Positions 1-64,000 of a stretch of 64,000 bases of DNA are shown here, piece after piece (positions within the stretch are counted from its first letter, which is position 1; each line of letters begins with the position of its first letter). Under the pieces are notes generated by a model. That model was not told the origin of the DNA, did not search any database, and saw only the letters and a list, made by a program, of their open reading frames with translations. The position numbers were made by a program, and so were the translations under genes. This DNA is from a virus (lineage: Duplodnaviria > Caudoviricetes), in IMG/VR virus record IMGVR_UViG_3300020045_006302, positions 1 to 64,000 of that record. The stretch is one strand, 5' to 3'.

Positions 1-3000
1 GTAAACTACCTTTATTATCCCAAAATTTAAATGGTAATAAAACTTCTGAATATTTTATAGTTCCATCTTCATTTCTTGTTGTTTTTAATGTACCATCCCA
101 ATCCTTAGTAGTTATTAATTTTTGTGTATCTACGTTATCTATACTTACTATATTATTTCTACCTTGTCCTACTTCTGATACAAGTACAAAAGATTTACCT
201 CTTACTTTTAATTTTCTAATTCTATTATCAACTATTGAATTAGTTAATGAATTTAATTTAGAAGCATTAGCATTAAGATATAACGGAATTTCAAAGTCTG
301 TACCATTTTCATTTAGTGATAAACTTTCTAAATCATTAATATTATAACCTCTTGATACTCCTTCTTTTACAATTATATCTCTAAGTTTATTAATATTTAT
401 GGTTCCAGTTTCTTCATTGTAATCTAATTCTTTACGTAAATTTTCATTATGTAATTTATATAAATTACCCATATTCTCATTAAACTTTTTACCAATATCT
501 CTTCCCTTTAGAGAATCTCCAGTGAAAGGGTCTATAAATCCATCTACATTATGTAAATTAGTTAATATTAGTTTTACACGTTGTGAACCTATATTAATAT
601 CTTTTGATGTAGTACTATAAGGAACTTTTTGCTGTATTCCATGTCCTTCTCTTGGTACTTCTAATAAAGCTTCTTTCCAATTATCTGGTATAACTACTTC
701 TCCATTTTCATTAAATAAATTTATTACTGTAGAAGGCGCTCCTGATTTTACTGCCGATTTAAATGCAATTCTATCAATATTTTCAACTTCCATAAACCCT
801 CTTAAATCTTCTAATGGTGTACCATTTGTAAATTCTTTAGTAAGAGGAACGGCTGATGATTTTACATATAAAGGTGTATCTAATCCTTCTCTCATATAAT
901 TATTAAAATATAAAGGTTTAGTTGGACCTAATATTACTCCAAATTCTTCTAAATTTAAAGGTTTATCAGTATTATGCCTGTACATTATTTCATCTATAAT
1001 TTCTTGAGATAATCCTTCTTCTTTATTTTTAATTCTTAATGCCTCTTCTACTGTTACAAATTCTTGAGCATCTGCAACATTTATAGCATCATATCCTTTA
1101 TCTATTCCCCATTCTTTTAATTGTGCTAAATTTGTACTACCTTCAATTAAATCATTTATAACTAATAATTTAAAGTTTTCTCCTTTTTCAGATATAATTG
1201 TATTTTTAGTACCACTATGTCCTGCAAGACGTTTAAATTGATTATCGTTAGTCATTCTTGCTTGAGTAATTGCATTACTATTTACCTTATTAGCAAAGAA
1301 TGCAGGGTCACCTACAAACAATTGTTGAAAGTTCATATTAGCTACTAAATAATTAATAGTGTAATTAGTAAGAAGATTATTTATATTATCTCCATACTTT
1401 TCTACATATTGTTTATCTATTTTACTATATTTAATTTGTCCTGTAAATTCATCTACTTTTACAAAGCCTGTATCTAACCATTTATTATATTTTTTATCCT
1501 TTTCAGAATTAATATATAATCTTAAAGCTTCTTTAAGTAGATTTCTACTATCCTGACTTTCTCCTACTTCTGTTTTTAAAGATATTCGATTTCCATCATT
1601 ATCTTTTATCCAAAATCTATCTATATTATTTAATGCAGGAAACAGTAAGAAATTCATTGCACCATTCTTATACTCCTGTACTTTAATTTTATCAGGATTA
1701 TTTTGAAATTGTTTAATTCTATTTATTTCCGGCATTATTAGTATATCTACTAATTCTTCTAATTCAAAACTTGATAATCTACCGTCTATTAAATTATAAT
1801 TTTTACCTACTGTCGTAAATTGAATAAGTCCTGTTTTATCTGACATTGTAGGATATAAAAATCTATGTACTGGAAGTTTAGAAGCTTCTACGCCTCTATT
1901 AGTAAACATTCCTACTTTAAACTCTTCCATTTCTTTAGGAGTAAATCTTTCTATAGCTACTTTTTTATTATCATTAGAATAATAACTATCAGTATTATAA
2001 TCCAATGTATTGTATAATACACTATCTTTATTAATTACTCTATTTCCATTTTCATCTTCTTTAGTTAGCATTTCTAACCATTTAGAACCTCTTATAAATG
2101 GATCTTGTAATAATCCTTTTATTAAATCATTATCAGTCTTTAATTTACCAAATCTATCAATTACATATCTATTTGTAATATAAGCATAGTTATTGTTACC
2201 GTTACCATCTTTAAATGAATTTGCACTTAAATCTGTACGATAATCTGCAATAAATTTAGATAAATCTTTAAAGGCACTATCTGCATATAAATTCATTTTA
2301 TCTAAATCTAAATCTTTAGCTTCTCCTATTGCCAATTTTACTTTAGAAAATACATCATATCTTTCTTTAATATTTTTAAATACCCCTCCTGATTGTATAA
2401 AACTTTCTTTTAATGTTAATACATTATTTTTTCTTCTTACTCCATCTACTACCCAAGAATTAAATAATGATTGTGGAATTTCTATTCCTACGGATTTCAT
2501 CATTAAATCTAAATTTTCATATGTAAGAGGTAATTTTCCATTTAGTATTCTTGAATACATTTGATTAAAGTATTCAATTGCTTTTGGATTTATTACTACA
2601 ATATCATTTACTTTTACTAATATTCCTTTATGTAAATTATTTTGCCACTCGGAAATTACTAAATCAGGTACCTTTGAGGACGCATTTACAATAGGCACAA
2701 GCGACGAACTTTTACCGTCCTTATCGTAAGACGTTTTCAAAAAGATATGCTGCGTAGCCTGCCCGCTGAACGCTGTAACGAACATATTTTGCATTTCCTT
2801 ACTGGCATTTTCTAATTTATCGACTACATCATATAAATATGGTATTTGCTCTTGTTTAGTTCTTAAATATTCTATATAATTTTCTATAGTAGGATATATA
2901 TATCTTTCTCCATTAGTAGATAATAATCTTTTTAATGTTTTAAATACTTGGTCTTCTCCGGGATATACTGGATCTAAAAATTGATTTTTACGTTCTTTAT

Positions 3001-6000
3001 ATTCTGCTATTCCTTCTTTATTATAACTTACTCTGTAATCTATAATATCATTAAGGAATTTTTGTATTTCAGTTCGTAATTGAGTACGAGGGTCAATAGT
3101 ATATGCAGATGTATCTAAATATACATTCCTTTCTCCTAATACTTCATCTTGGTCAAAATCATTAGTATCATCTTCATTCTTTTCATCATTATTTTCATCT
3201 ATAGATTTTATAGTAGTAATATTATTAAATGTATTAAATCTTCTTTCTACAGATTGAATTAATAAATTTTTATTAGCTACTATACTATCAATCTGTATAG
3301 TCATATTTTCAGCCTGTGGATGATTACGTGCAATATACTTTTGTTTTACTGTTTCTAATGCTGCTAATTTAATTTCTACTGCTTTTACTATATCTACTGA
3401 TGGTGCTTCTTCTTTTACACTACTATCAATTAAATCTTGATATAATTCTGTAACAATAGCTTTAGTAAGATTTACTTGATTTTCTATAGATACTTTAGGA
3501 ATATATGTAGAGAATTTTAATAAATTATTTATAATTTTATTTTGTGGAGTATCTTCTTTATTTTCAATTACTTTTAATTCAGGTTCTAAAAATAACTTAT
3601 CAGGTAAATATACATATTCTGTATTAGAATTTTTATAATTAACTACATTTCCTGCTCCATCTACTCTATATGTATATACTTGTTTTTTCCTACTTTCTCC
3701 TTTTACTATTAAAGTATCATCTGATAACACTTCAATAGATTTTAAAATCAATTTATAATTATCTCCATCTTTATTTTCTACTTCAAATACTTTTCCAATT
3801 ATAGCAGGATTTATAGTATATCCTTCTGAATTTGTATTAGGAGATTGAAATTCCTCAGTTACATCATCTAATTCTGAATATTCTGTTTGTTGAGGTTCTG
3901 TAACATTTCCCTCTACAGAAACATCCATTGATTGAGTCAAAGGAGAAGCTATATCAAATTCAATACTACCTTGAATTGCATATATAGTTTTACCGTTATT
4001 TAATGTTATTCCTAAATGATTAGTTAATAAATTATCTTTTATAAAATCATTATAAGAAGTATATTCATTACTTATAGTATTATCATCATTTATAATGGGT
4101 AATGCAAATCTTTCAGAAGCTTTATTTATATCTAAGTTAATAAAAAGATTTTCAACATGATTTCTAAAAGAAGTTAATAACTCTTGTTTTTGTTCTTGTC
4201 CTAAGTTTTTATTTCTTTTTATTATTCCTACATTAATTCCTGCTCCTTCTCCAAATCTTATTTCTCCTTTTGTAAAATGTGTTATAAATACACCATCAGG
4301 TAAATTATTTAAATAATCTGTAAAATCTTGTTCAGTAGGTAAATTTTTATTTATACCATAAATAAATTTAGTAAGATATTCTTCTATACCTTTATTACTT
4401 AAAATATCTATTCCATATTCTTTTTTTATAGTTTCTACTGCTTCATTATTATTTCCATCTATAAAATATTCTACGGCTTTTAATATAGTACTTGTATATG
4501 CGTTTTCATCTGCATCTGTAAATCTTGTACGAGAAACAGGAATAGCTATTAAACTTCCATTATAAGTAGGTAATATTGCAACATTTGTTCCTTCATAAGG
4601 AAGTAATTCATTTGTTACAGGTATTACAGTATCTCTATTTATATATACTTTATTATTTTTAATAATTCCTACTTTAATATCAGGTATATTTTGAGATACA
4701 GGATTAAAATTACGAGTAGCATCTAAAATAGGTACACCTGGACCAACTCTTGTAACTTTAGTTTCAATTCCATTAGGAGAATCTAATACTAATCTACGAA
4801 ATTCTCTTAATGTATTTTGTTGTTTTTCTAAATTTTCTTTACTATTATTTACGTTTTGTATATTAACCCATGAAGTATCATGAAGATAAATACCATCAAG
4901 TAATTCTCCATCTACTATAATTCCTATAGGACTATCATCTACTGTAGAAATATCTGCAGATCTTACTGTTCCGTCTGCTAATTCTACTTCATCTAATGCT
5001 ACAAATTTAATAACACTTCCTTCTTTTATACTTCCATCTAATACTTTTTCAGATAAATTTTCATTAAGTAAATTATTAATATCTCCTTTAGTTACAGCTA
5101 TATAAGGATTATTATTTGCAGTTTTTCTTTCTACAAATACTTTACCATAATCTCTTGCTAAATATGCAATTTTATTATGTCCTTCTTCTCCTCTATAACC
5201 TAAACTATCAAATTCAAATGCACTATCTCTTGCATCTAAATTATTCATTTGTGCAAATTCATTTAATACTGTTAAACCAGCTTTAGATATTTTATCTATA
5301 TCAGATGTATATAATTCTGTATCTAAACTAAATACTTGAATATCTTTACTATCTTTTACTATTTTAACTTTCTTTGGTACATCATACATTAATTCTTCAT
5401 AAGAATCTGTAATATCTTGTTGAGTAGCTAAATTATACAAATGACGTAAAGGTATATAAACAGCTTGTACTTGTTCTTTATCTGTAGTATCTTCAAATGA
5501 TTTAATTACAGCTTTAAAATCTGATAATGATGTTCCTTCATTACGTAATAAACGTAATATATCAATCATTTTTTGTACACGAGGTTGAATATTAGTAAAT
5601 TCATCTTGTGTTTCTTCTTCAGCCGGACTATTTAATACATCATTAGATAAATCATCAATTAAGTCTTGTTGTTTTTGTGCTCTTATAGATATATTATCTG
5701 ATGCTACATTTAATTGAGAATTTAATTCTTGTTCTAATTTATTAACTGACTCTGTAAATTGTCCTATATTTTGTTTTATATTTATATCATTATTTACAGA
5801 AGAATTTATATACTCTTTTACTTTTTGTAATCCTTCTTTCTTTTGTTCTAAAGTTGCATTAGGATTTGAAATAAAAGCATTAAAATTAGTTATTAATCCT
5901 GATATAGCTTCATCTGAAGAAGGATTAAATAACTTAGATTGTATTTTACCTACTTCTTTAGTTTCTTGTGGAGTATTACTTTCAGGTAAATTTACATTAT

Positions 6001-8371
6001 CAGTTTTTGTGGAGGGTTCTGTAGAGGGAAGTGGTACAGGACTTGTTTCTTCTACAGTAGTTTCATTATTTACCTCATCAACTGTAACATTATCTCTTAC
6101 TAAAGTATCATTCATTGCTTTAGTAAATTGTTTACCTTTCTTTTTATCTTCTGTTACTGATTTATTTATTTGTTGTTTTTCTACTTTTTTACTTTCTCCT
6201 TTTTTATATTTATCTATAGCAGTACGTAAATTAGTTTGATATTCTTTAGTTGTAATATTTTTATAAGTATCTTCTAAATTTTTAATATTATTTTGATATA
6301 CTTTACTTGCTGTACTTAATGCTTTTAAATCTTTATAATATTGAGTTTTAGCAAATTCACTATTTAATACATTAATATCAGTTAATGTATCCATTGTTAT
6401 AGCAGGTAGAAATTCTTTTGAATTTACATAATATTCATTAGCTGATTCTAATACTCTATTAAATTCTCCTTGTATATATCCTAATATTTCTTTATTATCT
6501 TTTGCTTGTGTTCTATTAAAATATACCTCATTACTGTTTATATATCTTTGAGAATTATTATATTCTTTTTCTAATACTAATAAATCTTTTAAAGATTTAC
6601 TCATTTTAGTTTTATAAAAATCCTCTGTAGTTTCATCACCTGGTTTATATATACCTTTTGCTTCTGCTTCTTCTTGGGATAAATCTCTTAAACCTTTATA
6701 TACATTCTCTAAGTTATCTGTAGTACCAGTAGTAAATGCTTGTAAAGCTTGTGTATTTAATAAAGATGCTTCTAAAGTTTTTACTTTACTTACATTTCCT
6801 TCTTTTCTCGCTTTAGCAATTTCATTATATAATTTTAATGTTTCATCAGTATTATTCAATACTGTAATATTATCTGTTAAATTTTCTACTTTAGGTAAAT
6901 TATTTTGTTCTTCTAATATAGCTTGTTGTTGTACATATTGACGATTAAATTTATAATTATCTGATACAAATTTATTATTAGTACCTGCTTTTTCTAATGC
7001 AAATTGTTTAGCTTGTGAATCTTTTTGTTCATCAGTTAAATTTACATCTTTATTTAATTCAGAATATTTTTGAGTATATGCATTATTAAATTCAATATTT
7101 TTATGCATAGGTATTATTTTTCCTACTTTAGTTAAAGCTGTTTGTCCTGCTCCTCCTATTGCTCCTAATAATCCTGATTCAAATCCTTCTTCAGAAAATG
7201 CACGCATTAATCCATCTTTAAAAGTATAATTATCTGCATAGGCCCTATCTTCTCCTATGTCATTAATTGTTTCTTCTAAATATTCTTGTCCTGCTTCTAA
7301 TGCAGTTCCTTTAATACTATTTCCTATAGTCCTTGCTGCAAGTATATTCCTTGTTCCTCCTATTGGAGTATTTAATAGTGCATAGGCACTTGTTAAATTT
7401 AATAATATATTTGCTCTATTAAAATTAATAGCCTGTGATGCTCTATCTGCTGCATCTTTTCTTGCATTTATATCAGCTTGTTCAGGAGATAATCCTTTTG
7501 CCCTTTCTTCATCAAATTTACTTTTATATACATTATCAAATACATTTGCACCAATTCCTACACTTTCTGCTTGATTTAATAATAAAGAAGAGGCTAATGC
7601 ACTTCCTGCTCTTATACCTGCATTTGCTTCTAATGCTCCTTCTGCTACAGATAAACCTCTTAACCATTGTACAGCTTTTGCTCCTTTAGTAATTGCTCCT
7701 AATGATGCTCCACCTGTAGCCATACCTAATGCTACAAATGCACCTGCAGATGTTACTATTTGACTACCATTTTCAAACCAATAAGCTGCATCTCCAAAAT
7801 CCAATGGTTTATCAGGATTTTCTCTATATATAGGTAACATTTCATTTACATTTTGTTGTAATGATTGCATTCCTTTTGATAACCAGTTTCCTACTTCATT
7901 ATTAGTATTATAATAATCTTCTAAATCTAATACATTTCCAGTTTGTGCTACTATTTCAGGAATAATATTTAATACTGTTCTTCCTAAAGCATTACCGAAT
8001 TGTGACCAATTACTTTGTCTTTCTGCTCTTGTAGTATCTAATGCTTCTTTATTAGGAATAAATCCTATATTAGTTCCTAATATATCTTGATAATCTTCAA
8101 GGTCTATTTTTAAATCTCTTTCTGCACCTTGTTGATATTGTCCTCTTAATAATGAATTTGCTCCTTTAACTAAGAAACTATCATTTATTCCTGATTCTTT
8201 TTTAGGCTCTCCATTATCAGTATTATTAAGCTCAAAAAGTCCTAATGATTTAGGACTTTCTGTTGTTGCTTTTTTAGGTGGATCTATTGTTGGTAATTCT
8301 TGTACAGGAGTTTCTGCTTGTGTTAAAGTTTGGTCTTGTACTTCGCTATTTATTATATTATCTTCTTCCAT
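1..8371 (-). CDS. Giant virion-packaged RNA polymerase (crAss-like vRNAP polyprotein), 5' part; truncated by the window edge
   Basis: ATG at 8371 overlaps the TAA of the upstream gene. The ORF track lists no minus-strand fragments in 1-8370, consistent with one ORF lacking a stop in the window. Hand translation in the same frame gives FQQLFVGDPAFF, NQFKRLAG, VADAQEF, GPTKPLYF, IDRIAFKSAVKSG and HGIQQKVP, which I recognise from crAss-like/phi14:2 vRNAPs. The catalytic DxDxD motif is presumably beyond base 1. The frame was spot-checked, not translated end to end. Confidence 0.85.
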   Translation of the reverse strand, partial: MEEDNIINSEVQDQTLTQAETPVQELPTIDPPKKATTESPKSLGLFELNNTDNGEPKKESGINDSFLVKGANSLLRGQYQQGAERDLKIDLEDYQDILGTNIGFIPNKEALDTTRAERQSNWSQFGNALGRTVLNIIPEIVAQTGNVLDLEDYYNTNNEVGNWLSKGMQSLQQNVNEMLPIYRENPDKPLDFGDAAYWFENGSQIVTSAGAFVALGMATGGASLGAITKGAKAVQWLRGLSVAEGALEANAGIRAGSALASSLLLNQAESVGIGANVFDNVYKSKFDEERAKGLSPEQADINARKDAADRASQAINFNRANILLNLTSAYALLNTPIGGTRNILAARTIGNSIKGTALEAGQEYLEETINDIGEDRAYADNYTFKDGLMRAFSEEGFESGLLGAIGGAGQTALTKVGKIIPMHKNIEFNNAYTQKYSELNKDVNLTDEQKDSQAKQFALEKAGTNNKFVSDNYKFNRQYVQQQAILEEQNNLPKVENLTDNITVLNNTDETLKLYNEIAKARKEGNVSKVKTLEASLLNTQALQAFTTGTTDNLENVYKGLRDLSQEEAEAKGIYKPGDETTEDFYKTKMSKSLKDLLVLEKEYNNSQRYINSNEVYFNRTQAKDNKEILGYIQGEFNRVLESANEYYVNSKEFLPAITMDTLTDINVLNSEFAKTQYYKDLKALSTASKVYQNNIKNLEDTYKNITTKEYQTNLRTAIDKYKKGESKKVEKQQINKSVTEDKKKGKQFTKAMNDTLVRDNVTVDEVNNETTVEETSPVPLPSTEPSTKTDNVNLPESNTPQETKEVGKIQSKLFNPSSDEAISGLITNFNAFISNPNATLEQKKEGLQKVKEYINSSVNNDINIKQNIGQFTESVNKLEQELNSQLNVASDNISIRAQKQQDLIDDLSNDVLNSPAEEETQDEFTNIQPRVQKMIDILRLLRNEGTSLSDFKAVIKSFEDTTDKEQVQAVYIPLRHLYNLATQQDITDSYEELMYDVPKKVKIVKDSKDIQVFSLDTELYTSDIDKISKAGLTVLNEFAQMNNLDARDSAFEFDSLGYRGEEGHNKIAYLARDYGKVFVERKTANNNPYIAVTKGDINNLLNENLSEKVLDGSIKEGSVIKFVALDEVELADGTVRSADISTVDDSPIGIIVDGELLDGIYLHDTSWVNIQNVNNSKENLEKQQNTLREFRRLVLDSPNGIETKVTRVGPGVPILDATRNFNPVSQNIPDIKVGIIKNNKVYINRDTVIPVTNELLPYEGTNVAILPTYNGSLIAIPVSRTRFTDADENAYTSTILKAVEYFIDGNNNEAVETIKKEYGIDILSNKGIEEYLTKFIYGINKNLPTEQDFTDYLNNLPDGVFITHFTKGEIRFGEGAGINVGIIKRNKNLGQEQKQELLTSFRNHVENLFINLDINKASERFALPIINDDNTISNEYTSYNDFIKDNLLTNHLGITLNNGKTIYAIQGSIEFDIASPLTQSMDVSVEGNVTEPQQTEYSELDDVTEEFQSPNTNSEGYTINPAIIGKVFEVENKDGDNYKLILKSIEVLSDDTLIVKGESRKKQVYTYRVDGAGNVVNYKNSNTEYVYLPDKLFLEPELKVIENKEDTPQNKIINNLLKFSTYIPKVSIENQVNLTKAIVTELYQDLIDSSVKEEAPSVDIVKAVEIKLAALETVKQKYIARNHPQAENMTIQIDSIVANKNLLIQSVERRFNTFNNITTIKSIDENNDEKNEDDTNDFDQDEVLGERNVYLDTSAYTIDPRTQLRTEIQKFLNDIIDYRVSYNKEGIAEYKERKNQFLDPVYPGEDQVFKTLKRLLSTNGERYIYPTIENYIEYLRTKQEQIPYLYDVVDKLENASKEMQNMFVTAFSGQATQHIFLKTSYDKDGKSSSLVPIVNASSKVPDLVISEWQNNLHKGILVKVNDIVVINPKAIEYFNQMYSRILNGKLPLTYENLDLMMKSVGIEIPQSLFNSWVVDGVRRKNNVLTLKESFIQSGGVFKNIKERYDVFSKVKLAIGEAKDLDLDKMNLYADSAFKDLSKFIADYRTDLSANSFKDGNGNNNYAYITNRYVIDRFGKLKTDNDLIKGLLQDPFIRGSKWLEMLTKEDENGNRVINKDSVLYNTLDYNTDSYYSNDNKKVAIERFTPKEMEEFKVGMFTNRGVEASKLPVHRFLYPTMSDKTGLIQFTTVGKNYNLIDGRLSSFELEELVDILIMPEINRIKQFQNNPDKIKVQEYKNGAMNFLLFPALNNIDRFWIKDNDGNRISLKTEVGESQDSRNLLKEALRLYINSEKDKKYNKWLDTGFVKVDEFTGQIKYSKIDKQYVEKYGDNINNLLTNYTINYLVANMNFQQLFVGDPAFFANKVNSNAITQARMTNDNQFKRLAGHSGTKNTIISEKGENFKLLVINDLIEGSTNLAQLKEWGIDKGYDAINVADAQEFVTVEEALRIKNKEEGLSQEIIDEIMYRHNTDKPLNLEEFGVILGPTKPLYFNNYMREGLDTPLYVKSSAVPLTKEFTNGTPLEDLRGFMEVENIDRIAFKSAVKSGAPSTVINLFNENGEVVIPDNWKEALLEVPREGHGIQQKVPYSTTSKDINIGSQRVKLILTNLHNVDGFIDPFTGDSLKGRDIGKKFNENMGNLYKLHNENLRKELDYNEETGTININKLRDIIVKEGVSRGYNINDLESLSLNENGTDFEIPLYLNANASKLNSLTNSIVDNRIRKLKVRGKSFVLVSEVGQGRNNIVSIDNVDTQKLITTKDWDGTLKTTRNEDGTIKYSEVLLPFKFWDNKGSL

Positions 8372-11300
8372 TATAAATAAGGGGTGTTAAATTCTACGTG
8401 TAAATGATTTCCTTCTTGAAGCATTCTTGCAATATTATATTGTTTTAATAATTCAGGATTATTCATTAATTTATTTTTAAATTCTAATCCTTCTGCATTA
8501 TCTTCTATATCTAAAGCATATCCATATTTATGTGGGCTATCTTTATTAGAGTTCTTTAAGTGGTCATGTGTATTTTCTCCTCTGAAACCTCCTGTTACAA
8601 GTAGTTTATTATCTTTTACTAAAGGTATAGCATAAGTTACTACATTTTTATTAATATAAGGTAGTTGTATATTAGGTGCAATATGACCGGCTAAACTACT
8701 GCTAAAATCAACAAGGTCATTTTTAGGCACTCTCGCTTCAATATAGGACGTCTGACCGTTCATTGATTTTAAAGGGATATTGGCATTACCTTGATTATAA
8801 AACGCAGGCAGGGAGCGTGTATATGCGTTATACGAGGTGGATTTAATATCATTTTCAGATACTTTTTTATATCCATTTATATTTCCTCTTTGTTGTAAAT
8901 AAGGAGTATAAGGATTAGTTTCTACTTTTGTTTCTACTTTACTTGCATCTTGTTCTAATGCTGAACCTCCTATCCATTGTTTAATATCTCCTGGATTTTC
9001 AAAATCTACTGGAACATTAGAAGTATTTGAAGCATTTTCAAACTTATATTGTCCTCCTTTATCTTGTACTAAAACCATTCTATTACTTCCTTCTCCTGTA
9101 TATACTCTAAAATCTGTATTATTTAATGCAGAGCCTAAAGCTGTTTTTGCTGTTGCTTCTATAGTCAATGGTATTTTATTACCTCCATGATTAATCTCTA
9201 CTCCAGTACTTCTTCCGGGTAATAGTGTATATAAATTTGCATCATCTATAGTTTTACCTAATCCTGTTGCGTTTGCATACATTTCTCCTGATGCTTTAAT
9301 TACATTTTGATAAGTACCATCTTTAGTACCTCCTGCAACAATATCTCTAAAACTATCTCGTATTGTGGATTGTATTAATTCTTGTCTTGTACCTTTATTC
9401 TTTCCTTCATAAGATGCATTTACTTTAATGCTATTTGTATTTTGGTACATTTCCTTAGCATCATCATTTAGATTTTCTAATCCTGTTTTAGTTAATGCTA
9501 AATTAATACCTCTTAATATTCCTCCTTTATCATCATTTTGTAGTAGTACTTGAATATCTGTTTTATCCCAATCTACATCTGCTCTTAAATCTTCTATTCC
9601 ATAATCAGCGAGTACAGAACTTAAAGGTCTTTCTCCAACCATATAAGTTTCAGGATTAGATTTTAAAGTATGTTTTTCATCTGTTAATAAGTTATTATAT
9701 TTTTTAAGAGATTGTTTTTGTGTTTCTCCTTCTATATGTAAATATGATAAATCTCTTGTGGTAGGAATATTAAATTCTCCTGCTAATGATTTTAACTTAG
9801 ATGGTATTTCTATATCTCTTTCAGAATATACAACTCCATCTATTATAGTTCCTCCGGAAGCAGGGTCATATTGTCCTTTATTACTTCCTGCATATTTACT
9901 TGCTATAAAATCCTTATATTCAGTTTCAGTAGGTACTCTTACATAACCTATTCCTCCAAAATCTCCTCTTCCTTTATTTAATTCATCTGATTTTGCTCTT
10001 GCATTTAATTGCTGTACAATTGTTGCCCTTTCTGAATTATTATTAGCAAATTCCTTAGTAATATTAATTCCTTTTTTACTTGCTAAATCGTATACAGCAT
10101 CAGTAACATTTCTTTTAGTTACATCAACTTGTTCTATTTTTTTATTTATAACAGCTAATTGCTCTCGTTTTCTATTTAACTCTTCTGTTGTATATCCAGG
10201 AGTCTTTTTATTTACTTCTATTTCGTAAGTTGCAATATCATTTCTTAATGTAGGTAAGGATGTTTTTATAGTTGCTACATCATTTTCTAATTGAATATAA
10301 TCACTTGGATTTACTGCTTGCATTGTATTCCAATCTTGTATAGATGTAATAGAATTATCTAAAGGAGCATCTTTTTCTGTTTCTGCTTTCCATCCTACAG
10401 CTTTCATTAATAAATCGTCTGTTAATACTGTAGGTTGTACATTTTTAAAAGCTAATTTACTTACTGCAGGTTGAATTGCATTTTTAGTCAATTCATTTAC
10501 ATTTGCATTTTTTAATGCTTGTTGTGCAGAAATTCCTTTATTATCTAAAAAGTTTTTTAAATCTGCTTCACTTGCATTTTCATTTCCTAATACATTCTTT
10601 TTTTCATTAGGAGTTAATTTACTATATAAATCTGTTAATGGATTTTGAGAACGTGATGTAATAAAATCAGACCTATCTCCAAAATAACCTTGTATATCAG
10701 GACGAGAATTAAAATAAGAAGTCAATCCTTCTATAATTCTATCTTGAGTTACTATATCTCCTTTATTATATTGTAATAATCCAGGAATAGGTTGTTTTAT
10801 AGTTACAGTTCCATCTTCATTTTGGTCATAATATCCATCTGCTTTTATACCGTCAAATAGTTTAATTGCTTCTTCTGCTGCATCTACATAAGGATTTACT
10901 TTAGGTTGTCCTATTCTTCCTGAATTATAAAATCCTGTAACATCACTTTTTGTTACAGGACTTACTTGAACTTTAGCTTTATAGTAATCTTTCATATCAG
11001 GAGTAATACCTTCATTTTTATCTATTTCTGCATAAGCAGATTGTAGATTAGCATAATTTTCTGCAAGCTGTTTACCTCCTTTTTTATTAGTAAAATCATT
11101 TGCAAATTTATAAGTATTTAATACATTATCTGCCATATTATCCGGAGTTAAAGAAGCACTAAATGCCTTAGTTTCATCTACTAAGGCATTATATACTTGT
11201 TCATCTTGCGGTAAATATTTTAAATTTGTCATCATATTTTCTAATGCAGTTTCATTTTGAACTGATTGTAAATATTGCTGTTCTCTTGCATTTAAAACTT

Positions 11301-11388
11301 CATTTAAATTCTTAGGAGAACGTACTATAGGTATTGTTGCTCTACTGTATCCTAAATCTCCTAAATAATCTCCATTTTGTGTTGCCAT
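8371..11388 (-). CDS. Virion ejection/cargo protein with C-terminal M15-type peptidase domain
   Basis: 1005 aa, next to the vRNAP; C-terminal GGFR...SPHKYGYALDI...NHLHVEF matches the M15 Zn-peptidase R/SxHxxGxAxD/HxH pattern. Confidence 0.65.
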   Translation of the reverse strand: MATQNGDYLGDLGYSRATIPIVRSPKNLNEVLNAREQQYLQSVQNETALENMMTNLKYLPQDEQVYNALVDETKAFSASLTPDNMADNVLNTYKFANDFTNKKGGKQLAENYANLQSAYAEIDKNEGITPDMKDYYKAKVQVSPVTKSDVTGFYNSGRIGQPKVNPYVDAAEEAIKLFDGIKADGYYDQNEDGTVTIKQPIPGLLQYNKGDIVTQDRIIEGLTSYFNSRPDIQGYFGDRSDFITSRSQNPLTDLYSKLTPNEKKNVLGNENASEADLKNFLDNKGISAQQALKNANVNELTKNAIQPAVSKLAFKNVQPTVLTDDLLMKAVGWKAETEKDAPLDNSITSIQDWNTMQAVNPSDYIQLENDVATIKTSLPTLRNDIATYEIEVNKKTPGYTTEELNRKREQLAVINKKIEQVDVTKRNVTDAVYDLASKKGINITKEFANNNSERATIVQQLNARAKSDELNKGRGDFGGIGYVRVPTETEYKDFIASKYAGSNKGQYDPASGGTIIDGVVYSERDIEIPSKLKSLAGEFNIPTTRDLSYLHIEGETQKQSLKKYNNLLTDEKHTLKSNPETYMVGERPLSSVLADYGIEDLRADVDWDKTDIQVLLQNDDKGGILRGINLALTKTGLENLNDDAKEMYQNTNSIKVNASYEGKNKGTRQELIQSTIRDSFRDIVAGGTKDGTYQNVIKASGEMYANATGLGKTIDDANLYTLLPGRSTGVEINHGGNKIPLTIEATAKTALGSALNNTDFRVYTGEGSNRMVLVQDKGGQYKFENASNTSNVPVDFENPGDIKQWIGGSALEQDASKVETKVETNPYTPYLQQRGNINGYKKVSENDIKSTSYNAYTRSLPAFYNQGNANIPLKSMNGQTSYIEARVPKNDLVDFSSSLAGHIAPNIQLPYINKNVVTYAIPLVKDNKLLVTGGFRGENTHDHLKNSNKDSPHKYGYALDIEDNAEGLEFKNKLMNNPELLKQYNIARMLQEGNHLHVEFNTPYL

Positions 11389-11389
11389 T

Positions 11390-13054
11390 TTATATACCTA
11401 TTAGTGATTTTAGTAATGGATTATTTTTTGCTCTTTGTCGAATATAAGGATTTAATCTATATTCTCTTTTCTTTTGTCCTGTTATATCATTTTGTAATTC
11501 AGTAAGAAGTTCATTATCATCTTGTGTTAATATTGCAGACTTTTGTCCCATTTGACTAATATCTTCTGCAAAGTTATTTATATTAGCTGAAGTTCTTGCC
11601 AATCTTCCTGCTGTATTTGCTTGAACTCTATCTTGATAATCACTAAAAATATTATTATTTTGTGTTTCATTTCTATTTTGATATTCTTTATTTCTATTTT
11701 CTAATTGAGTTTGAATATTATTTTGATTTGCATATACATCTGATAATTGTTGAGAACCTCTTAATCTTGTTGCAGCTATATTTGCTCTTGCTATATTACT
11801 ATTAGATGTATTACTCATCACATTATTAGCTGTAGCTTCTACTGCATTTTTAACTGCTGCTACTTGTGGATTTACATTTACTCGTGTATTTAATCTAACA
11901 GGAGAATTTAATATAGGTTTAGGTACTCTTGGACTTGCAGCATTTATTATGGCATTTCCTATATTATCTATTCCTAATCTTAAAAAATCTCCCCCTTTAT
12001 CAGAATTTGCATCATAAGGAGAAACTTCTTTAGGAAGTACATCAGGAATAATAGTAGGTAAAGGTGCTACTATTGGTTGAGATTCTGTAGCTAAAGTATT
12101 TTCATTAGGATTATAAGTAGTTGAAGGAAATAACTGCTCTTCATATGTTTTTCTAAATCCATAAGGGTCTGTATTTTTTCTTATAGGTCCTCCTAATGCT
12201 AATTTATCTAATACTTGCATTCCTTCTATTTCTTTATGTAATTCTTGTTGTTTAAATAAACTTTCTTCTGCCATATTTAAACCTGCAAGTTGTCTTTCTA
12301 CTGTATTTTTACTTACTGTAGTAAGTTTACCATCTAACCTTTTTTCTAATGTATTTCGTTTTGATGTTACTTTTTTCATTTTATCTGCATAAGTATTTTT
12401 ATTATCAGCCATTAATCTATTACTAAATACAGCTTGTCCATCAGCAATTACTTCTCCGTCTTCTACTTCTGCAACAGGTTGTCCATTTTCAGATAAAGTT
12501 ACACCATAAGAATTATCTATAGTTTTTTCTCCATGTTCATTTCCTACTACTTCTTGAACTCCTTCTGCTAATGGTTTTAATTTTCCTCCTGTTGTTTGAA
12601 ACTTCCCTATAGAAGAATCTTCCAGCAATGCTGATTTATCTATTAATCCTCCTTTTGCGTAATATTCTACAGTATCTTGTCCTACTGTATTTTTATAATC
12701 TTCTGCAATTATTCTATCTTGATTAGTTCTTTGTCCCCACATAGCATTCATTGCTGCTTGTTGTTGAGCCTTTTGTTTTTTTCTTGCCATTTCAGAAGAA
12801 AAAACTCCTGTAACTAATCCTACTCCTGCTCCTACTGGGCCTCCCATGCTTGCTCCTGATACAGTACTACTTAAAATAGTTCCTGCTTGTCCTTCTGCTA
12901 ACCCGCTTGAAGATATAAAAGCAGAACCTTTTTCTAATCCTTCTCTATTATCTAATAGACTTTTTGGACGTTCTTTATCCCATTTTTCATCTCCTATATT
13001 ACTTCCAATTATATTAGCTGATATATGTCGTTTTCTACTATTTAGTCTTTTCAT
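11390..13054 (-). CDS. Ejection cargo protein with glycine-rich membrane segment
   Basis: 554 aa; GASMGGPVGAGVGLVTG segment and HGE...GV...AEVEDGEVI motif, as in crAss-like cargo proteins; position between muzzle and vRNAP. Confidence 0.55.
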   Translation of the reverse strand: MKRLNSRKRHISANIIGSNIGDEKWDKERPKSLLDNREGLEKGSAFISSSGLAEGQAGTILSSTVSGASMGGPVGAGVGLVTGVFSSEMARKKQKAQQQAAMNAMWGQRTNQDRIIAEDYKNTVGQDTVEYYAKGGLIDKSALLEDSSIGKFQTTGGKLKPLAEGVQEVVGNEHGEKTIDNSYGVTLSENGQPVAEVEDGEVIADGQAVFSNRLMADNKNTYADKMKKVTSKRNTLEKRLDGKLTTVSKNTVERQLAGLNMAEESLFKQQELHKEIEGMQVLDKLALGGPIRKNTDPYGFRKTYEEQLFPSTTYNPNENTLATESQPIVAPLPTIIPDVLPKEVSPYDANSDKGGDFLRLGIDNIGNAIINAASPRVPKPILNSPVRLNTRVNVNPQVAAVKNAVEATANNVMSNTSNSNIARANIAATRLRGSQQLSDVYANQNNIQTQLENRNKEYQNRNETQNNNIFSDYQDRVQANTAGRLARTSANINNFAEDISQMGQKSAILTQDDNELLTELQNDITGQKKREYRLNPYIRQRAKNNPLLKSLIGI

Positions 13055-13060
13055 AATATC

Positions 13061-16000
13061 TTATCTTTGTGATGTTACACTCTTTACATTAACTTGATTT
13101 ATATATACATTGTTAGTTGTACCTCCAAATATTATTAATCTAACAACTATAAATGTACTAATAAAATTTGATTTATAAAACCATGAGCCTAAGTTATTTA
13201 AGTTATCTATATTAAAATTTCCTTCTTTATCAATAATAGTAACATCTTTATTTATGACTATATCTTTAAATTTATTAAAATTCCAATTACCTTCTACATT
13301 TCTATTTAATACAAATTGTTGATTAGTTAAATCTATTATACCACTACATTGATAGTTTGTATATACTGCTATTGCGTCTATAGTTTTATCATAATAATTT
13401 TGTACTTCATTTACATCTATTACATCTGTATTCCATGTAATACATTGATATAATTTAGTTAAATCTATTCTACTATTAAATATTAAATCTACGTAACTAT
13501 TATATTGAATATTACCATAAAATACTCCTTTAGATTGTAATTTACTATTATGTCTAAATAATACATTACCTAATTCATCTATAGTAGGGCTAATACTATA
13601 TAATCCTTTACTATTCCATATATATACTTTAGGATAGTAATCATGTTTGCAAACCCATACTGGACTTTTTTCTAAATTTAATGACCAAGTTATACTTAAA
13701 TTATCAAATAATAATGTATCATCATAATTCATTATATCTCCTTCTGAATTATAAAAAAACATTCCATCAAAAGTATCATACAAAGTATCATCTTTAATTT
13801 TATAATATTTCTTAGTAAAAAATACTCTATTATATTTTTCATCATATCCTACTATATGTCCTACGCTATTAAATGGATTATCTACAGGCTGTTTATTTCC
13901 TCTTTCATCTAATCTAAAGTATTCTAAAAATGTATTCCAATTCTCTGAAAAGTATATTTCCATATTTGCTTTAGATACTTCTATTGCATTTGTACCATTA
14001 ACTAAGAATATTTTACCTTTATTTTGGTCTACTGTAATATAATAATCTGGAATTAATTTACAGGCAAACTGACTTGTACTTCCTATATATCCTTTATTAT
14101 TATCATGTATTTCTACTGGAGCCTTATCAAATAAATTACCTGTTCCTAATTGTATTACAGTTCCATCATTTTCTAAAGTATCTTTTATACTTGCTACTGA
14201 TAATGTATATCTTTGTTGAATATATAACATATATATAGTACCTCGTAATGCGGTAAGTTCTCCTTTATTATTAGGCATATCATAATACTTATTTGCCGGA
14301 AAACTCCTTACATTATTTGTTTGTAAATTTTCATTAGGAATACTTTGTGATAATGCTATTCTAAATGGATATTTATTTATAAAAGGAGAATCTATTGAAA
14401 AACTAATAGATACTATTTTATCATTTAAACTTCTAAACTGTTCTTCATTATCTATAATAGTTTCATAAGATAACGTACCTAATAATGTAGTTTGTCCTCC
14501 ACTTCCTGTTAAATCATATACTAAATGTGATTTATCTATTACAACTGTTACTTTACTATTATTTGCTACTGATACCATACCAGTTAAATGTATATAAAAA
14601 TATCTTAATCGTCCTATAATAGTACTTCCTACTGAAATTCCTAAAGATTTAGTAAGAGAATTATTTATAAATACATCTCCATTTTTATATAATTCCTTAG
14701 TTGTGTTTGTAATTAATACTCTTCCTAATGAGATAAAATCAGTACTACTAAAACCCGGATATACATTTTTTACTATATTTATTAAACTATAATTAAGTAT
14801 TATTTCATAACAATCGTCACCTGTTACAGTAACTTCATCATACAACCTACTTATACTATTATATCTTTCTAAATTTGCTGTATCTGTACTTCCATATTGT
14901 ATATTAAAAGGGTTCCATCTATTTTCTCTTATTCCTGTTAATCCGTTATTTCCTTGTAAATAATTTTTAGAAAGTAAAACTATTTTTGCATCATTAAATA
15001 AAGTACCTTCTGTAATATTATTTTCAGGTAAATATGTCATTGCTTTTACTATTGCATATTTTTGTACAGGTGGTATTTTATATATAAGAGGTAATTGCAT
15101 TTCAATCTTATTATTTCTATTAGTACTACTTTCTGCTGCAGCAAAAGCATCAGCACTAACTCCATAATTAGCTTTTACTATAGTAGGAGATATATTGGAT
15201 TTATATATTTCTAATGTATTACTAAATAACTGTGCTTTACCAAAATGTTCTGCTCTTGTTCTATATGCATTATTTACATTTAAATCTTCTTGATATAATA
15301 CATTAGTTAACATACTTCTTAATATTCCATCTACATTTTGAATACTTTCTGAAACTTGTAAACTAAATCCTATATCTTCAACTAAATATCCACCTTGTTT
15401 TCTTTTTTGTATATTTATTCTAAAACCTTGTAATTGGTTTCTAACTTCTAAAGGAACTATTTCTTCAAAGTTTGTAAGTCTTATTCCTAATCTTGGTACT
15501 TTACCATTATATTCAGGGTCTGTAGGATCTCCTGTACCTAAATTACCATAAGATAAATCATGTGAATTTTTATTATAATATCCAAGTAAAGAAGGAATTT
15601 TTTCTATAATTGCATCTAATCCTGGCATTCTATGGTATAAAATAGGACTATTTCTAAAATCTATTCCATCTACTATTACATTTCCATTATAATCTTCTAT
15701 ACTATTATATTCTATATTATTAGGATATGTTTCTTCATTTTCCCAAAATCCACATTCCATTTGACGATTTAATCCTGTACTTAAATCAGATTCATTATTA
15801 CTATAAGGTGCACCTATAGTAAATTTACCCGTATTAATTACATGAAATTTTCTATATGAATTTCCTATTAAATCATCTAATCCCATTGCTATTAATTCAG
15901 CATCTGTAAATAAATCCCTTTCATCATTTATAGCTTGTCTTCCGGGAATATGATAAGAATCTAAATAATTACCATTTTTTAATTGAGGCTGAATACTAAT

Positions 16001-17083
16001 AGCATATACTTCATCAAAACATAAAGTAGGATGTGTAAATATTGTTTCTTCATAATTATTTTGTAAATCTTCATCTATAAACATAGGTTCTATTTTTAAT
16101 AGATTAGCGTATTTTTGAAATTTAAATTCATTTTCTCCTATTAAATTTCCTATAGCCAATTGATTATTTTGAATAGTAAATGTTTTTACTTTATTATAGT
16201 TTATAGATTCTACAACTAAACTATTAATATCAATTTCTGTAAAATTCGATAAAGTACTTATAGTTGTTTCTAATGTAGTACCATTATAAATAAGCTTTTG
16301 GCTTTCATATGCTACTAATGCATTTTCTGAATTTACTATTATTCCTATTTTTATTGCATTATAATTTAAACTTAAATTCTCAAAGAATAATTTAATATTT
16401 CTTCTTTTATTATCTTCTGGTAAATCATTTAGTGTAAAGTTTCCATTTACAAAAGTTTTATATGTAGGATATGCAATATTTTGAGTTACGTAAAAAGGAG
16501 AGCTTGATACATTGTCAGGAAGTATATAAGAATATGTAATATAAACTATATCTGCTTCCAATGTAGATATTTCTTCGTAATCTATATTTATATTAGCCTC
16601 TTGTTCTCCTATAAATAAATTAAGTATAGTAATATCATCGGGATTTACTAATTCTAAATCAACATCTAAATCTATTCCTGTATCAAAAATATTTAATAAT
16701 CTTGGAGAAAAACTATCTTCAAATATACCATCTGAAAATATTACTATTAATTCTTGTTTTTGATTATAAAATCCTTCTCCCTCTATAGGTCTTGCTAAAT
16801 TAAATCCTAAATATATACTTCTTATTATTCCTATATATTCATCATTTTCATTTTTATATCCTATACATGAATATTCTCCATCAACGCTAAAAACCACTAC
16901 ATGTTCTGTAGTGGTTATTTCTCCTATTGTCTCTCCGGGAATTTTAAGAGTAAAATCAAATCCATCATTTTGGGTTATTGAACTTCTACCTTTAGTAAGT
17001 ACTATATTTCGAGCATGTTCCCACATTCCTGTAGGTGTTTTGCTTCTTACTGTTGCTTTTGATGCTCCGTTAAATTCTTCCAT
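13061..17083 (-). CDS. Tail muzzle / tail stabilization protein
   Basis: 1340 aa beta-rich; C-terminal GYIGSTSQF, VGYDEKYNRVFFTKK, TWSLN..W...HDYYP and RNVEGNWNFNKFKD; synteny with crAss-like tail module. Confidence 0.7.
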   Translation of the reverse strand: MEEFNGASKATVRSKTPTGMWEHARNIVLTKGRSSITQNDGFDFTLKIPGETIGEITTTEHVVVFSVDGEYSCIGYKNENDEYIGIIRSIYLGFNLARPIEGEGFYNQKQELIVIFSDGIFEDSFSPRLLNIFDTGIDLDVDLELVNPDDITILNLFIGEQEANINIDYEEISTLEADIVYITYSYILPDNVSSSPFYVTQNIAYPTYKTFVNGNFTLNDLPEDNKRRNIKLFFENLSLNYNAIKIGIIVNSENALVAYESQKLIYNGTTLETTISTLSNFTEIDINSLVVESINYNKVKTFTIQNNQLAIGNLIGENEFKFQKYANLLKIEPMFIDEDLQNNYEETIFTHPTLCFDEVYAISIQPQLKNGNYLDSYHIPGRQAINDERDLFTDAELIAMGLDDLIGNSYRKFHVINTGKFTIGAPYSNNESDLSTGLNRQMECGFWENEETYPNNIEYNSIEDYNGNVIVDGIDFRNSPILYHRMPGLDAIIEKIPSLLGYYNKNSHDLSYGNLGTGDPTDPEYNGKVPRLGIRLTNFEEIVPLEVRNQLQGFRINIQKRKQGGYLVEDIGFSLQVSESIQNVDGILRSMLTNVLYQEDLNVNNAYRTRAEHFGKAQLFSNTLEIYKSNISPTIVKANYGVSADAFAAAESSTNRNNKIEMQLPLIYKIPPVQKYAIVKAMTYLPENNITEGTLFNDAKIVLLSKNYLQGNNGLTGIRENRWNPFNIQYGSTDTANLERYNSISRLYDEVTVTGDDCYEIILNYSLINIVKNVYPGFSSTDFISLGRVLITNTTKELYKNGDVFINNSLTKSLGISVGSTIIGRLRYFYIHLTGMVSVANNSKVTVVIDKSHLVYDLTGSGGQTTLLGTLSYETIIDNEEQFRSLNDKIVSISFSIDSPFINKYPFRIALSQSIPNENLQTNNVRSFPANKYYDMPNNKGELTALRGTIYMLYIQQRYTLSVASIKDTLENDGTVIQLGTGNLFDKAPVEIHDNNKGYIGSTSQFACKLIPDYYITVDQNKGKIFLVNGTNAIEVSKANMEIYFSENWNTFLEYFRLDERGNKQPVDNPFNSVGHIVGYDEKYNRVFFTKKYYKIKDDTLYDTFDGMFFYNSEGDIMNYDDTLLFDNLSITWSLNLEKSPVWVCKHDYYPKVYIWNSKGLYSISPTIDELGNVLFRHNSKLQSKGVFYGNIQYNSYVDLIFNSRIDLTKLYQCITWNTDVIDVNEVQNYYDKTIDAIAVYTNYQCSGIIDLTNQQFVLNRNVEGNWNFNKFKDIVINKDVTIIDKEGNFNIDNLNNLGSWFYKSNFISTFIVVRLIIFGGTTNNVYINQVNVKSVTSQR

Positions 17084-17086
17084 AAC

Positions 17087-17767
17087 TTATACTATACTAT
17101 TACTTATATCTCCTACGAATATATTATTCCACATTTCTGTAAATTCTTGATATTCTTGTGGAGTAAACCAGTTTACATTATTTGCTGCTCTTGGATAAAG
17201 CTTTTCCCAATATTGATTTGCTTCTCTCCATCCTATTTCTGACCTTGTTTTAATTCCTCCTAACCCTAAATTATAAAGTAAATAAAATCTTAATGCTTCA
17301 TATACATTAGGGTCATTTGGAATTAAACTATTACCATCACAATCAGTTGGTAATCCTTTATATATAAATAATACTTTTCCTGTAGCAAATGTAGTTTCTA
17401 AAAAATTACCATTTATAGTTCCATAAGCATTATTCATTTGTCCTAACTGTACTCCTATACCTATATATGGATTGTTTCTTATTATTAATCTACTTAATCC
17501 TGCTACATAAGAAGGACTATCGTTTTCTACATAACAATTATTATCGAGAAGTACAGCTTGTAAATACCCTTCATCACATGGTAATACTGCTCTATTTCCT
17601 TTTACTTCTTTTATTTCAGGTTTATATACCATAAAATTAGGAATACACATTATTTCTAATGCCATTTCTATATATCTTTCTAAATCATGTATATTAGAAG
17701 TATCTTGTATATTCATATCTGATATAAATGCTCCTAAAAATTCTCTACTTAATATACTTCTACTCAT
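17087..17767 (-). CDS. Tail ring (tubular) protein
   Basis: 226 aa directly upstream of the muzzle; G.+...YK.+P.D.DG..LIP.DP...EAL.+Y pattern typical of crAss ring proteins. Confidence 0.55.
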   Translation of the reverse strand: MSRSILSREFLGAFISDMNIQDTSNIHDLERYIEMALEIMCIPNFMVYKPEIKEVKGNRAVLPCDEGYLQAVLLDNNCYVENDSPSYVAGLSRLIIRNNPYIGIGVQLGQMNNAYGTINGNFLETTFATGKVLFIYKGLPTDCDGNSLIPNDPNVYEALRFYLLYNLGLGGIKTRSEIGWREANQYWEKLYPRAANNVNWFTPQEYQEFTEMWNNIFVGDISNSIV

Positions 17768-18542
17768 AAGTTTCTTTATATAATTCTATTGCTTCTCCTA
17801 TTAATTTCTTTCTTGCTACTAATTTATTAATTACAGAATTATTTCCTTTTTGTGCTACATATCTATAACTGGATATACCGGAAATTAATCTATTAGTTCT
17901 TGTTTTAGCTGTATTCCAATACATATATAAATTCTTTTTATCTTCATCATTGAAATACTCTAACCAAGGAATACCATTATATTCTTTTCCTTCTAATAAA
18001 GCTAAATCTGCTTCTTCTTTATAATATAATTGTTTTCCTTCATTTTCAATTCTTTCTTTATTTTCCATTGACTTTTGCCAATTTACTTTCTTTTTTTTAG
18101 TCTGGAAAAATACACATTTAAGTGAACCAAAATGTGTTTGAAAAAATTCATACCTTTTATCTATTATTTCATCTACTAATTGTTTATTAAATTCCATAGT
18201 ACAATATCTAAATAATTCAAAAGGAATAATACTTTTGTTTATTTTATCAATATTGACTGATATACTTTCTATAGGGAGAGAAGAATTATAGTATAATTTT
18301 ACTTGTATTCCAACATATCTTTCTAAATTAGTTTTTAATCTATAAGGAAATATTTCTTTTATACGTCCTTCGTATAAATCATATAAAGAACAAAATCTTA
18401 CTAAAGTTTCTTCATTAGCTATTAATATTTTCTTTATTTTTTCTCTTTCCCTTTCTAATTTCTTTTTCTCTTTTTCTAAATTATATATTTCATCTTTTTT
18501 ACTATAAACATATAAATCATATATAGTTTCAATTGTTATCAT
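17760..18542 (-). CDS. Conserved crAss-like protein, possibly IHF-like
   Basis: 260 aa; FNKQLVDEII...F....G.L...... KVNWQKS segment resembles the IHF-like gene found at this position in crAss-like phages (from memory). Confidence 0.35.
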   Translation of the reverse strand: MITIETIYDLYVYSKKDEIYNLEKEKKKLEREREKIKKILIANEETLVRFCSLYDLYEGRIKEIFPYRLKTNLERYVGIQVKLYYNSSLPIESISVNIDKINKSIIPFELFRYCTMEFNKQLVDEIIDKRYEFFQTHFGSLKCVFFQTKKKKVNWQKSMENKERIENEGKQLYYKEEADLALLEGKEYNGIPWLEYFNDEDKKNLYMYWNTAKTRTNRLISGISSYRYVAQKGNNSVINKLVARKKLIGEAIELYKETYE

Positions 18543-19254
18543 TTATATCAGGTTTTAAATGTACATCTTGTCCTTCTTTTGGTGCTAATCGGTATTCTCC
18601 TGTTATAATCCCTTGTTTCATATTTAATAACATATCATTTGATATAGGAAATTCATTATCATCAATAAATCTATCACTATTACAAAATGTCCATACATCA
18701 CGAGGGTTATCAAATATACCTTGTATTAATAATTCTTTAATATCTAAGGTACTTAAATTATCATCACAAAGCAAGTTATTTAATATTAATATTCTATCAT
18801 CCCATATAGTATAGTATATGTTTTTCTTATTTTGTTTTACGGAACTTACATAAGGAAATGTATCTATAGTTACAAATACAAATCTTTTCATTCCACTAAT
18901 TGTACCTACATAAGAATATAAATCTTTACTAAAATTTTTAAGTCTTACCGGTTTAGGTATTCTTTGTGTACTTATACTTACTGTATATTCATCTAAATTT
19001 CCTTCTCCACTAAAAGCATTTAATATATAATTTCCTTCTCCTCCTAAAACTTCCAATAAATTTACTTCTTCCATAGGAGTTTTAAAATATTGAATAAAAT
19101 GATTATAAGAAATTACTCCATTTCTATCTACATCATCTCTTATAAATTTAGACCTATATATAATTAATGTATCTTTTATACTTTCTTTTAATGTATGATT
19201 AAATTGATCTCCTAATTTATATGCTACATCTTCTGCAATTTGTTGTAATTTCAT
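18529..19254 (-). CDS. Tail ring (tubular) protein
   Basis: 241 aa; GIFDNP...DDNEFPISNDML motif and position in the ring cluster. Confidence 0.55.
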   Translation of the reverse strand: MKLQQIAEDVAYKLGDQFNHTLKESIKDTLIIYRSKFIRDDVDRNGVISYNHFIQYFKTPMEEVNLLEVLGGEGNYILNAFSGEGNLDEYTVSISTQRIPKPVRLKNFSKDLYSYVGTISGMKRFVFVTIDTFPYVSSVKQNKKNIYYTIWDDRILILNNLLCDDNLSTLDIKELLIQGIFDNPRDVWTFCNSDRFIDDNEFPISNDMLLNMKQGIITGEYRLAPKEGQDVHLKPDINDNN

Positions 19255-19255
19255 A

Positions 19256-19948
19256 TTAAAATAATTTAATTATTCCTACATTCACGAACTTATTCTTTCC
19301 CTTTACAGAACGATCCACAGAGTTTGATGTACTATAATTTGTATTATATCCTGCTTCAAATTGCCAATTAGATTTTAATTGATATATTCCTTTTATACCT
19401 ACTGCATCATTACTATACCAATTTACACCTATTCCTATTTTATTTCTTACATCCTTAGTTAATGTATTTTCTACTGTCCTTTGTACTGTTATAGTCTTAG
19501 TAATATATGAAGGAAATTTGGGCTTATATAAGAAGTCCTGATAAACGATTTCGTCCGAAACAGGATTGAGTACCGTAAAAATTTTTCCATCGATTAGGGA
19601 GTCTGTGACAGCCTGTGTGAAGGTCTTAACAAGCGGTATAATCTCCGTTCTCGTTTTTCGCTCACCAGTCAAACTATCTACTGTAACATATGTATTATAA
19701 TAATTTTTAATTTCTTTTCCTTTTTCTAATTTTTCTACTTTTATAAGTAATTCTTTATATAAATTAACAATTGTATCTACATCTACAGATATAGTATCTA
19801 CTTTTATTACTGTTTCTTTTTTAGTATAACCTCCTAATGAAGTTATTATTTTATCTTTTCCCCAATCTATCATTAACCAAAACAATAAAAGGAGTATTAC
19901 TACTCCTATTATTATCTTAATATTCTTATTAATTTTAGTATCAATCAT
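19256..19948 (-). CDS. Membrane-anchored lysis accessory protein (spanin-like)
   Basis: N-terminal TM helix, coiled coil, beta-rich C-terminus ending VGIIKLF; last gene of the lysis cassette. Confidence 0.4.
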   Translation of the reverse strand: MIDTKINKNIKIIIGVVILLLLFWLMIDWGKDKIITSLGGYTKKETVIKVDTISVDVDTIVNLYKELLIKVEKLEKGKEIKNYYNTYVTVDSLTGERKTRTEIIPLVKTFTQAVTDSLIDGKIFTVLNPVSDEIVYQDFLYKPKFPSYITKTITVQRTVENTLTKDVRNKIGIGVNWYSNDAVGIKGIYQLKSNWQFEAGYNTNYSTSNSVDRSVKGKNKFVNVGIIKLF

Positions 19949-19958
19949 TACATTATTA

Positions 19959-20207
19959 TTAAGGTTCTATTATTTTTTCTGCTATACTATTATCTACTTT
20001 ACCGGCTCGTTTTATAAACTGACCTTTAGTATAAGCTTGGCTAATATTATACGCTCCAACTATACTTCCTAATACAACTATTGCATGTTCTACAGTATTC
20101 CAAGCTTTACTTATAGCAGCTAATATTCCTAATACTCCTACAACTGCTACTACTAACCATGACAAAGCTACTCTACTTCTCTTTGTTATAAATTCCGTAA
20201 TTTCCAT
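19959..20207 (-). CDS. Holin-like two-TM protein
   Basis: 82 aa, two hydrophobic helices, basic C-tail, adjacent to the amidase. Confidence 0.5.
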   Translation of the reverse strand: MEITEFITKRSRVALSWLVVAVVGVLGILAAISKAWNTVEHAIVVLGSIVGAYNISQAYTKGQFIKRAGKVDNSIAEKIIEP

Positions 20208-20824
20208 GCCTGTTCTCCGTATAATTTAATTATATTATTTTTTATTCCAAGTACTATAGCTTTTGCCATTCTTTCTATATTTAAAGGATTAGAAAGAAAT
20301 TCATAATCTTTTCTATTATCAAAAAATCCTATTTCTAATAATACTGCCGGCATAATTGTATTTTTAATTACATAAAAATTTTCTTCTTTATCTCTATCTC
20401 CATCACTTGTATCATATCTCATTTTACGAGTAGGAAATTCTTTTTCTATAGCAACTAAAATTTCTTCTGCAAATCCATCCGACAATGTTTTACCTTTAGA
20501 ACTAAAAACTTCTGTACCTTCTCCACCTCCTGCATTATTATGTACTGACACATATAAAGCATTCTTTTTATCAGGTAATTTATTAGCTATTCTAACTCTT
20601 TCTGCTAAACTAATATCTCTAATATCATTAGGTCTTACTGTATATACTACTTTAAAACCTTCTAATGCTGCATTTCTTGTAATTGCTTCTACATATTTTT
20701 GATTTTCATATCCTTCATATACATGAAGTCCATCAGGAAATACAAATTGTTTTCCAGGAGTAGCATAAGTATTAGTATTACTTAATGTTGCATGTCCTCT
20801 ATCTAATATTAATGTATCTATCAT
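20186..20824 (-). CDS. Endolysin, N-acetylmuramoyl-L-alanine amidase (Amidase_3)
   Basis: LDRGH, E, SVHNNA, GTEV and FYVIKNTIMPAVLLEIGFFDN Zn-amidase motifs. Confidence 0.92.
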   Translation of the reverse strand: MIDTLILDRGHATLSNTNTYATPGKQFVFPDGLHVYEGYENQKYVEAITRNAALEGFKVVYTVRPNDIRDISLAERVRIANKLPDKKNALYVSVHNNAGGGEGTEVFSSKGKTLSDGFAEEILVAIEKEFPTRKMRYDTSDGDRDKEENFYVIKNTIMPAVLLEIGFFDNRKDYEFLSNPLNIERMAKAIVLGIKNNIIKLYGEQAWKLRNL

Positions 20825-21174
20825 TGTGTTGGTTTTTTAATATTTAACCTCTTGTAAATCTCTTCAAATTGCTTTTCAACTCCTTTTCTCCATTCAAGTA
20901 ATCCAGCTTCTGTAACTCGCATTTCATAAATATGTTTTGTAAGTTCTTCTACTTTACCTGATAATGTTTGTGTAATTTTATTAGTAGTTTCTACATCTTT
21001 CTTTACTAATGATATTTCTGTTTTAATTTCAGACATTATATCTTTAATAGAAGAAAGTAAATCTACATTTCTTTCATTTTGTTTATCTGCTTTATTAATT
21101 ACATATTTAATTAACCATCCTGATAGACCTAAAAGAACTGAAAATATAATAGTTATAATATTTTGTGTTGTCAT
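20821..21174 (-). CDS. Single-TM coiled-coil protein (holin/antiholin-like)
   Basis: N-terminal TM followed by heptad coiled coil, upstream of the amidase. Confidence 0.4.
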   Translation of the reverse strand: MTTQNIITIIFSVLLGLSGWLIKYVINKADKQNERNVDLLSSIKDIMSEIKTEISLVKKDVETTNKITQTLSGKVEELTKHIYEMRVTEAGLLEWRKGVEKQFEEIYKRLNIKKPTQ

Positions 21175-21184
21175 AAATTATTAA

Positions 21185-21568
21185 TTATTTAATTACTAAT
21201 ATATCCTCTAATAACATAATTACTTCTAACTCAATATTACTGTCTTTCATATAATTATAAAAAGATTCTTCATTTATTAAATTAGTATTTTCTAATTCTA
21301 CTAAAGTATTATTCATATCTATAATATCTTTATTAAAATTATCTTTTACTGATTCATCACTATACTCACTTTTAAGAGTTTCTTCATTAAATATTACACC
21401 ATTTCTTTTAAATATTTCTTCTTGTAAAGTAATAACTAATTCTAATTCTTTTTTAATTTCAAATTTTAATTTAATAATTGCTTTTAAGTCTTCAATTTCT
21501 ATTTTATTTGTTTTAATATTATTTAAAGCTTTATTAATATTTACTAAATCTTTTATTTTAATTTTCAT
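21185..21568 (-). CDS. Hypothetical protein, possible tail-fibre chaperone
   Basis: 127 aa helical ORF in the tail-fibre cluster. Confidence 0.3.
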   Translation of the reverse strand: MKIKIKDLVNINKALNNIKTNKIEIEDLKAIIKLKFEIKKELELVITLQEEIFKRNGVIFNEETLKSEYSDESVKDNFNKDIIDMNNTLVELENTNLINEESFYNYMKDSNIELEVIMLLEDILVIK

Positions 21569-21595
21569 TTATTTTCATTATTAAGGTTAATTTAT

Positions 21596-22108
21596 TTATA
21601 AAGAAGGAGGTGCACTTATTGCTTGCCAAGTATCATTATTTCCATTTTCTATTACTTTAATATATATAGCACCTCCTAATAGTATATTAGGACAACAAAT
21701 TAATTGTCCTAAATTAACATTAGGATAAGTTGTATTTAAATAACTTTTACTTAATCCTACTGTAGTATTATTTACTATAATATTAGATATAATAGGTTTA
21801 TTTTTAATGTAATCTAATAATCCTGTATTTGTTTGTAACCAATCTACTTGTATTTGAGGAGAAGGAATAACAGGAAAAGTTACTTTACTTCCATTTCCTG
21901 TTATATATTGAGTACTATTTCCATTTGGATTAATAGGCGTATATCCTAATGCATTTATTATTTGTGTACTATCAATAGATACTAAATATCCTGCTCCATT
22001 ACTAAGTTGGTTATTATTAATCGGAATATTATTTAATTTAGCAAATGTATCTAAAGATTCTAATGATAATGCTTTAGTAGTTGAATTATATATAACTACA
22101 CTATTCAT
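21596..22108 (-). CDS. Tail fibre-associated protein
   Basis: NNNQLSNGAGY, INALGYTP, GNSTQYITGNGS and QVDWLQ...DYIKNKP motifs common in Bacteroidota phage fibres. Confidence 0.55.
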   Translation of the reverse strand: MNSVVIYNSTTKALSLESLDTFAKLNNIPINNNQLSNGAGYLVSIDSTQIINALGYTPINPNGNSTQYITGNGSKVTFPVIPSPQIQVDWLQTNTGLLDYIKNKPIISNIIVNNTTVGLSKSYLNTTYPNVNLGQLICCPNILLGGAIYIKVIENGNNDTWQAISAPPSL

Positions 22109-22536
22109 TCTTCTGTATTTTTAAATATTAATATATAACTCCATTCTCCGTTTTTTCCTTTTGTATATTCTGTTTGACTTCCTTCAAAACTTCTATTAGG
22201 TAAATTAGGACAAAATACTTTAAATCCTTCTAATTGATTACCATAGATTTCATTTAACATACTATTTGTTTGCCATGTTACAATTTCTTCATTAACTATA
22301 TTCATTACTTCTGAATTTATTAATGAAAGTTGTTCATTAACTTTTTGAATACGTAAATAAGTATCTTGTTCTTCTTGTGTTGCTGCATTATACCAACTAT
22401 TTGTATTTGTATTAAATCTTGGGTCAGCCCAATTTTCTGTACATAAAACAGAGGTAGAATTTGGAGGTTGGTCTTCATAAAACATAGTACTTATAGGTTT
22501 ATAAGTATTAAGGTCATAGATTGTGTAGAGTTGCAT
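22105..22536 (-). CDS. Tail fibre assembly-like protein
   Basis: PPNSTSV....W..PRF.....W...A motif; adjacent to the fibre gene. Confidence 0.4.
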   Translation of the reverse strand: MQLYTIYDLNTYKPISTMFYEDQPPNSTSVLCTENWADPRFNTNTNSWYNAATQEEQDTYLRIQKVNEQLSLINSEVMNIVNEEIVTWQTNSMLNEIYGNQLEGFKVFCPNLPNRSFEGSQTEYTKGKNGEWSYILIFKNTEE

Positions 22537-22538
22537 AG

Positions 22539-23942
22539 TTATAGTTTATCGTTAGTTAATTTAAAATAAGATATAAATGCACTATCTGCTGCATTTGAAA
22601 GTGTTATAGAAAAAAATATATATACTGGTTGAGTTATATCTACTATTTGGCCTGTAAATCCTGCGGAATTAGTTAAATAACTTGAAGGTGTAGCAGTTGC
22701 TCTGTGTACGACAATCCAACCTGCATTCTTAAATTTACCTGTTCTTTGTAGTGTTCCACCGCCTGATGTACTTACAAATGTCTGTTCAATCATTGTAGCT
22801 GCGGTAGTTGGGGGAGTGAAAGTAGCGTTATTAGATATATACATCTTTACAACTTTGGATGCTACTTGTGGAGATGTAAAAGTAAAAGATACTTCCATTG
22901 TTAATGCGCCATAACTAAGTTTATTTGCAGGTACGTCAAATCTTTTAAGTAGTGTTTCTGTTGTAACTCCTGTAATAGGTGTGGAATCACTTGTATCCAA
23001 TAATATCTTTTTTGATGTAGCATCTGTTAATGCATTTTCTACAAATTCAGTATTTGCAATATTTTTAGATACATCCCCTGTTGTTTGGGTGTTTACCTTG
23101 TTAGAAGTTGTTAATCTAAAACTATCTGTTATACTATTATAGATTAACATATAAGAAATATTAGCATCTATTATACCTGCTTGCAATGCAGAACCTCCTA
23201 CAGTTATAGCTTTTGCACCTAAACCATTTATATTTAATGTAGATGCTCCTGTATTTGCAGTAGTAAATCTTATAAAATATTTACTCATATCTGAATAAGT
23301 TGTTATTGCCGGAGTTAAACTTGCTACATAAGTATCTGTTCCTGTTGTAGTAGCTTTAATTTCTGCATTATTTTGACTTATTTTAGTAAGTAATTTAGTA
23401 TCTACATATATCTTTTGGGTATAATCTAAATTTTGTATATTTGCACTATGGTCTATATTAGATATTAATCCTCTTGAATTAGCAGCATCGCTCATTAAAG
23501 TTAAATTCCCATTAACACCTAATACAAGTCTTGTATATGTTAAACTTGTATTTGCATATAATACATTTGTTGTATTATTAATAAATATACCAAAAGAATT
23601 ATTATTTGTTGCCATTCCTGTAAGTATATTTATACCTGCATCAATAGCACTGGTAGCAATTCCTATTTCTCCTGTTACTTTTCCTGTAGGTAATGTTCCA
23701 GCTAAAGGTATATAATCTCCTGTTCCACTTCCTCCTGAAAATACTACCCATTCTTCTGCTTCTTCATCATAATTATAATATGTTTTTTCATCTTGTACAT
23801 AAGTTAATAATCCATCATATAAATAAAATATTTCATCTAAATCTTCTACAGTCGGTACGACAAATCTTCTATCTATAGGAGTAAATCCTTGTATTTCCGT
23901 CCCTGTAGGAAGTAAAATACCATTTATATAAGTATATGCCAT
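22539..23942 (-). CDS. Tail fibre/spike protein
   Basis: 467 aa Thr/Ser/Ala-rich; PIDRRFVV...L, NTGASTLNINGLGAKAI and T..D.SKNIANTEFV fibre motifs. Confidence 0.65.
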   Translation of the reverse strand: MAYTYINGILLPTGTEIQGFTPIDRRFVVPTVEDLDEIFYLYDGLLTYVQDEKTYYNYDEEAEEWVVFSGGSGTGDYIPLAGTLPTGKVTGEIGIATSAIDAGINILTGMATNNNSFGIFINNTTNVLYANTSLTYTRLVLGVNGNLTLMSDAANSRGLISNIDHSANIQNLDYTQKIYVDTKLLTKISQNNAEIKATTTGTDTYVASLTPAITTYSDMSKYFIRFTTANTGASTLNINGLGAKAITVGGSALQAGIIDANISYMLIYNSITDSFRLTTSNKVNTQTTGDVSKNIANTEFVENALTDATSKKILLDTSDSTPITGVTTETLLKRFDVPANKLSYGALTMEVSFTFTSPQVASKVVKMYISNNATFTPPTTAATMIEQTFVSTSGGGTLQRTGKFKNAGWIVVHRATATPSSYLTNSAGFTGQIVDITQPVYIFFSITLSNAADSAFISYFKLTNDKL

Positions 23943-25456
23943 TATGATAATGTATAATTAATAGTTGAATGTATTTGTAATTCTCTTGTTCTATACAAAG
24001 TTAAATTACTTGTAGTAGTTCCATTAGCAAGTATTAGAGTAAAATCTTTTTTAATAAAGAATGCAGTAGTACTATCCCATTCTCCAATAGTTAAAGGAAA
24101 TCCTGTACTTATTGTAGCATCGCTTTTTGTAGATATAAAATATATATATTCATTAGCCACAGCGATATCTACTGATATTGTAGGATTTGATAATAAAAAT
24201 TTAATTATATCTGTATTAATTAGTGTATAATCTTCTTCACTTAAATCTTCATTACCTGATGTACCATACCATTGAGGTATTATTCCTGTAGATGTAACTA
24301 TAGAAGTTTGTGTTACTGTAGTTCCTAACCTATTTATTGTTAAAGTTAAAGTAAATATTACAGTAGTTGCTAAATTACCAACATTTACTGTAGTACTTCC
24401 TTCATCTACAAATTCTAATACATTTAAACTATATCCGTTATTACCAGTTAATACTGCATTTGTAATAATATCGTTATTACTAATTATATTTAAAGTTATA
24501 TTTGTATTTCTATTAACACCTCTTTCTCCCGATGAAGGGCTTATAGTTAAAGATGTAGTTGCATTTTTATGTAATAATTCTCTTATTCCTTCATATTCAT
24601 CTTCTGCTAAGTGAAATCTTTCTGTTACTGTTCCTCCTTGTATTTGTAGTAAATCATTATGTAATGAACTTGTTGAAGGATTTGGTACATCAGGATTTAT
24701 TTGTAAATATGTATTTTCTAATGCAGTAAAATTCAATTCACAAGGTAAACATTTTTTAATAATTTCTAATTGAAATTTTAAATCTAATTCTGCTAATTCT
24801 TCTTCTGTTATATCTTCTACTATATATTTATTATAAAAATATGCAGCTAAATAAAATATAGATAAATAAAATTTATATAATTTTTCTGAATAATATAAAT
24901 CAAATGTAATTAATCTTTGTTTATTTATTTCTAACAATTCTTCATCTATAAATTCTCTATATAAATATGTAGCATCTTGTAAAAATTGATAAATTTCATA
25001 TCCATATGCTTGTTGTCCTACTTCTGCAATTGGTCTTATATTATATATATAAGTCTGCATCATACTCATTAAGTTTTGATATGATATACATCTATTTGCT
25101 TTATCATCGCATTTACAATTTGTACATTTACATTTTTTACATAATAAAGTTTTTAATGAAGGTAATATTATATTATAAAATATACTATTTTGTAAATACA
25201 CTACATAAGAACCTAATAAATCTTCTGTAGTTGCATCTACTATATCTATTATCAAAGGTATTGTATTAAAACCAGGTATATTTGAAGTATTAATTGATGC
25301 TTCATTTCCTGTTTCTATTACAATAGGATTAATATATTCTTGTACTGGTCTTGTAATATGTACAATAACATTTAAAGGTACTGTACCTATATTATTCAAA
25401 ACTACTTCGTCTATTCTTTGGTCTATTGTAACTATTCCTCCTAATTCTAATCCCAT
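23942..25456 (-). CDS. Tail structural protein (Cys-rich, C-terminal beta domain)
   Basis: 504 aa, CKKCKCTNCKC cluster, HNDLLQIQGG motif, within the tail operon. Confidence 0.4.
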   Translation of the reverse strand: MGLELGGIVTIDQRIDEVVLNNIGTVPLNVIVHITRPVQEYINPIVIETGNEASINTSNIPGFNTIPLIIDIVDATTEDLLGSYVVYLQNSIFYNIILPSLKTLLCKKCKCTNCKCDDKANRCISYQNLMSMMQTYIYNIRPIAEVGQQAYGYEIYQFLQDATYLYREFIDEELLEINKQRLITFDLYYSEKLYKFYLSIFYLAAYFYNKYIVEDITEEELAELDLKFQLEIIKKCLPCELNFTALENTYLQINPDVPNPSTSSLHNDLLQIQGGTVTERFHLAEDEYEGIRELLHKNATTSLTISPSSGERGVNRNTNITLNIISNNDIITNAVLTGNNGYSLNVLEFVDEGSTTVNVGNLATTVIFTLTLTINRLGTTVTQTSIVTSTGIIPQWYGTSGNEDLSEEDYTLINTDIIKFLLSNPTISVDIAVANEYIYFISTKSDATISTGFPLTIGEWDSTTAFFIKKDFTLILANGTTTSNLTLYRTRELQIHSTINYTLS

Positions 25457-25473
25457 TACTTTTTTAAATTAAA

Positions 25474-25506
25474 AAACTGCTATTACATCAATAGCAATAG
25501 CAGTTT
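25474..25506 (-). terminator. Intrinsic terminator
   Basis: aaactgctatt/aatagcagttt 11-bp stem followed by a T-run on the minus strand, downstream of 25532. Confidence 0.75.
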
Positions 25507-25531
25507 AAATTAATAATTAAATCAAAAATAA

Positions 25532-26500
25532 TTATGCTGCACCTGTAGTAGTTGCACCATCTACTTCACTTGTATCAGGTACATTACTTCCCGGTTCTGC
25601 GTTATCTGTACCTGACCAACCTAATCCAAATACTTGTGCTAATATAGCAGCCAGTCTTGTTTGTAATGCAGTTGCTGCAGAAGGATAGGCAATTGCAATT
25701 GTATTTCTTGCTGAAAATCTTTTTACAGTAGGACTATCATTTTCAGATGTAAATCCAATAGTAGCTATACTATATGTACCGCTTCCTACTGCATCAGGAT
25801 TATAATTAAACCATAAATCACTATTTTCAATTACACCGTCATTTCCTTTATAACGTGTATAATCTTTTTCCATTGCTTGTACATCTGTACCTACTCCAAT
25901 TCCTGGTACTGGTGCAGTAGTATATGTACCTGTAACTCCTGCTGCAATTCCTCTTGTTCCTATTGCTAAGTCTACATGTGGATTTGATAGAGTAATTGTT
26001 AGGTTAGTTGTAGAAGTTGATGCAACATACCAATTAGGAACTTGTCCACTTGGATATGGATTATTAAGTTTTACTACAACTCTTGCTAAAAATTGTGCAG
26101 TAGTTTCTGTAGATTTCTTAGTTAGATTTACATTACGTCTTTCTGTATTAATAGTATGATTATGTGATTTATTCATTATTGTAAAATCAAATTCTCCTAC
26201 TGTACTATCTGTAATACTTGCATAAGGAATTACAAATACACCATTAACAGGTGCCCTATAATATTGCCAATTTACATAATCTACACTTCTCCTTAATATA
26301 GGAACAGAAGTATGTACAGTTCCATCATCTTTTTTAACGATAAATTGAACTCGTTTAATATCTTGTGCCTGTCCTGCAGTACCATCCAAAATTACTTTAC
26401 CATCTCCAAGTACTACTAATTCCCCTGCTGCAATTGTATTAAGTGCTGCAACTGCTGTAATACTTGATACTACATTTTTTAATACGAATATATCTTCCAT
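25532..26500 (-). CDS. Abundant tail structural (hub-like) protein
   Basis: 322 aa, own terminator, GIGVGTDVQAME motif resembling crAss tail hub proteins. Confidence 0.45.
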   Translation of the reverse strand: MEDIFVLKNVVSSITAVAALNTIAAGELVVLGDGKVILDGTAGQAQDIKRVQFIVKKDDGTVHTSVPILRRSVDYVNWQYYRAPVNGVFVIPYASITDSTVGEFDFTIMNKSHNHTINTERRNVNLTKKSTETTAQFLARVVVKLNNPYPSGQVPNWYVASTSTTNLTITLSNPHVDLAIGTRGIAAGVTGTYTTAPVPGIGVGTDVQAMEKDYTRYKGNDGVIENSDLWFNYNPDAVGSGTYSIATIGFTSENDSPTVKRFSARNTIAIAYPSAATALQTRLAAILAQVFGLGWSGTDNAEPGSNVPDTSEVDGATTTGAA

Positions 26501-26515
26501 CTTTTATTGTTTTTG

Positions 26516-27607
26516 TTATTCTATTATTATATTTTCTCTTACATATTTTTCATAATCATCACTTCCTACTACTCCTAATATAGTTTGTGCTGTATTAGAT
26601 ATTACTTCTTCAAGTATAGTATTATTTAATTCCGAACTACTATTCAAAAGTAAGTCAACTATCACAGGTTTACGCAAATAGGTCAATTTTACGGCATGAA
26701 CTCTGACACCGGCAGGTTTGGGTATCTCTATGAAAAATTCACGTAACACAGCGCAAACACTGGCATCTACAGACCTGCTAAGATATGAGTTTAAAACGTC
26801 GGTTTTATATTCCTCGTCTATAACTCTAACCTCTCCTTCTTTTACTTTTGTATCCGGAATTGTATTTATATTATATGTAAATGCTGCAGAATCAATTTCA
26901 TAAATTTCATCATTTACAAGTACAGTTAAATCTGTTAAATTACCTATTAATTCTATTTTATTATTAAAAGTATTATAACTTACTTCTGTTATTACATTAT
27001 TATTAATATTAATATTATTATAAAAAGAAACAGTAGTATCTACAAATTGTAATTCTCTAAGTCTTTTTTTAATTATTTGTACTACTGCATTATTAAATAT
27101 AAAATTCTTTTTATAAGTTGGTATATTGTCTTGTGGTAAATAGCCATCAGGTAAATCATCTAATGAAAAAAGTGCTACAGTACCCAATACAGGTAATGTA
27201 GCACTTATTTCCAAGGTATCTATATTATCAAAATTTTCAAAAGGATTAAAAGATATATTTCTAATTATTTCACTACTTTCATTATTTTCACATGATACAT
27301 ATGAAGATGCTGATATATAAAATAAATAATCTTTTGGTAGAGGAACTACTAAATCTTTATTATCAAACTGTAATACATTAATTACACGTGTAGTTAATAA
27401 TGGATTTAAATCCTGTATTCTTTTTTTAATATCAAATATTCCTTGTTGTTTATTATTAGATAGAGGGCTAAGTCTTTGTTTTATATATTTACTTATTTCT
27501 CTATTAATAAAAAAATCATATTCCTGTGGCAAAAAACTTCTATTCCAATGTGTACTTGATTTTTGTACAAGTATGTTTAAACTATTGTGAAGTTCCTGCG
27601 TTGTCAT
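26516..27607 (-). CDS. Tail ring protein with insertion domain
   Basis: MTTQELH..LN...K....FLPQEYDFFIN N-terminus and LTYLRKP..V C-terminus typical of crAss ring proteins. Confidence 0.55.
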   Translation of the reverse strand: MTTQELHNSLNILVQKSSTHWNRSFLPQEYDFFINREISKYIKQRLSPLSNNKQQGIFDIKKRIQDLNPLLTTRVINVLQFDNKDLVVPLPKDYLFYISASSYVSCENNESSEIIRNISFNPFENFDNIDTLEISATLPVLGTVALFSLDDLPDGYLPQDNIPTYKKNFIFNNAVVQIIKKRLRELQFVDTTVSFYNNININNNVITEVSYNTFNNKIELIGNLTDLTVLVNDEIYEIDSAAFTYNINTIPDTKVKEGEVRVIDEEYKTDVLNSYLSRSVDASVCAVLREFFIEIPKPAGVRVHAVKLTYLRKPVIVDLLLNSSSELNNTILEEVISNTAQTILGVVGSDDYEKYVRENIIIE

Positions 27608-27608
27608 A

Positions 27609-28673
27609 TTACTTTAAATTAATTTCTTTTTCTAATATATCTCGTATTATTATATTTTCTTGTATTTCTTTATTCTCTAAATATAATACTGCTTCATCTA
27701 TTGTTCTTCCTATCATAATACTATTATTATAATAATATATTTGTGTATTTGCAGGATTTTGTAATTTCCCTTTAGAAACACTCAATCGTATTAATAATTT
27801 AGTTTCCCATTTATCATCCTGAGCAGCTTTTATAAATTTATCTATATTTTCTGGCTTACGATATAATTCATCAAGTACTATAATCTTTTCAATCAAATCT
27901 TCTAATAATGCAGGAGTTTCTCCAAATTCAATTAATACTGCATCTACTTTCCTTTCATTATCTTGTAGAATACTAAATAATCTACCTGCTTCTTCTCTTT
28001 TTTGTATCATAGTATATTTAGTATTAATTGCACTTGATTTCTCAAATAAATAATACATAATTTTACCTGATTTATCTACATCTGCAAGACTATTTGCAAC
28101 TCTTTGATGTTTTATACAGTAAGATAATAGTGCAAAATCTACAGCTGTATCCATATCTAATAATATAGCTACTTCTCCTTTATCATTTTTCTTTACTAAT
28201 CCTCTTTGTATAAAATCTATCTTTTCTTCTATAGTAGTTAGTTTTTGATATTGAGTTTCTGCTGCTTTTCGATTAAATTGAAATTTAATTTTACAAACTT
28301 TACCTTTTTCATGTTCTTTTAGATTTTCATTATCAGGTGGAATTGGTACTCGTATTCCTTTCCAATAATCATCTGTCATACGTCTAAATTCAAATCCATT
28401 ACTTTGGTGTCCTACAATTTCAGGCATAATAAGTAATTCTGCTTCTCCTGTTAATCCTTTTAGAATTGCTTTAGAACCTGACATAAAAGCTGAACCTAAA
28501 TTCCAATTCATATCTACACCCGGAAGTCCTTTCATTTCTGAACTATCTTTCCTTCTTATAGAACATGTTAATTCTACTACTACAGGTATATAATTAATAT
28601 CCGTAGATTCTACTTTTTGTAATTTGTCTAATGGGTTACTTATAGCTGTTGTGCTTTCTGTATTAGTTTCCAT
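27609..28673 (-). CDS. Conserved crAss-like protein downstream of the MCP
   Basis: 354 aa, conserved position; C-terminal LI...V..G.L......YYY.N...IG.T.DEAVLYL. Confidence 0.5.
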   Translation of the reverse strand: METNTESTTAISNPLDKLQKVESTDINYIPVVVELTCSIRRKDSSEMKGLPGVDMNWNLGSAFMSGSKAILKGLTGEAELLIMPEIVGHQSNGFEFRRMTDDYWKGIRVPIPPDNENLKEHEKGKVCKIKFQFNRKAAETQYQKLTTIEEKIDFIQRGLVKKNDKGEVAILLDMDTAVDFALLSYCIKHQRVANSLADVDKSGKIMYYLFEKSSAINTKYTMIQKREEAGRLFSILQDNERKVDAVLIEFGETPALLEDLIEKIIVLDELYRKPENIDKFIKAAQDDKWETKLLIRLSVSKGKLQNPANTQIYYYNNSIMIGRTIDEAVLYLENKEIQENIIIRDILEKEINLK

Positions 28674-28722
28674 ACTTAATTAAATATATTTAAATTTATA
28701 ATTTTTATTATTTTAGAAAATA

Positions 28723-28757
28723 AAGAAAGTCTACTAATTATTTTAGTAGACTTTCTT
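28723..28757 (-). terminator. Intrinsic terminator after the MCP
   Basis: Perfect 15-bp stem aagaaagtctactaa/ttagtagactttctt with a 5-nt loop, T-rich tail on the minus strand. Confidence 0.8.
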
Positions 28758-28777
28758 GTAATTTTAGTTATATCTTT

Positions 28778-30304
28778 TTATGATATATCACAGTATAAAG
28801 AGAAACAATGTGTATTCCTTTTTAAAGCTACCCCACAAGTTTTAAGCATGTGTATAGAACTTTTATCTTGTGAAGTTGATACTACTAATTCATTTGAATT
28901 ACCTCCGTAAGATGCATCCGCAGTATTAAGCTGACCTTGTTTAAGAGCAGTCATACCTTGTTCTACGCCACGTACAAATTGACGTCCTTTTTGATGTACT
29001 AATTGAACATTGTTTTGTCCTTCATAGATACTCATATCAACAAAATGCATTTCATATGAAGTTAATGGCCAACCTGTTTCAGGATGTGTGGGTGCATTTG
29101 CAGCACGTGAACCAAAGTCTAACATAGGTAATTCTGCAATTGTAACTGTATGTCCATCTATATGTCTAAATGTATCAAATGCCATACCAAAAGTTAAACT
29201 CATTGGAGAACCAGTAATAGTATTATTTAATGCACCATCAAGAAGTCTATATCCTGATGCTTTATCTTCTATAGCCCTACTAAATTCCCTACGTCCGCCT
29301 TTACCTGTAAATAGTACTACATTTAGATTATCTGTATCAGTTGCACCGTACATTACATCGCCTACTGTATTGAATAATTTAGCATAAGTTAATACACTAT
29401 AAAAATCCCTATTAGGTATTTGTTCTTTTAGTCCTGATGCATATGGAATTGGCATTTGAGTATCTGGATCAATTGTAGTAATACGTCCAAACGCATCCCT
29501 ATTATAAGTACTTTCCCATAAACTTTCTTCTACTGCTTCCTTAAACTCTAATTCTTTAGTATATTCATAATGTGGCATGAAATAATCTGTAAGTCCATTT
29601 GCAGTTGGTAGTCTAAAGATTACTCGTTTATTAACTACATTACCTGCTACTTCAAAAGATTTACGTAATATACCAATTTGATTTTTAAGTTTACCGGGAA
29701 ATTGAGTATTACTTTCATTACCAAATGAATAACTTTCAGAAGCATTTGCTCCTGCATTCATTGCCCATAGAGTATTATTAGTAAATTCAGATAGAGGTAT
29801 AAAATCTTGATCTGATTTAGTAATAGGCTGGAGTATATATTTATATCCAGTACTAACTTTAGTAGGTTTTGCAGTTACCCTTGCTTTGTATCCATTTGGA
29901 GATACTATATTATGTTGATTTTTAAGCCATGCATCTTTAAATACAATTTCTATCATTGTATTCATATAACCAGGTTTTGCTCCTGTTGTATATTCATGTC
30001 CTGCTATAGCTGATGTATAACGTGTACGTCCTTGTACTGGCCAATCATATTCTATATTCTCTATTCCAATTGATTTAGTTCCTCCCATTTGCCCTTCTGT
30101 AAGAAACAATAGTGGAAACTTTTTACTTTCATTACCCATTACATATGTTATAACAGGATTAAGTGTATCAGGGGCTACCATTCGAGATTGTGTAAGGGAT
30201 TGTATATTTAAAAATCCTTTATCATCAAATGTTTCATCATATAATACTCTATATGAATTATTTTGTTGACCTGATAATGTGCTGTTAGGAGTTCCTACTG
30301 CCAT
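28778..30304 (-). CDS. Major capsid protein
   Basis: 508 aa; FPLLFLTEGQ, KLKNQIGILRKS, VLFTGKGGRREF and F..F.HIDGHTVT motifs of crAss-like MCPs; high-expression codons; own terminator. Confidence 0.88.
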   Translation of the reverse strand: MAVGTPNSTLSGQQNNSYRVLYDETFDDKGFLNIQSLTQSRMVAPDTLNPVITYVMGNESKKFPLLFLTEGQMGGTKSIGIENIEYDWPVQGRTRYTSAIAGHEYTTGAKPGYMNTMIEIVFKDAWLKNQHNIVSPNGYKARVTAKPTKVSTGYKYILQPITKSDQDFIPLSEFTNNTLWAMNAGANASESYSFGNESNTQFPGKLKNQIGILRKSFEVAGNVVNKRVIFRLPTANGLTDYFMPHYEYTKELEFKEAVEESLWESTYNRDAFGRITTIDPDTQMPIPYASGLKEQIPNRDFYSVLTYAKLFNTVGDVMYGATDTDNLNVVLFTGKGGRREFSRAIEDKASGYRLLDGALNNTITGSPMSLTFGMAFDTFRHIDGHTVTIAELPMLDFGSRAANAPTHPETGWPLTSYEMHFVDMSIYEGQNNVQLVHQKGRQFVRGVEQGMTALKQGQLNTADASYGGNSNELVVSTSQDKSSIHMLKTCGVALKRNTHCFSLYCDIS

Positions 30305-30337
30305 AATTTTACTTTTTAATTAATTTGTTTTTTCTTA

Positions 30338-31639
30338 TTATTTAAATTGTCCAACTCCTAATGGAGTTACTGTTGAAGCAGGCGTATTATGCACATTATG
30401 GGTACTTGGGCTTATTACTTGTTGTCCTGATTGCTTATTATATCGTTCTCTTAAAGATAATACTTTATTTTCTTTTGCTATGTTAGCGGCTAATTTAGAT
30501 ATATCATAATTCTTATATCTTAAGTAAGAGGTAAGCAATTGAAATTCTAATGTATCACTTTCTGATTTTACTATATCCTGTGTATTACCTTTTTTATCTA
30601 TAGGTTTATTAAGATAATCAAAAAATGCTTGTCTTTCTGCAACAGGTATAGTAACATTATTTATTTTACCATTATCTACTACTTTCTTAGCTGCTTGCCA
30701 ATATTGTTTTTCTTCTTCTTGTTCTTTCAGAAGCTGTTGTTGAAATAAACTATCTTTTTGTTGTTTATCTAAAGACTGTTGTTTATTTAAAAATAACAAT
30801 GCTTCTGCTGTTGAAGTCTTAATTTGTTTTTCTCCTGCTCCTTTAATCAGTTCAAGCATATTATCTACATTAGGTAAACCCTGTTTAGTAAACATGGTAC
30901 GAATATAGTTAATTTTTGTGTCATTATCCAAATCATCTACCTTAATTGATGCATAATCAATCGAGGTAGGATTAAAAGTTTCATAAGTACCTCCTGTAGC
31001 AATATGTTTGTAAAAATCAAATGTTTCAGGATTAGAAAGTAGAAAATCTTTTACTGCTGTAGTATTTAATTGTGTTACAGTAGTTTTTACTAATTCTTGT
31101 ATCCCTTCTATTGTATCAGGAAATTCTCCTTCTAATTTTATGCCATACTCTTGCTCAAAAGAAGATTTAATATCACTAATAATATCATCTGCTTCTACTG
31201 TAGTTTCTATTACTTCTCCTAATGCATTGGTTTGTTTTCCTTCTGCATTTACAGGCAATTTATCTTCTGCAATATAAGTCTTAAGTTGTTCTTTATTTAG
31301 AACTACTTTTCCTTCTGCATTTACTAAATCTCCTGTTTGATTAACTCCTGTTGCTTTTACTAAATCAAAAACTCCATTACGAATTTCCAATTGTTCTGTT
31401 GATAGTTGTTCTATAGGGAAAGATAAAAGAGCAATTGTTTCGTTAACTTCTTTCTCATTTCCCTCTACAGAAACATCAGCAGATGGTGCTTGTGGAATTT
31501 GAGGTGCTTGTGGGGCTTGTTGTCCTGTTCCATTGTTAGGTGCTAATTCTGCCGGTAAAGTAAAAGGCATTGCATTTCCTTGTGGTTGTTGACCTGTCAT
31601 ACCTAAATCTGGTGTACCAGTAATGTCATTTACGTCCAT
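30338..31639 (-). CDS. Scaffold-like protein between portal and MCP
   Basis: 433 aa; acidic/P-Q-rich N-terminus, helical C-terminus, conserved position. Confidence 0.55.
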   Translation of the reverse strand: MDVNDITGTPDLGMTGQQPQGNAMPFTLPAELAPNNGTGQQAPQAPQIPQAPSADVSVEGNEKEVNETIALLSFPIEQLSTEQLEIRNGVFDLVKATGVNQTGDLVNAEGKVVLNKEQLKTYIAEDKLPVNAEGKQTNALGEVIETTVEADDIISDIKSSFEQEYGIKLEGEFPDTIEGIQELVKTTVTQLNTTAVKDFLLSNPETFDFYKHIATGGTYETFNPTSIDYASIKVDDLDNDTKINYIRTMFTKQGLPNVDNMLELIKGAGEKQIKTSTAEALLFLNKQQSLDKQQKDSLFQQQLLKEQEEEKQYWQAAKKVVDNGKINNVTIPVAERQAFFDYLNKPIDKKGNTQDIVKSESDTLEFQLLTSYLRYKNYDISKLAANIAKENKVLSLRERYNKQSGQQVISPSTHNVHNTPASTVTPLGVGQFK

Positions 31640-31641
31640 AA

Positions 31642-33966
31642 TTATTTAGTTTTATTATTAATCTTATTTATTTGCTTATTCTTAAGTTTTAAATCTTCAT
31701 CCTTCTGACGTCGTTTTTCAGTATCATCTAATACTTTATGATTAGCTAACATCATTTCTATTTCATTTGCAGGTCTTGCTTCTTGAGGTTCATTACTATC
31801 TCCACTTTCTGCTCTTCTATCTGCTGTATATTTAACTCCTTCTAATTGACTATCTATTTTATATTTTTCCATTTCACGATTATCTGCATCATTATCATTA
31901 ACCATTTGTTGTAATTGTTTTTGATTTTCTGCTTCAGTCGCTTTCATCTGTTCTTCAAATTTCCTTGTCAATTCTTGTTGTTTTTCTATAATCCTACTTA
32001 ATCTTGTAGTACTATTTGTAGAATATAATTTAGGTATAATAGAAACATCTGCTCCATTTTGTATCATTGCTTGTCCTAATCCTCGTAATGCAGTAATAGC
32101 TTCTGTATTATTTGTAGAGTTTTTAACAAATACTCCGTAACTTCTATTAAGATGATGTATTACATTGTCTGCATTAAGATTAATTACAGCTTGACTTCCA
32201 TCACTACGAATATATTTAGCTTTTTTACCATTTATCCATGCTAATTTACTTAAATCTACAACACCTTCATAATCTTTTTCCATTACCTTTTCAAAACGTC
32301 TTGTAAGTTCTGCTGTTATAATAGCACTTCTTACTATAGCCTGTTCTGTTGTAGATTTTCCTGCAGAAGTTCCTATATCAGCATATCGTTGAGGTGTCAT
32401 TCCAATACTTTCCCAATACTCTCCTTTAGTTTCTCTAATAAATTCTAAACATTCTTTTACGAAATTCATATCAGAAGTATTTATAGATTTTATCATTTGT
32501 CCTGCATAAGAAGCATTAGGAGAAGTTTCATCAATCCATAATATACCAGTTGCATCTGCATGATACATTACATCTTTAGCAGTCATACCTTGTTTTTTAG
32601 GTATTAAACCAAAAGGCATAACTGTCATTGTACCTTTATGCCTATTAATATATTTTTCTGCTTGATAATGTACAGTATTAATTAATCTTTGATAATCCAT
32701 TCCTTCTTTAATAAGAGAAGCTACTCCACCTGATGGAGATAATTCTTCTCGTCCATTATAAGAAAGTTTTTGTATAGATGTATTATTTAATTCTGCTCTA
32801 TTTTCTACTAAAGGTCCAACATTTAAATAATGATTATCATATTTCCATGCTTGAAATACTAAGTTTTCCCATATCCATTCTATATCTATATCTCCTTGTT
32901 CTTCATTAAGTTTATAAGTTTCATCTACTTGCATAGTAGTAACTTGTCCTAATTCATCTTCATAAGTTAATATACCTATAGGTACCCATGTTTTAAATTG
33001 TACATGATATAATGCTACTGTATTTCCTGTTCCTAATATACTATTATAGTTACTTCCATTTATATAAGCAGGTGCTTCTCGCATTAATCCTCCTTTTCCA
33101 ACTGGAACTACAACTGAATTACCACTCATGTTATAATTCCTTGCATCACTATCTAATTTTTCTAATATACTTTTATCTAAATCTTTAAATGTATCAATCA
33201 TATAAGATACTGTAACAATTTGTTTTCTTACGGCATAACTTCTATCTTCTACATATATATTATTTTTTTCATAAGGAACAAACATTTCATCTGCCGGAAC
33301 AATTTGTACTATAACATCGTCATTTAAAACTTGTTTATAAGTATAAACACATCCATATGCAACCCAATCCCAATATGCAGTAATATATTTATCTTCTAAA
33401 TCTTGATTAAAATGTATATAATCTAATGCCTCTTGTCCTGTTAAAACTAAATTAGCATCATAAGATTGTTTAAAGTTTTCTTTATATTGTTCAAGTGTAG
33501 GTAATTCTTGGCTTTCTTCTCCTGTAGGAAATCCTATATTATTTAAAGTATTAATTACTTCTTGTTGATAATATCCTCTTAATGCTACAACTAATGCATC
33601 TTTATATGCACTTTCATCATCAGGATTAAAATCTATAACTTCATATTCATGTGCTCGTCTACCAAATTCCCCAACTAATAAATTAATTAATCCTAATAAT
33701 ATATTATGATTTCTTAGTTTAGCATTAAAACTTGGTTCTTGTCCATCTGTACCTGTTTTCCTATTATAAGTATTAGTAATTCTTTTATAATCATTCTCAT
33801 ATATAACACCATGTATCATATCTCGAATTTCATATATCTCTTGTGTCCTATTACTATGTGTAGCTTCTTCTATATAATAATCAATAGTATCATATATAGC
33901 CATTCTACCTTTATCATCTTTTTTAAGTTTTTCTGCTAAAGTAGTATATTGTTTAGGTAGTATCAT
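31642..33966 (-). CDS. Portal protein
   Basis: 774 aa between TerL and scaffold; F.AKLRNHNI...IN.LVGE..RR and YQRL.N.+.Y..E..I...KG motifs. Confidence 0.85.
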   Translation of the reverse strand: MILPKQYTTLAEKLKKDDKGRMAIYDTIDYYIEEATHSNRTQEIYEIRDMIHGVIYENDYKRITNTYNRKTGTDGQEPSFNAKLRNHNILLGLINLLVGEFGRRAHEYEVIDFNPDDESAYKDALVVALRGYYQQEVINTLNNIGFPTGEESQELPTLEQYKENFKQSYDANLVLTGQEALDYIHFNQDLEDKYITAYWDWVAYGCVYTYKQVLNDDVIVQIVPADEMFVPYEKNNIYVEDRSYAVRKQIVTVSYMIDTFKDLDKSILEKLDSDARNYNMSGNSVVVPVGKGGLMREAPAYINGSNYNSILGTGNTVALYHVQFKTWVPIGILTYEDELGQVTTMQVDETYKLNEEQGDIDIEWIWENLVFQAWKYDNHYLNVGPLVENRAELNNTSIQKLSYNGREELSPSGGVASLIKEGMDYQRLINTVHYQAEKYINRHKGTMTVMPFGLIPKKQGMTAKDVMYHADATGILWIDETSPNASYAGQMIKSINTSDMNFVKECLEFIRETKGEYWESIGMTPQRYADIGTSAGKSTTEQAIVRSAIITAELTRRFEKVMEKDYEGVVDLSKLAWINGKKAKYIRSDGSQAVINLNADNVIHHLNRSYGVFVKNSTNNTEAITALRGLGQAMIQNGADVSIIPKLYSTNSTTRLSRIIEKQQELTRKFEEQMKATEAENQKQLQQMVNDNDADNREMEKYKIDSQLEGVKYTADRRAESGDSNEPQEARPANEIEMMLANHKVLDDTEKRRQKDEDLKLKNKQINKINNKTK

Positions 33967-33975
33967 ATATTATTA

Positions 33976-36252
33976 TTAATTAAATGGATTAGAGAAATAA
34001 TCATCTTGTAGTTGACCTAATGCATTTGGAAGTTCTACAGTTTGTTCTTTATGTATCATTTCTCTAATATCATACATTCCTACTATAAGAGTTGATACTC
34101 TATCTGTATTTCGTTTTCCATCATATTTAAGAAGTTCTCGTAAGATACCAACATCATAAATATAATTCAAATTTAATATCTTTTTACCTGTATCGTCAAT
34201 ATATCTAACCTGTTTAAGCCAATCTGCAACCCACATAGCACCGTTTTTCTTACGGTTCATATTGGCAGCTATTGATATACCAGTCTTTCTACCTTTACCA
34301 CCGCCTTGTAAATCTTTTTGATATTGAAATTCAGGTTCTTGTTTTAGTAATTGAGAATATCCTAATATCTTAGCATTAGTTTTAACATCACCTCTATCAT
34401 TTTCATATAATAGTTTTGCTTTAAAATATTCTACTCCTAAAAACATTTGTTCATCATATTCAATTGTATTTTCAGTTCTACCTACATATAATGCTACAAT
34501 CCTATCTCCATGTGTATGTGTAAATGGATTTACAGCTTCATATATCATAGTACTTGCTAATGAATCTTTTAATGTAAACTCTTTAACTTCCTTCTCTATT
34601 CCAAATGGGTCATTCCATGCATGATATAATCCTTCCGGAATTTCTCTTGTTGCAGGATGTACATAAGGCATTTCATATAGTATCCAACATCCTGTTAAAT
34701 CTGTTTTAGGTTTTAATGGATATTCTGTAACTGGATTAGGTATTATATCTGTAGAGAAATTTCCTTCTAATCCTCGTTGTACAAATTTAATTTTACCTTT
34801 ATCATCTTTAACAAATATGCCTTCTCGTCCTATTCCTTTTAATTTAGGATCACGAGTTACTCTCATTAATTGTTCATCAATTTCTTTAGAAGGCATTAAT
34901 GAATTTGTAACCCTACTAAAAGCTTGAGAAGGTTTATCAGGTTCTTCCATTTCATGTTGAGTAAGTTTAGTAGGACTATGTCTTACTTTATCTTTTTCTC
35001 TTTCATTTTCAAGTATAGAACCTTTTATATCACTATTTCCATGTATATCTATTAATCCCGGTTTATTTATAAAACATGGATGAAAGAATCCACAGCCAGT
35101 ATCAGACATATTATTATCCCACATATTTTGGAACATAATAAAGTTCTGTGCAAATCCTTCGTAAAACAATTCTTCAAAATCTGCCCAATAACTTTCGTCA
35201 CCTCCACCTGTTCCAAATACTACAAGTGTACCTGTACTATATATACCATCTGTAAATGCTTTCAATGCTGCTGCTATAGCTTCAGCTAAATTTCTACATT
35301 TACCTGCTTCTTCTATTATAGCAAAATCAGCATCTTTACCACGTATTGCACCTGGGTCTTTACTTAAAATTGCAGTATAAATATTAGATAAAAATCCTAA
35401 TTTCTCTGCTAATCCTTTTGCTTGGAAACCTATTTGTATATGTTCTAATCTATCATTTAATCTTTCCTTAGTCCAGTCTGTATTTTTATTTATAAAATTT
35501 AAATAATTCTGAACTTTTACCATAGTACCATCATCATATAATGAAGTACTATCATAAGCAGCTACTACTGATGTAGTACGTGGATATAAATCTGCTCTAT
35601 TAGCAACTACCCATCCATTTTTATATGAGTATCCTTTACGACGTGCTTTACCTACACATAAATGACGGCCTATAAGTCTACATAATTCTAATGCTTTAAA
35701 GTAATAATAATCTCCATCCCAAAATGAAGGCAAAGAAAAAGATTTAGTTGTACCTCCTTGTGTAGAAGTAATTAATTCTCCTGATGGAGAATATAATGCA
35801 CCTTGTTTTATTTCAAAATCTTTAGTTCTTTTTATTTCTGCATAATTTAAATAACCATAATGTTCTCCTGTTATATGAATTTTTTGTAATTCATAAGAAC
35901 CATCATCATTTTTTATTAATTTTCCATATGCAGACATTCCTTCTTTTCTTCGCTTTTCTTCTTCATCCCAAAAAGCATTATATTCTGCTCTATCCCAAGT
36001 AGGATGTAAATCTGTATATCTACCTGTCTTTACAAATTGCTGTCCAGTTTTAGTAAATTCAGAAGTATTACAAAATGCTATATCTTCTGCTGTATACATT
36101 TTTAAATTTGCATCAGGATTTTCAAATGTAACCAAATCTACTTCTCTATATGGACTTCCATATAAATCTGTAATAGGTCTTTTAGGTAAGTCATATAATG
36201 TACTTCCTAATCCTGCTACAACATCATATGCATTAGAAGCTATAGTCCTCAT
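33976..36252 (-). CDS. terL: Terminase large subunit
   Basis: 758 aa; KARRKGYSYK Walker A variant, IIEEAGK Walker B, VFGTGG, WNDP, YENDRG and NTDRVS nuclease motifs. Confidence 0.93.
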   Translation of the reverse strand: MRTIASNAYDVVAGLGSTLYDLPKRPITDLYGSPYREVDLVTFENPDANLKMYTAEDIAFCNTSEFTKTGQQFVKTGRYTDLHPTWDRAEYNAFWDEEEKRRKEGMSAYGKLIKNDDGSYELQKIHITGEHYGYLNYAEIKRTKDFEIKQGALYSPSGELITSTQGGTTKSFSLPSFWDGDYYYFKALELCRLIGRHLCVGKARRKGYSYKNGWVVANRADLYPRTTSVVAAYDSTSLYDDGTMVKVQNYLNFINKNTDWTKERLNDRLEHIQIGFQAKGLAEKLGFLSNIYTAILSKDPGAIRGKDADFAIIEEAGKCRNLAEAIAAALKAFTDGIYSTGTLVVFGTGGGDESYWADFEELFYEGFAQNFIMFQNMWDNNMSDTGCGFFHPCFINKPGLIDIHGNSDIKGSILENEREKDKVRHSPTKLTQHEMEEPDKPSQAFSRVTNSLMPSKEIDEQLMRVTRDPKLKGIGREGIFVKDDKGKIKFVQRGLEGNFSTDIIPNPVTEYPLKPKTDLTGCWILYEMPYVHPATREIPEGLYHAWNDPFGIEKEVKEFTLKDSLASTMIYEAVNPFTHTHGDRIVALYVGRTENTIEYDEQMFLGVEYFKAKLLYENDRGDVKTNAKILGYSQLLKQEPEFQYQKDLQGGGKGRKTGISIAANMNRKKNGAMWVADWLKQVRYIDDTGKKILNLNYIYDVGILRELLKYDGKRNTDRVSTLIVGMYDIREMIHKEQTVELPNALGQLQDDYFSNPFN

Positions 36253-36716
36253 TATATTATAGTATATATTTCGTTAATATCTATATATCTTCCTATACCT
36301 GCTAATTTAGATGCTTTAGAATGATCTTCCTTACATCCTACAAATAAAGAAGCTGCTATAAACAATTCATGTTCCATAGCAGCATCATATATTAATCCCG
36401 GATTAGGCATTTGTTCAAAAGATTTTCTTTTATAGGAATAATGTACTTTTACTCTTAATCCTTTCTTTACTTCTCTTTCTATTTTTCTACAAATAGTATT
36501 TATTTTATAATCAAATATTTCTTTTTTAATTATTCCATCTTCTATTTGATTTTGATTACTTAGTATAACTATATCATAATTATTATTATGGAATTTTTTT
36601 ATTAATTCTACTATACCGTTAGTTAGTTTCCAATCTTCTGAATGAAGTCCATATAGTCTTCCACTAATAGTTGTTATTAATGTATCATCTAAATTTATAA
36701 ATAATGCTCTATACAT
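36252..36716 (-). CDS. HAD-superfamily (PNKP 3'-phosphatase/GmhB-like) fold protein with degenerate active site
   Basis: FINLDDTLITTISG...DWKL, ILSNQ, QMPNPG and FVGC..D align to HAD IIIA motifs I-IV, but the key Asp residues are substituted. Confidence 0.7.
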   Translation of the reverse strand: MYRALFINLDDTLITTISGRLYGLHSEDWKLTNGIVELIKKFHNNNYDIVILSNQNQIEDGIIKKEIFDYKINTICRKIEREVKKGLRVKVHYSYKRKSFEQMPNPGLIYDAAMEHELFIAASLFVGCKEDHSKASKLAGIGRYIDINEIYTII

Positions 36717-36770
36717 ATTATTTTATTTAAGTTCTTTAACATTTCCCTATAGAAAGACTATCAGATAAAG

Positions 36771-37712
36771 CTAACTTGCTTGTAGGTAATCCTGTAGCAT
36801 AGCTTCTACTTCTTTCTTTAGATAAGGTATTTTTATTACTTTAGGTTCATGATTATCTCTAATATGTATAATTTCTAATCCTCCTTCTACTAATTCATAT
36901 CCCCAGCATTCTAGTATATAAGCATATGTAGAAAGCTGCATTGCATATTTATAAAAATTACAACAAGGAACATGATGTAAAGGATATAACATAGTTTTAC
37001 CTGTAGCTATAAATTTATCTCCTTTTATCCATTTACCTCCAATGTTTTCTTTTTTATAATATCCTGCTACAGTAAGAAATTCATCTTTATTTGTTTTCCA
37101 GTCTAATATACAAAACTTATTTCCTTTAAATATAGGAACATCAATCATTCCTGCTAATTTAAAATCATCTAAATGTACTTTCTTTTCTGCATATATACTA
37201 CAACCTCTTTCTATATATGATTTCAATCTATTATATATATAAGGAAATTTACTTCCTATTTCTGTTACATCTAAGTCATGTGTCGTAGCTATAACATTAT
37301 GTCCTAATCCTAATACCGGTTGTATAGAAGCATTAGTACTTCCTTTATAATCTCCTTTACTTTTATTTATATTATCTTCTAAGAAATTATGTGTAGCACT
37401 GCCTTTCATACAAGCATCTGCAGTATTTGCAGCCCAAGTAGCAATAGTTAAATTTTGGTAAGTTGCAAATGTTTTATCTTTCTTAAGGTCTTTTAATTTA
37501 TAAGCAACACCTGCTACTATAATAACACCTTTTTCATATTCTGCTTTTACTTTATAATGCCTATCTTTTAATGCAGTGTACATACTCCAGTAATCTGTAT
37601 CAAATTCTTCTGCATATTTGCCTATTAAAGTTGTTACAGAAATATACTTAGTATTCTTTTCATTAGTATATTCATGTAATTTTTCGTCAAACTTTATTTC
37701 TTTGTACTGCAT
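36771..37712 (-). CDS. PD-(D/E)XK exonuclease
   Basis: SVTTLIG, GSATH, AGMID...ILDWKT and YAMQLSTYAY motifs. Confidence 0.85.
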   Translation of the reverse strand: MQYKEIKFDEKLHEYTNEKNTKYISVTTLIGKYAEEFDTDYWSMYTALKDRHYKVKAEYEKGVIIVAGVAYKLKDLKKDKTFATYQNLTIATWAANTADACMKGSATHNFLEDNINKSKGDYKGSTNASIQPVLGLGHNVIATTHDLDVTEIGSKFPYIYNRLKSYIERGCSIYAEKKVHLDDFKLAGMIDVPIFKGNKFCILDWKTNKDEFLTVAGYYKKENIGGKWIKGDKFIATGKTMLYPLHHVPCCNFYKYAMQLSTYAYILECWGYELVEGGLEIIHIRDNHEPKVIKIPYLKKEVEAMLQDYLQAS

Positions 37713-37713
37713 A

Positions 37714-38391
37714 TTATGATGTTGGTATTTCTCTGTTTCCTATTTCTCTTCCTCCTACTTTAACTAATTTTCCTCCTCCTTCTTCTGCAAACTTTGCAGC
37801 CAATCCGTCAAGTACTGATTTAAGTTTAGGTAGTTTTTCTATATTACTTGCAATATCACTTTGCATATCTGACAATTTAGAAAGTAAATTTATATATTCT
37901 TTTACTTTACCCACTTGTTCTTTATCAGGTTCTCCTATTATTTCTACATCTTGTTTCCAAGTACGTATCATAACTTTTAGATTATCTATTTCATTTTGTT
38001 GATATTCTATATCTTCTGCTGCGCTATAAAAACTTCTTTCTGCTGCATAATAAGCTTTTCCTAATGGAGATAGAATTATATCTTGTTTCATTCTATCAAT
38101 TGCTTTTAATAACAATTTATCTTTAGATATATCAGGTTCTATTCCTGCTATTGCGGCAGCTTGTTTTTTTCTTTCTGCATAAGGAATAGCATTTAAACTA
38201 CTTGCAGGATGTACTAAATGAAATGCAAAAACTAATTCTTTACAAGTTTGTAATTTATTTCTTCCTTCACTATCTCCGGGACACCCTTTATCCCTTTTAA
38301 TTAGTTTACGGTATTCCTCTGTAGCATACACTTGTTCATGTAGTACTAATCCATCTTTATTTGTCCATTTGAATAAATTACTAAAACTCAT
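37714..38391 (-). CDS. Hypothetical helical protein in the terL operon
   Basis: 225 aa ORF with coiled coil, ending GGREIGNRE. Confidence 0.5.
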   Translation of the reverse strand: MSFSNLFKWTNKDGLVLHEQVYATEEYRKLIKRDKGCPGDSEGRNKLQTCKELVFAFHLVHPASSLNAIPYAERKKQAAAIAGIEPDISKDKLLLKAIDRMKQDIILSPLGKAYYAAERSFYSAAEDIEYQQNEIDNLKVMIRTWKQDVEIIGEPDKEQVGKVKEYINLLSKLSDMQSDIASNIEKLPKLKSVLDGLAAKFAEEGGGKLVKVGGREIGNREIPTS

Positions 38392-38394
38392 ATA

Positions 38395-38853
38395 TTAGTC
38401 TTTATGATTTTCTATTTTTCTTCCTAATGCTTTAAGTATTTTAAATACAGGCTTTTTAACAGTTTCAGTATTTAATACTTCTTCTATAGTAGCAACTTTA
38501 TGTGCAACTTCTCTTTCTTTCTTTTTATTATTCTCTGTTCTTATTGCCCAGTATTTATACATTTCATTTAATACCTCTTCTTTATTAAACTCAGGATTAA
38601 GTTTAGCATTTTCATTTATTAATCTAATAGCTTCTTTACGTTCGTATCTACGTTCCATTCTATTAACATTCATAAATTTACCTAAACACGGTAGTCTTAC
38701 ATTCATTTTTTTTGTAACTCCTAATCCTAATCCAATAAATTGAAAATCTACAATTTTAGATATCTCCTCAATACTTAAATTCTGTTTAAATTTAATATCT
38801 ATTTTACCTTGTATATTTTCTAATATATCAATTAATGTATCATCTAATTTCAT
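38395..38853 (-). CDS. Possible IHF/HU-like DNA-binding protein
   Basis: LSIEEISKIVDFQF...+...+RLPCLGKF resembles the HU/IHF helix plus V.+.GFG.F arm; basic protein. Confidence 0.45.
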   Translation of the reverse strand: MKLDDTLIDILENIQGKIDIKFKQNLSIEEISKIVDFQFIGLGLGVTKKMNVRLPCLGKFMNVNRMERRYERKEAIRLINENAKLNPEFNKEEVLNEMYKYWAIRTENNKKKEREVAHKVATIEEVLNTETVKKPVFKILKALGRKIENHKD

Positions 38854-39306
38854 TTATGTAATAATTAAAGAAGGTTTAACATCTGTAATGATATTAGATT
38901 TAGGTTTTTCTTTTTGTTCTTCCATTTGTTGTTTTCCAATTCCAAATGCAGTTAATGCGCATAATGCATTATTAATTAAATCTTGTAATGCTTTTTCGTA
39001 TAATGTCCATTTTCCTTTTAAAGGTTCTACTGGATGAAAAGATTGATGTAATATCATTTTACTTTCTATTACTTCTGATTTATCTATTATAAAATATTCT
39101 AATATATAATAATCTTTTATCTTCTTTATATTATTATTTAATGTTGATTGTAATTCTAGAGTAGCAGTTCCTTTTTCAAATGATATTCGATAAGAATGTT
39201 TTACATTTTGAGAATATGCATAATTAGTTTGTTTACCAATTAACTGTATAATTAAACTTTCTAAATGTATTAGGTTTTGTGATTTTTTTACTTCTATATC
39301 TGCCAT
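38854..39306 (-). CDS. Hypothetical protein (first gene of the late arm)
   Basis: 150 aa ORF, in frame with the operon layout. Confidence 0.55.
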   Translation of the reverse strand: MADIEVKKSQNLIHLESLIIQLIGKQTNYAYSQNVKHSYRISFEKGTATLELQSTLNNNIKKIKDYYILEYFIIDKSEVIESKMILHQSFHPVEPLKGKWTLYEKALQDLINNALCALTAFGIGKQQMEEQKEKPKSNIITDVKPSLIIT

Positions 39307-40485
39307 TTCTATTCTTTCTTTAATTGTATATTAATCTCATTATGTTTTTGCTTCTTTCCCTATAGAAAGACCATCCATTAAATCTGTATGTAAATATATG
39401 TAATTACTTGATACTCCGCAAGCAATTACAGCATAATGTGTAAATATTTTTATAGGAGTAGAAAAATTAACATAAGTAATAGTATAAATATGAATTAAAT
39501 TTCATACCTCGCGTGCATACGTACACGCAGGCGTATAATATACATTAATATTTGTAATAATAAAATATTATTTTCATTAGGTTATTAAGTTTCTTATGCT
39601 ATATTAAGGACTCTTATATAATTATATAAAATAATGTAAATTAAATTAATATACAAATATTATTATACAAATTTTACAAATTTTAACATTTTTACTATAT
39701 ACAAAATTATATTATAAAAATGTACAAAAATTATATTATTTTCATAAAATTAAATTATATTATTCTCATACAACCATAATCTACAGTTGATGGAATGTCT
39801 TTGTATAGGGAAAGGTTACAAAACTTAATAAACTTTAATTACATAAATTTCATAAAATTACAGTAATAATTTTAAATACTTTTTATTATGATTTTCAAGA
39901 ATAAGTAACTAAGTGGTCTCAGCTACTTTATTGGGTACATTAGGATTTATATTATTTACATATAGATTTTCTTATGAGTATGAGTGTAGCTAAACTTAAA
40001 TAATTTAAAGAATTTATAAATGTAAATTAAAATTATTTAAATTTTGTATTATTTTAAAGAATAGTATCATAAGTTTTATAAGATTATATTGTAGTATTTT
40101 TATTAAATTTTATAAAAGATTAAAATTATTGTGTTAAATGTTGGATTAAGAATGATTTATTTTATTGAGAATAGTTAGAGTTTTATTTTATGGATATTTT
40201 AGAAATTTTATAAGGAGATTTAGTGTGTTTTAAATTGTGTAAATAGTGTGAGGATTATTATAGAGATTATTATAGACAAATTGTTATAGAATTTATTATG
40301 GCTTGATAAGAAGGATGAATATGGGGAAATACTGCACGATTAAATGATATTAGCCGTAGATATATGGACGTACCCTATCTTTCACCCCCGCATAGTTTTG
40401 GACGGACAGAATACCCCGTACCTTAATCTATATAGAAATTTAGAAATCTAAATTCCAAAAAATAGATTATAAACTTTGTAAATAA
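39307..40485. promoter_or_regulatory. Divergent non-coding control region between the late and early arms
   Basis: About 1.2 kb with no ORF, extremely AT-rich, strand switch point; contains GC-rich hairpins, skewed tracts and two copies of the dispersed motif. Confidence 0.7.
39980..40015 (-). repeat. Left copy of a 36-bp imperfect inverted repeat
   Basis: Reverse complement aaattctttaaattatttaagtttagctacactcat matches 42814-42849 at 31/36 positions. Confidence 0.7.
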
Positions 40486-40509
40486 TTGTTAACTTTAAAT
40501 ATTTTTATT

Positions 40510-41088
40510 ATGAAAACTACACGTGTAATCACAGATGTAAAATTAATTGACCGTAATGTTAAACGTGCTATTGTTGTCCTATCATTGGATGGACATGCAG
40601 ATGTAGTACGAACTACAGACCAAATGTTAATAGACTTCCAAAATAGTCTATTAATACGAGATGTACGTAGTACTGAAGACCCTCGTTTTGTAAAAGCATT
40701 ACGTAGTCTTAAAGGAGCAAAACTAACAGGAGATTTGCAACCTCGTAAAGCAGGAGAAAGCTATACGATTGATGCTACACATCCTGATGTTGTTGCTGGT
40801 AAAGCTAAAGCAGGCGAAAAACGTATTGCTGAAAAAGATGGTGTATGGGTTGAGGGATTTCTTTCCATAGAAGAAAGCCTACAAACTCAAATGGTAAATG
40901 CAGAAGCAGAAGCTTGGGCAGAAAAACGAGCACAAATACTAAATCTTAGTAATATGTTTGGCTCATTTAATGCTACTACAGCTGCTGCACCTGTTGAGCC
41001 TGAAAATGTGTATGTTCCTTCTGAAGAAGTTCCTTCTGAAGAGCAGGAAATACTCGACGAAGTGCTTGGTAATGGTAAACCTGCATAA
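40510..41088 (+). CDS. First early gene, hypothetical protein with acidic tail
   Basis: The ORF track starts at TTG 40486; ATG 40510 is the more likely start. High-expression codons (CGT), acidic C-terminus, followed by a terminator. Confidence 0.75.
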   Translation: MKTTRVITDVKLIDRNVKRAIVVLSLDGHADVVRTTDQMLIDFQNSLLIRDVRSTEDPRFVKALRSLKGAKLTGDLQPRKAGESYTIDATHPDVVAGKAKAGEKRIAEKDGVWVEGFLSIEESLQTQMVNAEAEAWAEKRAQILNLSNMFGSFNATTAAAPVEPENVYVPSEEVPSEEQEILDEVLGNGKPA

Positions 41089-41103
41089 CGTAACAACCTA
41101 ACT

Positions 41104-41144
41104 TGCATTGCGGTTCCTACACGGAGCCGTGATGCATTTTATTT
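41104..41144 (+). terminator. Intrinsic terminator
   Basis: tgcattgcggttcc-tacac-ggagccgtgatgca 14-bp stem with G-U pairs, then ttttattt. Confidence 0.8.
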
Positions 41145-41188
41145 ACCTAATTAATTCAGATTTCTAAACTACACAATTAATATAAATT

Positions 41189-41374
41189 ATGCAATCATTT
41201 AAAAATATACTTGCAGTAATACTTCTCATACTTGCAACTACTATACTTCTTTCAGACTTCCAAGATGATAATATATTACATTATATATTAATGCTTCTAA
41301 CCACTAAAGCAATAGGAGTATTATTAGCAATTAAAGCAATAAAAACTTATAAACCTCAACCAAATGATAAATAG
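41189..41374 (+). CDS. Small two-TM membrane protein
   Basis: 61 aa, two hydrophobic segments. Confidence 0.55.
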   Translation: MQSFKNILAVILLILATTILLSDFQDDNILHYILMLLTTKAIGVLLAIKAIKTYKPQPNDK

Positions 41375-41849
41375 CGAAACAATATTTACATTCATAGTAA
41401 TATTATCTGTATTAACAATAGCAGTAATATGTTTACTTACATATGTAATTAATACAGTAATTACAAATGATGTTAAAAATGAAGAGAATTATAAATCTCT
41501 TAAAGAACAATTAAATGAATTAAGAAATTCAAATAATATTATACTTCAATACTTTAAAAAATTAAATAATAAAGAACCTTTATTTACTGTAGAAGAAGTA
41601 GAATTTATACCTTTAAAAGTAATATTAAAAGGTAATAAAGAAAGAATTAAAATAATTGCAGACCTGTATGATAAAGTAGAATATGGAGAATTTAAAATAT
41701 TAGACCGTATATTACTACATGGAATGTCTACAAAAGAATTTGAACATAAATTATATCAAATAGAAGAATATTTTAAAAAATCTCTTATATATGATAAAGA
41801 TTTTTACACATCATTAACACAAGAACAATTAAAAGATTTAAAATTATGA
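41364..41849 (+). CDS. Single-TM hypothetical protein
   Basis: 161 aa, N-terminal TM plus coiled coil. Confidence 0.65.
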   Translation: MINSETIFTFIVILSVLTIAVICLLTYVINTVITNDVKNEENYKSLKEQLNELRNSNNIILQYFKKLNNKEPLFTVEEVEFIPLKVILKGNKERIKIIADLYDKVEYGEFKILDRILLHGMSTKEFEHKLYQIEEYFKKSLIYDKDFYTSLTQEQLKDLKL

Positions 41850-42460
41850 AAACAATAATACGTTTAGTAGCATCATTAATTACAATTATAGTAATATCAT
41901 TAATAGCACATTACGATAATGAAGAAATTGCAGTAATATTAGGAGGAAGTGGATTTGCATTAGTATGTTTTCTGTTTATATTAGAAGATAGTATAATAGA
42001 ATGGTTTCATAATATTAAAACTGATGAAGAATTAGGATTTAGTAATGAAATTCAAGATTATGGTCCTAAAGAAATGCCTATTAATAATATTCAGAAAGAA
42101 TATAATGATAATAAAGTAAAAACTTTAGAAGATAAAGATTATGATTTACCTTATAATACTAATGAAAGTAAAGAAATACCAGTATCAGAAGAATTTAATT
42201 CATATTTTCCTAAATTTCCTAAAGAAGGATTAAAAGTTATTAAAATTTCTATTGAAAAAGGTAAAGATTTTCATAAATATAAAATGTTTAAAGGATTAGT
42301 AGGAGTAACATTAGGGCAATTTAAAAATAATTGTGTTATTAAATTTCCTACAGAAGATAATAATATAGTTTATAAAGATGTATATCAAGTAGGATTTGTA
42401 AAAGTAAAAGAAAGTGAAAAAAGGATAGAAATTGAAATAAGTAATGAGATAATAGAGTAA
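41846..42460 (+). CDS. Two-TM hypothetical protein with SH3-like C-terminus
   Basis: 204 aa, two N-terminal TMs, beta-rich end. Confidence 0.6.
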   Translation: MKTIIRLVASLITIIVISLIAHYDNEEIAVILGGSGFALVCFLFILEDSIIEWFHNIKTDEELGFSNEIQDYGPKEMPINNIQKEYNDNKVKTLEDKDYDLPYNTNESKEIPVSEEFNSYFPKFPKEGLKVIKISIEKGKDFHKYKMFKGLVGVTLGQFKNNCVIKFPTEDNNIVYKDVYQVGFVKVKESEKRIEIEISNEIIE

Positions 42461-42813
42461 AATGTTGTTGTAGATAATTAAATTTTACTAATTTATTATG
42501 AAAGTAGGAGTGGATAAGTAGACTCAAGATAATAATACGTACGCCAACACGTTATTCCTTATCCTCTACATAATTCTACTCCTACACATTCATACACAAC
42601 TCAAATAATACTACAATTCTCACATTTACACAATTCTCACAATAATTCAAAATTACTTCAAATTCTTCAAATTTTTAATAAAATTAAATCACAACCTACA
42701 ACAATGCAATCAAAATACCCTAAAATACTCAATAAACTAAAATAAAAATAATACGAAAATCACTACAATAATACAAATTTACACATAATCCAAAATAATA
42801 CTTAAATTATTAA

Positions 42814-42849
42814 AAATTCTTTAAGTTTTTAAGGTTTAGCTTCACTCAT
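42814..42849 (+). repeat. Right copy of the 36-bp imperfect inverted repeat
   Basis: aaattctttaagtttttaaggtttagcttcactcat; 31/36 identity to the reverse complement of 39980-40015. Confidence 0.7.
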
Positions 42850-43106
42850 TTCCAATAAACCTACAAATAAACCAATAATACTAAAATAAAATACAATAAT
42901 GTAAGTAAAATTCAATATTGATTTTAAAGCCCTCTAAAGGCTCAATTTTCCTAAAATATATCAATACTCATACATAAATTTCCAATTCCGCATAATCATC
43001 CTGTGTCCTTATATTAAGGTATCAGCCGGTATGCGTAAATTGTTAAAAATTTATAACATATTAATAATCAACATATTATAAAATAGTAAATAAAATAATA
43101 AATAAA

Positions 43107-43403
43107 ATGAATACAACAATAGCACAACAAGAATTAAATAAACTTAAAGATAACGTAATAGGTTTATATAAAGAAAATGATACATATTCATTAGTAACTG
43201 CAACATATACTAATTCACAAGTAATAAAATATACTAATTCAGATTTAACTTTTGATTGTATTAATATAACTAATTTTGGTATTATACAAGAAGAATACAA
43301 TAGACCAAATAGAGGAATATTAAAACTATTTCCTGATAATAAAAATATGATACAAATGTTAGAATCTATTACAGATTGGTATAATTTTATAATGGAATTT
43401 TAA
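43107..43403 (+). CDS. Hypothetical early protein
   Basis: 98 aa ORF in a tightly packed co-directional array. Confidence 0.6.
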   Translation: MNTTIAQQELNKLKDNVIGLYKENDTYSLVTATYTNSQVIKYTNSDLTFDCINITNFGIIQEEYNRPNRGILKLFPDNKNMIQMLESITDWYNFIMEF

Positions 43404-43415
43404 ATAGTAATTAAA

Positions 43416-43637
43416 ATGGCAAAAGATACATATTCAATAGTACAATCTAATATGATTACTAATAAAGATTATACTCCTTATTGTGGTAATGTAAAACCTT
43501 ATTATAATTCAAAAGCCTCTTGTAATAATCCAAGAACATATTGGAATGGAGAACAAATGCAATGTCCTAATTGTGGATGGATTTCTAAATTTACAGAAGA
43601 ATTTATAAAAGAATACAAAGAGAAACATAACCTATAA
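43416..43637 (+). CDS. Small Zn-finger-like protein
   Basis: YCGN...C...QCPNCGW cysteine pattern. Confidence 0.55.
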   Translation: MAKDTYSIVQSNMITNKDYTPYCGNVKPYYNSKASCNNPRTYWNGEQMQCPNCGWISKFTEEFIKEYKEKHNL

Positions 43638-43651
43638 TAAAATATACAACA

Positions 43652-43966
43652 ATGAATACACCTGAATCATTAAAAGAATTTAAAGCAAAAATAAATTCTT
43701 TCTATTTAATTATAGAACCTATTGTAAAACATTTTAATAATCCTCAAGAAGAAACAATATTAGTATTACTTCAAAATTTAGGTTTTGATGGAGATACTTG
43801 TATGAATTATTCATTTGAAGTAGAACAAAAAAGAAGTTTAAATATAATAGAAGCAATACAAAAAGTTGCTGTATATTATGATTATCATTTACTAAATTGG
43901 ATTGTACAAGAAATTCAACATTTAGAAGTAGAAATATATCATTCTGATTTTTTAGAAGAAATTTAA
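43652..43966 (+). CDS. Hypothetical protein
   Basis: 104 aa ORF in the early array. Confidence 0.55.
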   Translation: MNTPESLKEFKAKINSFYLIIEPIVKHFNNPQEETILVLLQNLGFDGDTCMNYSFEVEQKRSLNIIEAIQKVAVYYDYHLLNWIVQEIQHLEVEIYHSDFLEEI

Positions 43967-43975
43967 ATATTACTT

Positions 43976-44245
43976 ATGAATAATTTTACTAAAGAATGGC
44001 TTACATCAACATTAGCACCAGATTCTATTAGGAACATAAAAACAACTGAAAAGCAATATTTAGATTTAATTAAAAATGAAGATAATACTATACATATTAT
44101 GGTAGTTTCTAATGATGAAAAAGTATTAGCAATAGGAGAAAGTTTTGATAGTATATTAAAATCAAAACAATATACTTATATAGAAGCTATAAAAGAAGTA
44201 GCAAGATTATTAAATATTACTAATATATCAATAACAAAATCTTAA
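43976..44245 (+). CDS. Hypothetical protein
   Basis: 89 aa ORF in the early array. Confidence 0.55.
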   Translation: MNNFTKEWLTSTLAPDSIRNIKTTEKQYLDLIKNEDNTIHIMVVSNDEKVLAIGESFDSILKSKQYTYIEAIKEVARLLNITNISITKS

Positions 44246-44347
44246 ATGAAAGAATTAACTATAGGAAAACTAATATATACTATAATTTTTGTAGTATATA
44301 TTAGGTGGTTAATAAAAGAATTTAATAATAAAGATAAAATCAAATGA
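44246..44347 (+). CDS. Possible 33-aa membrane peptide (below ORF-track cutoff)
   Basis: ATG directly after the upstream stop; MKELTIGKLIYTIIFVVYIRWLIKEF... Confidence 0.35.
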   Translation: MKELTIGKLIYTIIFVVYIRWLIKEFNNKDKIK

Positions 44348-44411
44348 TAGCAATATCCACAAATTACTACGACAAAAACGGAAATAATATAACAATTAAT
44401 ATATTTAAAAT

Positions 44412-44693
44412 ATGCAAATAATTTACATAATTATACTATTAATATGTGGTATATATTTAATAATAGAAGGAGATAAAAAATCTACTCCTTATTTATTTGT
44501 AATAGGAGGTATATTTACTGCTGCTTCTATTATAGGAACTTGTATATATGTAGATAAAACATATATAAAAGATAAACCTAAATACGAAATTCAATTATTA
44601 AATCAAACAGATGTAATAATTAAAACAGAAACACAATTAGATACTATTAAATTTGATAGTATAAATAATTATATATTAAAAGATAATTTATAA
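44412..44693 (+). CDS. Two-TM membrane protein
   Basis: 93 aa, two hydrophobic segments. Confidence 0.55.
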   Translation: MQIIYIIILLICGIYLIIEGDKKSTPYLFVIGGIFTAASIIGTCIYVDKTYIKDKPKYEIQLLNQTDVIIKTETQLDTIKFDSINNYILKDNL

Positions 44694-44965
44694 TGAAAGC
44701 AAGTTACGTTAAAAAACCAATAATAATTGAAGCTATTCAATGGAATGGTACTTCTAAATCTCATAAAGAACTTAATGATTTTATAGGAGAAGACTTAAAA
44801 ACAAGTAATGGACATACTACTAAATTATTAATTCCTACTTTAGAAGGAATTATGGAAGCTTCTGTAGGAGATTTTATTATTAAAGGTATAAAAGGAGAAT
44901 TCTATCCATGTAAACCTGATATATTTAATGATTCTTATGAACTTGTAGAACTTTTAAATTTATAA
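44693..44965 (+). CDS. Widespread small phage protein (KKP..+EA+QW...TLEG...A..GD+II+G..GEFYPCKPDIF family)
   Basis: Motif string recognisable from many phage and prophage genomes; function unknown. Confidence 0.75.
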   Translation: MKASYVKKPIIIEAIQWNGTSKSHKELNDFIGEDLKTSNGHTTKLLIPTLEGIMEASVGDFIIKGIKGEFYPCKPDIFNDSYELVELLNL

Positions 44966-44985
44966 TAAATAAAACTTAAATTAAA

Positions 44986-45159
44986 ATGTTAACAACAATA
45001 ATATTCTTCCTATCATTACTATCATCAATATTATTACTAATTATTGTATCAACAATTGATAATTATAATATATCAAATAAAATACAAGATATAATAGTAC
45101 TAATTACAGCATTAATAACTGCATTCTTATGGAGTTATTTATATTACTTATCACATTAA
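44986..45159 (+). CDS. 57-aa two-TM peptide (below ORF-track cutoff)
   Basis: ATG 44986 to TAA 45159 fills the gap; two hydrophobic helices. Confidence 0.5.
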   Translation: MLTTIIFFLSLLSSILLLIIVSTIDNYNISNKIQDIIVLITALITAFLWSYLYYLSH

Positions 45160-45168
45160 ATAAAAAAT

Positions 45169-45417
45169 ATGAAAAAAATATACTGTGAATTACATTTAGA
45201 TTTTCTAAATACATTAATAAATAATACAGATGTTAAACATGAAGTAATAACAAATACAACTACTATAAGATATTTAGTATTAGTTACATTTCATGAAGAA
45301 CAAGATGTAAAAGATTTTATAGAAATAAAAGATACTTTTAAAAAACAATATAATTTAAAAACTTCTAATAATATGTATTATAATATACATGATAAAGTAG
45401 AAACTATATTTAATTAA
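45169..45417 (+). CDS. Hypothetical protein
   Basis: 82 aa ORF. Confidence 0.5.
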   Translation: MKKIYCELHLDFLNTLINNTDVKHEVITNTTTIRYLVLVTFHEEQDVKDFIEIKDTFKKQYNLKTSNNMYYNIHDKVETIFN

Positions 45418-45472
45418 TTAAAATAATATACTAATTAAACATTGAAATAATCATCACTTAAAAATATCAAAT

Positions 45473-45967
45473 ATGTCAACAACAAAACAAGCAGTAATAT
45501 CATTAGAAACTGCAAAAGAAGCTTATAAATCAGGTTCAAATCTATTAGTAAAATTTGCATTAGGTAATTTTACAAAAGAAGAATTAGAAGAAGTAGAATT
45601 GCCTAATAAATGGGAGGATTTAGATTATATTAAAGGATTTTATGTAGATAGTATGTCTATAATTAAACCGTATTCTCAACCTACTTCAAATGCAGGTAAA
45701 AATACATTTCCTACTAAAGAATATGCAGAAGCAGCTTTAGCATTATCTCAATTACTTCAACTAAGGCAAGTATATATAGGAGATTGGGTTCCTGATTATA
45801 AAAGTGAAGGATATACTGTATATTCAATTTATGTATATAAATGTAAATTAGATACAGGAGTATTTGTAAATACACAACATATATTAAGTTTTCCTACATC
45901 AGAATTAAGAGATAAATTCTATAATAGTTTTAAAGATTTATTAGAAATAGCAAAACCATTATTATAA
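45473..45967 (+). CDS. Hypothetical protein of a Bacteroidota phage family
   Basis: A.A.LA+.QL.QLR..Y.GDW.PD...+LSFPT.ELRD.F...F.DL+E.AKPLL pattern seen in Bacteroidota phages. Confidence 0.65.
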   Translation: MSTTKQAVISLETAKEAYKSGSNLLVKFALGNFTKEELEEVELPNKWEDLDYIKGFYVDSMSIIKPYSQPTSNAGKNTFPTKEYAEAALALSQLLQLRQVYIGDWVPDYKSEGYTVYSIYVYKCKLDTGVFVNTQHILSFPTSELRDKFYNSFKDLLEIAKPLL

Positions 45968-46149
45968 TGAAAAATTCAATACAAGCAATGTTAATATGTA
46001 TTATATCAGCAATAATATTATATTTACTTCTACTATATCAATTTAAATTAGAAGAAAATTTAGCACAATTAATTACATTTCTATACTATATTATAAGAAT
46101 AGAAATAAAAGAAGTTCAATATGATATCCAAGATATTAAAAAGAAATAG
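45967..46149 (+). CDS. Small two-TM protein
   Basis: 60 aa hydrophobic; its stop codon overlaps the ribozyme. Confidence 0.5.
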   Translation: MKNSIQAMLICIISAIILYLLLLYQFKLEENLAQLITFLYYIIRIEIKEVQYDIQDIKKK

Positions 46150-46213
46150 CCGAAATACCTATTAATTTAGGTATCTTACAGAGATAATCTACTGTAACTG
46201 ATGAGGCAGATTA
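46149..46213 (+). ncRNA. Type II hammerhead ribozyme
   Basis: gcc-GAAA-taccta(ttaatt)taggta-TC-ttacag(agataatcta)ctgtaa-CTGATGA-ggc: full catalytic core and stems III, I and II. Loop I taatct pairs with downstream agatta (pseudoknot). Predicted cleavage is 3' of C46175. Confidence 0.9.
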
Positions 46214-46235
46214 ATTAACAATTAAATATAATAAT

Positions 46236-46523
46236 ATGAGTAAATTATACACAGAAGAAAAAGTAAAAGAATTATTAACATCTTTATTATTTAAAAGTCC
46301 TTCGATGGTATTTTTATATCCTGATGAAACTGTAAATGATATTGATTATAAAGGTATGTTTGGTTTTAATAATTGGATTAAAGATAATCTAAATAATGAA
46401 AATCAAAATTCAGATATAAAAGAACATCTACAATTTATATATCAACGTATGAGATTAAATCACGGAGAAAGTTCTAATGTAGATTATATGATTAAATTTG
46501 AAGAAATAATAAATAACCTTTAA
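46236..46523 (+). CDS. Hypothetical protein
   Basis: 95 aa ORF. Confidence 0.55.
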   Translation: MSKLYTEEKVKELLTSLLFKSPSMVFLYPDETVNDIDYKGMFGFNNWIKDNLNNENQNSDIKEHLQFIYQRMRLNHGESSNVDYMIKFEEIINNL

Positions 46524-46535
46524 TATATAAATACA

Positions 46536-46868
46536 ATGTCAGCTACTAAAAATAGAATGCAATGGAATACAACAGAAGATAAAATATTAGAAGAAGAAAT
46601 GTTAAAAACTACTTTTAATAAAGAAAGTTATATTATACTTGCAGAAACTTTAAATAGAACAGAAGATTCTGTTAAATCAAGAGCAAGTAAATTAAGAAGT
46701 AAATGGAAATTAAAAGAAGAAATACAAGAAACTTTTAAACCAAAAGAAGTAGATAATAGTAATGATTACGTTATAGTACAAGGTAAAATAAACTTTGGTG
46801 CTATTACTTTAGAAGGAGAATTTACTATTAAAGGTGCTTTTACTATTAAACCTATTAAAAATACATAA
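46536..46868 (+). CDS. Myb/SANT-like HTH protein
   Basis: WNTTEDKIL...IILAETLNRTEDSVKSRASKL matches the W.+EED..L...+A..L.RT..SV..R pattern. Confidence 0.65.
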   Translation: MSATKNRMQWNTTEDKILEEEMLKTTFNKESYIILAETLNRTEDSVKSRASKLRSKWKLKEEIQETFKPKEVDNSNDYVIVQGKINFGAITLEGEFTIKGAFTIKPIKNT

Positions 46869-46955
46869 TAAATTAATTTTAGAATAGTAAGAGATAATTA
46901 ATATTAATAATATAATTTCGGAAACTCTTACTATTCTTTTAAAATATATAATAAA

Positions 46956-47180
46956 ATGATAAAAAAATCTTTTTTAAAATGGTCAGAATGGCAAACAGGA
47001 TACATAAAGTTTAATAATAATGTACAAATATCATATTCAATATATAGTTGGGCATTACCTATAAATATAGAAATTGCTTCATATATAATATTTATTGATA
47101 TATTATGTTTTGGAATAAGTTTTCATACATATAAAAGCCCTTGGAGTAAAAGATATAAAAACAAAAATAAAAACAAATAA
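46956..47180 (+). CDS. Hypothetical protein
   Basis: 74 aa ORF. Confidence 0.45.
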   Translation: MIKKSFLKWSEWQTGYIKFNNNVQISYSIYSWALPINIEIASYIIFIDILCFGISFHTYKSPWSKRYKNKNKNK

Positions 47181-47182
47181 AC

Positions 47183-47428
47183 ATGAAAAAACTTTACATT
47201 ATTTTACTATTAATAACATTAACAGTAAATGCAAGAGAAAAATTAAGAATACCAAATCCGGTACAAAATGAAATATATGTAGAAAATGCTACATATATTA
47301 AAATATTCACATTACAAGGAAGATTAGTATGTGAAATACAATCTAATAAAATAGATGTATCAGGATTAGCTACAGGAATGTATTTTGTAGTAACAAATGT
47401 AGGAGAATGTACAATAATTAAAAACTAA
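47183..47428 (+). CDS. Signal peptide plus stand-alone T9SS (Por) type A C-terminal sorting domain
   Basis: MKKLYIILLLITLTVNA signal peptide, then PNPVQNEIYV, IFTLQGRLV, IDVSGLATGMYFV and terminal TIIKN, the canonical CTD pattern. Confidence 0.8.
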   Translation: MKKLYIILLLITLTVNAREKLRIPNPVQNEIYVENATYIKIFTLQGRLVCEIQSNKIDVSGLATGMYFVVTNVGECTIIKN

Positions 47429-47430
47429 TT

Positions 47431-47688
47431 ATGGACAATAAATTAAAAGTTTGGGAAATACTTCAAAATTTAATAAAAATAAATTTTAAATTATATGAAA
47501 CTTTAATAGATAATTATGCTTATTATTTTGATAAAGTTAGTAAATTAGCCGAAAGAGATTATAATTCTTATCGGGAAACTACAGAAGATTTAGGAGAAAT
47601 ATTAGTAAATTTTGATTATAAAGAAATACTAAAAGAAGATGATAAATTTTTAGAAGAATTTGAAAAACTAATAAAAATGATTAAATAA
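47431..47688 (+). CDS. Hypothetical protein
   Basis: 85 aa ORF. Confidence 0.5.
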   Translation: MDNKLKVWEILQNLIKINFKLYETLIDNYAYYFDKVSKLAERDYNSYRETTEDLGEILVNFDYKEILKEDDKFLEEFEKLIKMIK

Positions 47689-47906
47689 TGAAAAATAATT
47701 TACACATTCCAATATTTATAATAATAGGTATATTATATCTATCATTTATTCCTATTAAAACAGGAAATAGACAAATAGAATTTCCTGAAGAAATAGGATT
47801 AATACAAAAAGGAGATACAATAGTAATACATAGAAATAATGGAAACATTAAAATAGAATATTATCGTAAACCTGTAATAGATGGGACTTTATATATAGTA
47901 AAATGA
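47688..47906 (+). CDS. Small single-TM protein
   Basis: 72 aa, N-terminal TM. Confidence 0.5.
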   Translation: MKNNLHIPIFIIIGILYLSFIPIKTGNRQIEFPEEIGLIQKGDTIVIHRNNGNIKIEYYRKPVIDGTLYIVK

Positions 47907-48214
47907 ATATCTCTATTCAATATACTCAGTACAAAAATAATATATATAGAGGAACTGTATTTGAATTAATAGATATATTAGAAAATAATTATTTTTCTAT
48001 ATACGAAAGTGATGATAAATCTACTTTATATTTAAAAGATAGTAAAGAAAATAAAACTTATGAATCTTTATATAGAAATGTAATATATTGTAGAAAACAT
48101 AAAAAACAATATGCAAAAGGTACATTAGATATGTATCATTATACAATTTGGCAATTAGCTAAAAAGAGTGAAAGACTAAAAGATTTACTTAAACAATTTA
48201 ATAATTATACTTAA
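47903..48214 (+). CDS. Hypothetical protein
   Basis: 103 aa ORF. Confidence 0.5.
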   Translation: MNISIQYTQYKNNIYRGTVFELIDILENNYFSIYESDDKSTLYLKDSKENKTYESLYRNVIYCRKHKKQYAKGTLDMYHYTIWQLAKKSERLKDLLKQFNNYT

Positions 48215-48220
48215 TTAAAA

Positions 48221-48370
48221 ATGAAACCAAGAATTACAACAGGAAAATTAGTAACATCAACTAATCCAATAACAAGAAGTTTATCTTCAAGATTTAATAT
48301 AGAAGTACGATATACTCAATCGTATCGTACAATAGAAAGAACTTATAAAGATGTAGACTTTAAATGTTAA
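48221..48370 (+). CDS. Possible 49-aa basic peptide
   Basis: ATG 48221 to TAA 48370 fills the gap. Confidence 0.35.
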   Translation: MKPRITTGKLVTSTNPITRSLSSRFNIEVRYTQSYRTIERTYKDVDFKC

Positions 48371-48397
48371 ATCCGGCTTAAAACTGGATTTTATTTT

Positions 48398-48405
48398 TAT
48401 CTTTG
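48398..48405 (+). promoter_or_regulatory. Bacteroidota -7 promoter element TATCTTTG
   Basis: Exact TAnnTTTG followed by CA in an intergenic gap; no clear TTG at -33, where a small hairpin lies instead. Confidence 0.5.
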
Positions 48406-48578
48406 CAACTGGTTAGTAATAGGCACATTGAGTGCTGAAATTGGGCATGTGAGCCATTAATTTGGTCGTAGTATAGTTAGGTGTGGTTATTTAATTTGCT
48501 TGCCTTACATCGAAGATTTTAGCATTCTTTATGCTTTCCCAATAGAAAGATAATCAATAACTTAAATATATAATAAAA

Positions 48579-48980
48579 ATGATTAATGTAAATTCAATTA
48601 ATTTATCAGCAGGATTAATACTTGTAGACGTAGATGAAGCATATAAAGTAGTAGAAGCTAAAAAAAGAAATAAAGCAATAAGTAATACTATTACTACGGG
48701 AGTTGTTATTTCCGATGCTCAAATAGATGAATATGGAAGAAAACAACAAATGCGTACAGGTAAAGTAATGAAAATGTCTAATGACGTAAAAGAAACTTTA
48801 AAGGTAAGAAAAGATGGACTGGAAGTTCTTGTAGAGGGAAGCGTTATAGTCTTTAATGCTTTAGCAATGGAAACATTTGATATACCTATATATGAAGAAT
48901 CCGGAGAAGTAAGAAAAGAATTTAAAAATACTGCAACAATGCATATTAACTCTGTAATTGCAGAATTAAAAAATGAATGA
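48579..48980 (+). CDS. GroES/Cpn10-like co-chaperonin
   Basis: ILVDV...TTGVVISD...KQQMRTGKVMKM...EGSVIVF...HINSVIAEL parallels GroES VLV/TAGGIILPD/KPQEGEVVAV/VGDKVLF/EDDILAI. Confidence 0.55.
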   Translation: MINVNSINLSAGLILVDVDEAYKVVEAKKRNKAISNTITTGVVISDAQIDEYGRKQQMRTGKVMKMSNDVKETLKVRKDGLEVLVEGSVIVFNALAMETFDIPIYEESGEVRKEFKNTATMHINSVIAELKNE

Positions 48981-49203
48981 AATTCCGTCAATACCTATAA
49001 TACTATTAATAATAGATAGTAGATATTCTGAATTAAGTACATTTAATCCCTACAAAGCTACTGTAGGGATTTTTCAATATATACAAGAAGATGAAACAGT
49101 AATTCATCTTATAAAACCTACTGCACAATATAAAAATATTGGTATAGTAAGTAGAAAATCGGATATAACTATAGTTGACCAAATAATCATTAACTTAAAT
49201 TAA
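48973..49203 (+). CDS. Hypothetical protein
   Basis: 76 aa ORF. Confidence 0.45.
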   Translation: MNEIPSIPIILLIIDSRYSELSTFNPYKATVGIFQYIQEDETVIHLIKPTAQYKNIGIVSRKSDITIVDQIIINLN

Positions 49204-49386
49204 ATGGATTTAAGTAAATATCCAAGATTAGTAGGAAAACCCATTCCTATAGAAAATATGTCAAAAGCATATTTACAAAATCAAATAGAAAGAATTAACC
49301 ATGTAAAAGTAAATAAACCTTATAAAGAAAATTTACTTAAAGAATTAAAACATAAACTAACATTTAGATTTAAATACTTAAAATAA
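49204..49386 (+). CDS. Hypothetical protein
   Basis: 60 aa ORF. Confidence 0.45.
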   Translation: MDLSKYPRLVGKPIPIENMSKAYLQNQIERINHVKVNKPYKENLLKELKHKLTFRFKYLK

Positions 49387-49392
49387 GATATT

Positions 49393-49608
49393 ATGAGAGA
49401 AAGAAACACAATAGATGCTATAATTAAAAGAGCAAAAATTACATTAGAAATGCATGCTAATCAATTTATAGGTAAAAATCCTTATGTATTTACACCTAAA
49501 GAAGAAAGAGCAGAAGCTATGAAAAATACAAGTACTTCTAATAAATTTAGAGTAAAGAAAAGATTAGCTAAAAAAGCACGTAAACAAATGTATGCAAATC
49601 GTAAATAA
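49393..49608 (+). CDS. Small basic protein
   Basis: 71 aa, K/R-rich C-terminus. Confidence 0.55.
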   Translation: MRERNTIDAIIKRAKITLEMHANQFIGKNPYVFTPKEERAEAMKNTSTSNKFRVKKRLAKKARKQMYANRK

Positions 49609-49611
49609 AAA

Positions 49612-50025
49612 ATGACATATAACGGAGAAATTAAAGAATTAAAATCTAATCAAGTATTTGTATTTGGTTCCAATACTCAAGGTAGACATGGAAAAGGTGC
49701 AGCATTAATAGCTAAAAGATTTTTTGGCGCTAAATACGGACAAGCAAAAGGAATACAAGGACAATCTTATGCAATAGTAACTAAAGATATATCCTCTTAT
49801 CCTTATAAAAGTATGTCAAAAGATTATATTATAAATGAAATTAAGCATTTATATCAATTTGCTGTAATACATCCATATAAAGAATTTTATATAGCATACA
49901 AAGGAAATGGAATTAATTTAAATGGATATTCTTCTATAGAAATGGCAGAAATGTTTAGTTTTTATCCTATACCTATTAATATAATATTTGAAGAAACGTT
50001 CAAAGATTTAATAAAAAGTAATTAA
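49612..50025 (+). CDS. A1S_2505-family (macro-domain-like) phage protein
   Basis: VFVFGSNTQGRHGKGAALIAK..FGAKYG...G.QGQSYAIVTK signature. Confidence 0.75.
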   Translation: MTYNGEIKELKSNQVFVFGSNTQGRHGKGAALIAKRFFGAKYGQAKGIQGQSYAIVTKDISSYPYKSMSKDYIINEIKHLYQFAVIHPYKEFYIAYKGNGINLNGYSSIEMAEMFSFYPIPINIIFEETFKDLIKSN

Positions 50026-50029
50026 AATT

Positions 50030-50341
50030 ATGAATATAAACGAAACTATTTATATAATATCTCCAGTAGAATTATATGGAAAATTTGTACCTAATTCTGC
50101 TCAAATATTAAAAGCAAAAGTAATTGAAATCTTAAAAGATAAATTAACTGTTGAAATAGATTTAGGAGAAGGTAGAATACAAATTAAAACTGTAACAGAA
50201 CCTTATTATAAAACTTTTCATGATGCTTTACCTCATATGGAAACTTTTATTAATAATAAAGTTAAAGTATTAAATGAAAATGAATATAAAGGAGAAGATA
50301 TACCTTCAGATGGAAGTAATAGATATTTAACAGAAGTTTAA
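50030..50341 (+). CDS. Hypothetical protein
   Basis: 103 aa ORF. Confidence 0.55.
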   Translation: MNINETIYIISPVELYGKFVPNSAQILKAKVIEILKDKLTVEIDLGEGRIQIKTVTEPYYKTFHDALPHMETFINNKVKVLNENEYKGEDIPSDGSNRYLTEV

Positions 50342-50345
50342 TATT

Positions 50346-51026
50346 ATGAATATATTAGTATTTGATACAGAAACTAATGACCAAGCTAAAAACTTTAAAC
50401 TTAAAGCTGAGGAAGATTTAAATAATTATCCTTATATAGTTCAACTATCAGCAAAGTTAATTAAAGTTGATATAGATGAAGATAAATGGTTAGTAGCACA
50501 TACAAAAGATAAATCAGTTACAGTTACAGAATTATTTATATTAGATAATTTAATATCTCCTTATAGAGATGGAAATATAATAGAAATTTCTAATGGAGCA
50601 TATGATGTTCATGGTATATCTGTCAATGATTGTATTAATGAAGGTTTTGATATAACAGAAAGGTTAATATTATTTCAAGGAATGCTATCAATGGCAGATG
50701 TAATTATAGCACATAATATAAACTTTGATAGAAATGTAATTGTTTCTGAATTTCTACGATTAGGATTAAAACCTTTAATTCGTAAAAAATCAATAGTATG
50801 GTGTAGTATGTTAAATACAATGTACGTATGTAATCTAAAAGGTAAAATACCAGGACAACCAAAATGGCCTACATTATCAGAATTATATAAACATTTATTT
50901 AATATAGAATTAGGAACTATTCATAAAGCACATGATGCTATGGGAGATGTTAATGCTACTGTCGATTGTGTAGTAGAATTACTTAAAAGAGAAATTACAT
51001 TATTTCAAACGAATAAGAGAGAATGA
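50346..51026 (+). CDS. DEDDh 3'-5' exonuclease (DnaQ-like)
   Basis: VFDTET, AHNINFD, WPTLSELY and AHDAMGDV motifs. Confidence 0.9.
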   Translation: MNILVFDTETNDQAKNFKLKAEEDLNNYPYIVQLSAKLIKVDIDEDKWLVAHTKDKSVTVTELFILDNLISPYRDGNIIEISNGAYDVHGISVNDCINEGFDITERLILFQGMLSMADVIIAHNINFDRNVIVSEFLRLGLKPLIRKKSIVWCSMLNTMYVCNLKGKIPGQPKWPTLSELYKHLFNIELGTIHKAHDAMGDVNATVDCVVELLKREITLFQTNKRE

Positions 51027-51029
51027 CAG

Positions 51030-52373
51030 ATGCAGTTAAATGATGAACAGCAACAAGCAGCAGAAACATTACAAACATGGCTTAATAAATCTTCTGATAA
51101 AAAAGATTTAATTAGAACTTTAAGTGGATTTGCTGGTACAGGTAAATCCACAGTTGCTAATGAAATACTAAGAGGACAAAGAGATGTTGTAGTTTCTGCT
51201 CCTACTCATAAAGCACGTAAAGTTATTGAGAATAAAACCCATAAACCAAGTGAAACAGTACAAGCTTTATTAGGATTAAGACCTGATGTAGAATTAGATA
51301 ATTTTAATCCTAATAAACCTGTATTTAATTTATTAGCAGAAGAAAAAATAAAGTATTTTAAAACAATAGTAATTGATGAAGGGTCTATGGTTAATAATAG
51401 TGCCCGAATAATGATTGAAGAAAAAGCACAAAAGTATGGTACAAAAATACTATATATAGGAGATGCATTACAACTTGCACCAGTAGGAGAAAATATATCT
51501 ACAGTATTTACTAAATATCCTTTAACATCTTTAAATACAATTGTAAGACAAGAAGATAGTAATCCTAATACAAAATTAATTGAATTATCAAGAAATGATG
51601 TATTATATGGAACTTCTACATTTTTACCTTATTTAAATAGTATTAAACAAGATATGCATAATGGAGAAGGATTTAAACTTCTACCAATGGAAGGATTTTA
51701 TAAAGGAATATTAGAACATTATTTTAATTCTGAATATGCTGTAGATTATGATTATGCTAAAACTATTTGTTATTCTAACGATACAGTTAAGAAAATAAAT
51801 AAGTATATAAGAAATCAAGTAAATAGAAATACTGAATTAGTAGCAAAAGGAGATGTATTAATGGGATATAATACTGTAAGTTTACAGATAATGGATGCTC
51901 CTTATTATAGGCCTTTGATTAGTAATTCAGAAGATTATATTGTACAAAGTTCAGAATTAATAGAATTACCAATAGAAGGAACAGTATATACTGGCTATAG
52001 AGTTAAATTACAATTAGTAGATGAATATCTATTTATTCTACATCCGTTATCTTATAAAGATTTTTATGATGAAATTTATAGAAGAATGGATGAAGCTAAA
52101 TTATTTAAAAAATGGCCTGCATATTATAGATTTAAAAATCAGATACTTGTAATGGATGATTTTTACTATCCTGATAATAAAACATTATTAGTAAAAAAAG
52201 ATATTGACTATGGATATTCTCTTACAGTACACAAGGCACAAGGCTCTACATATAAAAATGTAGGTATAGTACTTAAAGATATAGAAAGTTGTTATAAGAT
52301 AGCTGATAGACGTAGATTACGATATGTAGCATTATCTCGTACAAGTAAAAATAACTTAATTTATGCCAAGTAA
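51030..52373 (+). CDS. SF1B helicase (Dda/RecD-like)
   Basis: GFAGTGKS, APTHKA, IDEGSM, GDALQLAP, IVRQ, YSLTVHKAQGSTY and YVALSR motifs. Confidence 0.92.
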   Translation: MQLNDEQQQAAETLQTWLNKSSDKKDLIRTLSGFAGTGKSTVANEILRGQRDVVVSAPTHKARKVIENKTHKPSETVQALLGLRPDVELDNFNPNKPVFNLLAEEKIKYFKTIVIDEGSMVNNSARIMIEEKAQKYGTKILYIGDALQLAPVGENISTVFTKYPLTSLNTIVRQEDSNPNTKLIELSRNDVLYGTSTFLPYLNSIKQDMHNGEGFKLLPMEGFYKGILEHYFNSEYAVDYDYAKTICYSNDTVKKINKYIRNQVNRNTELVAKGDVLMGYNTVSLQIMDAPYYRPLISNSEDYIVQSSELIELPIEGTVYTGYRVKLQLVDEYLFILHPLSYKDFYDEIYRRMDEAKLFKKWPAYYRFKNQILVMDDFYYPDNKTLLVKKDIDYGYSLTVHKAQGSTYKNVGIVLKDIESCYKIADRRRLRYVALSRTSKNNLIYAK

Positions 52374-52665
52374 TTTAGCAATTGCAATAGCACAAAATAA
52401 AGAAACTTTTTTAGACTTTAGGAGATTTCTTTTAGAAAAGGGATTTACTAAAGAACAATTAATAGGAGTAGAAAACGGTAATGAAGATATTTATATACCA
52501 AGGTGTATAAGATATATAGAATATAATAATATTACTTTTAATGAAGCAGTAAATTATTATGTCTATGAAAGACCGGATTTAGATTATTGGGATTTAGTTA
52601 AAATAACAATAATAGGAGTATTTAGGAAGATTGAAAATAATGATATTAACTTTGTAACATATTAA
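52363..52665 (+). CDS. Hypothetical protein
   Basis: 100 aa ORF. Confidence 0.55.
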   Translation: MPSNLAIAIAQNKETFLDFRRFLLEKGFTKEQLIGVENGNEDIYIPRCIRYIEYNNITFNEAVNYYVYERPDLDYWDLVKITIIGVFRKIENNDINFVTY

Positions 52666-52667
52666 AT

Positions 52668-52832
52668 ATGGAAGAATATTTAAATAAAATGATAACACTA
52701 TTGAATGAAAAAATAGTATTACAAGAAAATATTATTAAAATACAAGATGAAACTATTAATACATTAAAAAAAGATAAAATAATATTATCAGATATGTTAA
52801 AAGTATGGCATATTAAATATGAAAATAACTAA
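52668..52832 (+). CDS. Possible 54-aa coiled-coil peptide
   Basis: ATG 52668 to TAA 52832 fills the gap. Confidence 0.4.
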   Translation: MEEYLNKMITLLNEKIVLQENIIKIQDETINTLKKDKIILSDMLKVWHIKYENN

Positions 52833-52837
52833 ATAAT

Positions 52838-53341
52838 ATGAAATTAAATATAACAGTAGATTTAGAAGACCTTTTTGTAGAAACAAGAGAAGACGGAGAA
52901 ATTATTAATATACAAGAAGAAATAAAATCTGAAATTGTTTCTAAAGTAAAATCAGAAGTTTGGGCTTTATTTAGTAAAACAGCTAAAGAAGAAATAAATA
53001 CATTATTAATAAGAGAAATTACTTCTATTAAAGATATACTTATTACAGAAAAAATAAGAGAACTTTTAATATCAGCTAAAATAAGAAAAAGTACTTTTGA
53101 TAAATCAGAAATTACAGTAACTGATTACATATTAGAACAATTAAAAGGTACTTATGGAGAAACTACAAAAACAAGTAATGAAATTGATAAAGTAGTATCA
53201 AATAATGCACATATAATTACTAATCAACTTAAAAATAGATATGATATGTTATTTGCTTCTCAATTAGTAAATAATATGAAACAAGCAGGAATGCTTAAAG
53301 ATGATGTAGCAAAATTATTATTACCTGAAAAAGAACAATAA
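52838..53341 (+). CDS. Hypothetical helical protein
   Basis: 167 aa ORF. Confidence 0.6.
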   Translation: MKLNITVDLEDLFVETREDGEIINIQEEIKSEIVSKVKSEVWALFSKTAKEEINTLLIREITSIKDILITEKIRELLISAKIRKSTFDKSEITVTDYILEQLKGTYGETTKTSNEIDKVVSNNAHIITNQLKNRYDMLFASQLVNNMKQAGMLKDDVAKLLLPEKEQ

Positions 53342-53344
53342 CAA

Positions 53345-55633
53345 ATGATATTTTTTGTTACTAAAAATACAGATTATTATAAAAAAGCCTTCTATGGACA
53401 ACTATTTAAAGATATAACTGTATTAACAGAACAAGAAGGTAAAGAATTATATTTTAAACATTTTGCTAAAAAAAGAATATTAGCATTTGACTGTGAAGCT
53501 ACTGGATTAGATTCTTATTTACTTAATCCTATATTATATGGATTATCTACTAAAACTATACAATTAATGTATGATTGGACTGCAGATGTTACATATGCTT
53601 TTAAAAATATAAGAGAGTATAATACAACTATGCTTGGTCATAATTTATTATATGATTTTAGATTAGTAAAAGTACATGTAGGAGTAGAATTAGATAAATG
53701 TTATGATACTATGCTTGCTGAACAACGACTTTATATGCGTTTAGGATATGAAATGGGATTAGCAGCATTAATTAGACGTTATTTAAAGAAAGAAGTAGAA
53801 AAAGAAGTAAGAAATGAATTTATAGGTGCAAATTTAGAAAAATTTAAAATTGCACCTCATCATTTATATTACCTAAAACAAGACCTTGTAGATTTATTTG
53901 AAATAAGAGATAAACAGAGGGTTCAAATTAGGAATTATAAAATGGAATTTCTCATATATGGAATTGAATTTCCATTAATGCGTGCTATAGCAGAAGCAGA
54001 ATTAAGAGGATTTGTACTTAATGTTGAAAAATGGAAAGAAAGAATAGAAAATGAGAAAAAAGAACTTTTTGAATTACTTTGTACTGTAGACCAACAAGTA
54101 AGAGATTTAAGAGATGAAATAGGAAAGTTAAATCCTGAAGTACGTATGAAATTATCAGGAGGAAAATATGATAATATAAGGAAATATAATCCTTTATATG
54201 ATATTTTCAAACCTGATGGAACTACTACAGAAATAGATTTATTTGGAAATTTTGCTACTAAATTAGGACTTACTAAAGTAAAGAAAAAAGTAATATCTTA
54301 TCCTAACAATACTAATTATAAATCTCCTGTTCAATTAATAAGAATATTTGCAGCTTTAGGTTATCCATTATTAAATAAAGCAGAACAATTTGAAGTACCT
54401 ATTATAAGAAATAATAAAATAGTAGGAGGAAATAATAAGTTTATGCTTAATGAAAAAGCTTTTAATAAATATCTTATATTAAAACCGGATACAGACCTTA
54501 AAGATTTTATAACTAATATTATAAAAATAGGTAAAATAAAAAAATCTTTAGATACTTATGGAGAGTCTTTTATAGGATATATAAATCCTATTACTGGTAG
54601 GCTTCATACTGTATTTAGACAATGTTTTGCAGATACTGGAAGATTTCAATCAGGAGGTGGAGATAAGCAACCTGATAAACCTAATTTCCAAAATATTCCT
54701 AAAACTAAAGAATATAGAGAAGCTTTTACAACAGATACAAGTAAATATATGATATGTACTTCTGATTATTCAGGAGCAGAGTTATTAGTAATGGCTTCTC
54801 ATGCACAAGATTTTAAACTAATAGAATTAAGTAAACAAGATATGCATTCATATATGGCACAACGATGTTGGAGAACTATATATAAAAGTAGAGCATATAA
54901 TTTATATTTAAAAATTACATCAGGATTATTAGGTCCTGGAAAACTATTAGAAAAACTTAAAGACGAATATAGAAGTTATAAAAACTTATCTGAAACATTT
55001 ATAGTAAGTAAAGAAGAAAATAAAAAAGTTAGAGACGGTTTTAAATCTCAAACATTTGGTATAATATATAGAATGTATGCCAAGAAAGCAGGAGAAACTA
55101 TAAATGTAAGTAAAGAAGAAGGACAAATTACTATAGATGTTGTTAAAGCTGAATTACCGTTAACAAGTGCTATGGTTGATGAAGCTGTATATAATGCAGT
55201 AAATAATGGATTTTTAATATTAAATGAAAGAACTAATTCAAGAGCATGGTTTCCTGTACTTATTCAAAAATTAAAAGGAGTAATTACAGATAAAACTCAT
55301 TTTATGCAAATTTCTAAAGAAGAAGGTGCGGCAGCTAATTCAAGAATGCAAGGAACTCAAGCAGATTTTGTAAAAGAAGCTACAGTAATCTTAAGAAAAT
55401 TTATTAAAAAGAATGGAATAGATGCAAGAATACTTAGTTGGGTACATGATGAAATTATAGATGAATTTCCTAAAGAATATGCAACATCTAATGGAAGGTT
55501 CTTCTATAGGGAAAGGGTATTTGATAATTATCCTGATTTCAAGACACATATAATGGAAGATGTAGCTAATAAATATTTAACAAATGTAACTATAGAAGTA
55601 GAAACAACAACATTACCTTATTGGACTAAATAA
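53345..55633 (+). CDS. polA: DNA polymerase, family A, with 3'-5' exonuclease domain
   Basis: FDCEATGLD, GHNLLYD, TGRFQS...PNFQNIP, SDYSGAEL (motif A), R...KSQTFGIIY (motif B) and WVHDEII (motif C). Confidence 0.95.
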   Translation: MIFFVTKNTDYYKKAFYGQLFKDITVLTEQEGKELYFKHFAKKRILAFDCEATGLDSYLLNPILYGLSTKTIQLMYDWTADVTYAFKNIREYNTTMLGHNLLYDFRLVKVHVGVELDKCYDTMLAEQRLYMRLGYEMGLAALIRRYLKKEVEKEVRNEFIGANLEKFKIAPHHLYYLKQDLVDLFEIRDKQRVQIRNYKMEFLIYGIEFPLMRAIAEAELRGFVLNVEKWKERIENEKKELFELLCTVDQQVRDLRDEIGKLNPEVRMKLSGGKYDNIRKYNPLYDIFKPDGTTTEIDLFGNFATKLGLTKVKKKVISYPNNTNYKSPVQLIRIFAALGYPLLNKAEQFEVPIIRNNKIVGGNNKFMLNEKAFNKYLILKPDTDLKDFITNIIKIGKIKKSLDTYGESFIGYINPITGRLHTVFRQCFADTGRFQSGGGDKQPDKPNFQNIPKTKEYREAFTTDTSKYMICTSDYSGAELLVMASHAQDFKLIELSKQDMHSYMAQRCWRTIYKSRAYNLYLKITSGLLGPGKLLEKLKDEYRSYKNLSETFIVSKEENKKVRDGFKSQTFGIIYRMYAKKAGETINVSKEEGQITIDVVKAELPLTSAMVDEAVYNAVNNGFLILNERTNSRAWFPVLIQKLKGVITDKTHFMQISKEEGAAANSRMQGTQADFVKEATVILRKFIKKNGIDARILSWVHDEIIDEFPKEYATSNGRFFYRERVFDNYPDFKTHIMEDVANKYLTNVTIEVETTTLPYWTK

Positions 55634-55646
55634 TTAAATAAAACTT

Positions 55647-56102
55647 ATGATAAATGAAAAAGAATTAATAAAAAGAAACTTAAAAATACCCCTTCCCTCT
55701 ACAAGAACTATCAGAGATTTACCTGACGGAATTACAGCTATTCCTGTATATAAAAAATCTTATGTACTTTTAGATAAAGTAATAGAAATAAATTCTACTA
55801 CATTACAATTACAAAGAGTAATAGAATTAGATAAAGAATATCCTAAAGCAATTATAGGATTTCATCCTCCTTTATTTAAAGATTTTATAAATAAAGACAA
55901 TACTATAAATACTCATGTTAATGTAGGGGAAACTGTAGTATTAGGATTAAAATTTAAAAATGATAAAAATCCACCAAGAATTGTAAAAGAATTATATTTT
56001 ACATCATTAAATAGTATTACTGTAATTATTGCTAAATTAGATAATGAAGATTATTATCCTTCATACTTTTTAGAAAAATACATAGAACCTGATGCAAGTT
56101 AA
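55647..56102 (+). CDS. Hypothetical protein
   Basis: 151 aa ORF. Confidence 0.55.
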   Translation: MINEKELIKRNLKIPLPSTRTIRDLPDGITAIPVYKKSYVLLDKVIEINSTTLQLQRVIELDKEYPKAIIGFHPPLFKDFINKDNTINTHVNVGETVVLGLKFKNDKNPPRIVKELYFTSLNSITVIIAKLDNEDYYPSYFLEKYIEPDAS

Positions 56103-57492
56103 TGAAAAGAAAAAACAGAGACAACTTAATGGAATAATCAAGTGGCATAATTGTGGCTTCAGGGGTATTTTATATTATCCAACTGGATTTGGTAAAACTT
56201 TTACAGCTATATTAGCAATTCAATATTTAGAAAAACTTACTAAATCTTCTTATTTAATAGGAGTAGCATCTGAACAAAATAAACAACAATGGATAAAAGT
56301 ACTTGAAAAGAATTTACCTAAATATTTATTAGAAAGAGTAAGAGTAAAAACATTCCATGAAATTGTAACTTCTGATTTAAGATATGAAGTAGGAACATTT
56401 ATAGTAGATGAAATACATGAATGTCATACAGATGAAAGAATAGATTTAATTAATGGATTTAAAGTATATTCTAAATATATATTAGGACTTACAGCAAGTG
56501 CAGATGATAAAAACTTCTTTAAAATCACAATGCATATTCCGATTATAGATGAAATTACCGAAACGTATGCTATACAAGAAGGATATATATCTGACTTTAT
56601 AGAATATAACATACCAGTAAATTTAACTGTAAAAGAAAAAGGAGATTATGATAGACATTCTTCTATAGTATCAGGATTAATGGATAAATTCAATAAAGAT
56701 ATTGGATTAGTTCAAAAATGTATTAACGGAGGAAAAGATAATTATGGAACTTATTATACAGGAGTACATTGGGCAACATCACTTGCACGTAGTAAAGGAT
56801 GGGCACCTACATTAGATTTTAATTTACAAAGAAATAGAGAACTTGATGATGAATATAATCCTAATACAATAATTAATAATAGTCGTAGATTAATGACTGC
56901 TATTAGAAAAAGAAAAGAAATATTGTATATGGCATCAGAAAAATATACATTGTGTATAGAAATATTAAAAAAGTATTCTACTATTAAAACAATATTATTT
57001 TCTGAAAGTACTGAATTTATAGATATACTACAAATTCAAGCTAAACGTCAAGAATTAAAAACTTCTTTATATCACGGTAATTTAAAAACACAGATTAAAA
57101 CTTCTCCTGTATCAGGAAAATTAATTAAATTTGGAAAAACAAGATTAAAAAAGATTGCATTAGAGGAAATTACTACAGGAAAGACAGCAGCTTTACTTAC
57201 ATCTAAAGTATTAGAAAAAGGTACAGATATACCTGATATTCGTATAGGTATTGATGTAGCAGGTACTTCAAATCCTACTACATATAAACAAAGAAAAGGT
57301 AGAGCATTACGTAAAGAAGCAAGTGTATTTGAGGAAGATATTGTATCACTTATATTAAATATATATGTAAAAGATACAGTAGAAGAAAGTTGGCTTAAGA
57401 ATAGACAAAAGGACACAACTCACGTTATTAATAAAGTGTTATCTTTAGATGATGTTGATTATGTACCTCCAAGTAATCCGGATTTACTATGA
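56092..57492 (+). CDS. SF2 helicase
   Basis: PTGFGKT, VDEIH, GLTAS, LEKGTDIP and YKQRKGRALR motifs. Confidence 0.9.
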   Translation: MQVNEKKKQRQLNGIIKWHNCGFRGILYYPTGFGKTFTAILAIQYLEKLTKSSYLIGVASEQNKQQWIKVLEKNLPKYLLERVRVKTFHEIVTSDLRYEVGTFIVDEIHECHTDERIDLINGFKVYSKYILGLTASADDKNFFKITMHIPIIDEITETYAIQEGYISDFIEYNIPVNLTVKEKGDYDRHSSIVSGLMDKFNKDIGLVQKCINGGKDNYGTYYTGVHWATSLARSKGWAPTLDFNLQRNRELDDEYNPNTIINNSRRLMTAIRKRKEILYMASEKYTLCIEILKKYSTIKTILFSESTEFIDILQIQAKRQELKTSLYHGNLKTQIKTSPVSGKLIKFGKTRLKKIALEEITTGKTAALLTSKVLEKGTDIPDIRIGIDVAGTSNPTTYKQRKGRALRKEASVFEEDIVSLILNIYVKDTVEESWLKNRQKDTTHVINKVLSLDDVDYVPPSNPDLL

Positions 57493-58085
57493 TAATAGAG
57501 GATAGTTATTTAGATTTTTTAATACTAAATAGATTAACACAACCACAATTCTTATTATTACATTTAATATATAAGAAAAGAATAGATTTATTACGAAAGT
57601 ATAAACAAGCGTTCCCAACAGATGATGGAACTATAATAGGAAAACGATTAACAGACGAATTAATACAAAGAGGATTTTTAATAATAAAAGAAGAAGGAGG
57701 TGGATTTGAAATAGGAAAAGAATTTCTTAAACTATATATAGATAGTAGAGAAGCAACAGAACAAATATTTAGAATATATCCAACATACTATCATAAAAGT
57801 GGATTGGATATACCTTTAAATATAATGGATAGAAGAACATTTTCTAAAATATATGAAGAAGCTATTATATATTCTAATGCAGAACATATAGAAGTTATAA
57901 AAGATATTAAATATGGTAAATTACATAATCTTATTATAATACCTATAGATAAATTTGTAAAATCACATTATTGGAAAGTATTACGTAAACAAAGATTAGA
58001 TTATGAAAATACACCACAAATAGATGAATACTCTTTATCAGTTCCACAGCCGGAAAATGACAGCTATTCTGAACCTGCCTTTTAA
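57489..58085 (+). CDS. Hypothetical replication-region protein (possible initiator/HTH)
   Basis: 198 aa; N-terminal winged-helix-like pattern and ++..YP motif; between helicase and annealing protein. Confidence 0.45.
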   Translation: MIIEDSYLDFLILNRLTQPQFLLLHLIYKKRIDLLRKYKQAFPTDDGTIIGKRLTDELIQRGFLIIKEEGGGFEIGKEFLKLYIDSREATEQIFRIYPTYYHKSGLDIPLNIMDRRTFSKIYEEAIIYSNAEHIEVIKDIKYGKLHNLIIIPIDKFVKSHYWKVLRKQRLDYENTPQIDEYSLSVPQPENDSYSEPAF

Positions 58086-58285
58086 CTGTATGCCCTTTTT
58101 AGGCTCACAGTTGTATTTTAACCCTTGTTACGTATTATAATAAAGGAATTAAAGAACGTTGCTTAAATCGCCTTAAAATCGCTTATAGTCAATAGTAGGA
58201 AAATTAGAAAAATGTTAATGAAATTAAAAAGATAAACGGATACTAAAATAAATTGATTGAAAATTGTAAAATTAACTGGAATGTC

Positions 58286-58316
58286 TTGCAGGATAAATAT
58301 AAGTTGATTATATTTG
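58286..58316 (+). promoter_or_regulatory. Bacteroidota primary-sigma promoter (TTG-N20-TATATTTG)
   Basis: TTG 58286-58288 and TATATTTG 58309-58316 with 20-nt spacing, 70 nt upstream of the 58387 ORF. Confidence 0.7.
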
Positions 58317-58386
58317 TAGTGTAATAGAAACAGATACAAAGGCAATTTGAGATTATCAAAATAGTATCGAAAAATTAAAGTTTTAT

Positions 58387-59316
58387 ATGGATGCAAATTT
58401 AGCCGATAAAGGCTCTACAGAAACAGAAGGACTTAAAAAAGATGAAGCTATTACAATTCCTACTGAAAATGATAATGTAAGTTATGAGGAACTTACAGTA
58501 AAAAAATCAGATGTAAATTTAATTCCTGTAAATGAAGTAGAAATACTATCAAAACAAGAATTACAAGTAAAGGAAAAAGAAATAACTTCATCTTTAAGTT
58601 CTTTTAAAGGAAATTATGCAGAAGTATATGAAGCTAATCATGCATTAGAGGATATGAGATTAATAGCGCAACAATTTCTAAAAGCGCAATTATGTCCACT
58701 TAAAAGTGAAGCTGATATTATATTAGCAATTATTACTGGTAATCAATATGGATTTAATTTTATAACTTCTGTACAAAATATATATCCTATTAATGGAAGA
58801 GCAGCATTATCAACTCATTTAATAAGAGCACAAATACTTAAAAATGGGATTATATTTGAAAAAATAAATGATTATGCTCCTGTATATAAATATTATAAAA
58901 CAGAAGAAAAAGAAGGAAATTTTGTATTAGCAGTTACAAAAGATAATAAAGCAATAGAAGTAGGATTAACTACAGATAAAGAATTACCAAATGGAAATTA
59001 TGCAAGAGGTAATACTATAGTTGATTATATTACTACATATAAGTTTACAAGGTGGGTAAAAACACCAGTAGGATGGAAAGAACAAAATGTTAATGTATCT
59101 TTTACGATAAGTGAAGCAAGACAAGCACAATTATTAGATAAAGAAAATTGGCAGAAATATCCTAAAAGAATGTTAGATGCTCGTGCTTTTAATTATGGAG
59201 CAAGAGAAATTGCAGATGATGTGATAATGGGAGTATATTCTATATCAGAATTAGCAGATGCAAATAACATTAAATATACCATTAATGAAAATGGAGAAGA
59301 AACAATAATAAATTAA
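58387..59316 (+). CDS. RecT/Bet-like single-strand annealing protein
   Basis: AIITGNQYG.....S.QNIYPING+..L...L+RA and FT+.EA.QA.L.DK.NW.KYP.RML.ARA....AR....D...G+Y pattern. Confidence 0.75.
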   Translation: MDANLADKGSTETEGLKKDEAITIPTENDNVSYEELTVKKSDVNLIPVNEVEILSKQELQVKEKEITSSLSSFKGNYAEVYEANHALEDMRLIAQQFLKAQLCPLKSEADIILAIITGNQYGFNFITSVQNIYPINGRAALSTHLIRAQILKNGIIFEKINDYAPVYKYYKTEEKEGNFVLAVTKDNKAIEVGLTTDKELPNGNYARGNTIVDYITTYKFTRWVKTPVGWKEQNVNVSFTISEARQAQLLDKENWQKYPKRMLDARAFNYGAREIADDVIMGVYSISELADANNIKYTINENGEETIIN

Positions 59317-59356
59317 ACAAAATAAATATTAATATAAATTTTTAAATCAAAAGATT

Positions 59357-59998
59357 ATGGCTATTAAATTCTTAAAAACTCTTTCACAAAAAAGAAATGT
59401 ATCAACTTATTCAAAACCGTATGTAATTGCAACAGTAACACCAGGTGTTATTAAATTTACACACGATATTGCAGAAAAACTTGGAGTAGATGAAGCATCT
59501 ACACTTTTACTTCTTGCAGATGATAAAATTGTATATATTGGTAAAGGTTCAGGTTCAGCTAAAAAAGATGAAAATGGAACACTTGTTACTAACGAAAGAG
59601 GTAGGAAAACGTATGAAGGTAAAGTTAAAGGTTCGGCAGTAGCCTATAACAAAGACTTTATGCAAACGTCGAATGCAGGTGCATGGGGAGTTCTAAATGG
59701 AGATGAAAATAAAACAGTTTATTTTACTCTTGGAGATCCGGAAGAAATTGGTGTACTATATGATGAAAATGCATCACCAACAGACCCTGAAAATCAATAT
59801 GTAACTACAGGTTATCCACTGATTTTCTCTAAAGAGAAAGCAAAATCAGTATCAGATAAAGAAGGTGTAGATGCAGATGTAGAAACAGAAGAAGTAGCAG
59901 ATGAAGCTGATGCAGATTTTGATGCCCCTTCTACAGATGGACTAATGCCTACTGAAACAGTAGCAAGTACAACAGGATTTGAAGAAGAAGAAATATAA
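59357..59998 (+). CDS. Abundant hypothetical protein with acidic tail
   Basis: 213 aa, acidic C-terminus, own terminator. Confidence 0.65.
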   Translation: MAIKFLKTLSQKRNVSTYSKPYVIATVTPGVIKFTHDIAEKLGVDEASTLLLLADDKIVYIGKGSGSAKKDENGTLVTNERGRKTYEGKVKGSAVAYNKDFMQTSNAGAWGVLNGDENKTVYFTLGDPEEIGVLYDENASPTDPENQYVTTGYPLIFSKEKAKSVSDKEGVDADVETEEVADEADADFDAPSTDGLMPTETVASTTGFEEEEI

Positions 59999-60024
59999 TC
60001 TATATAAATAGATTTTAAATTAAC

Positions 60025-60056
60025 AAGAGGGCTAATTAATTTTAGTCCTCTTTTTT
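60025..60056 (+). terminator. Intrinsic terminator
   Basis: aagagggctaa/ttagtcctctt stem plus T-run. Confidence 0.8.
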
Positions 60057-60103
60057 AGCATCCAAAATAACACATTTTTATAAAACTTTAATTTAATTTT
60101 ATT

Positions 60104-60832
60104 ATGGGATTTAACGTAACAAAAGAAACAAGAGGAACAGCATTAATGCCAATACCTGTTCCAGTAAAACTTTTAGAAACACAAAGGGATCAATTATTCC
60201 CTATGGGTTATAAATATAGTACAGCACGCTTAGTAAATGTAGTATTTGACCCAGAAAAAGAAGTAAAGCAAAATAATGAAACTACAGTACAGCCAATACT
60301 AAGTTTTATATTTGCTGATGATAAACAACGTCGTGCAACTCTTACATTTTTTGTGCCAAGTGATATGGATGAAGCAAAAAATGATAAAGAAACAGCAAGA
60401 CAACAAGAAAGAATTAAACATATTTGGGATGAAACTGTAGGAGAAGAAAGATTTCCTGAAGAAGGCTTAGCACCTACAGCAGAAAGTCATGGAGATTTCT
60501 TTAGAGAAGTAGCAGATAATTTTAATAAGATAACTCGTGAAGTACCAGGAGGTTCTGCAGAAAAGCCTAAATTAGTTAAAATGTATACTATTGACCGAGT
60601 ATATATAAAATTAACTTATTATAATAATAATATTAATTTTCCATTATTCGGAAATATTATACAAAGAGCAGAAACAGGACAAAAACCATTAGTATGTGAA
60701 AAATTAGATATTAATCCTACATATGATAAACTAAGTAAAGAAGCAGGAGCACCAAAGAATAGCGGAGGAATGTTACCTACAGGTAATGATTCAGCTTTTA
60801 ATTCATTCCCTGATGATTTACCAAATATATAA
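60104..60832 (+). CDS. SSB-like protein
   Basis: 242 aa OB-like beta pattern; flexible tail ending FPDDLPNI; position in the replication module. Confidence 0.55.
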   Translation: MGFNVTKETRGTALMPIPVPVKLLETQRDQLFPMGYKYSTARLVNVVFDPEKEVKQNNETTVQPILSFIFADDKQRRATLTFFVPSDMDEAKNDKETARQQERIKHIWDETVGEERFPEEGLAPTAESHGDFFREVADNFNKITREVPGGSAEKPKLVKMYTIDRVYIKLTYYNNNINFPLFGNIIQRAETGQKPLVCEKLDINPTYDKLSKEAGAPKNSGGMLPTGNDSAFNSFPDDLPNI

Positions 60833-60854
60833 TTAAATCTTTTTAATAATAAAC

Positions 60855-60885
60855 AAGCAGGTATAGATAATATACCTGCTTTTTT
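60855..60885 (+). terminator. Intrinsic terminator
   Basis: aagcaggtata/tatacctgctt perfect 11-bp stem plus T-run. Confidence 0.8.
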
Positions 60886-60896
60886 AATGCCTTAAT

Positions 60897-61145
60897 ATGA
60901 ATACTATAATAGGAGTAATATCAAACATAGTGGATGTTTCTGTAAAGGGAAAGGATAAAAAACTAATCGTAGATTTATCTATAAACAGAGAAGTATTATT
61001 TATAACATTTAAACACAATCTACAAATGTTTACAAATTATAAACAAGGAGATAGAGTTAAAATATCTTTTACTTATAATGGAAGTATTTATAAAGGAAAA
61101 TATATTAATAATATTAATGGACATTCAATAAGCCTTGAGCAATAA
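60897..61145 (+). CDS. Small OB-fold protein (DUF3127-like)
   Basis: F..YKQGDRVKISF...G..YKGKY.NNI.G..I pattern. Confidence 0.55.
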   Translation: MNTIIGVISNIVDVSVKGKDKKLIVDLSINREVLFITFKHNLQMFTNYKQGDRVKISFTYNGSIYKGKYINNINGHSISLEQ

Positions 61146-62253
61146 AAAGAACGTTTTTCCTGATTTAACAAAGAAATACATTTTAGATAGAATTTCACAA
61201 GAAAGACTAATGGAATTTTATACAGAAATACCTGTAATTGATAAACATTTTACAGGTAATTCTTTTTTATCTCCATTAAGACCGGATAATAATCCTACTG
61301 CAAATTATTATTATACAGATACTAATAAACTAAAATTAAGAGATTATGGAATTAGTTTTAATGGTGATGTTTTTGATGTAATATCATATTTAACTAAAAT
61401 AAGTATTAAATCTTCACAAGGATTTGTATTATTACTTCATAAAATAGCTTCAGATTTTCAAATACATAAATATGAAAGTAAGGAAGAAAGAGATATACTT
61501 AATTTAAATGTAAAAAATTATGTAGAAATTAAATCACTAAAAGGATATAAAGTAGTACCAAGAAAATTTAATAAAGTAGATTATAATTACTGGACTTTAC
61601 AATATGGTATTACTCAAGACATGCTTAGAATAGCTAAAATAATACCTATAGATGAATTATATATTACAGATTTTAATGGATTTTTTTATAGAAGATATGT
61701 ATATAGTAATAATAATCCCGGATATGCTTATTACGGAGGAACAGAAAATGGAGTAAATATATGGAAATGTTATTTTCCTTTTTCTACAGATAAAAAAAAG
61801 AAATTTACTACCAATAAATCCTTTATACAAGGAGAACATATGTTAGTTCCTGCAGAAATATGTGTATTAACAAAATCTTATAAAGATGTACTTTGTTATA
61901 AATCATTTGGAATACAGGCAGTCGCAGTAGCGTCAGAAAGTAGTTTACCAGATAAAGATTTTATATTTAAATTAAAAAGTTATTACAATGTAGTTATCTC
62001 TAATATGGATTATGATACTGCCGGTATAAAACTTTCTAACAAACTAAAAAAAATTTATAATATACAGCCAGTAATGTTTACACAAGGTAAATACGGTAGT
62101 ATTAATTATGGAGTAAAAGATTTTAGTGATTTTATAAAACTATATGGTAGAGAAAAAGCATTACAATTGTTAATAATGACAATAGGTAATTATAGAGAAG
62201 ACTTAGATAATATAAATATAATTAATTATAATATTTTAAAAGATATTAAATGA
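61135..62253 (+). CDS. DNA primase (crAss-type, TOPRIM)
   Basis: SPLRPDNNPT, +RDYG....GDVFD, LTKSYKDV, SE, MDYDTAG and KDFSDFIK motifs. Confidence 0.85.
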   Translation: MSNKKNVFPDLTKKYILDRISQERLMEFYTEIPVIDKHFTGNSFLSPLRPDNNPTANYYYTDTNKLKLRDYGISFNGDVFDVISYLTKISIKSSQGFVLLLHKIASDFQIHKYESKEERDILNLNVKNYVEIKSLKGYKVVPRKFNKVDYNYWTLQYGITQDMLRIAKIIPIDELYITDFNGFFYRRYVYSNNNPGYAYYGGTENGVNIWKCYFPFSTDKKKKFTTNKSFIQGEHMLVPAEICVLTKSYKDVLCYKSFGIQAVAVASESSLPDKDFIFKLKSYYNVVISNMDYDTAGIKLSNKLKKIYNIQPVMFTQGKYGSINYGVKDFSDFIKLYGREKALQLLIMTIGNYREDLDNINIINYNILKDIK

Positions 62254-62597
62254 AAATACTTAAAAGTTTAAAACACGTAAAGTTAGAAACAGTTAGAAAA
62301 GTAGATATAAAAGTAGATATAAAAGATGATGTTAAAATTGTTAAAACTATAAAAAGTTCTAAACCTAAGTATAGTAATTATATTAAATCTAAACCTAATA
62401 AAAATACAACATCATTTTATAAATTAAAAACAATATATAAAATAAATGAAAATAACGAAATAATTAAAGAATATACTGATATAGAAGAATGTATAAAAGA
62501 TTTAAAAATAGATAAGATTTTTGCTATAAGAATTTTAACAGGATTAAATAAAATAAAAATACCTTATAAATTAGTATATAAATCTAAATATAAATAA
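62250..62597 (+). CDS. Basic protein with NUMOD1-like C-terminus
   Basis: IYKINEN.EIIKEY.DI.E...L...I...L......Y...Y pattern. Confidence 0.5.
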   Translation: MKILKSLKHVKLETVRKVDIKVDIKDDVKIVKTIKSSKPKYSNYIKSKPNKNTTSFYKLKTIYKINENNEIIKEYTDIEECIKDLKIDKIFAIRILTGLNKIKIPYKLVYKSKYK

Positions 62598-62609
62598 TAA
62601 AAGTATTAA

Positions 62610-63044
62610 TTGAATATGAAAGCAATTAAATTAAAGATATTAAGGAGCAAAGAAGAAGCATTCATGTATGCACTTCTTCCCTGTACAGAATCATCCATTG
62701 AAGCTACGAGAGTAAATAAAGGCTTAGATAAATCTATATTAGATTTTGCAAGAGAACAAAATATAATAACTTTTGACCAAGATATAGAAGGAATATATTA
62801 TTTAGGAGAATTAGATAAATTTTCTTCATATGGACAATTAGTATATAAATTTCCATTAACTAAACGTCAGATAGTAGATAAAAAGAAAGAACAATTTAGA
62901 GATTATGGAATGGATATAGAAAAACAAAAAGAATATATGCATTTAGTAATTTTATGTTCATCTGCGGCAGTAAGTTGGAAAACAGCAATAAAAGCATCAG
63001 GAAGTAAATTTGGAGTAATATGTAAAGTAAAACTACATGGATAA
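62610..63044 (+). CDS. Hypothetical protein
   Basis: 144 aa ORF; the start is TTG, with ATG two codons later. Confidence 0.55.
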   Translation: MNMKAIKLKILRSKEEAFMYALLPCTESSIEATRVNKGLDKSILDFAREQNIITFDQDIEGIYYLGELDKFSSYGQLVYKFPLTKRQIVDKKKEQFRDYGMDIEKQKEYMHLVILCSSAAVSWKTAIKASGSKFGVICKVKLHG

Positions 63045-63753
63045 AATAGTTTATGTTACTATAGAGGAAAAAATAGATAAAATAGATTTAAAAAATAATT
63101 ACTATTATTATGATAAAATACATCAAGAATCTATAGCAGTAATTAATAATACAAAATTACCTAATAAATATCTAATAAATAAAGAAGGAAATACAAATAA
63201 ATTAAATATTAAATTTCCTTATGGTATTGGTATATTTGTAAAAAGTAGATTACAAGTAGTAGAAGGTTATATAGATAAAAACAATAAAGAATATAATAGA
63301 AAAGTAGGAGAAGAAAGAGTAACTTATTCCGATTTTCCATTAGTATATAAAATTATTAATACAATAACAAAAGAAGTATTAGAAGTAATACCAACAAATA
63401 AAGAAGAATTTGATTATAAACCTTTAATCAATGAATTGAAAGACTTTCTAAAGGGAAAGGATGATGTAGAAATAGTATCATTAGTAGGTAATCAATTAAA
63501 AATAAAAGTGAAAATGAATTTAGTTGCAAAATATGCAGGAAGAGTTATAGAATTAAGAAAAGACTTAGAAATACATAAAAAAGGAGAAAGACTTACTATA
63601 GATAAAATAGAATTAGATACTATTGAAAAAGGTAAAGGAATTAAAATATATTTTGATTTAGGAGAAGAATCTTCTGTAGAAGAAATTAATGATGCTCCTG
63701 GAAATTGGAAATATGAAACATGGTTAAGTAAAAACATTAAAATAATTTATTAA
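63037..63753 (+). CDS. Hypothetical protein
   Basis: 238 aa ORF. Confidence 0.6.
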   Translation: MDKIVYVTIEEKIDKIDLKNNYYYYDKIHQESIAVINNTKLPNKYLINKEGNTNKLNIKFPYGIGIFVKSRLQVVEGYIDKNNKEYNRKVGEERVTYSDFPLVYKIINTITKEVLEVIPTNKEEFDYKPLINELKDFLKGKDDVEIVSLVGNQLKIKVKMNLVAKYAGRVIELRKDLEIHKKGERLTIDKIELDTIEKGKGIKIYFDLGEESSVEEINDAPGNWKYETWLSKNIKIIY

Positions 63754-63754
63754 T

Positions 63755-63982
63755 ATGACTGCACAAGAAGCAAGAGAAATAACAGAAGAAAATTCAAAAT
63801 ATATAGAAGATAAATTAAAAACTATATTTGAAAAAATAAAAGAAAAATGTATAGAAGGTAAGGATAGCATTTCTATAGATATACCTGAAAGTAATTATAA
63901 CGTATATACAAAAAAATTAAGAGATTTGGATTATGATGTAACAAGAAATCAAAATACAACTATATACATAATATCTTGGTAA
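63755..63982 (+). CDS. Small phage protein (MTAQEAR...ISW family)
   Basis: 75 aa; MTA.EAR...+..I...I...G......L..LGY.V......+ISW-type pattern. Confidence 0.6.
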   Translation: MTAQEAREITEENSKYIEDKLKTIFEKIKEKCIEGKDSISIDIPESNYNVYTKKLRDLDYDVTRNQNTTIYIISW

Positions 63983-64000
63983 ATATGGATACATTATATA

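Follow-up and report, generated by a model that had tools for sequence, protein, structure and literature searches.

Sharply bounded islands of synonymous G/C-ending codons in an AT-rich soil crAss-like phage: a likely signal at the DNA level, with a so far undescribed function and possibly for protein wrapping

In a soil crAss-like phage with an extremely AT-rich genome, four islands of G/C-ending codons written into genes proved to be real and could by no means be explained by chance; they look like a signal at the DNA level with a so far undescribed function, possibly that of a protein-wrapping site. The window, i.e., the whole stretch of 64,000 nucleotides that was analysed, had a GC content of 26.2% and only 6.1% of G/C-ending codons (ATG and TGG excluded). 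It is part of a genome of 84.6 kb, represented by a contig from a metagenome assembly with a 121-bp overlap between its ends. The whole genome contains six islands, four within the window and two outside, and five of the six are located in the long minus-strand late arm at distances of 3.7–10.8 kb, so that the term "genome-wide", applied to the set in a preliminary description of this DNA, was overstated.

The scan was based on counting the G/C-ending codons in sliding windows of 40 codons, with a mean of 2.4. Values of at least 11 were reached in four places only (maxima 15–20), which coincided with the four intragenic islands already suspected from inspection of the sequence, and the use of the rare codons ACG, CCG, TCG, GAC and TTC inside them was confirmed as well. 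Approximately 45% of the codons in these blocks ended with G or C in comparison to 6% genome-wide, and their GC content of 0.42–0.46 exceeded the 0.29–0.33 predicted from the protein, identifying the excess as synonymous; the other GC peaks (at 7591, 12721, 25521, 31401 and others) were accounted for by the amino acids. After permutation of synonymous codons within genes (100 shuffles), the genome-wide top score had a mean of 12.4 and a maximum of 22.7, while the six islands scored 22–35. The island edges had a box-car shape, with GC3 of 0.02–0.04 immediately outside on both sides and 0.33–0.52 within. Each codon family shifted to approximately 40–55% of G/C endings, C and G alike and without strand bias, resulting in a codon usage resembling that of a genome with about 40% GC. 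Moreover, in four of six comparisons the genome with the island exceeded the island-free ortholog in the GC content of the codon positions 1 and 2. Since all codon families move alike and the first two positions also gain GC, the force acts on composition, which supports the initial suggestion of a signal residing in the DNA or its composition and written via synonymous codons.

Table 1. Positions and properties of the islands and of two regions earlier proposed as islands (GC3, fraction of G/C-ending codons; G001, a related genome).
Feature	Position	Strand	Size and codons	Location or content	GC observed (predicted from protein)	GC3 of ortholog in G001
GC3 island 1	2648..2806	-	53 codons, 24 G/C-ending; segmentation score 32-35	giant ORF 2..8371, without family match	0.46 (0.31)	0.02 (orthologous codons)
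GC3 island 2	8689..8841	-	51 codons, 19 G/C-ending	ORF 8371..11388 (1005 aa), 106 codons upstream of its stop	0.42 (0.30)	0.06
GC3 island 3	19520..19672	-	51 codons, 24 G/C-ending	gene 19256..19948		
GC3 island 4	26633..26818	-	62 codons, 23 G/C-ending	ORF 26516..27607 (363 aa)		
Island outside the window	74144-74218		just 75 bp			
Spacer	42925..43040			one copy of the 16-mer GCCCTNTWWAGGCTCA; without terminator-like site		
Patch	58045-58085		5 G/C-ending codons	within the last 13 codons of ORF 57489..58085; ordinary spacer beyond it		

The large islands comprised 44–69 codons (132–207 bp). None of the islands crossed a gene border, and several began at codon 2 or finished at the stop codon: edges coinciding with a start or stop codon were present at 74144 and 77758 in this genome and at 39782 and 60645 in the related genome G001; one island lay over the first 27 codons of a gene and another over the final 57 codons including the stop. 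The genes adjoining the islands included those for an amidase, ring proteins, DUF932, Thy1-like and MazG-like proteins. Island 3 belongs to a 230-aa membrane-anchored protein, whose gene is flanked by those for the amidase and ring protein 2; the island starts about 90 codons into the protein, past the N-terminal hydrophobic segment, and ends at the YKPKFP motif. A dispersed 17-bp motif, unrelated to the islands, accounted only for a 14-codon patch at 19283–19324. The gene with island 4 is positioned two genes downstream of the major capsid gene, which itself has no island. Two mostly intergenic regions, originally included in the set, had to be removed from it. The spacer at 42925–43040 was absent from the GC peaks and represents an ordinary AT-rich spacer; its 16-mer was found elsewhere only at 58092. 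The region 58045–58190 merely grazed the GC threshold (0.41 in the 100-bp window at 58011–58110 only) and is not a member of the class.

Comparison with the relatives demonstrated that the islands are maintained and do not represent relics of inheritance. In nine genomes, despite a protein identity of just 33–47%, the 230-aa gene had its island at the same codons, the relatives with coinciding alignment columns being G001, L001, L003, L006, L007, L046, L047 and L032; for this island, therefore, the relatives do keep the elevated synonymous GC at the homologous position. Island 4 was also present in L001, L003 and L007; in L006 it was weakened, and from G001 it was almost missing. Wide conservation was limited to the island of the 230-aa gene, the others coming and going among the relatives, and crAss002 had weak analogues only. 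At aligned silent sites with the same residue, G/C endings in both genomes were observed at a frequency of 0.146 against an expected 0.110, which means that the silent-site states are nearly independent between the genomes. The comparison of substitutions between G001 and its 98.7% identical relative L031 gave one difference within an island. The island codons aligned with residues of the homologs lacking an island and, because of this, the islands are not insertions.

The periodicity was analyzed against a null in which the protein was kept and the silent codons were redrawn, with measurement of the power of the strong/weak (S/W) base alternation. The excess of power was confined to periods of 10–11.5 bp (z of 3.9 at 10.0 and 5.3 at 11.0; |z|<=1.7 at other periods), and no such excess was present in background coding windows. 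It was evident in 15 islands pooled from six genomes (p<0.001) and in seven independent positions (p=0.037), and was weakly replicated in three further genomes (p=0.046). For the five large islands of this genome, four of them in the window, it was marginal (p=0.053); in a weaker periodicity test, the islands of the window taken singly were not significant (p=0.11–0.71). The proposed 10–11 bp rhythm is thus seen in the pooled islands, borderline for this genome alone and not significant for single islands. The band power was modest (0.54 vs 0.36), and the autocorrelation had peaks at 10–11 and 22–24 nt with dips at 5 and 16 nt. The suggested layout of two arms around an AT-rich core was not recovered: the GC content by fifths (0.39/0.44/0.41/0.38/0.37) had no core, and the best arm-to-arm S/W correlation near the midpoint gave no indication of dyad or mirror symmetry (0.290 vs 0.305±0.015 in the null, p=0.83, in a test of low power). 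An anti-phase arrangement of the two halves was also considered and discarded as ambiguous, the null itself being biased and the phase swinging with the test period.

The motif of E. coli DNA gyrase obtained by Topo-Seq is 130 bp long and GC-rich, has arms with a 10.75-bp period and a consensus with 69% GC (PMC6379681). When the published 133-nt E. coli consensus (PMC6379681) was used as a template, from which the preference of the phage host may differ, the pooled islands matched it in the S/W pattern slightly better than the controls (r of 0.233 vs 0.202±0.011; 0/300), while the individual islands of the window did not match (p 0.13–0.69). The length of the large islands is of the same order as the gyrase wrap of about 130 bp. 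Neither a topoisomerase nor an HU/IHF-like protein was found encoded in the phage genome. A 702-aa GHKL ORF was rejected as a topoisomerase, being HSP90/sacsin-like, and the "IHF-like" gp26 of crAss002 was rejected as IHF, being ring protein 2. The literature search for crAss-like phages in connection with either gyrase or GC-rich synonymous islands found nothing.

The explanation which we tentatively prefer, with a confidence somewhat below even, is that the islands are DNA bending or wrapping sites, read by shape and written into the codons. Such sites would be defined by composition and shape and not by a specific sequence, in blocks of approximately 130–200 bp where selection would keep silent, and partly replacement, G/C spaced by about 10–11 bp between A/T runs. 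Amid stiff, very AT-rich DNA an island might represent a segment bending one way that could be wrapped on a protein surface. Its likeliest reader would be a protein with indirect readout over about 130–150 bp, with the host DNA gyrase, by analogy, as the best-known candidate. The gyrase motif combines a high GC content with AT patches at intervals of 10.75 bp. Sites of the gyrase type would hardly arise by chance at 26% GC, so that a few dedicated ones along the long late-gene arm could relieve the transcription-driven supercoiling or set topological domains. The initially suggested connection with transcription by an N4-type vRNAP is purely conjectural. The protein wrapping, the identity of gyrase and the benefit are what we infer. 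Against the wrapping speak the modest rhythm, marginal in this genome alone, the lack of dyad symmetry and of a distinct centre, the wide conservation of one island only, the absence of a wrapping protein or topoisomerase among the phage genes, and the respect of the islands for gene borders, which counts against a pure DNA element because the latter would not be expected to behave in this way. A broader proposal, which we consider doubtful, is that an environmental crAss-like clade multiplexes a second, shape-based code on its late genes, consisting of a handful of positioned docking or wrapping sites of about 150 bp, with a helical rhythm, for a topoisomerase or another DNA organiser that would partition the late arm topologically. 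If true, this shape code would be the phage equivalent of positioning sequences, undescribed for any phage.

Among the known systems, the strong gyrase sites of Mu (SGS), pSC101 and pBR322 (PMC6379681) resemble the islands in their similar length, degenerate sequence, reading by shape, richness in GC and A/T patches with a period of about 10.75 bp. The Mu SGS is a phage precedent for a dedicated gyrase site. It is, however, a single central non-coding site, while the islands occur several per genome and lie in codons; in contrast to the strong gyrase sites, they have no detected symmetry or cleavage-site core. Another parallel is found in eukaryotes, where nucleosome-positioning signals overlie coding sequence. 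They likewise use a 10–11 bp alternation of G/C and A/T via synonymous codons over about 150 bp with the sequence unconserved, but form arrays, while the islands are rare and isolated. We know of no histone-like protein for the phage or its likely Bacteroidota host.

Searches for other types of signals in the islands were negative. No shared motif was detected, with no k-mer enriched beyond z 3.6 (top AAAATT). Repeats and complementarity, both between the islands and between islands and genome, were limited to chance-level matches of 12–14 nt, including the words thought to be shared at 8715 and 26691; for this reason, the islands do not correspond to a dispersed repeat, a mobile mini-element or a DGR variable region with a template copy. 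All alternative reading frames contained stops within the islands, and none was consistent between orthologs. No sequence signals were visible at the island edges. The island-bearing proteins gave no family in the PHROGs search, and single-protein scans of viral contigs gave no match.

The restriction of the islands to coding sequence would be natural for a GC block acting in the mRNA, where stable folding by composition might hold up scanning or exonucleolytic RNases or slow the ribosomes, tuning the stability or yield of segments of long late transcripts. The freely varying sequence with GC kept agrees with this, and so do the free energies of -25 to -35 kcal/mol predicted for the 150-nt islands from composition alone. 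We nevertheless regard it as unlikely: at the RNA level there is no obvious reason for a compositional rhythm of 10–11 bp, G and C are present without strand asymmetry, and an island on the first 27 codons would impede initiation and not aid it. Furthermore, the RNA folds on both strands were no better than those of shuffles (z -0.05 to -1.6), the alifold energy was about zero in two orthologous island sets, indicating no conserved structure, and Rfam had no match in the window at the gathering threshold or in 39300–47000 at E<=1. REP/BIME elements are GC-rich operon repeats which both bind gyrase and protect mRNA and, since they do both, the DNA-level and mRNA-level readings need not exclude each other. 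The REPs are intergenic, palindromic and conserved in sequence, while the islands lie in coding DNA, are not palindromic and have no sequence relationship. The REP/BIME elements belong to enterobacteria and are mentioned in PMC6379681.

The uniform shift of all codon families, extending to positions 1 and 2, might also result from local GC-biased repair at recurrent sites of breaks, nicks or recombination such as nuclease targets, where heteroduplex repair would favor G/C and the GC itself would be functionless; the presence of genes for RecT and an exonuclease, together with that of a free-standing HNH nuclease, in the phage is compatible with that. GC-biased gene conversion is a eukaryotic process that has been proposed for bacteria (PMC4450053), and its hot spots share with the islands a local GC rise that includes silent and replacement sites while the sequence is not conserved. 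The hot spots, however, are expected to produce gradients, without helical rhythm or fixed positions, while the islands have box-car edges with no decaying gradient, include the helical rhythm and hold positions over deep divergence. No nuclease gene, intron or intein, including those of the homing type, was found beside the islands or at the matching sites in the gene maps of relatives, and the only HNH gene and the island closest to it are about 8 kb apart. The islands had no link to the conserved residues, falling at protein conservation percentiles of 0.11–0.74 and not on the most conserved segments, and the G-then-C strand pattern was not seen, nor any other G-versus-C or strand pattern along the islands. 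Altogether, we consider such an origin quite unlikely.

Translation pacing, in which different tRNAs would alter elongation over about 50 codons to aid folding, membrane insertion or assembly of virion or lysis proteins, would fit the respected gene borders and the conserved position about 90 codons into the membrane-anchored 230-aa protein; it appears improbable, since the shift is equal for all families of C- and G-ending codons and thus not tRNA-specific, the positions 1 and 2 gain GC too, the other islands are not conserved in relatives with the same protein, one island includes the last 57 codons with the stop, and the major capsid gene has none. Finally, import of patches from a GC-richer relative or assembly chimeras, for which the sharp edges, the codon usage of a genome with about 40% GC and the overlapping ends of the metagenomic contig might speak, is highly improbable and already largely refuted by the position conserved across distant relatives (nine assemblies, obtained independently from different samples, have the block at the same codons although their sequences have diverged), by the near-independent silent-site states, and by the absence of a donor-like protein with a near-identical island segment among 5.8 billion proteins and of nucleotide matches of two island regions in a collection of 50,697 phage records.

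The results indicate that silent sites of phages can carry a conserved, sequence-independent physical signal which is missed by searches for motifs, repeats or RNA, and GC3 islands of this kind may be misread as horizontal transfer or assembly errors. If they are repair hot spots or mRNA barriers, the islands, being sharply bounded and deeply conserved, would offer a clean system provided by nature, in which viral biased repair could be told from selection acting on GC. In the case of wrapping or gyrase sites, they would explain the way in which an extremely AT-rich phage handles supercoiling under heavy late transcription and would provide a testable handle on DNA topology in the Crassvirales.

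G/C-ending codons made up 6.1% of codons (ATG and TGG excluded), and sliding windows of 40 codons contained on average 2.4 of them, with the bulk at 0–9. A separate tail of 10–20 per 40 codons appeared in four places exactly, which were the four intragenic blocks of the preliminary description. These GC3 islands, in which the silent positions of a block of codons turn to G/C, thus proved real, with scores unmatched by synonymous shuffles: within-gene permutation (100 shuffles) gave a genome-wide top score averaging 12.4 and never above 22.7, while the six real islands, two of them beyond the window, scored 22–35. The four in the window comprised 51–62 codons each, 19–24 of them G/C-ending. The GC of the islands exceeded the protein-predicted value by 0.11–0.16, while the other GC peaks of the window, such as 12721–12950 and 31401–31640, were accounted for by amino-acid content. 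The pooled profile of 12 large islands was box-car shaped, with GC3 of 0.33–0.52 inside and 0.02–0.04 up to either edge, and the long late arm contained five of the six islands. The two "mostly intergenic" islands proposed earlier did not belong to the set: one showed no GC peak and the second consisted of 5 G/C-ending codons at a gene end followed by ordinary spacer; a 16-mer common to both was found in those two places only. The "arm words" said to join 8715 and 26691 occurred at chance level.

Coordinates of islands, selected genes and motif copies (L044, the genome of this phage beyond the window)
Feature	Position	Remarks
Island	2648-2806	Maximum-scoring segmentation
Island	8689-8841	Maximum-scoring segmentation
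Island	19520-19672	Maximum-scoring segmentation
Island	26633-26818	Maximum-scoring segmentation
Island	74144-74218, outside window	25 codons, begins at codon 2 of DUF932 gene
Island	77758-77928, outside window	Last 57 codons of 2,236-aa ORF, stop included
Major capsid gene	28778-30304	Crassvirus major capsid family match, E 4e-53
Free-standing HNH endonuclease gene	65250-65693 (L044:1250-1693), outside window	Adjoins 702-aa GHKL ORF
702-aa protein with N-terminal GHKL ATPase domain	65710-67818 (L044:1710-3818), outside window	
TTTCCCTMTASARAAAS copies	3906, 6015, 19296, 27765, 31405, 31458, 36742, 39355, 39797, 48825, 55498, 55692, 59824, 60936	

The full contig had 84,696 bp and 25.7% GC, with the window as its first 64 kb, and its ends overlapped by 121 bp, indicating a circular assembly. 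Judged from its genes, the source is a crAss-like phage: apart from the capsid gene it encoded ring proteins 1 and 2, a muzzle-like protein, family A DNA polymerase, SF1 and SNF2 helicases, RecT, ligase and a DnaG-like Toprim protein. Its capsid was at most 33% identical to those of the nearest cultured or named phages, and the closest sequences overall came from soil and other environmental metagenomes. Neither a topoisomerase nor an HU/IHF-like gene was found in the phage genome. The 702-aa GHKL ORF was ruled out as a GyrB-like topoisomerase subunit, since it lacks a Toprim domain and its best named matches were the HSP90 family and the sacsin ATP-binding domain.

Contigs were fetched for the homologs of the protein encoded at 19256–19948 (230 aa), none of them more than 47% identical to it. 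The island was present at the same alignment columns of this gene in eight further genomes from independent samples (L001, L003, L006, L007, G001, L046, L047 and L032; proteins 33–47% identical), which bore out the expectation of elevated silent GC at homologous positions in relatives and ruled out an assembly artefact. G001 (IMGVR_UViG_3300042502_001136) is a complete genome of 83,238 bp; contig L031 (Ga0164293_10000035), 98.7% identical to it, was left out of the count as a separate genome. The island ended at a conserved YKPKFP motif and was located about 90–109 codons after the start and 76–89 before the stop. The island of the 363-aa gene (26516–27607) was common to L001, L003 and L007; L006 had it in weakened form and G001 hardly at all. 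The remaining islands varied by genome: the giant gene of G001 carried one of 69 codons at another place, and the muzzle-like gene of L001 had one at its end. In more distant relatives they were absent. The G/C choice at silent sites was nearly independent between orthologous islands (both-G/C 0.146 observed against 0.110 expected at same-residue sites), indicating a block kept at compositional equilibrium and not a decaying relic.

The 230-aa protein, bearing the most conserved island, matched no family and had a hydrophobic segment at its N-terminus. Every relative has its gene between those of the Amidase_3 endolysin and ring protein 2, and the protein may therefore be a lysis- or tail-associated membrane protein. 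Nearly all differences between G001 and L031 (98.7% over 16.6 kb) fell into two segments, G001 10000–12000 and 26000–26800, one of them with an aligned identity of only 93.7%; both segments probably represent host-range or tail-fibre hot spots. The cultured gut crAss-like Bacteroides phage crAss002 (MN917146.1; GC3 15%) had a few possible weak analogues of the islands, stretches of 40–60 codons enriched in G/C endings at 4074–4241, 14182–14301 and 20067–20246, of which the first alone came near the shuffled-codon maximum. Its gp26 (34336–35028) is recorded as "putative IHF subunit, histone-like protein" and was rejected as an IHF: it matches the Pfam family of crAss tail ring protein 2 (E 5e-45), so the label looks outdated.

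A dispersed 17-bp motif, TTTCCCTMTASARAAAS, occurred 14 times, where chance alone predicts 0.24, on both strands, within and between genes; G001 had a variant, TTTCCCCTCTAG / TTTCCCCAATAG. The motif was rejected as the source of the islands, being located outside them and accounting just for a 14-codon patch at 19283–19324. The plus strand was nearly free of C at 40000–40300 (none in 40100–40199, one in each neighbouring 100-nt bin), and the next 125 bp or so (40300–40425) were non-coding, with roughly 42% GC and two CGTACC words; both lie upstream of the first plus-strand gene, 40510–41088, which is conserved in G001. Rfam gave no match to 40000–40425, nor to a type II hammerhead ribozyme candidate at 46149–46213 (gathering threshold for the whole window, E<=1 for 39300–47000).

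All codon families in the islands moved alike to roughly 40–55% G/C endings with similar C and G counts. GC at codon positions 1 and 2 was also higher, by 0.05–0.09, in the island-bearing genome than in the island-less ortholog in four of six comparisons, with no such difference in the rest of the gene. Taken together, these shifts indicate a force acting on base composition. Neither enriched k-mers, a visible signal at the edges, an alternative reading frame open across the islands, nor a G- versus C-ending bias or pattern along them was found. The islands had no similarity or complementarity to one another or to any other locus, and are therefore neither repeats nor template/variable-region pairs nor guide targets. 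The protein segments that they cover were not the best conserved ones (identity percentiles 0.11–0.74).

The helical periodicity is genuine yet modest. The initial weak test, permuting codons among identical residues in single islands, gave p=0.11–0.71 for those in the window and 0.048 when pooled. Pooled autocorrelation had maxima at 10–11 and 22–24 nt and minima at 5 and 16 nt, and that of G/C-ending flags was negative at a lag of 1 codon and positive at 7 codons. Against a second null, in which each protein was kept and silent codons were redrawn from island usage, the excess power of the S/W (G or C versus A or T) pattern was confined to 10–11.5 bp (z 3.9 at 10.0 and 5.3 at 11.0; |z| <=1.7 at all other periods), with a band power of 0.54 versus 0.36. 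The 10–11 bp recurrence claimed in the preliminary description stood for the pool of 15 islands from six genomes (p<0.001) and for seven independent positions (p=0.037), but was marginal for the five large islands of this genome (p=0.053); three islands of newly fetched genomes gave p=0.046, and random coding windows had no excess. Its further architecture, two arms around an AT-rich core, did not hold up, as the profile had neither mirror symmetry about the centre nor such a core. An apparent 180-degree phase shift between island halves proved ambiguous, because the null itself was biased and the phase swung with the test period; the data were equally compatible with one coherent rhythm close to 10.0 or 11.4 bp.

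These properties are best fitted, albeit tentatively and with less than even odds, by a DNA segment selected for bending or wrapping on a protein: a box-car of 130–200 bp, a position kept without sequence conservation, action at the level of composition, strand symmetry and a helical rhythm. The missing symmetry and the weak single-site periodicity count against it, and the main objection is that no island crosses a gene border and several end right at a start or stop codon, which points to the transcript or translation. A block affecting mRNA stability or pacing, favored by those limits, is a possible but distinctly less likely explanation; Rfam gave no family match to the islands, their RNA folds were no more stable than shuffles on both strands, and no conserved RNA structure was found. 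GC-biased repair at recurrent break sites seems somewhat less likely still; no adjacent nuclease, intron or intein was found in this genome or in relatives. Translation pacing at the tRNA level would also accord with the gene borders, but is improbable because the uniform shift of codon families argues against selection for particular tRNAs. Import or chimerism is the least credible, with no donor-like sequence among homologs and eight diverged genomes sharing the position. The remaining probability belongs to an explanation not yet imagined.

The gyrase motif of E. coli spans 130 bp, with the cleavage site at its centre of symmetry, a 10.75-bp periodicity in the flanks and a consensus of 69% GC with short A/T patches (PMC6379681). 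The islands are of comparable length but lack the mirror symmetry, and their power at 10–11.5 bp was in excess when pooled, marginal in this genome and not significant in single islands. A matched filter built from the published 133-nt consensus as an S/W pattern (PMC6379681) gave a mean r of 0.233 for the islands against 0.202+-0.011 for the protein-preserving null (0 of 300), and its arms alone 0.282 against 0.244, a slight but consistent excess in which no window island was significant individually. No paper on such islands in crAss-like phages, or linking these phages to gyrase, was found in the literature. Within the wrapping or bending explanation, gyrase specifically might claim perhaps half of the credence as the wrapping protein. 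It would be a reasonable candidate reader of the island DNA, as GC-rich periodic gyrase-like sites would otherwise be almost absent from a 26% GC genome, and the long late arm, with five of the six islands, is where transcription-driven supercoiling should peak.

Follow-up and report, generated by a model that had tools for sequence, protein, structure and literature searches.

Among known asymmetric DNA signals that recur through a phage genome are the promoters of phage-encoded RNA polymerases. The promoters of T7, T3 and SP6, and those used by gp96 and gp64 of the Thermus phage P23-45, are asymmetric duplex signals of ~23-27 bp. Phage RNA polymerase promoters are present in ~15-25 copies per genome, some of them inside upstream genes, at positions that are kept despite respelling; the T7, T3 and SP6 promoters keep their positions in this way while their spelling changes. 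For single-subunit two-barrel phage RNA polymerases, gp96 and gp64 of P23-45 set a precedent for motif promoters (bioRxiv 10.1101/2022.12.01.518664). A second kind of dispersed word is the nick motif of T5/BF23, phiKMV-like and tf/LUZ24-like phages, which also runs through genes, occupies similar positions in relatives with lineage-specific spelling, and for which nickase-site co-evolution has been proposed; known nick motifs measure 7-19 bp, are confined to a single strand and have an uneven spread, all 14 nicks of tf being on the top strand (PMC3517423). Chi, KOPS and DNA uptake sequences are likewise orientation-specific, found genome-wide including genes, and dependent on genome coverage.

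The Crassvirales include the most abundant human gut phages and are common in soils and seas. To our knowledge, the giant virion RNA polymerase that they carry has no described promoter, nor has their replication mode been described. The one crAss-like phage with mapped transcript 5' ends is phi14:2, whose early transcripts, made by the virion RNA polymerase, share no common motif and whose middle and late genes are transcribed from promoters of the host type (bioRxiv 10.1101/2020.03.07.982082). Here we describe a dispersed word in a complete Crassvirales genome of 84,575 bp, whose first 64,000 nucleotides form the window. The phage belongs to an environmental clade with a capsid ~33% identical to that of gut crAss phages. 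Our searches found no cultured relatives of this phage, and no published description of such an element in crAss-like phages was found in the literature.

The element is an asymmetric word of ~27 nt, from -5 to +21 relative to its core, with the consensus TA.CC YTTCCCT.TASARARAC..YCA, which reads ..GTYTYTSTA.AGGGAAR.. on the reverse complement. The copies align without gaps, with conserved blocks at fixed spacing and no dyad over the 27 nt, and information is present outside the 12 nt used for finding them. The word TTTCCCTHTASA occurs exactly 11 times in the window, where 0.05 occurrences are expected (maximum in 100 shuffles, 1), and the scores of a position weight matrix (PWM) are bimodal, with ~25 sites at 20 bits or more and almost none at 12-20 bits. 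The complete genome holds 25 copies, 14 on the plus and 11 on the minus strand, and 19 of them (11 plus, 8 minus) fall in the window (Table 1). An earlier sequence-only reading had reported a ~21-bp asymmetric motif dispersed in 17 copies, nine plus and eight minus; every position it quoted holds a copy, and dispersal, asymmetry and presence on both strands stand, while its length and count were too low.

Table 1. Motif copies and candidate readers in the window. Copy coordinates span 27 nt, and positions quoted in the text, such as 39355, are core starts. Co-directional and antisense describe the reverse complement of the motif relative to the gene.
Feature	Coordinates	Strand	Remarks
Giant virion-RNAP-type ORF (part)	2..8371	-	Candidate reader; no stop across contig junction
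Motif copy	496..522	+	Core 501-512; inside giant vRNAP ORF; co-directional; 24.8 bits
Motif copy	3901..3927	+	Inside giant ORF; co-directional; 34.8 bits
Motif copy	6010..6036	-	Giant ORF, ~aa 784; antisense; G001 antisense copy maps 14 nt away
Motif copy	12597..12623	+	554-aa gene, ~aa 147; co-directional; G001 and G002 copies at homologous Gly-Lys-(Phe/Tyr)
Weaker motif copy, TCTCCCTATAGAAAGTA	18258..18284	-	Antisense; 20.2 bits
Motif copy	19291..19317	+	Co-directional; next start codon (19254) 46 nt downstream
Weakest accepted motif copy	27760..27786	+	14.5 bits; co-directional; 162 nt upstream of next gene
Motif copy	31400..31426	-	Antisense; 48-bp inverted pair with 31458; variable N-terminal region of 433-aa protein
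Motif copy	31453..31479	+	Co-directional; N-terminal region of 433-aa protein; G002 homologue has co-directional copy at aa 45
Intergenic motif copy	36737..36763	+	Co-directional; 30 nt upstream of polynucleotide 3'-phosphatase gene (36252-36716)
Arm-switch motif copy	39350..39376	+	Faces structural arm; 53 nt upstream of first gene (start 39306)
Arm-switch motif copy	39792..39818	-	Faces early/replication arm; with 39355 part of 57-nt inverted repeat
Intergenic motif copy	48530..48556	+	Antisense; 40 nt upstream of 133-aa gene; counterpart G001 4378; far end of motif-free early block
Motif copy	48820..48846	-	Co-directional; inside 133-aa gene; counterpart G001 4095
Motif copy	55493..55519	-	Co-directional; DNA polymerase A, variable part of C-terminus; G001 80580 maps at 9 nt distance
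Motif copy	55687..55713	+	Antisense; 49 nt into gene after PolA; G001 80378 in homologous gene
Motif copy	60931..60957	-	Co-directional; near DUF3127 gene start; 187 nt upstream of primase gene
DnaG/Toprim-type primase	61135..62253	+	Alternative candidate reader; 49% identical in G001
Motif copy, CTTCCCTGTACAGAATC	62671..62697	+	Antisense
Motif copy	63437..63463	-	Co-directional; 238-aa gene

Nineteen of the 25 copies are genic and six intergenic (8.9% expected, p=0.02), and they sit where proteins tolerate sequence, in variable segments, gene ends and gaps. Synonymous-codon shuffling reduces the genic copies from 18 to ~1; when codons are shuffled in this way within genes, loose-core copies number 6.9 on average against 24 observed, a mean that includes the six intergenic copies left untouched. 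The motif enrichment therefore survives the codon-preserving check that the sequence-only reading had called for. Its statement that the genic copies use different reading frames holds with a qualification: the frames do differ, but one is barred by a stop codon, and the Gly-Lys frame (GGG AAA) is used by 8 of the 10 classified genic copies with the reverse complement on the coding strand. A peptide motif is ruled out by the intergenic copies, the differing frames, the occurrence on both strands and the loss of genic copies in the shuffles. As had been claimed, then, this is not a protein motif: it is a DNA-level signal under selection, private to the phage lineage and strand-specific.

Relatives with capsids 50-69% identical carry the same element respelled (TTGCCTTTAG..., TTGCCCNTAR...TTCGT, TTCCCGAAAGA...), often at homologous positions and in the same orientation. 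These versions were recovered by a mismatch-tolerant search. The PWM built on the studied genome gave no matches in the relatives, an exact-pattern scan of IMG/VR returned single chance matches only and no contig with several PWM matches, and exact 10-mer counting in the relatives yielded only Leu-Glu-Glu/Asp codon runs. Common to all spellings, on the reverse complement, are a pyrimidine run, TA(N), GGG or GGC, then AA. Of 23 mappable sites, six have a counterpart at the homologous place, where 4% would be expected (p=2e-4), site positions being individually conserved across proteins only 30-50% identical, and in a relative's homologous copy a synonymous GGG-to-GGC change lies over a conserved Gly-Lys. 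Strand counts are 9:11 in G001 and 10:5 in G002, and in two further relatives, L127 and L129, the gap upstream of the polynucleotide 3'-phosphatase gene contains a copy in a spelling of its own. That relatives keep respelled versions at homologous places is the best evidence for a sequence-specific reader of a DNA-level signal, and it supports the earlier proposal of such a reader. The specificity of the reader would drift, so that all the sites of one lineage are respelled together. In phi14:2 we found no comparable word and no clear arm-switch pair.

The orientation of the copies relative to genes is weakly biased overall, 37:23 in three genomes: the reverse complement is co-directional with genes in 16 cases against 9 in the studied genome, which is not significant, 11 against 9 in G001 and 10 against 5 in G002. 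The earlier view that there is no orientation bias by arm was thus roughly right. The spacing along each strand is even, with a CV of 0.29-0.41, whereas random placements average ~0.73-0.91 by series (Fisher p=7e-12). This evenness is independent of gene direction, each strand forming its own well-spaced series. When an exclusion at the observed minimum same-strand gap is imposed, the evenness p is only 0.02-0.2 per strand, which shows that much of the evenness arises because same-strand copies avoid each other. We do not claim strict periodicity, the minimum same-strand distance explaining part of the evenness. All 15 close pairs are inverted, with separations of 48-526 bp, and in 11 of the 15 both copies face away from each other when read on the reverse complement.

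A divergent pair is found at the gene-arm switch of every relative with a resolvable switch, each copy facing its own arm (39355/39802 in the studied genome, 10690/10809 in G001, 55620/55777 in G002, and also in L130, L081, L082 and L083). Where measured (studied genome, G001 and L130), the first start codon follows the G-run at 42-58 nt, and in L127 (133/333) the first called gene contains the inner copy. Between the two copies lies a hairpin-bearing non-coding stretch, and the 8.7-kb early block contains no internal copy. The same-strand repulsion, the inverted close pairs, the positional conservation in relatives and the arm-switch pair all go beyond the sequence-only reading.

Most plausibly the reader is a phage-encoded factor, and we favour a start site of the phage's own RNA polymerase. 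Our leading interpretation, with a probability of about 0.35, is that RNA synthesis by a phage-encoded enzyme starts at the element, which would be a promoter-like signal (...YTATA|GGGAAR...). Fixed ungapped spacing together with the lack of hairpin covariation points to recognition of duplex DNA. A phage-encoded factor would thus recognise the duplex, and the reverse-complement strand, 5'-..GTYTYTSTA.A|GGGAAR GG.TA-3', would be the start site for RNA synthesis, with recognition by the pyrimidine-rich part, melting of the AT-rich 4-mer and start on the G-run. The likely enzyme would be the crAss-type two-barrel RNA polymerase of the giant ORF, or a factor directing that polymerase; both the RNA start at these sites and the identity of the enzyme are what we infer from the genome. 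Sense transcripts may arise from ~60% of the copies, namely the outward arm-switch pair, the copy before the 3'-phosphatase/packaging operon and copies up to ~200 nt upstream of genes, while the other ~40% would give antisense or non-coding starts, possibly for interference, duplex opening or priming of DNA synthesis. No tRNA or Rfam family was found in the genome, and antisense copies driving tRNAs or known non-coding RNAs are therefore rejected.

Several observations count for the promoter-like reading. The motif shares with T7-group promoters an AT-rich 4-mer followed by a G-run, and matches to the T7 and T3 promoter cores, CTATAGGGA or CTAAAGGGA, are seen in 13 of 24 copies when these are read on the reverse complement. 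The arm-switch pair also counts, as does a co-directional copy that precedes the 3'-phosphatase gene by 30-41 nt in the studied genome, L127 and L129; another such copy precedes the gene at 69260-69796 and its G001 homologue. A start codon follows within 200 nt in 8 of 16 co-directional copies (21.5% expected, p=0.011). Moreover, no other promoter type stood out: the Bacteroidota -33/-7 pattern gave 1 match against 3.6 expected, a sigma-70-like pattern 128 against 151, no sigma domain was found in the genome's proteins, and no separate signal precedes the capsid gene in four genomes. Finally, the DFDxD catalytic motif of phage-encoded two-barrel RNA polymerases is present as DFDVD at genome position ~84378, in the giant ORF crossing the contig junction, although this ORF gave no direct sequence match to solved structures.

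Other observations count against it. The orientation bias is weak, 19 of the 25 copies are genic and five lie deep in the giant ORF, the early block is empty, and the copies form well-spaced series on both strands regardless of gene direction, which ordinary promoters do not. In contrast to T7-type promoters, 40% of the copies are antisense to genes, and conservation runs ~12 nt past the putative start, further than in phage RNA polymerase promoters. No T7-like RNA polymerase was found: PF00940 had no match in six frames, a search of unproven sensitivity since control genomes likewise gave no signal, and Pfam scans showed no ORF of the expected size and family. The resemblance to the T7/T3 cores would then be convergence. 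The lack of a comparable word in phi14:2, despite the same kind of RNA polymerase, also counts against, as do the motif-free early transcripts and the host-type middle and late promoters of that phage.

Unlikely, but the best placed of the alternatives, is that the motif marks site-specific single-strand interruptions of the kind seen in T5, phiKMV-like phages and tf, with a phage nickase cutting packaged or replicating DNA once per site on the motif-carrying strand. From the 3'-OH ends the family A polymerase could begin synthesis with strand displacement, or the nicks could relieve torsion. Published nick motifs run through genes in the same manner, at similar positions and with slightly different spellings in related phages (PMC3517423). 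The strand-by-strand spacing rules fit a process acting on one strand, and the phage and its relatives encode end-healing and sealing enzymes, the polynucleotide 3'-phosphatase and an ATP-dependent DNA ligase (63976-65241, 50% identical in G001). However, the motif is 27 nt long, even, and distributed 14:11 over both strands, unlike the known one-stranded nick motifs, and opposite-strand copies as near as 48 bp would give two close nicks on opposite strands. No conserved nickase was found either: the sole recognisable candidate nuclease, an HNH protein (65250-65693), is rejected as reader because G001 and G002 lack it but possess the motif system, and no GIY-YIG domain was found. A GyrB-like ATPase, also lacking in G001 and G002, is rejected as reader too.

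The strand-wise spacing could also reflect a replication signal, the copies being strand-specific start or loading sites for DNA synthesis through a primase, a primase-helicase or a primer made by RNA polymerase, with one entry point every 6-8 kb per template strand and the close divergent pairs acting as small bidirectional origins. The even series and the inverted, mostly outward-facing pairs suit this idea, as does the conserved arm-switch pair flanking a hairpin-bearing non-coding stretch, where origins are typically located; starting on a G-run behind an AT-rich 4-mer would suit a primer no less than a transcript, and the primase is conserved. We nevertheless find it improbable: primases are known to read three to a few bases rather than 27, redundant origins should tolerate loss whereas the sites are individually conserved in position, the evenness comes largely from same-strand avoidance, and phi14:2 has a primase but no comparable word.

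The sequence-only reading had offered either a DNA-binding protein or a phage RNA polymerase as reader; the second now leads, and we give as little credit to the first as to replication. Here the binding of a phage protein would serve genome folding, partition, condensation or pacing, and no synthesis would begin at the sites. A long asymmetric element, dispersed genome-wide at protein-tolerant locations and weakly linked to gene direction, would suit such a role, and a dimer could bridge the inverted close pairs. Against this, no DNA-binding family was recognised among ~50 proteins scanned. HU/IHF (PF00216) and NUMOD1 (PF07453) domains, proposed earlier as binders, were not found in any frame, and although about one third of the copies read WATCAR at +17..+22, the TTR positions of the IHF/HU consensus WATCAANNNNTTR carry no information. 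The suggested resemblance to a Noc half-site is not supported, since NBS and parS are 14-16-bp palindromes for a ParB-fold dimer whereas the motif is asymmetric over 27 nt. Chi, KOPS and uptake words differ as well: they are 5-12 nt, host-read, identical across related genomes and replichore-skewed, while the motif is long, lineage-private and not skewed by arm. Furthermore, architectural sites should be redundant, yet individual positions are conserved, and copies whose position 30-58 nt ahead of first genes is conserved suggest control at the level of the gene.

A polar barrier or terminator, at which a bound protein would block, in the manner of mTERF or Tus-Ter, any RNA polymerase or replication fork coming from one direction, appears decidedly improbable. 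Copies in the motif orientation on the coding strand would then mark unit ends, and the replication termini of R6K and B. subtilis are inverted pairs of asymmetric 20-30-bp sites. In post hoc counts, 8 of 22 antisense copies lie within 90 nt after a stop codon against a rough 10% expected, and co-directional copies lie before start codons. But the order "antisense then sense" along transcription is 12 against 10, which is not significant, ordinary hairpin-plus-T terminators occupy other gaps (10 against 3.2 expected), and several copies are mid-way in a 15-kb gene.

The two weakest accounts have very little left to them. A mobile or recombination element, be it a MITE- or REPIN-like inverted doublet or an invertase crossover site, to which close copies always inverted and 48-526 bp apart might point, is largely refuted: the genome has no serine or tyrosine recombinase (PF00239, PF00589), the interiors of pairs belong to conserved genes and are coding sequences unrelated to one another, distant relatives have their sites at homologous positions, the genic copies keep the frame and leave no trace of insertion other than ordinary variable segments, and the motif departs from REP, REPIN and MITE repeats, which are extragenic and have a conserved interior and variable insertion sites. 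An element acting in RNA, as a processing or stability hairpin or a small-RNA target, is just as improbable: many copies can form a 5-8-bp A/U-rich hairpin on the reverse complement (CUUUCU-AUAG-GGAAAG; mean MFE -5.3 against -3.8 kcal/mol in shuffles), and one L127 copy is a 7-bp stem followed by T10, in a gap where L081-L085 have a plain terminator, but the stem register shifts between variants without covariation (three copies combine C at position 0 with A at 13), what is conserved is the ungapped sequence spacing, 40% of the copies are on the wrong mRNA strand, there is no Rfam match, and neither the stable covarying stem nor the U tract required of intrinsic terminators is present, no T run following the weak A/U-rich stems.

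Taken more broadly, it is conceivable, though we hold it unlikely, that crAss-like phages of several families share an undescribed system in which a phage-encoded enzyme reads a private 20-30-nt word, maintained at good spacing on each strand, and starts nucleic-acid synthesis there, as primer and/or transcript RNA or as a nick-primed strand. The genome would then be copied or opened from about two dozen fixed and strand-specific entry points, with close divergent pairs as small bidirectional origins. A 27-nt word held at ~25 fixed places and respelled by lineage offers a testable handle on the step at which enzyme and DNA recognise each other. If the copies are nick or priming sites, they would represent a new way of organising phage DNA synthesis. 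Should they prove to be promoters, they would be without precedent for a polymerase of the crAss type and would provide orthogonal promoter/polymerase pairs in many spellings. Under either reading, the spelling of the motif offers an easy means of assigning uncultured crAss-like genomes to lineages.

The dispersed motif, an asymmetric element whose G-run is read on the reverse complement, is best understood (probability about 0.85) as a DNA signal that is strand-specific, private to the phage and recognised by a phage factor co-evolving with it. All copies quoted in the sequence-only reading were present on re-check. The core TTTCCCTHTASA has 11 exact matches in the window against 0.05 expected, and 22 against 3.4 with one mismatch allowed; a looser core occurs 24 times in the genome. 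PWM scores are bimodal and define a discrete family of 25 sites in the genome, 19 of them in the window. In an ungapped alignment, information extends beyond the 12-nt selection core to T/A at -5/-4 and C at -2 and -1 (positions relative to the core), while downstream +12 to +15 favour purines and A, +16 favours C and +19 to +21 favour YCA, which makes the element about 27 nt long. The enrichment survived codon-preserving shuffling, in which synonymous codons were exchanged gene by gene: a mean of 6.9 copies remained, including the 6 intergenic copies that the procedure leaves untouched, while genic copies fell from 18 to about 1. Since copies are also found between genes, in differing reading frames and on both strands, the word is not a peptide motif; the earlier claim to that effect is thus borne out, also by the loss on shuffling.

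The phage is assigned to Crassvirales and has a GC content of about 26%. Its contig is complete, with 84,696 bp and a 121-bp terminal overlap, leaving 84,575 bp of unique sequence of which the window is the first 64 kb. The minus strand carries the genes from 39306 down past position 1 as far as 77758, and the plus strand those between about 39.8 and 77.65 kb; among the products are a Toprim primase, a DNA polymerase of family A and helicases of the SF1 and SF2 types. Among 5.8 billion sequences the closest capsid protein shares 69% identity, and in GenBank the closest phages, gut crAss phages, share about 33%, which places the phage in an uncultured environmental clade. The giant ORF is free of stops from 8371 over the contig junction, at least to genome position 84001, and would be one protein of about 5,060 aa if it shares its frame with the 77758-84468 ORF. 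Its homologues in the related genomes G001 and G002 have 5,234 and 5,920 aa, respectively; in the Cellulophaga crAss-like phage phi14:2, separate genes code for the RNAP (g066) and for its neighbours. No tRNA genes were found in the whole genome, and a scan of it against Rfam gave zero matches at gathering thresholds.

Features of the phage genome discussed in the text (L131 and L143 are pieces of the same genome)
Feature	Position	Strand	Remarks
Giant ORF	window 2-8371, over contig junction to genome 77758	-	DFDVD RNA-polymerase signature near 84378
Hairpin directly after capsid gene	window 28723-28757		15-bp, perfect, bidirectional, with T runs
crAss-type major capsid protein	28778-30304	-	
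Polynucleotide 3'-phosphatase	window 36252-36716	-	heads packaging/capsid operon in all relatives
AT-rich word TTATATTATTTTCATA	window 39731-39746, 39755-39770, 39947-39962		three copies near rightward arm-switch copy
40-nt inverted repeat	39980-40019 with 42810-42849		85% complementary, brackets first early genes
ATP-dependent DNA ligase	genome 63976-65241 (L143:77-1342)		50% identical in G001
HNH endonuclease	genome 65250-65693 (L131:1250-1693), outside window		PF01844, E=2.8e-10
GHKL/GyrB-like ATPase	genome 65710-67818 (L131:1710-3818), outside window		702 aa, adjoins HNH gene

In relatives, our PWM gave zero matches over the homologous 20-kb regions. When over-represented 12-mers were sought with mismatches tolerated, each relative proved to have its own, different word, with an identical build throughout: in motif orientation, TTTCCCGAAAGAAGAA in L127, TTYTCCCGATAA in L129, TTTGCCTTTAR in L130, L081 and L123/G001, TTGCCCWTAR in L082, L083 and L085/G002 (G002 adding TTCGT further on), and TAAGCCGARAGG in L086. 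On the reverse complement, the shared build is a pyrimidine run followed by TA(N), GGG or GGC, and AA. Single copies, such as TTGCCTTTAGAAAGAACTATCG in G001 compared with our TTTCCCTATAGAAGAACC and CTTCCCTCTACAAGAACTATCAG, show that the elements are homologous. TTGCCYWTAR occurs 15 times in the 83-kb G001 genome and its reversed control not once. Furthermore, one statistic places the words found in our genome, G001 and G002 at the top of the non-trivial matches (p 1e-12 to 1e-16), and by it phi14:2 has no comparable word.

The places of the copies are conserved as well. Every relative with a resolvable arm switch, the junction between the minus-strand structural arm and the plus-strand early/replication arm, carries there a divergent inverted pair, separated by 110-450 bp, in which each copy points to its own arm; ours belongs to a 57-nt inverted repeat. 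The G-run lies 42-58 nt ahead of the first start codon where measured (our genome, G001 and L130), and the inner copy of L127 falls within the first called gene. A co-directional copy, whose reverse complement runs with the gene, is found in the gap 5' of the 3'-phosphatase gene in our genome, L127 and L129. The L127 copy itself forms a 7-bp stem followed by T10, and in L081-L085 this gap (e.g. L083:9480-9555) has a classic hairpin-plus-T terminator and no dispersed motif.

When sites of G001 and G002 were placed on our coordinates via protein alignments, 23 genic sites were mappable, and 6 of them have one of our sites in the same orientation at a distance of 6-44 nt, where 4% per site would be expected (p=2e-4). 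Position-conserved sites include an antisense and co-directional pair at a 133-aa gene, a site in the PolA C-terminus, an antisense site around aa 780 in the giant protein, and one over a Gly-Lys-(Phe/Tyr) that all three genomes conserve, spelled synonymously as GGG AAA in ours and GGC AAA in G001. Some sites are common to G001 and G002 and absent from ours, and the protein segments hosting genic copies are variable and indel-rich. Conserved places with lineage-specific spellings indicate that the sites are old, each held by selection, and respelled jointly in each lineage.

Gene direction is followed with a weak bias, the ratio of co-directional to antisense copies being 16:9 in our genome, 11:9 in G001 and 10:5 in G002 (37:23 overall). 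Strand alternates between neighbouring sites in 43 of 59 transitions. Along each strand, the spacing is far more even than random (CV 0.29-0.41, with random placements averaging about 0.73-0.91 depending on the series; Fisher p=7e-12), and when both strands are pooled it cannot be told from random. Copies on one strand keep at least 2.5 kb apart in our genome, 4.0 kb in G001 and 1.5 kb in G002. A simple model with a minimum distance alone accounts for much, not all, of the evenness (p=0.02-0.2 per strand). There are 15 pairs closer than 550 bp, where a Poisson estimate predicts roughly 8; every one of them is inverted, and in 11 the two copies point away from each other when read on the reverse complement. 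In our genome, 6 of 25 copies are intergenic (p=0.02), 11 of 25 have a start codon within 100 nt (p=0.009), and 8 of the 16 co-directional copies have one within 200 nt downstream (p=0.011). Antisense copies of the three genomes, counted post hoc, gather just past stop codons (8/22 within 90 nt), and an antisense-then-sense order is not significant (12 vs 10).

As to mechanism, we tentatively propose a promoter-like signal at which phage-encoded RNA synthesis would start, because the core reads CTATA|GGGA or CTAAA|GGGA, with equivalents in the other spellings, because in each of the genomes examined an outward-facing pair stands before the genes that open the two arms, because conserved copies lie 30-60 nt ahead of particular genes, and because no other promoter type is recognisable. 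Moreover, two-barrel RNA polymerases of P23-45 use motif promoters (bioRxiv 10.1101/2022.12.01.518664) and offer a precedent. Host-type promoters are not enriched, and no separate signal was found 5' of the capsid gene in four genomes. Three points argue against ordinary promoters and keep other readings alive: copies follow gene direction weakly, spacing obeys a rule strand by strand, and phi14:2 lacks the word. That the copies are nick sites is unlikely, and that they are replication start or loading sites, or else architectural sites, is slightly less likely still. A mobile or recombination element is largely excluded. So is an RNA-level element: a short A/U-rich hairpin could fold in many copies when they are read on the reverse complement, yet the stem register differs (TATAG vs CTACAG variants), energies are modestly lower than those of shuffles, and no covariation exists across copies. 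The conserved feature is the ungapped spacing between sequence blocks, which points to recognition as duplex DNA.

Conserved candidates for the reader are the giant RNAP protein, the primase, the polymerase, the helicases and many small family-less proteins. HU/IHF and NUMOD1 proteins, put forward as binders from sequence alone, receive no support, as a search for these domains found none; nor does the genome contain a detectable T7-like RNAP, sigma domain, serine/tyrosine recombinase or GIY-YIG domain. The HNH protein and the adjacent ATPase were rejected as readers, being accessory genes without homologue in G001 or G002; they resemble an accessory or mobile island. The DNA ligase and the 3'-phosphatase form an end-healing and sealing pair.

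Other signals accompany the element. A hairpin or terminator equivalent to that behind our capsid gene is kept in L127, L129 and L130. The 8.7-kb early block has zero copies of the main motif, and the AT-rich repeats together with the 40-nt inverted repeat may constitute a separate early signal.

Our literature search found no published description of such a signal in Crassvirales, the nearest phenomena being phage-RNAP promoters (bioRxiv 10.1101/2022.12.01.518664) and nick-associated motifs (PMC3517423). Strand alternation, per-strand evenness, lineage spelling and positional conservation all hold in this environmental Crassvirales clade, where the joint respelling within a lineage implies a phage-encoded reader with drifting specificity.

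Follow-up and report, generated by a model that had tools for sequence, protein, structure and literature searches.

The locus raises the question of why a phage genome should carry two non-coding tracts that lack one of the four bases almost completely, C on the left and G on the right, on either side of its first early genes. The window analyzed here comprises 64,000 nucleotides (positions 1 to 64,000) of the IMG/VR record IMGVR_UViG_3300020045_006302, which belongs to a genome of 84,696 bp. The left tract (39996 to 40331) contains 3 C in 336 nt of the plus strand, and only one of them (40068) lies within the 281 nt from 39996 to 40276; read outward, on the minus strand, it is thus essentially free of G and contains C. 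The right tract (42552 to 42824, plus strand) has two G (42706 and 42755) in 273 nt and a C content of 21%. A sequence-only reading of this DNA had reported 208 nt without C (40069 to 40276) and 154 nt without G (42552 to 42705), with two more G up to 42824, and recounting confirmed these values exactly. The two stretches are the longest C-free and G-free runs of the whole genome, the runners-up elsewhere being 80 nt (C-free) and 107 nt (G-free). Both were longer than the runs in 300 of 300 shuffles in which the composition of each 1-kb block was preserved, which is a very conservative test. The 78-nt window with the highest C-minus-G value on the plus strand, genome-wide, lies within the right tract; the outward C content of the left tract is modest in this phage (15%).

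Immediately inside the right tract we found an additional C-free run (42387 to 42487) that had been missed before. It is part of a short G-containing piece (42387 to 42522, plus strand, 1 C in 136 nt) which overlaps the 3' end of the last gene between the tracts. Because of this additional run, each site is a sharp flip in G/C polarity. The flip point at the right site (42523 to 42551) contains the word ACGTACG and forms the center of an imperfect long hairpin built from the G-rich and the C-rich flanks. Local tandem duplications are present within the tracts.

By its gene content the phage qualifies as Crassvirales-like: it has a large terminase of the crAss type (TerL matches phrog_6681 at 3e-86), two divergent gene arms and a giant gene for a putative virion protein (an ORF of more than 2790 aa at 2 to 8371). 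The nearest records are crAss-like phages with 23-31% identity. When the region and 10 kb from the late arm were compared with cultured phage records by megablast, no match was obtained, and two small flanking proteins used as probes did not recover any relatives. Relatives were recovered with the terminase as a probe, and the tract layout was found again in 12 related phages with a terminase identity of 50-59% where measured. Together with the phage analyzed here they are a clade of uncultivated crAss-like phages. The common order runs from the late arm over the C-free tract, a conserved 48-nt element with runs of C and a first early gene of a probable OB-fold type with its terminator to small membrane-protein genes, the short C-free piece, the G-free tract and the early arm. 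Counterparts of the short C-free piece are present in L007, L010 and L066 and in a leaky version in L005, which is the relative without a left tract. In the more distant relative L042 there is no comparable tract, and its run is a coding Gly-Tyr-Asp repeat. The cultured Flavobacterium phage FpV4 has a reduced version, a 92-nt C-free run beside the same core of C-runs.

Comparison of the relatives showed what is conserved in the tracts. Their sequences are only 37-52% identical and cannot be aligned, even though identity in the flanking DNA amounts to 77-85%. Strand purity is maintained in spite of this turnover, at the same two positions and with the same polarity, which in every relative corresponds to the sense strand of the adjoining arm. 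The outward strands, 118-334 nt in length, contain 0-1% G and 15-36% C, about twice the background, and in the relatives 65-78% pyrimidines. YC dinucleotides occur 16-31 times per 100 nt compared with 6-9 in the background, corresponding to a 2.5-4.5-fold density in the relatives and a 1.3-1.6-fold density in the present phage; autocorrelation revealed no clean period of 11-13 nt. Since purity is kept while the sequence is unalignable and the retained base is enriched, composition and not sequence appears to be what is selected, as the sequence-only reading had suspected. On this comparative evidence the tracts are real and are maintained by selection on composition alone. The roughly two-fold enrichment of the retained base rules out a purely mutational loss, and a deamination origin is further excluded by the C-free strand being purine-rich rather than rich in G+T. 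A hypermodified G or C as the cause was also rejected, as the genome contains no TGT/DpdA gene, no gene of the thymidylate-synthase family and no C5-methylase gene.

The outer ends of the tracts carry an inverted repeat, which had been described before as a 36-bp element. The repeat is real and extends over 40 nt (39980 to 40019 and 42810 to 42849), with arms that are 85% complementary and an alignment score of 85 compared with a shuffle mean of 40.5 (sd 5.7), but it is specific to this lineage and absent in L008 and L010. The tract bodies aligned to each other only at chance level (score 41 versus 34.5, sd 5.5), in agreement with the earlier statement that the interiors are not alignable. The significant repeat, and in L011 an inverted similarity of the two tracts that is different and longer, could be taken as remnants of an invertible or mobile segment, as had been proposed. 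Besides the absence of the repeat in the two relatives, this idea faces an architecture that is vertically conserved, a cassette whose orientation with respect to the terminase gene never varies among the relatives, and a lack of recombinase or transposase family matches among the cassette genes and the neighbors searched. We reject it as very improbable.

The ACGTAC/GTACGT words reported next to the tracts are present at 39519, 40368 and 42537, within 1 nt of the positions given, but they are lineage-specific and only semi-conserved at the left site. As a shared signal they were rejected, because most relatives lack them at these positions. The left word is part of a semi-conserved block of the type TATATG...ACGT (40344 to 40371, plus strand) at the inner edge of the left tract, and its ACGT-like core is semi-conserved in one subclade only. 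A third, G-poor tract (39637 to 39785, plus strand) does contain a single G in 149 nt, as stated in the sequence-only reading, but is not conserved; the equivalent spacer of the relatives is about 110-150 nt long and unskewed, so that the expansion is specific to this phage. It is located between two copies of a quasi-palindromic motif of about 22 bp which is dispersed through the genome. The copies are contained in a 57-nt inverted repeat with a left arm at 39325 to 39381 (motif at 39351 to 39372, just upstream of the first late-arm gene at 38854 to 39306 on the minus strand) and a right arm at 39787 to 39843, where the second copy has the opposite orientation. A homologous divergent pair of motifs is present in L008, L010 and L048. 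On the minus strand, a terminator-like hairpin with a T-rich tail (39399 to 39430), for which no counterpart was found in L010, separates the left tract from the late arm.

The inner side of the left tract abuts the element with the C-runs (40372 to 40419, plus strand), which is conserved as ACCC-N9-CCCC-N7-YTTYG-N13-CCCCGT, contains 2-3 C-runs and occurs once per genome. We regard it as a candidate for the first early promoter or a control site. In FpV4 the core occurs five times on the early sense strand, in two stretches read around the arm junction. Consensus folding of the element gave no pairs for the plus strand and one weak 5-bp hairpin for the minus strand, and in folds of single sequences the C-runs paired with varying upstream G-runs without a common structure. 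A host-type promoter TAnnTTTG was not found at a fixed place on either strand across the relatives, and the inner end of the right tract has no conserved element comparable to the C-run element. A 35-aa ORF across the element (40344 to 40451) was rejected, as stop codons interrupt its frame in L009, L010 and L054 and the frame changes in L048.

The first early gene (40510 to 41088, plus strand) encodes a protein of 192 aa, which according to its predicted structure is probably an OB-fold protein similar to single-strand-binding proteins. The model has a pLDDT of 70.7 overall and of 74-88 over residues 1-140, and is followed by an acidic, disordered C-terminal tail. The top structural matches are RPA, PrgE, SSB, PriB and telomere OB domains, with weak scores (Foldseek E 0.03, VIA Z 5-6); no Pfam or PHROG match was obtained, and tblastn against phage records gave no match. 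Directly after this gene a strong intrinsic terminator with a 14-bp stem and a T tail is located (41104 to 41136, plus strand), and an equivalent hairpin is present in L010 and, by eye, in L065 and L066. The remainder of the cassette consists of three small genes (61, 161 and 204 aa; 41189 to 42460, plus strand) with hydrophobic N-terminal segments. The two three-letter tracts and the single C-run element are thus a conserved and easily recognized landmark at the head of the early arm, which bears on the timing of early, middle and late genes in crAss-like phages.

As the best reading of these features, with a probability of about 0.35, we tentatively propose that the tracts are extreme Rho-loading sites that would act as one-way transcription stops and insulate the immediate-early cassette from both arms. 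Read outward, the left tract runs on the minus strand toward the late arm and the right tract on the plus strand toward the replication arm. Each outward transcript would contain 200-330 nt without G, with about twice the background of C, many YC dinucleotides and almost no secondary structure. A polymerase that exits the cassette, or that starts divergently in the region of the first early promoter, would consequently produce a long naked C-rich transcript, to which Rho could bind in order to track in the 5' to 3' direction and remove the polymerase. Termination would occur on the left ahead of the promoter region of the late arm and on the right ahead of the next early genes, and the first early genes would stay a separate temporal unit, similar to the immediate-early genes of lambda between tL1 and tR1. 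For this reading we infer that transcription crosses the tracts in the outward direction, that the Rho of a Bacteroidota host acts on them and that the polymerase is sensitive to Rho.

Rut sites are defined by composition, and their sequence criteria have been summarized (PMC6407284): RNA that is rich in C and poor in G (C/G > 1) over at least 70-80 nt, with little structure and without translation. The outward strands show all of these properties. Rut sites are further characterized by frequent C at a regular spacing, with YC dimers about every 11-13 nt; in the outward strands YC is enriched as described above, without a clean period of this length. The predicted minimum free energies are -10.3 kcal/mol over 321 nt and -17.4 kcal/mol over 371 nt, the G-free strand contains no ATG, GTG or TTG, and no ORF is listed in the tracts. 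Without G no AUG, GUG or UUG is possible, and initiating ribosomes could therefore not cover the tract RNA. No intrinsic terminator separates the last cassette gene from the right tract, so that transcripts of the cassette should run into the tract. The turnover of sequence with kept composition fits sites that are defined by composition, and as the GC content of the tracts equals or exceeds the genome average, C-richness rather than meltability seems to be retained. A landing pad for a Rho-type 5'-to-3' motor is therefore plausible from the sequence. The similarity to lambda tR1 and tL1 includes the excess of C over G, the lack of structure and of translation over at least 70-80 nt of RNA in which YC is frequent, the definition by composition and the location, which on either side is just beyond the first expressed genes. 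In contrast to known rut sites, the tracts go far beyond these values with 200-330 nt and essentially zero G. Unlike lambda, the locus has no nut-like antitermination signal that we could find, its early polymerase may be a virion enzyme instead of the host RNAP, and the host belongs to the Bacteroidota. If they are Rho sites, the phage builds extreme, sequence-free terminators that isolate its first genes.

Several observations count against Rho loading. A leftward promoter for the outward reading of the left tract was not found, this tract has the low C content mentioned above and is missing in L005, and control of the late arm seems to lie in a separate region of its own downstream of the tract. 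To our knowledge, the complete lack of G over 300 nt is also far stricter and longer than what Rho requires. In the crAss-like phage phi14:2, moreover, the early genes are transcribed by a virion RNA polymerase, which uses single-stranded and hardly double-stranded DNA (10.1101/2020.03.07.982082).

This last preference speaks for an action of the tracts at the level of DNA. They could be single-strand landing pads for an OB-fold single-strand-binding protein, for an origin helicase loaded bidirectionally and moving 5' to 3', or for an ssDNA-dependent virion RNA polymerase, and we regard this as possible, if rather unlikely. With all G on one strand neither of the opened strands can pair with itself. 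The pyrimidine-rich, G-free outward strands would offer an ideal lattice to an OB-fold protein, possibly the one encoded between the tracts, which the structure prediction tentatively assigns to an SSB/RPA-like type, and an opened tract would give the virion polymerase its template beside the first early promoter. The mirrored polarity suits two 5'-to-3' motors departing from a center, and two helicases, one of them a Dda-like 5'-to-3' enzyme, are encoded by the phage along with a primase and a PolA-type polymerase. The region also includes the minimum of the cumulative G-C curve of the genome (39784), the left tract adjoins the once-per-genome C-run element, and the C-free run of FpV4 is kept next to the core of this element. 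In these respects the locus resembles the unwinding elements of origins (oriC DUE/DnaA-trio, T7 and T4), where a strand-asymmetric non-coding tract lies beside a conserved single element at a skew switch. However, the tracts are not AT-enriched and not consistently easier to melt than their flanks: in nearest-neighbor stability relative to local windows the right tracts range from the 47th to the 75th percentile and the left tracts from 2% to 85% across the relatives. The origin unwinding suggested in the sequence-only reading is weakened by this result. Gene orientation confounds the skew minimum, a distance of 2.2-2.8 kb between the tracts is large for one origin, known initiator boxes are absent, iterons were not found apart from the 2-3 C-runs, and the right tract lacks a conserved element at its inner end.

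A more specific version, which we consider doubtful, is that the tracts supply the template for the ssDNA-dependent virion polymerase in the cell, as DNA that would be opened by supercoiling, would not refold on either strand, would be kept open by the putative OB-fold protein from the gene between the tracts and would expose the adjacent early promoter with C-runs. The landmark bears on how the crAss-like virion RNA polymerase, with its in vitro preference for ssDNA, finds a template in the cell, and with FpV4, which is cultured and carries the reduced version, the question can be put to a direct test. Tracts that act on DNA would be elements of a new kind, coded by composition, and as polymerase templates they would form a new class of DNA elements defined by a three-letter alphabet and not by sequence.

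The tracts might also form the main part of early non-coding RNAs that are abundant and long-lived and that serve as protein sponges or are protected from G-dependent endonucleases. An RNA without G would escape nucleases that require G. In phi14:2, two highly abundant early long non-coding RNAs, whose level is undiminished later, arise in long intergenic regions that follow the first few early genes (10.1101/2020.03.07.982082), and the right tract has the same relative position as these regions (g004-g005 and g005-g006). The phi14:2 regions are likewise long and non-coding, but they have an ordinary content of both G and C, and no homologous element was found. As neither sequence nor structure is conserved and no promoter or terminator delimits such RNAs here, we think that this explanation is improbable. 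A search of Rfam at a permissive threshold gave one chance-level match only, inside a gene.

Finally, the cassette of about 2.2 kb could occur as a direct repeat at the ends of the linear DNA that is packaged, with the tracts as flanks on the unique side where concatemers are cut or nicked. Terminal repeats have been reported for crAss001 (PMC10136315, PMC8042965), and a region of 2x coverage for Carjivirus communis, whose two predicted origins about 2.6 kb apart bracket the first forward genes (PMC10983915). The SRL/SRR short-repeat arrays on the two sides of the T7 terminal repetition are similar to the tracts as they are non-coding, C-rich and G-poor (C 24-31%, G 10-12% in SRL), locally repetitive like the tandem duplications seen here, and placed so that a genome-end feature is on one side and the first early promoters are on the other. 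They differ in having one G per repeat, a direct orientation and a clear heptamer unit, whereas the tracts are mirrored, base-free and without a fixed unit; the left end of N4 has no such tract. In near-complete relatives the breaks occur at unrelated sites, and the present record has its 121-bp end repeat within the giant gene, where the contig ends. We regard a terminal repeat as unlikely. Four contig ends of fragmentary relatives (L012, L065, L066 and L006) do fall in or at the tracts, but hypervariability of the tracts at the strain level explains these breaks equally well. The strand-pure tracts interrupt the metagenome assemblies of these phages, which is relevant for the recovery of their genomes.

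The whole record comprises 84,696 bp (GC 26%), with the window as its first 64 kb, and its genes are organized in two arms. Minus-strand genes lie to the left of about 39.3 kb, among them a giant ORF of more than 2790 aa (2-8371) and a crAss-type large terminase (33976-36252; phrog_6681, 3e-86). Plus-strand genes lie to the right of 40.5 kb and encode a PolA-type polymerase with a separate exonuclease subunit, a Dda-like helicase, a second helicase, RecT and a primase. Both ends of the contig fall within the giant gene and share a 121-bp repeat, which is therefore an assembly overlap. Among named phages, Crassvirales and the FpV4 group of Flavobacterium psychrophilum phages come closest, with terminase identities of only 23-31%. 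The tracts thus sit where both arms diverge in what is a distant crAss-like phage. Over the whole genome, the cumulative G-C curve reaches its minimum at 39784.

A recount confirmed the base counts of the sequence-only reading for all three tracts. The left tract (39996-40331) contains no C over 208 nt (40069-40276) and a single C over 281 nt (39996-40276). The right tract (42552-42824) contains no G over 154 nt (42552-42705) and two more G as far as 42824, and the third tract (39637-39785) contains one G. The left and right tracts are the longest C-free and G-free runs of the whole genome, and their lengths exceeded those in all 300 of 300 shuffles in which the composition of each 1-kb block was preserved. 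A further C-poor piece, absent from the earlier list, lies directly inside the right tract (42387-42522, one C in 136 nt); each site is therefore marked by a sharp flip of the plus strand from C-free and G-containing to C-rich. Partial complementarity between this piece and the beginning of the G-free tract would allow a single long hairpin centred on ACGTACG (42380-42700; predicted -54.4 kcal/mol, z -3.2).

For comparison, relatives were retrieved with a terminase probe (50-59% identity); L054 and L056 were added by a scan for the C-run element described below, and L065 and L066 by searching metagenomes with the first early protein. The relatives L006-L011 and L048 have G-less or C-less runs of 100-326 nt at the two matching places, one about 3.5-4 kb upstream of the terminase gene and the other 1.5-2.3 kb beyond. 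The tracts are conserved, and twelve phages share a common layout: the late arm, a divergent pair of a dispersed motif of about 22 bp, a tract without C on the early-sense strand, the 48-nt C-run element, the first early gene with its intrinsic terminator, one to three small membrane-protein genes, in several phages a short C-free piece, the G-free tract and the remaining early arm. L005 keeps the C-run element, has a leaky right-hand flip and lacks a left tract. A 137-nt one-base-less run in the more distant crAss-like phage L042, about 6.1-6.4 kb upstream of the terminase, codes for a Gly-Tyr-Gly-Asp repeat protein and is a different feature.

Identity among L007, L008, L009, L056 and L010 is 64-85% for the first early gene and 62-84% for the C-run element, whereas the tracts reach only 37-52% with gaps up to 31%, which is about the level for random three-letter sequence. 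When the left and right tract bodies of the window are aligned with each other, they score no higher than shuffled sequence. On the outward strands, leading away from the genes between the tracts (the cassette), G amounts to 0-1% and C to 15-36%, about twice background, and YC dinucleotides reach up to 4.5 times background; pyrimidines make up 65-78% of these strands among the relatives, and the window is the weakest case. The supposition that composition itself is selected is thus borne out by tracts that cannot be aligned and yet stay strand-pure, and selection acts on their composition, not on their sequence. Base loss through deamination alone can be ruled out, because the C-free strand is rich in purines, not in G+T, and because its partner base shows enrichment. 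Genes for hypermodification of G or C were not found in the genome. The tract pair is a real and conserved pair of composition-coded elements, and no description of such a pair was found in the literature searched.

Other parts of the arrangement are specific to single lineages. The inverted repeat closing both tracts was verified and extended to 40 nt (39980-40019 versus 42810-42849, 85% complementary), but it is significant only in the window's phage; L011 has a different, longer similarity between its tracts, and no inverted repeat was found between those of L008 or L010. Most relatives lack the ACGTAC words at these places, and one subclade keeps an ACGT-like core just to the left of the C-run element. 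An invertible or mobile segment is rejected, since all relatives carry the cassette in one orientation and no recombinase family matched the cassette genes or the neighbours searched. The third tract has no counterpart in the relatives; it is an expansion between two copies (39351-39372 and 39792-39813) of the quasi-palindromic motif of about 22 bp. This TTTCCCTATAGAAAGAC-like motif is dispersed through genes and spacers in either orientation (also at 36742, 48535, 31400, 55493, 55692, 63437 and others). Its divergent pair forms a 57-nt inverted repeat at the arm junction, and a homologous pair (TTGCCC.TA.GA.AG-like) occupies the same place in relatives. As its orientation is not constant relative to downstream genes, the motif resembles a binding site for a dimeric protein more than a directional promoter.

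The C-run element (40372-40419, plus strand; ACCC-N9-CCCC-N7-YTTYG-N13-CCCCGT) occurs once per genome in all six genomes searched whole, the window's and five relatives, and accounts for two of the small number of C-runs that the early-sense strand of the window's genome has. No conserved fold of the element was found. A small ORF at this site (35 aa, 40344-40451, plus strand) is not conserved, with in-frame stops in three relatives and a frame change in one; it would encode a Pro-rich peptide (..PPH.FG..YPV), and differences at third positions look synonymous among some of the relatives. The core of the element is present in the cultured phage FpV4, where ACCCCCAC comes after a 92-nt C-free run and is separated by about 21 nt from CCCCCTATG, almost the arrangement of L048. 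In the two FpV4 stretches read, CAAAACCC(T/C)CACT(T/C)ATT, a candidate early promoter, occurs in five copies on the early-sense strand between early genes (NC_041872, minus strand, 16, 275, 392, 83709 and 87807), and the copy closest to the late arm comes after the 92-nt C-free run. Given this recurrence, we take the C-run element as a candidate for the first early promoter or for a control site. The left end of phage N4 (NC_008720, 1-80) also opens with several C-runs (CACCCC, a nine-C run and ACCCCACC), a superficial likeness that may be coincidence; N4 has no comparable base-free tract at this end.

The first early gene (40510-41088, plus strand) encodes a protein of 192 aa conserved in all relatives. 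In its structure model the N-terminal domain is moderately confident and the acidic tail is disordered. The best structural matches agree in naming OB-fold single-strand binders, namely RPA, PrgE, SSB, PriB and telomere-end proteins, but are weak (Foldseek E 0.03, VIA Z 5-6). An exact 14-nt tandem duplication (41014-41042, GTTCCTTCTGAAGA twice) encodes the repeated VPSEE of the tail. In the window a terminator with a 14-bp stem follows the gene directly; L010 has an equivalent hairpin, as by eye do L065 and L066. An OB-fold gene beside the tracts would be accounted for if these served as landing pads at the DNA level for SSB, a 5'-to-3' helicase or a virion polymerase, as would their mirror polarity and the adjoining C-run element. 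The tracts are, however, not consistently easy to melt, so that the conserved feature is not a classical unwinding element, as proposed earlier for an origin, and we regard the landing pad as a tentative second choice.

We rank first, with a probability of roughly one in three, a pair of outward-facing Rho-type insulators, because the polarity of both tracts corresponds to the sense strand of the arm beyond. RNA or single-stranded DNA of the G-free strand lacks G-C pairs (predicted folding -10 and -17 kcal/mol, each over more than 320 nt), and no canonical start codon is possible on it. As no intrinsic terminator lies between the last cassette gene and the right tract, transcripts of the cassette by the host polymerase should run on into it. 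The insulators would shield the immediate-early cassette, together with its promoter region, from the arms, in a proposed parallel to lambda tL1 and tR1. On this reading, the most likely one, the pair would be an extreme form of an already known type of signal. Against Rho, no leftward promoter was found for the left tract, the base exclusion is stricter and longer than Rho needs, and the early polymerase may be a virion enzyme, as in phi14:2, where a virion RNA polymerase performs early transcription (10.1101/2020.03.07.982082). A stable non-coding RNA like those of phi14:2 is an unlikely reading; these RNAs agree in position with the tracts but not in composition.

A terminal-repeat boundary at the tracts, with the C-rich, G-poor T7 SRL as a loose analogue, is unlikely: terminal repeats are reported for crAss001 (PMC10136315, PMC8042965) and a region of 2x coverage for Carjivirus communis (PMC10983915), but near-complete relatives break at other places. 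Carjivirus communis has two predicted origins about 2.6 kb apart that bracket the first forward genes (PMC10983915). Contigs of fragmentary relatives break preferentially at the tracts, with four ends within about 0.7% of genome length, inside the left tract in L012, L065 and L066 and 84 nt past the last cassette gene in L006; this fits strain-level hypervariability but would also fit a coverage step. A perfect 16-bp palindrome, ACCTATATATATAGGT, lies at most about 50 nt past the outer end of the right tract in L007 (about 6160-6185), L008 (about 6215-6240) and L009 (about 6145-6165; window orientation, from the terminase start) and could be a pause hairpin or an operator.
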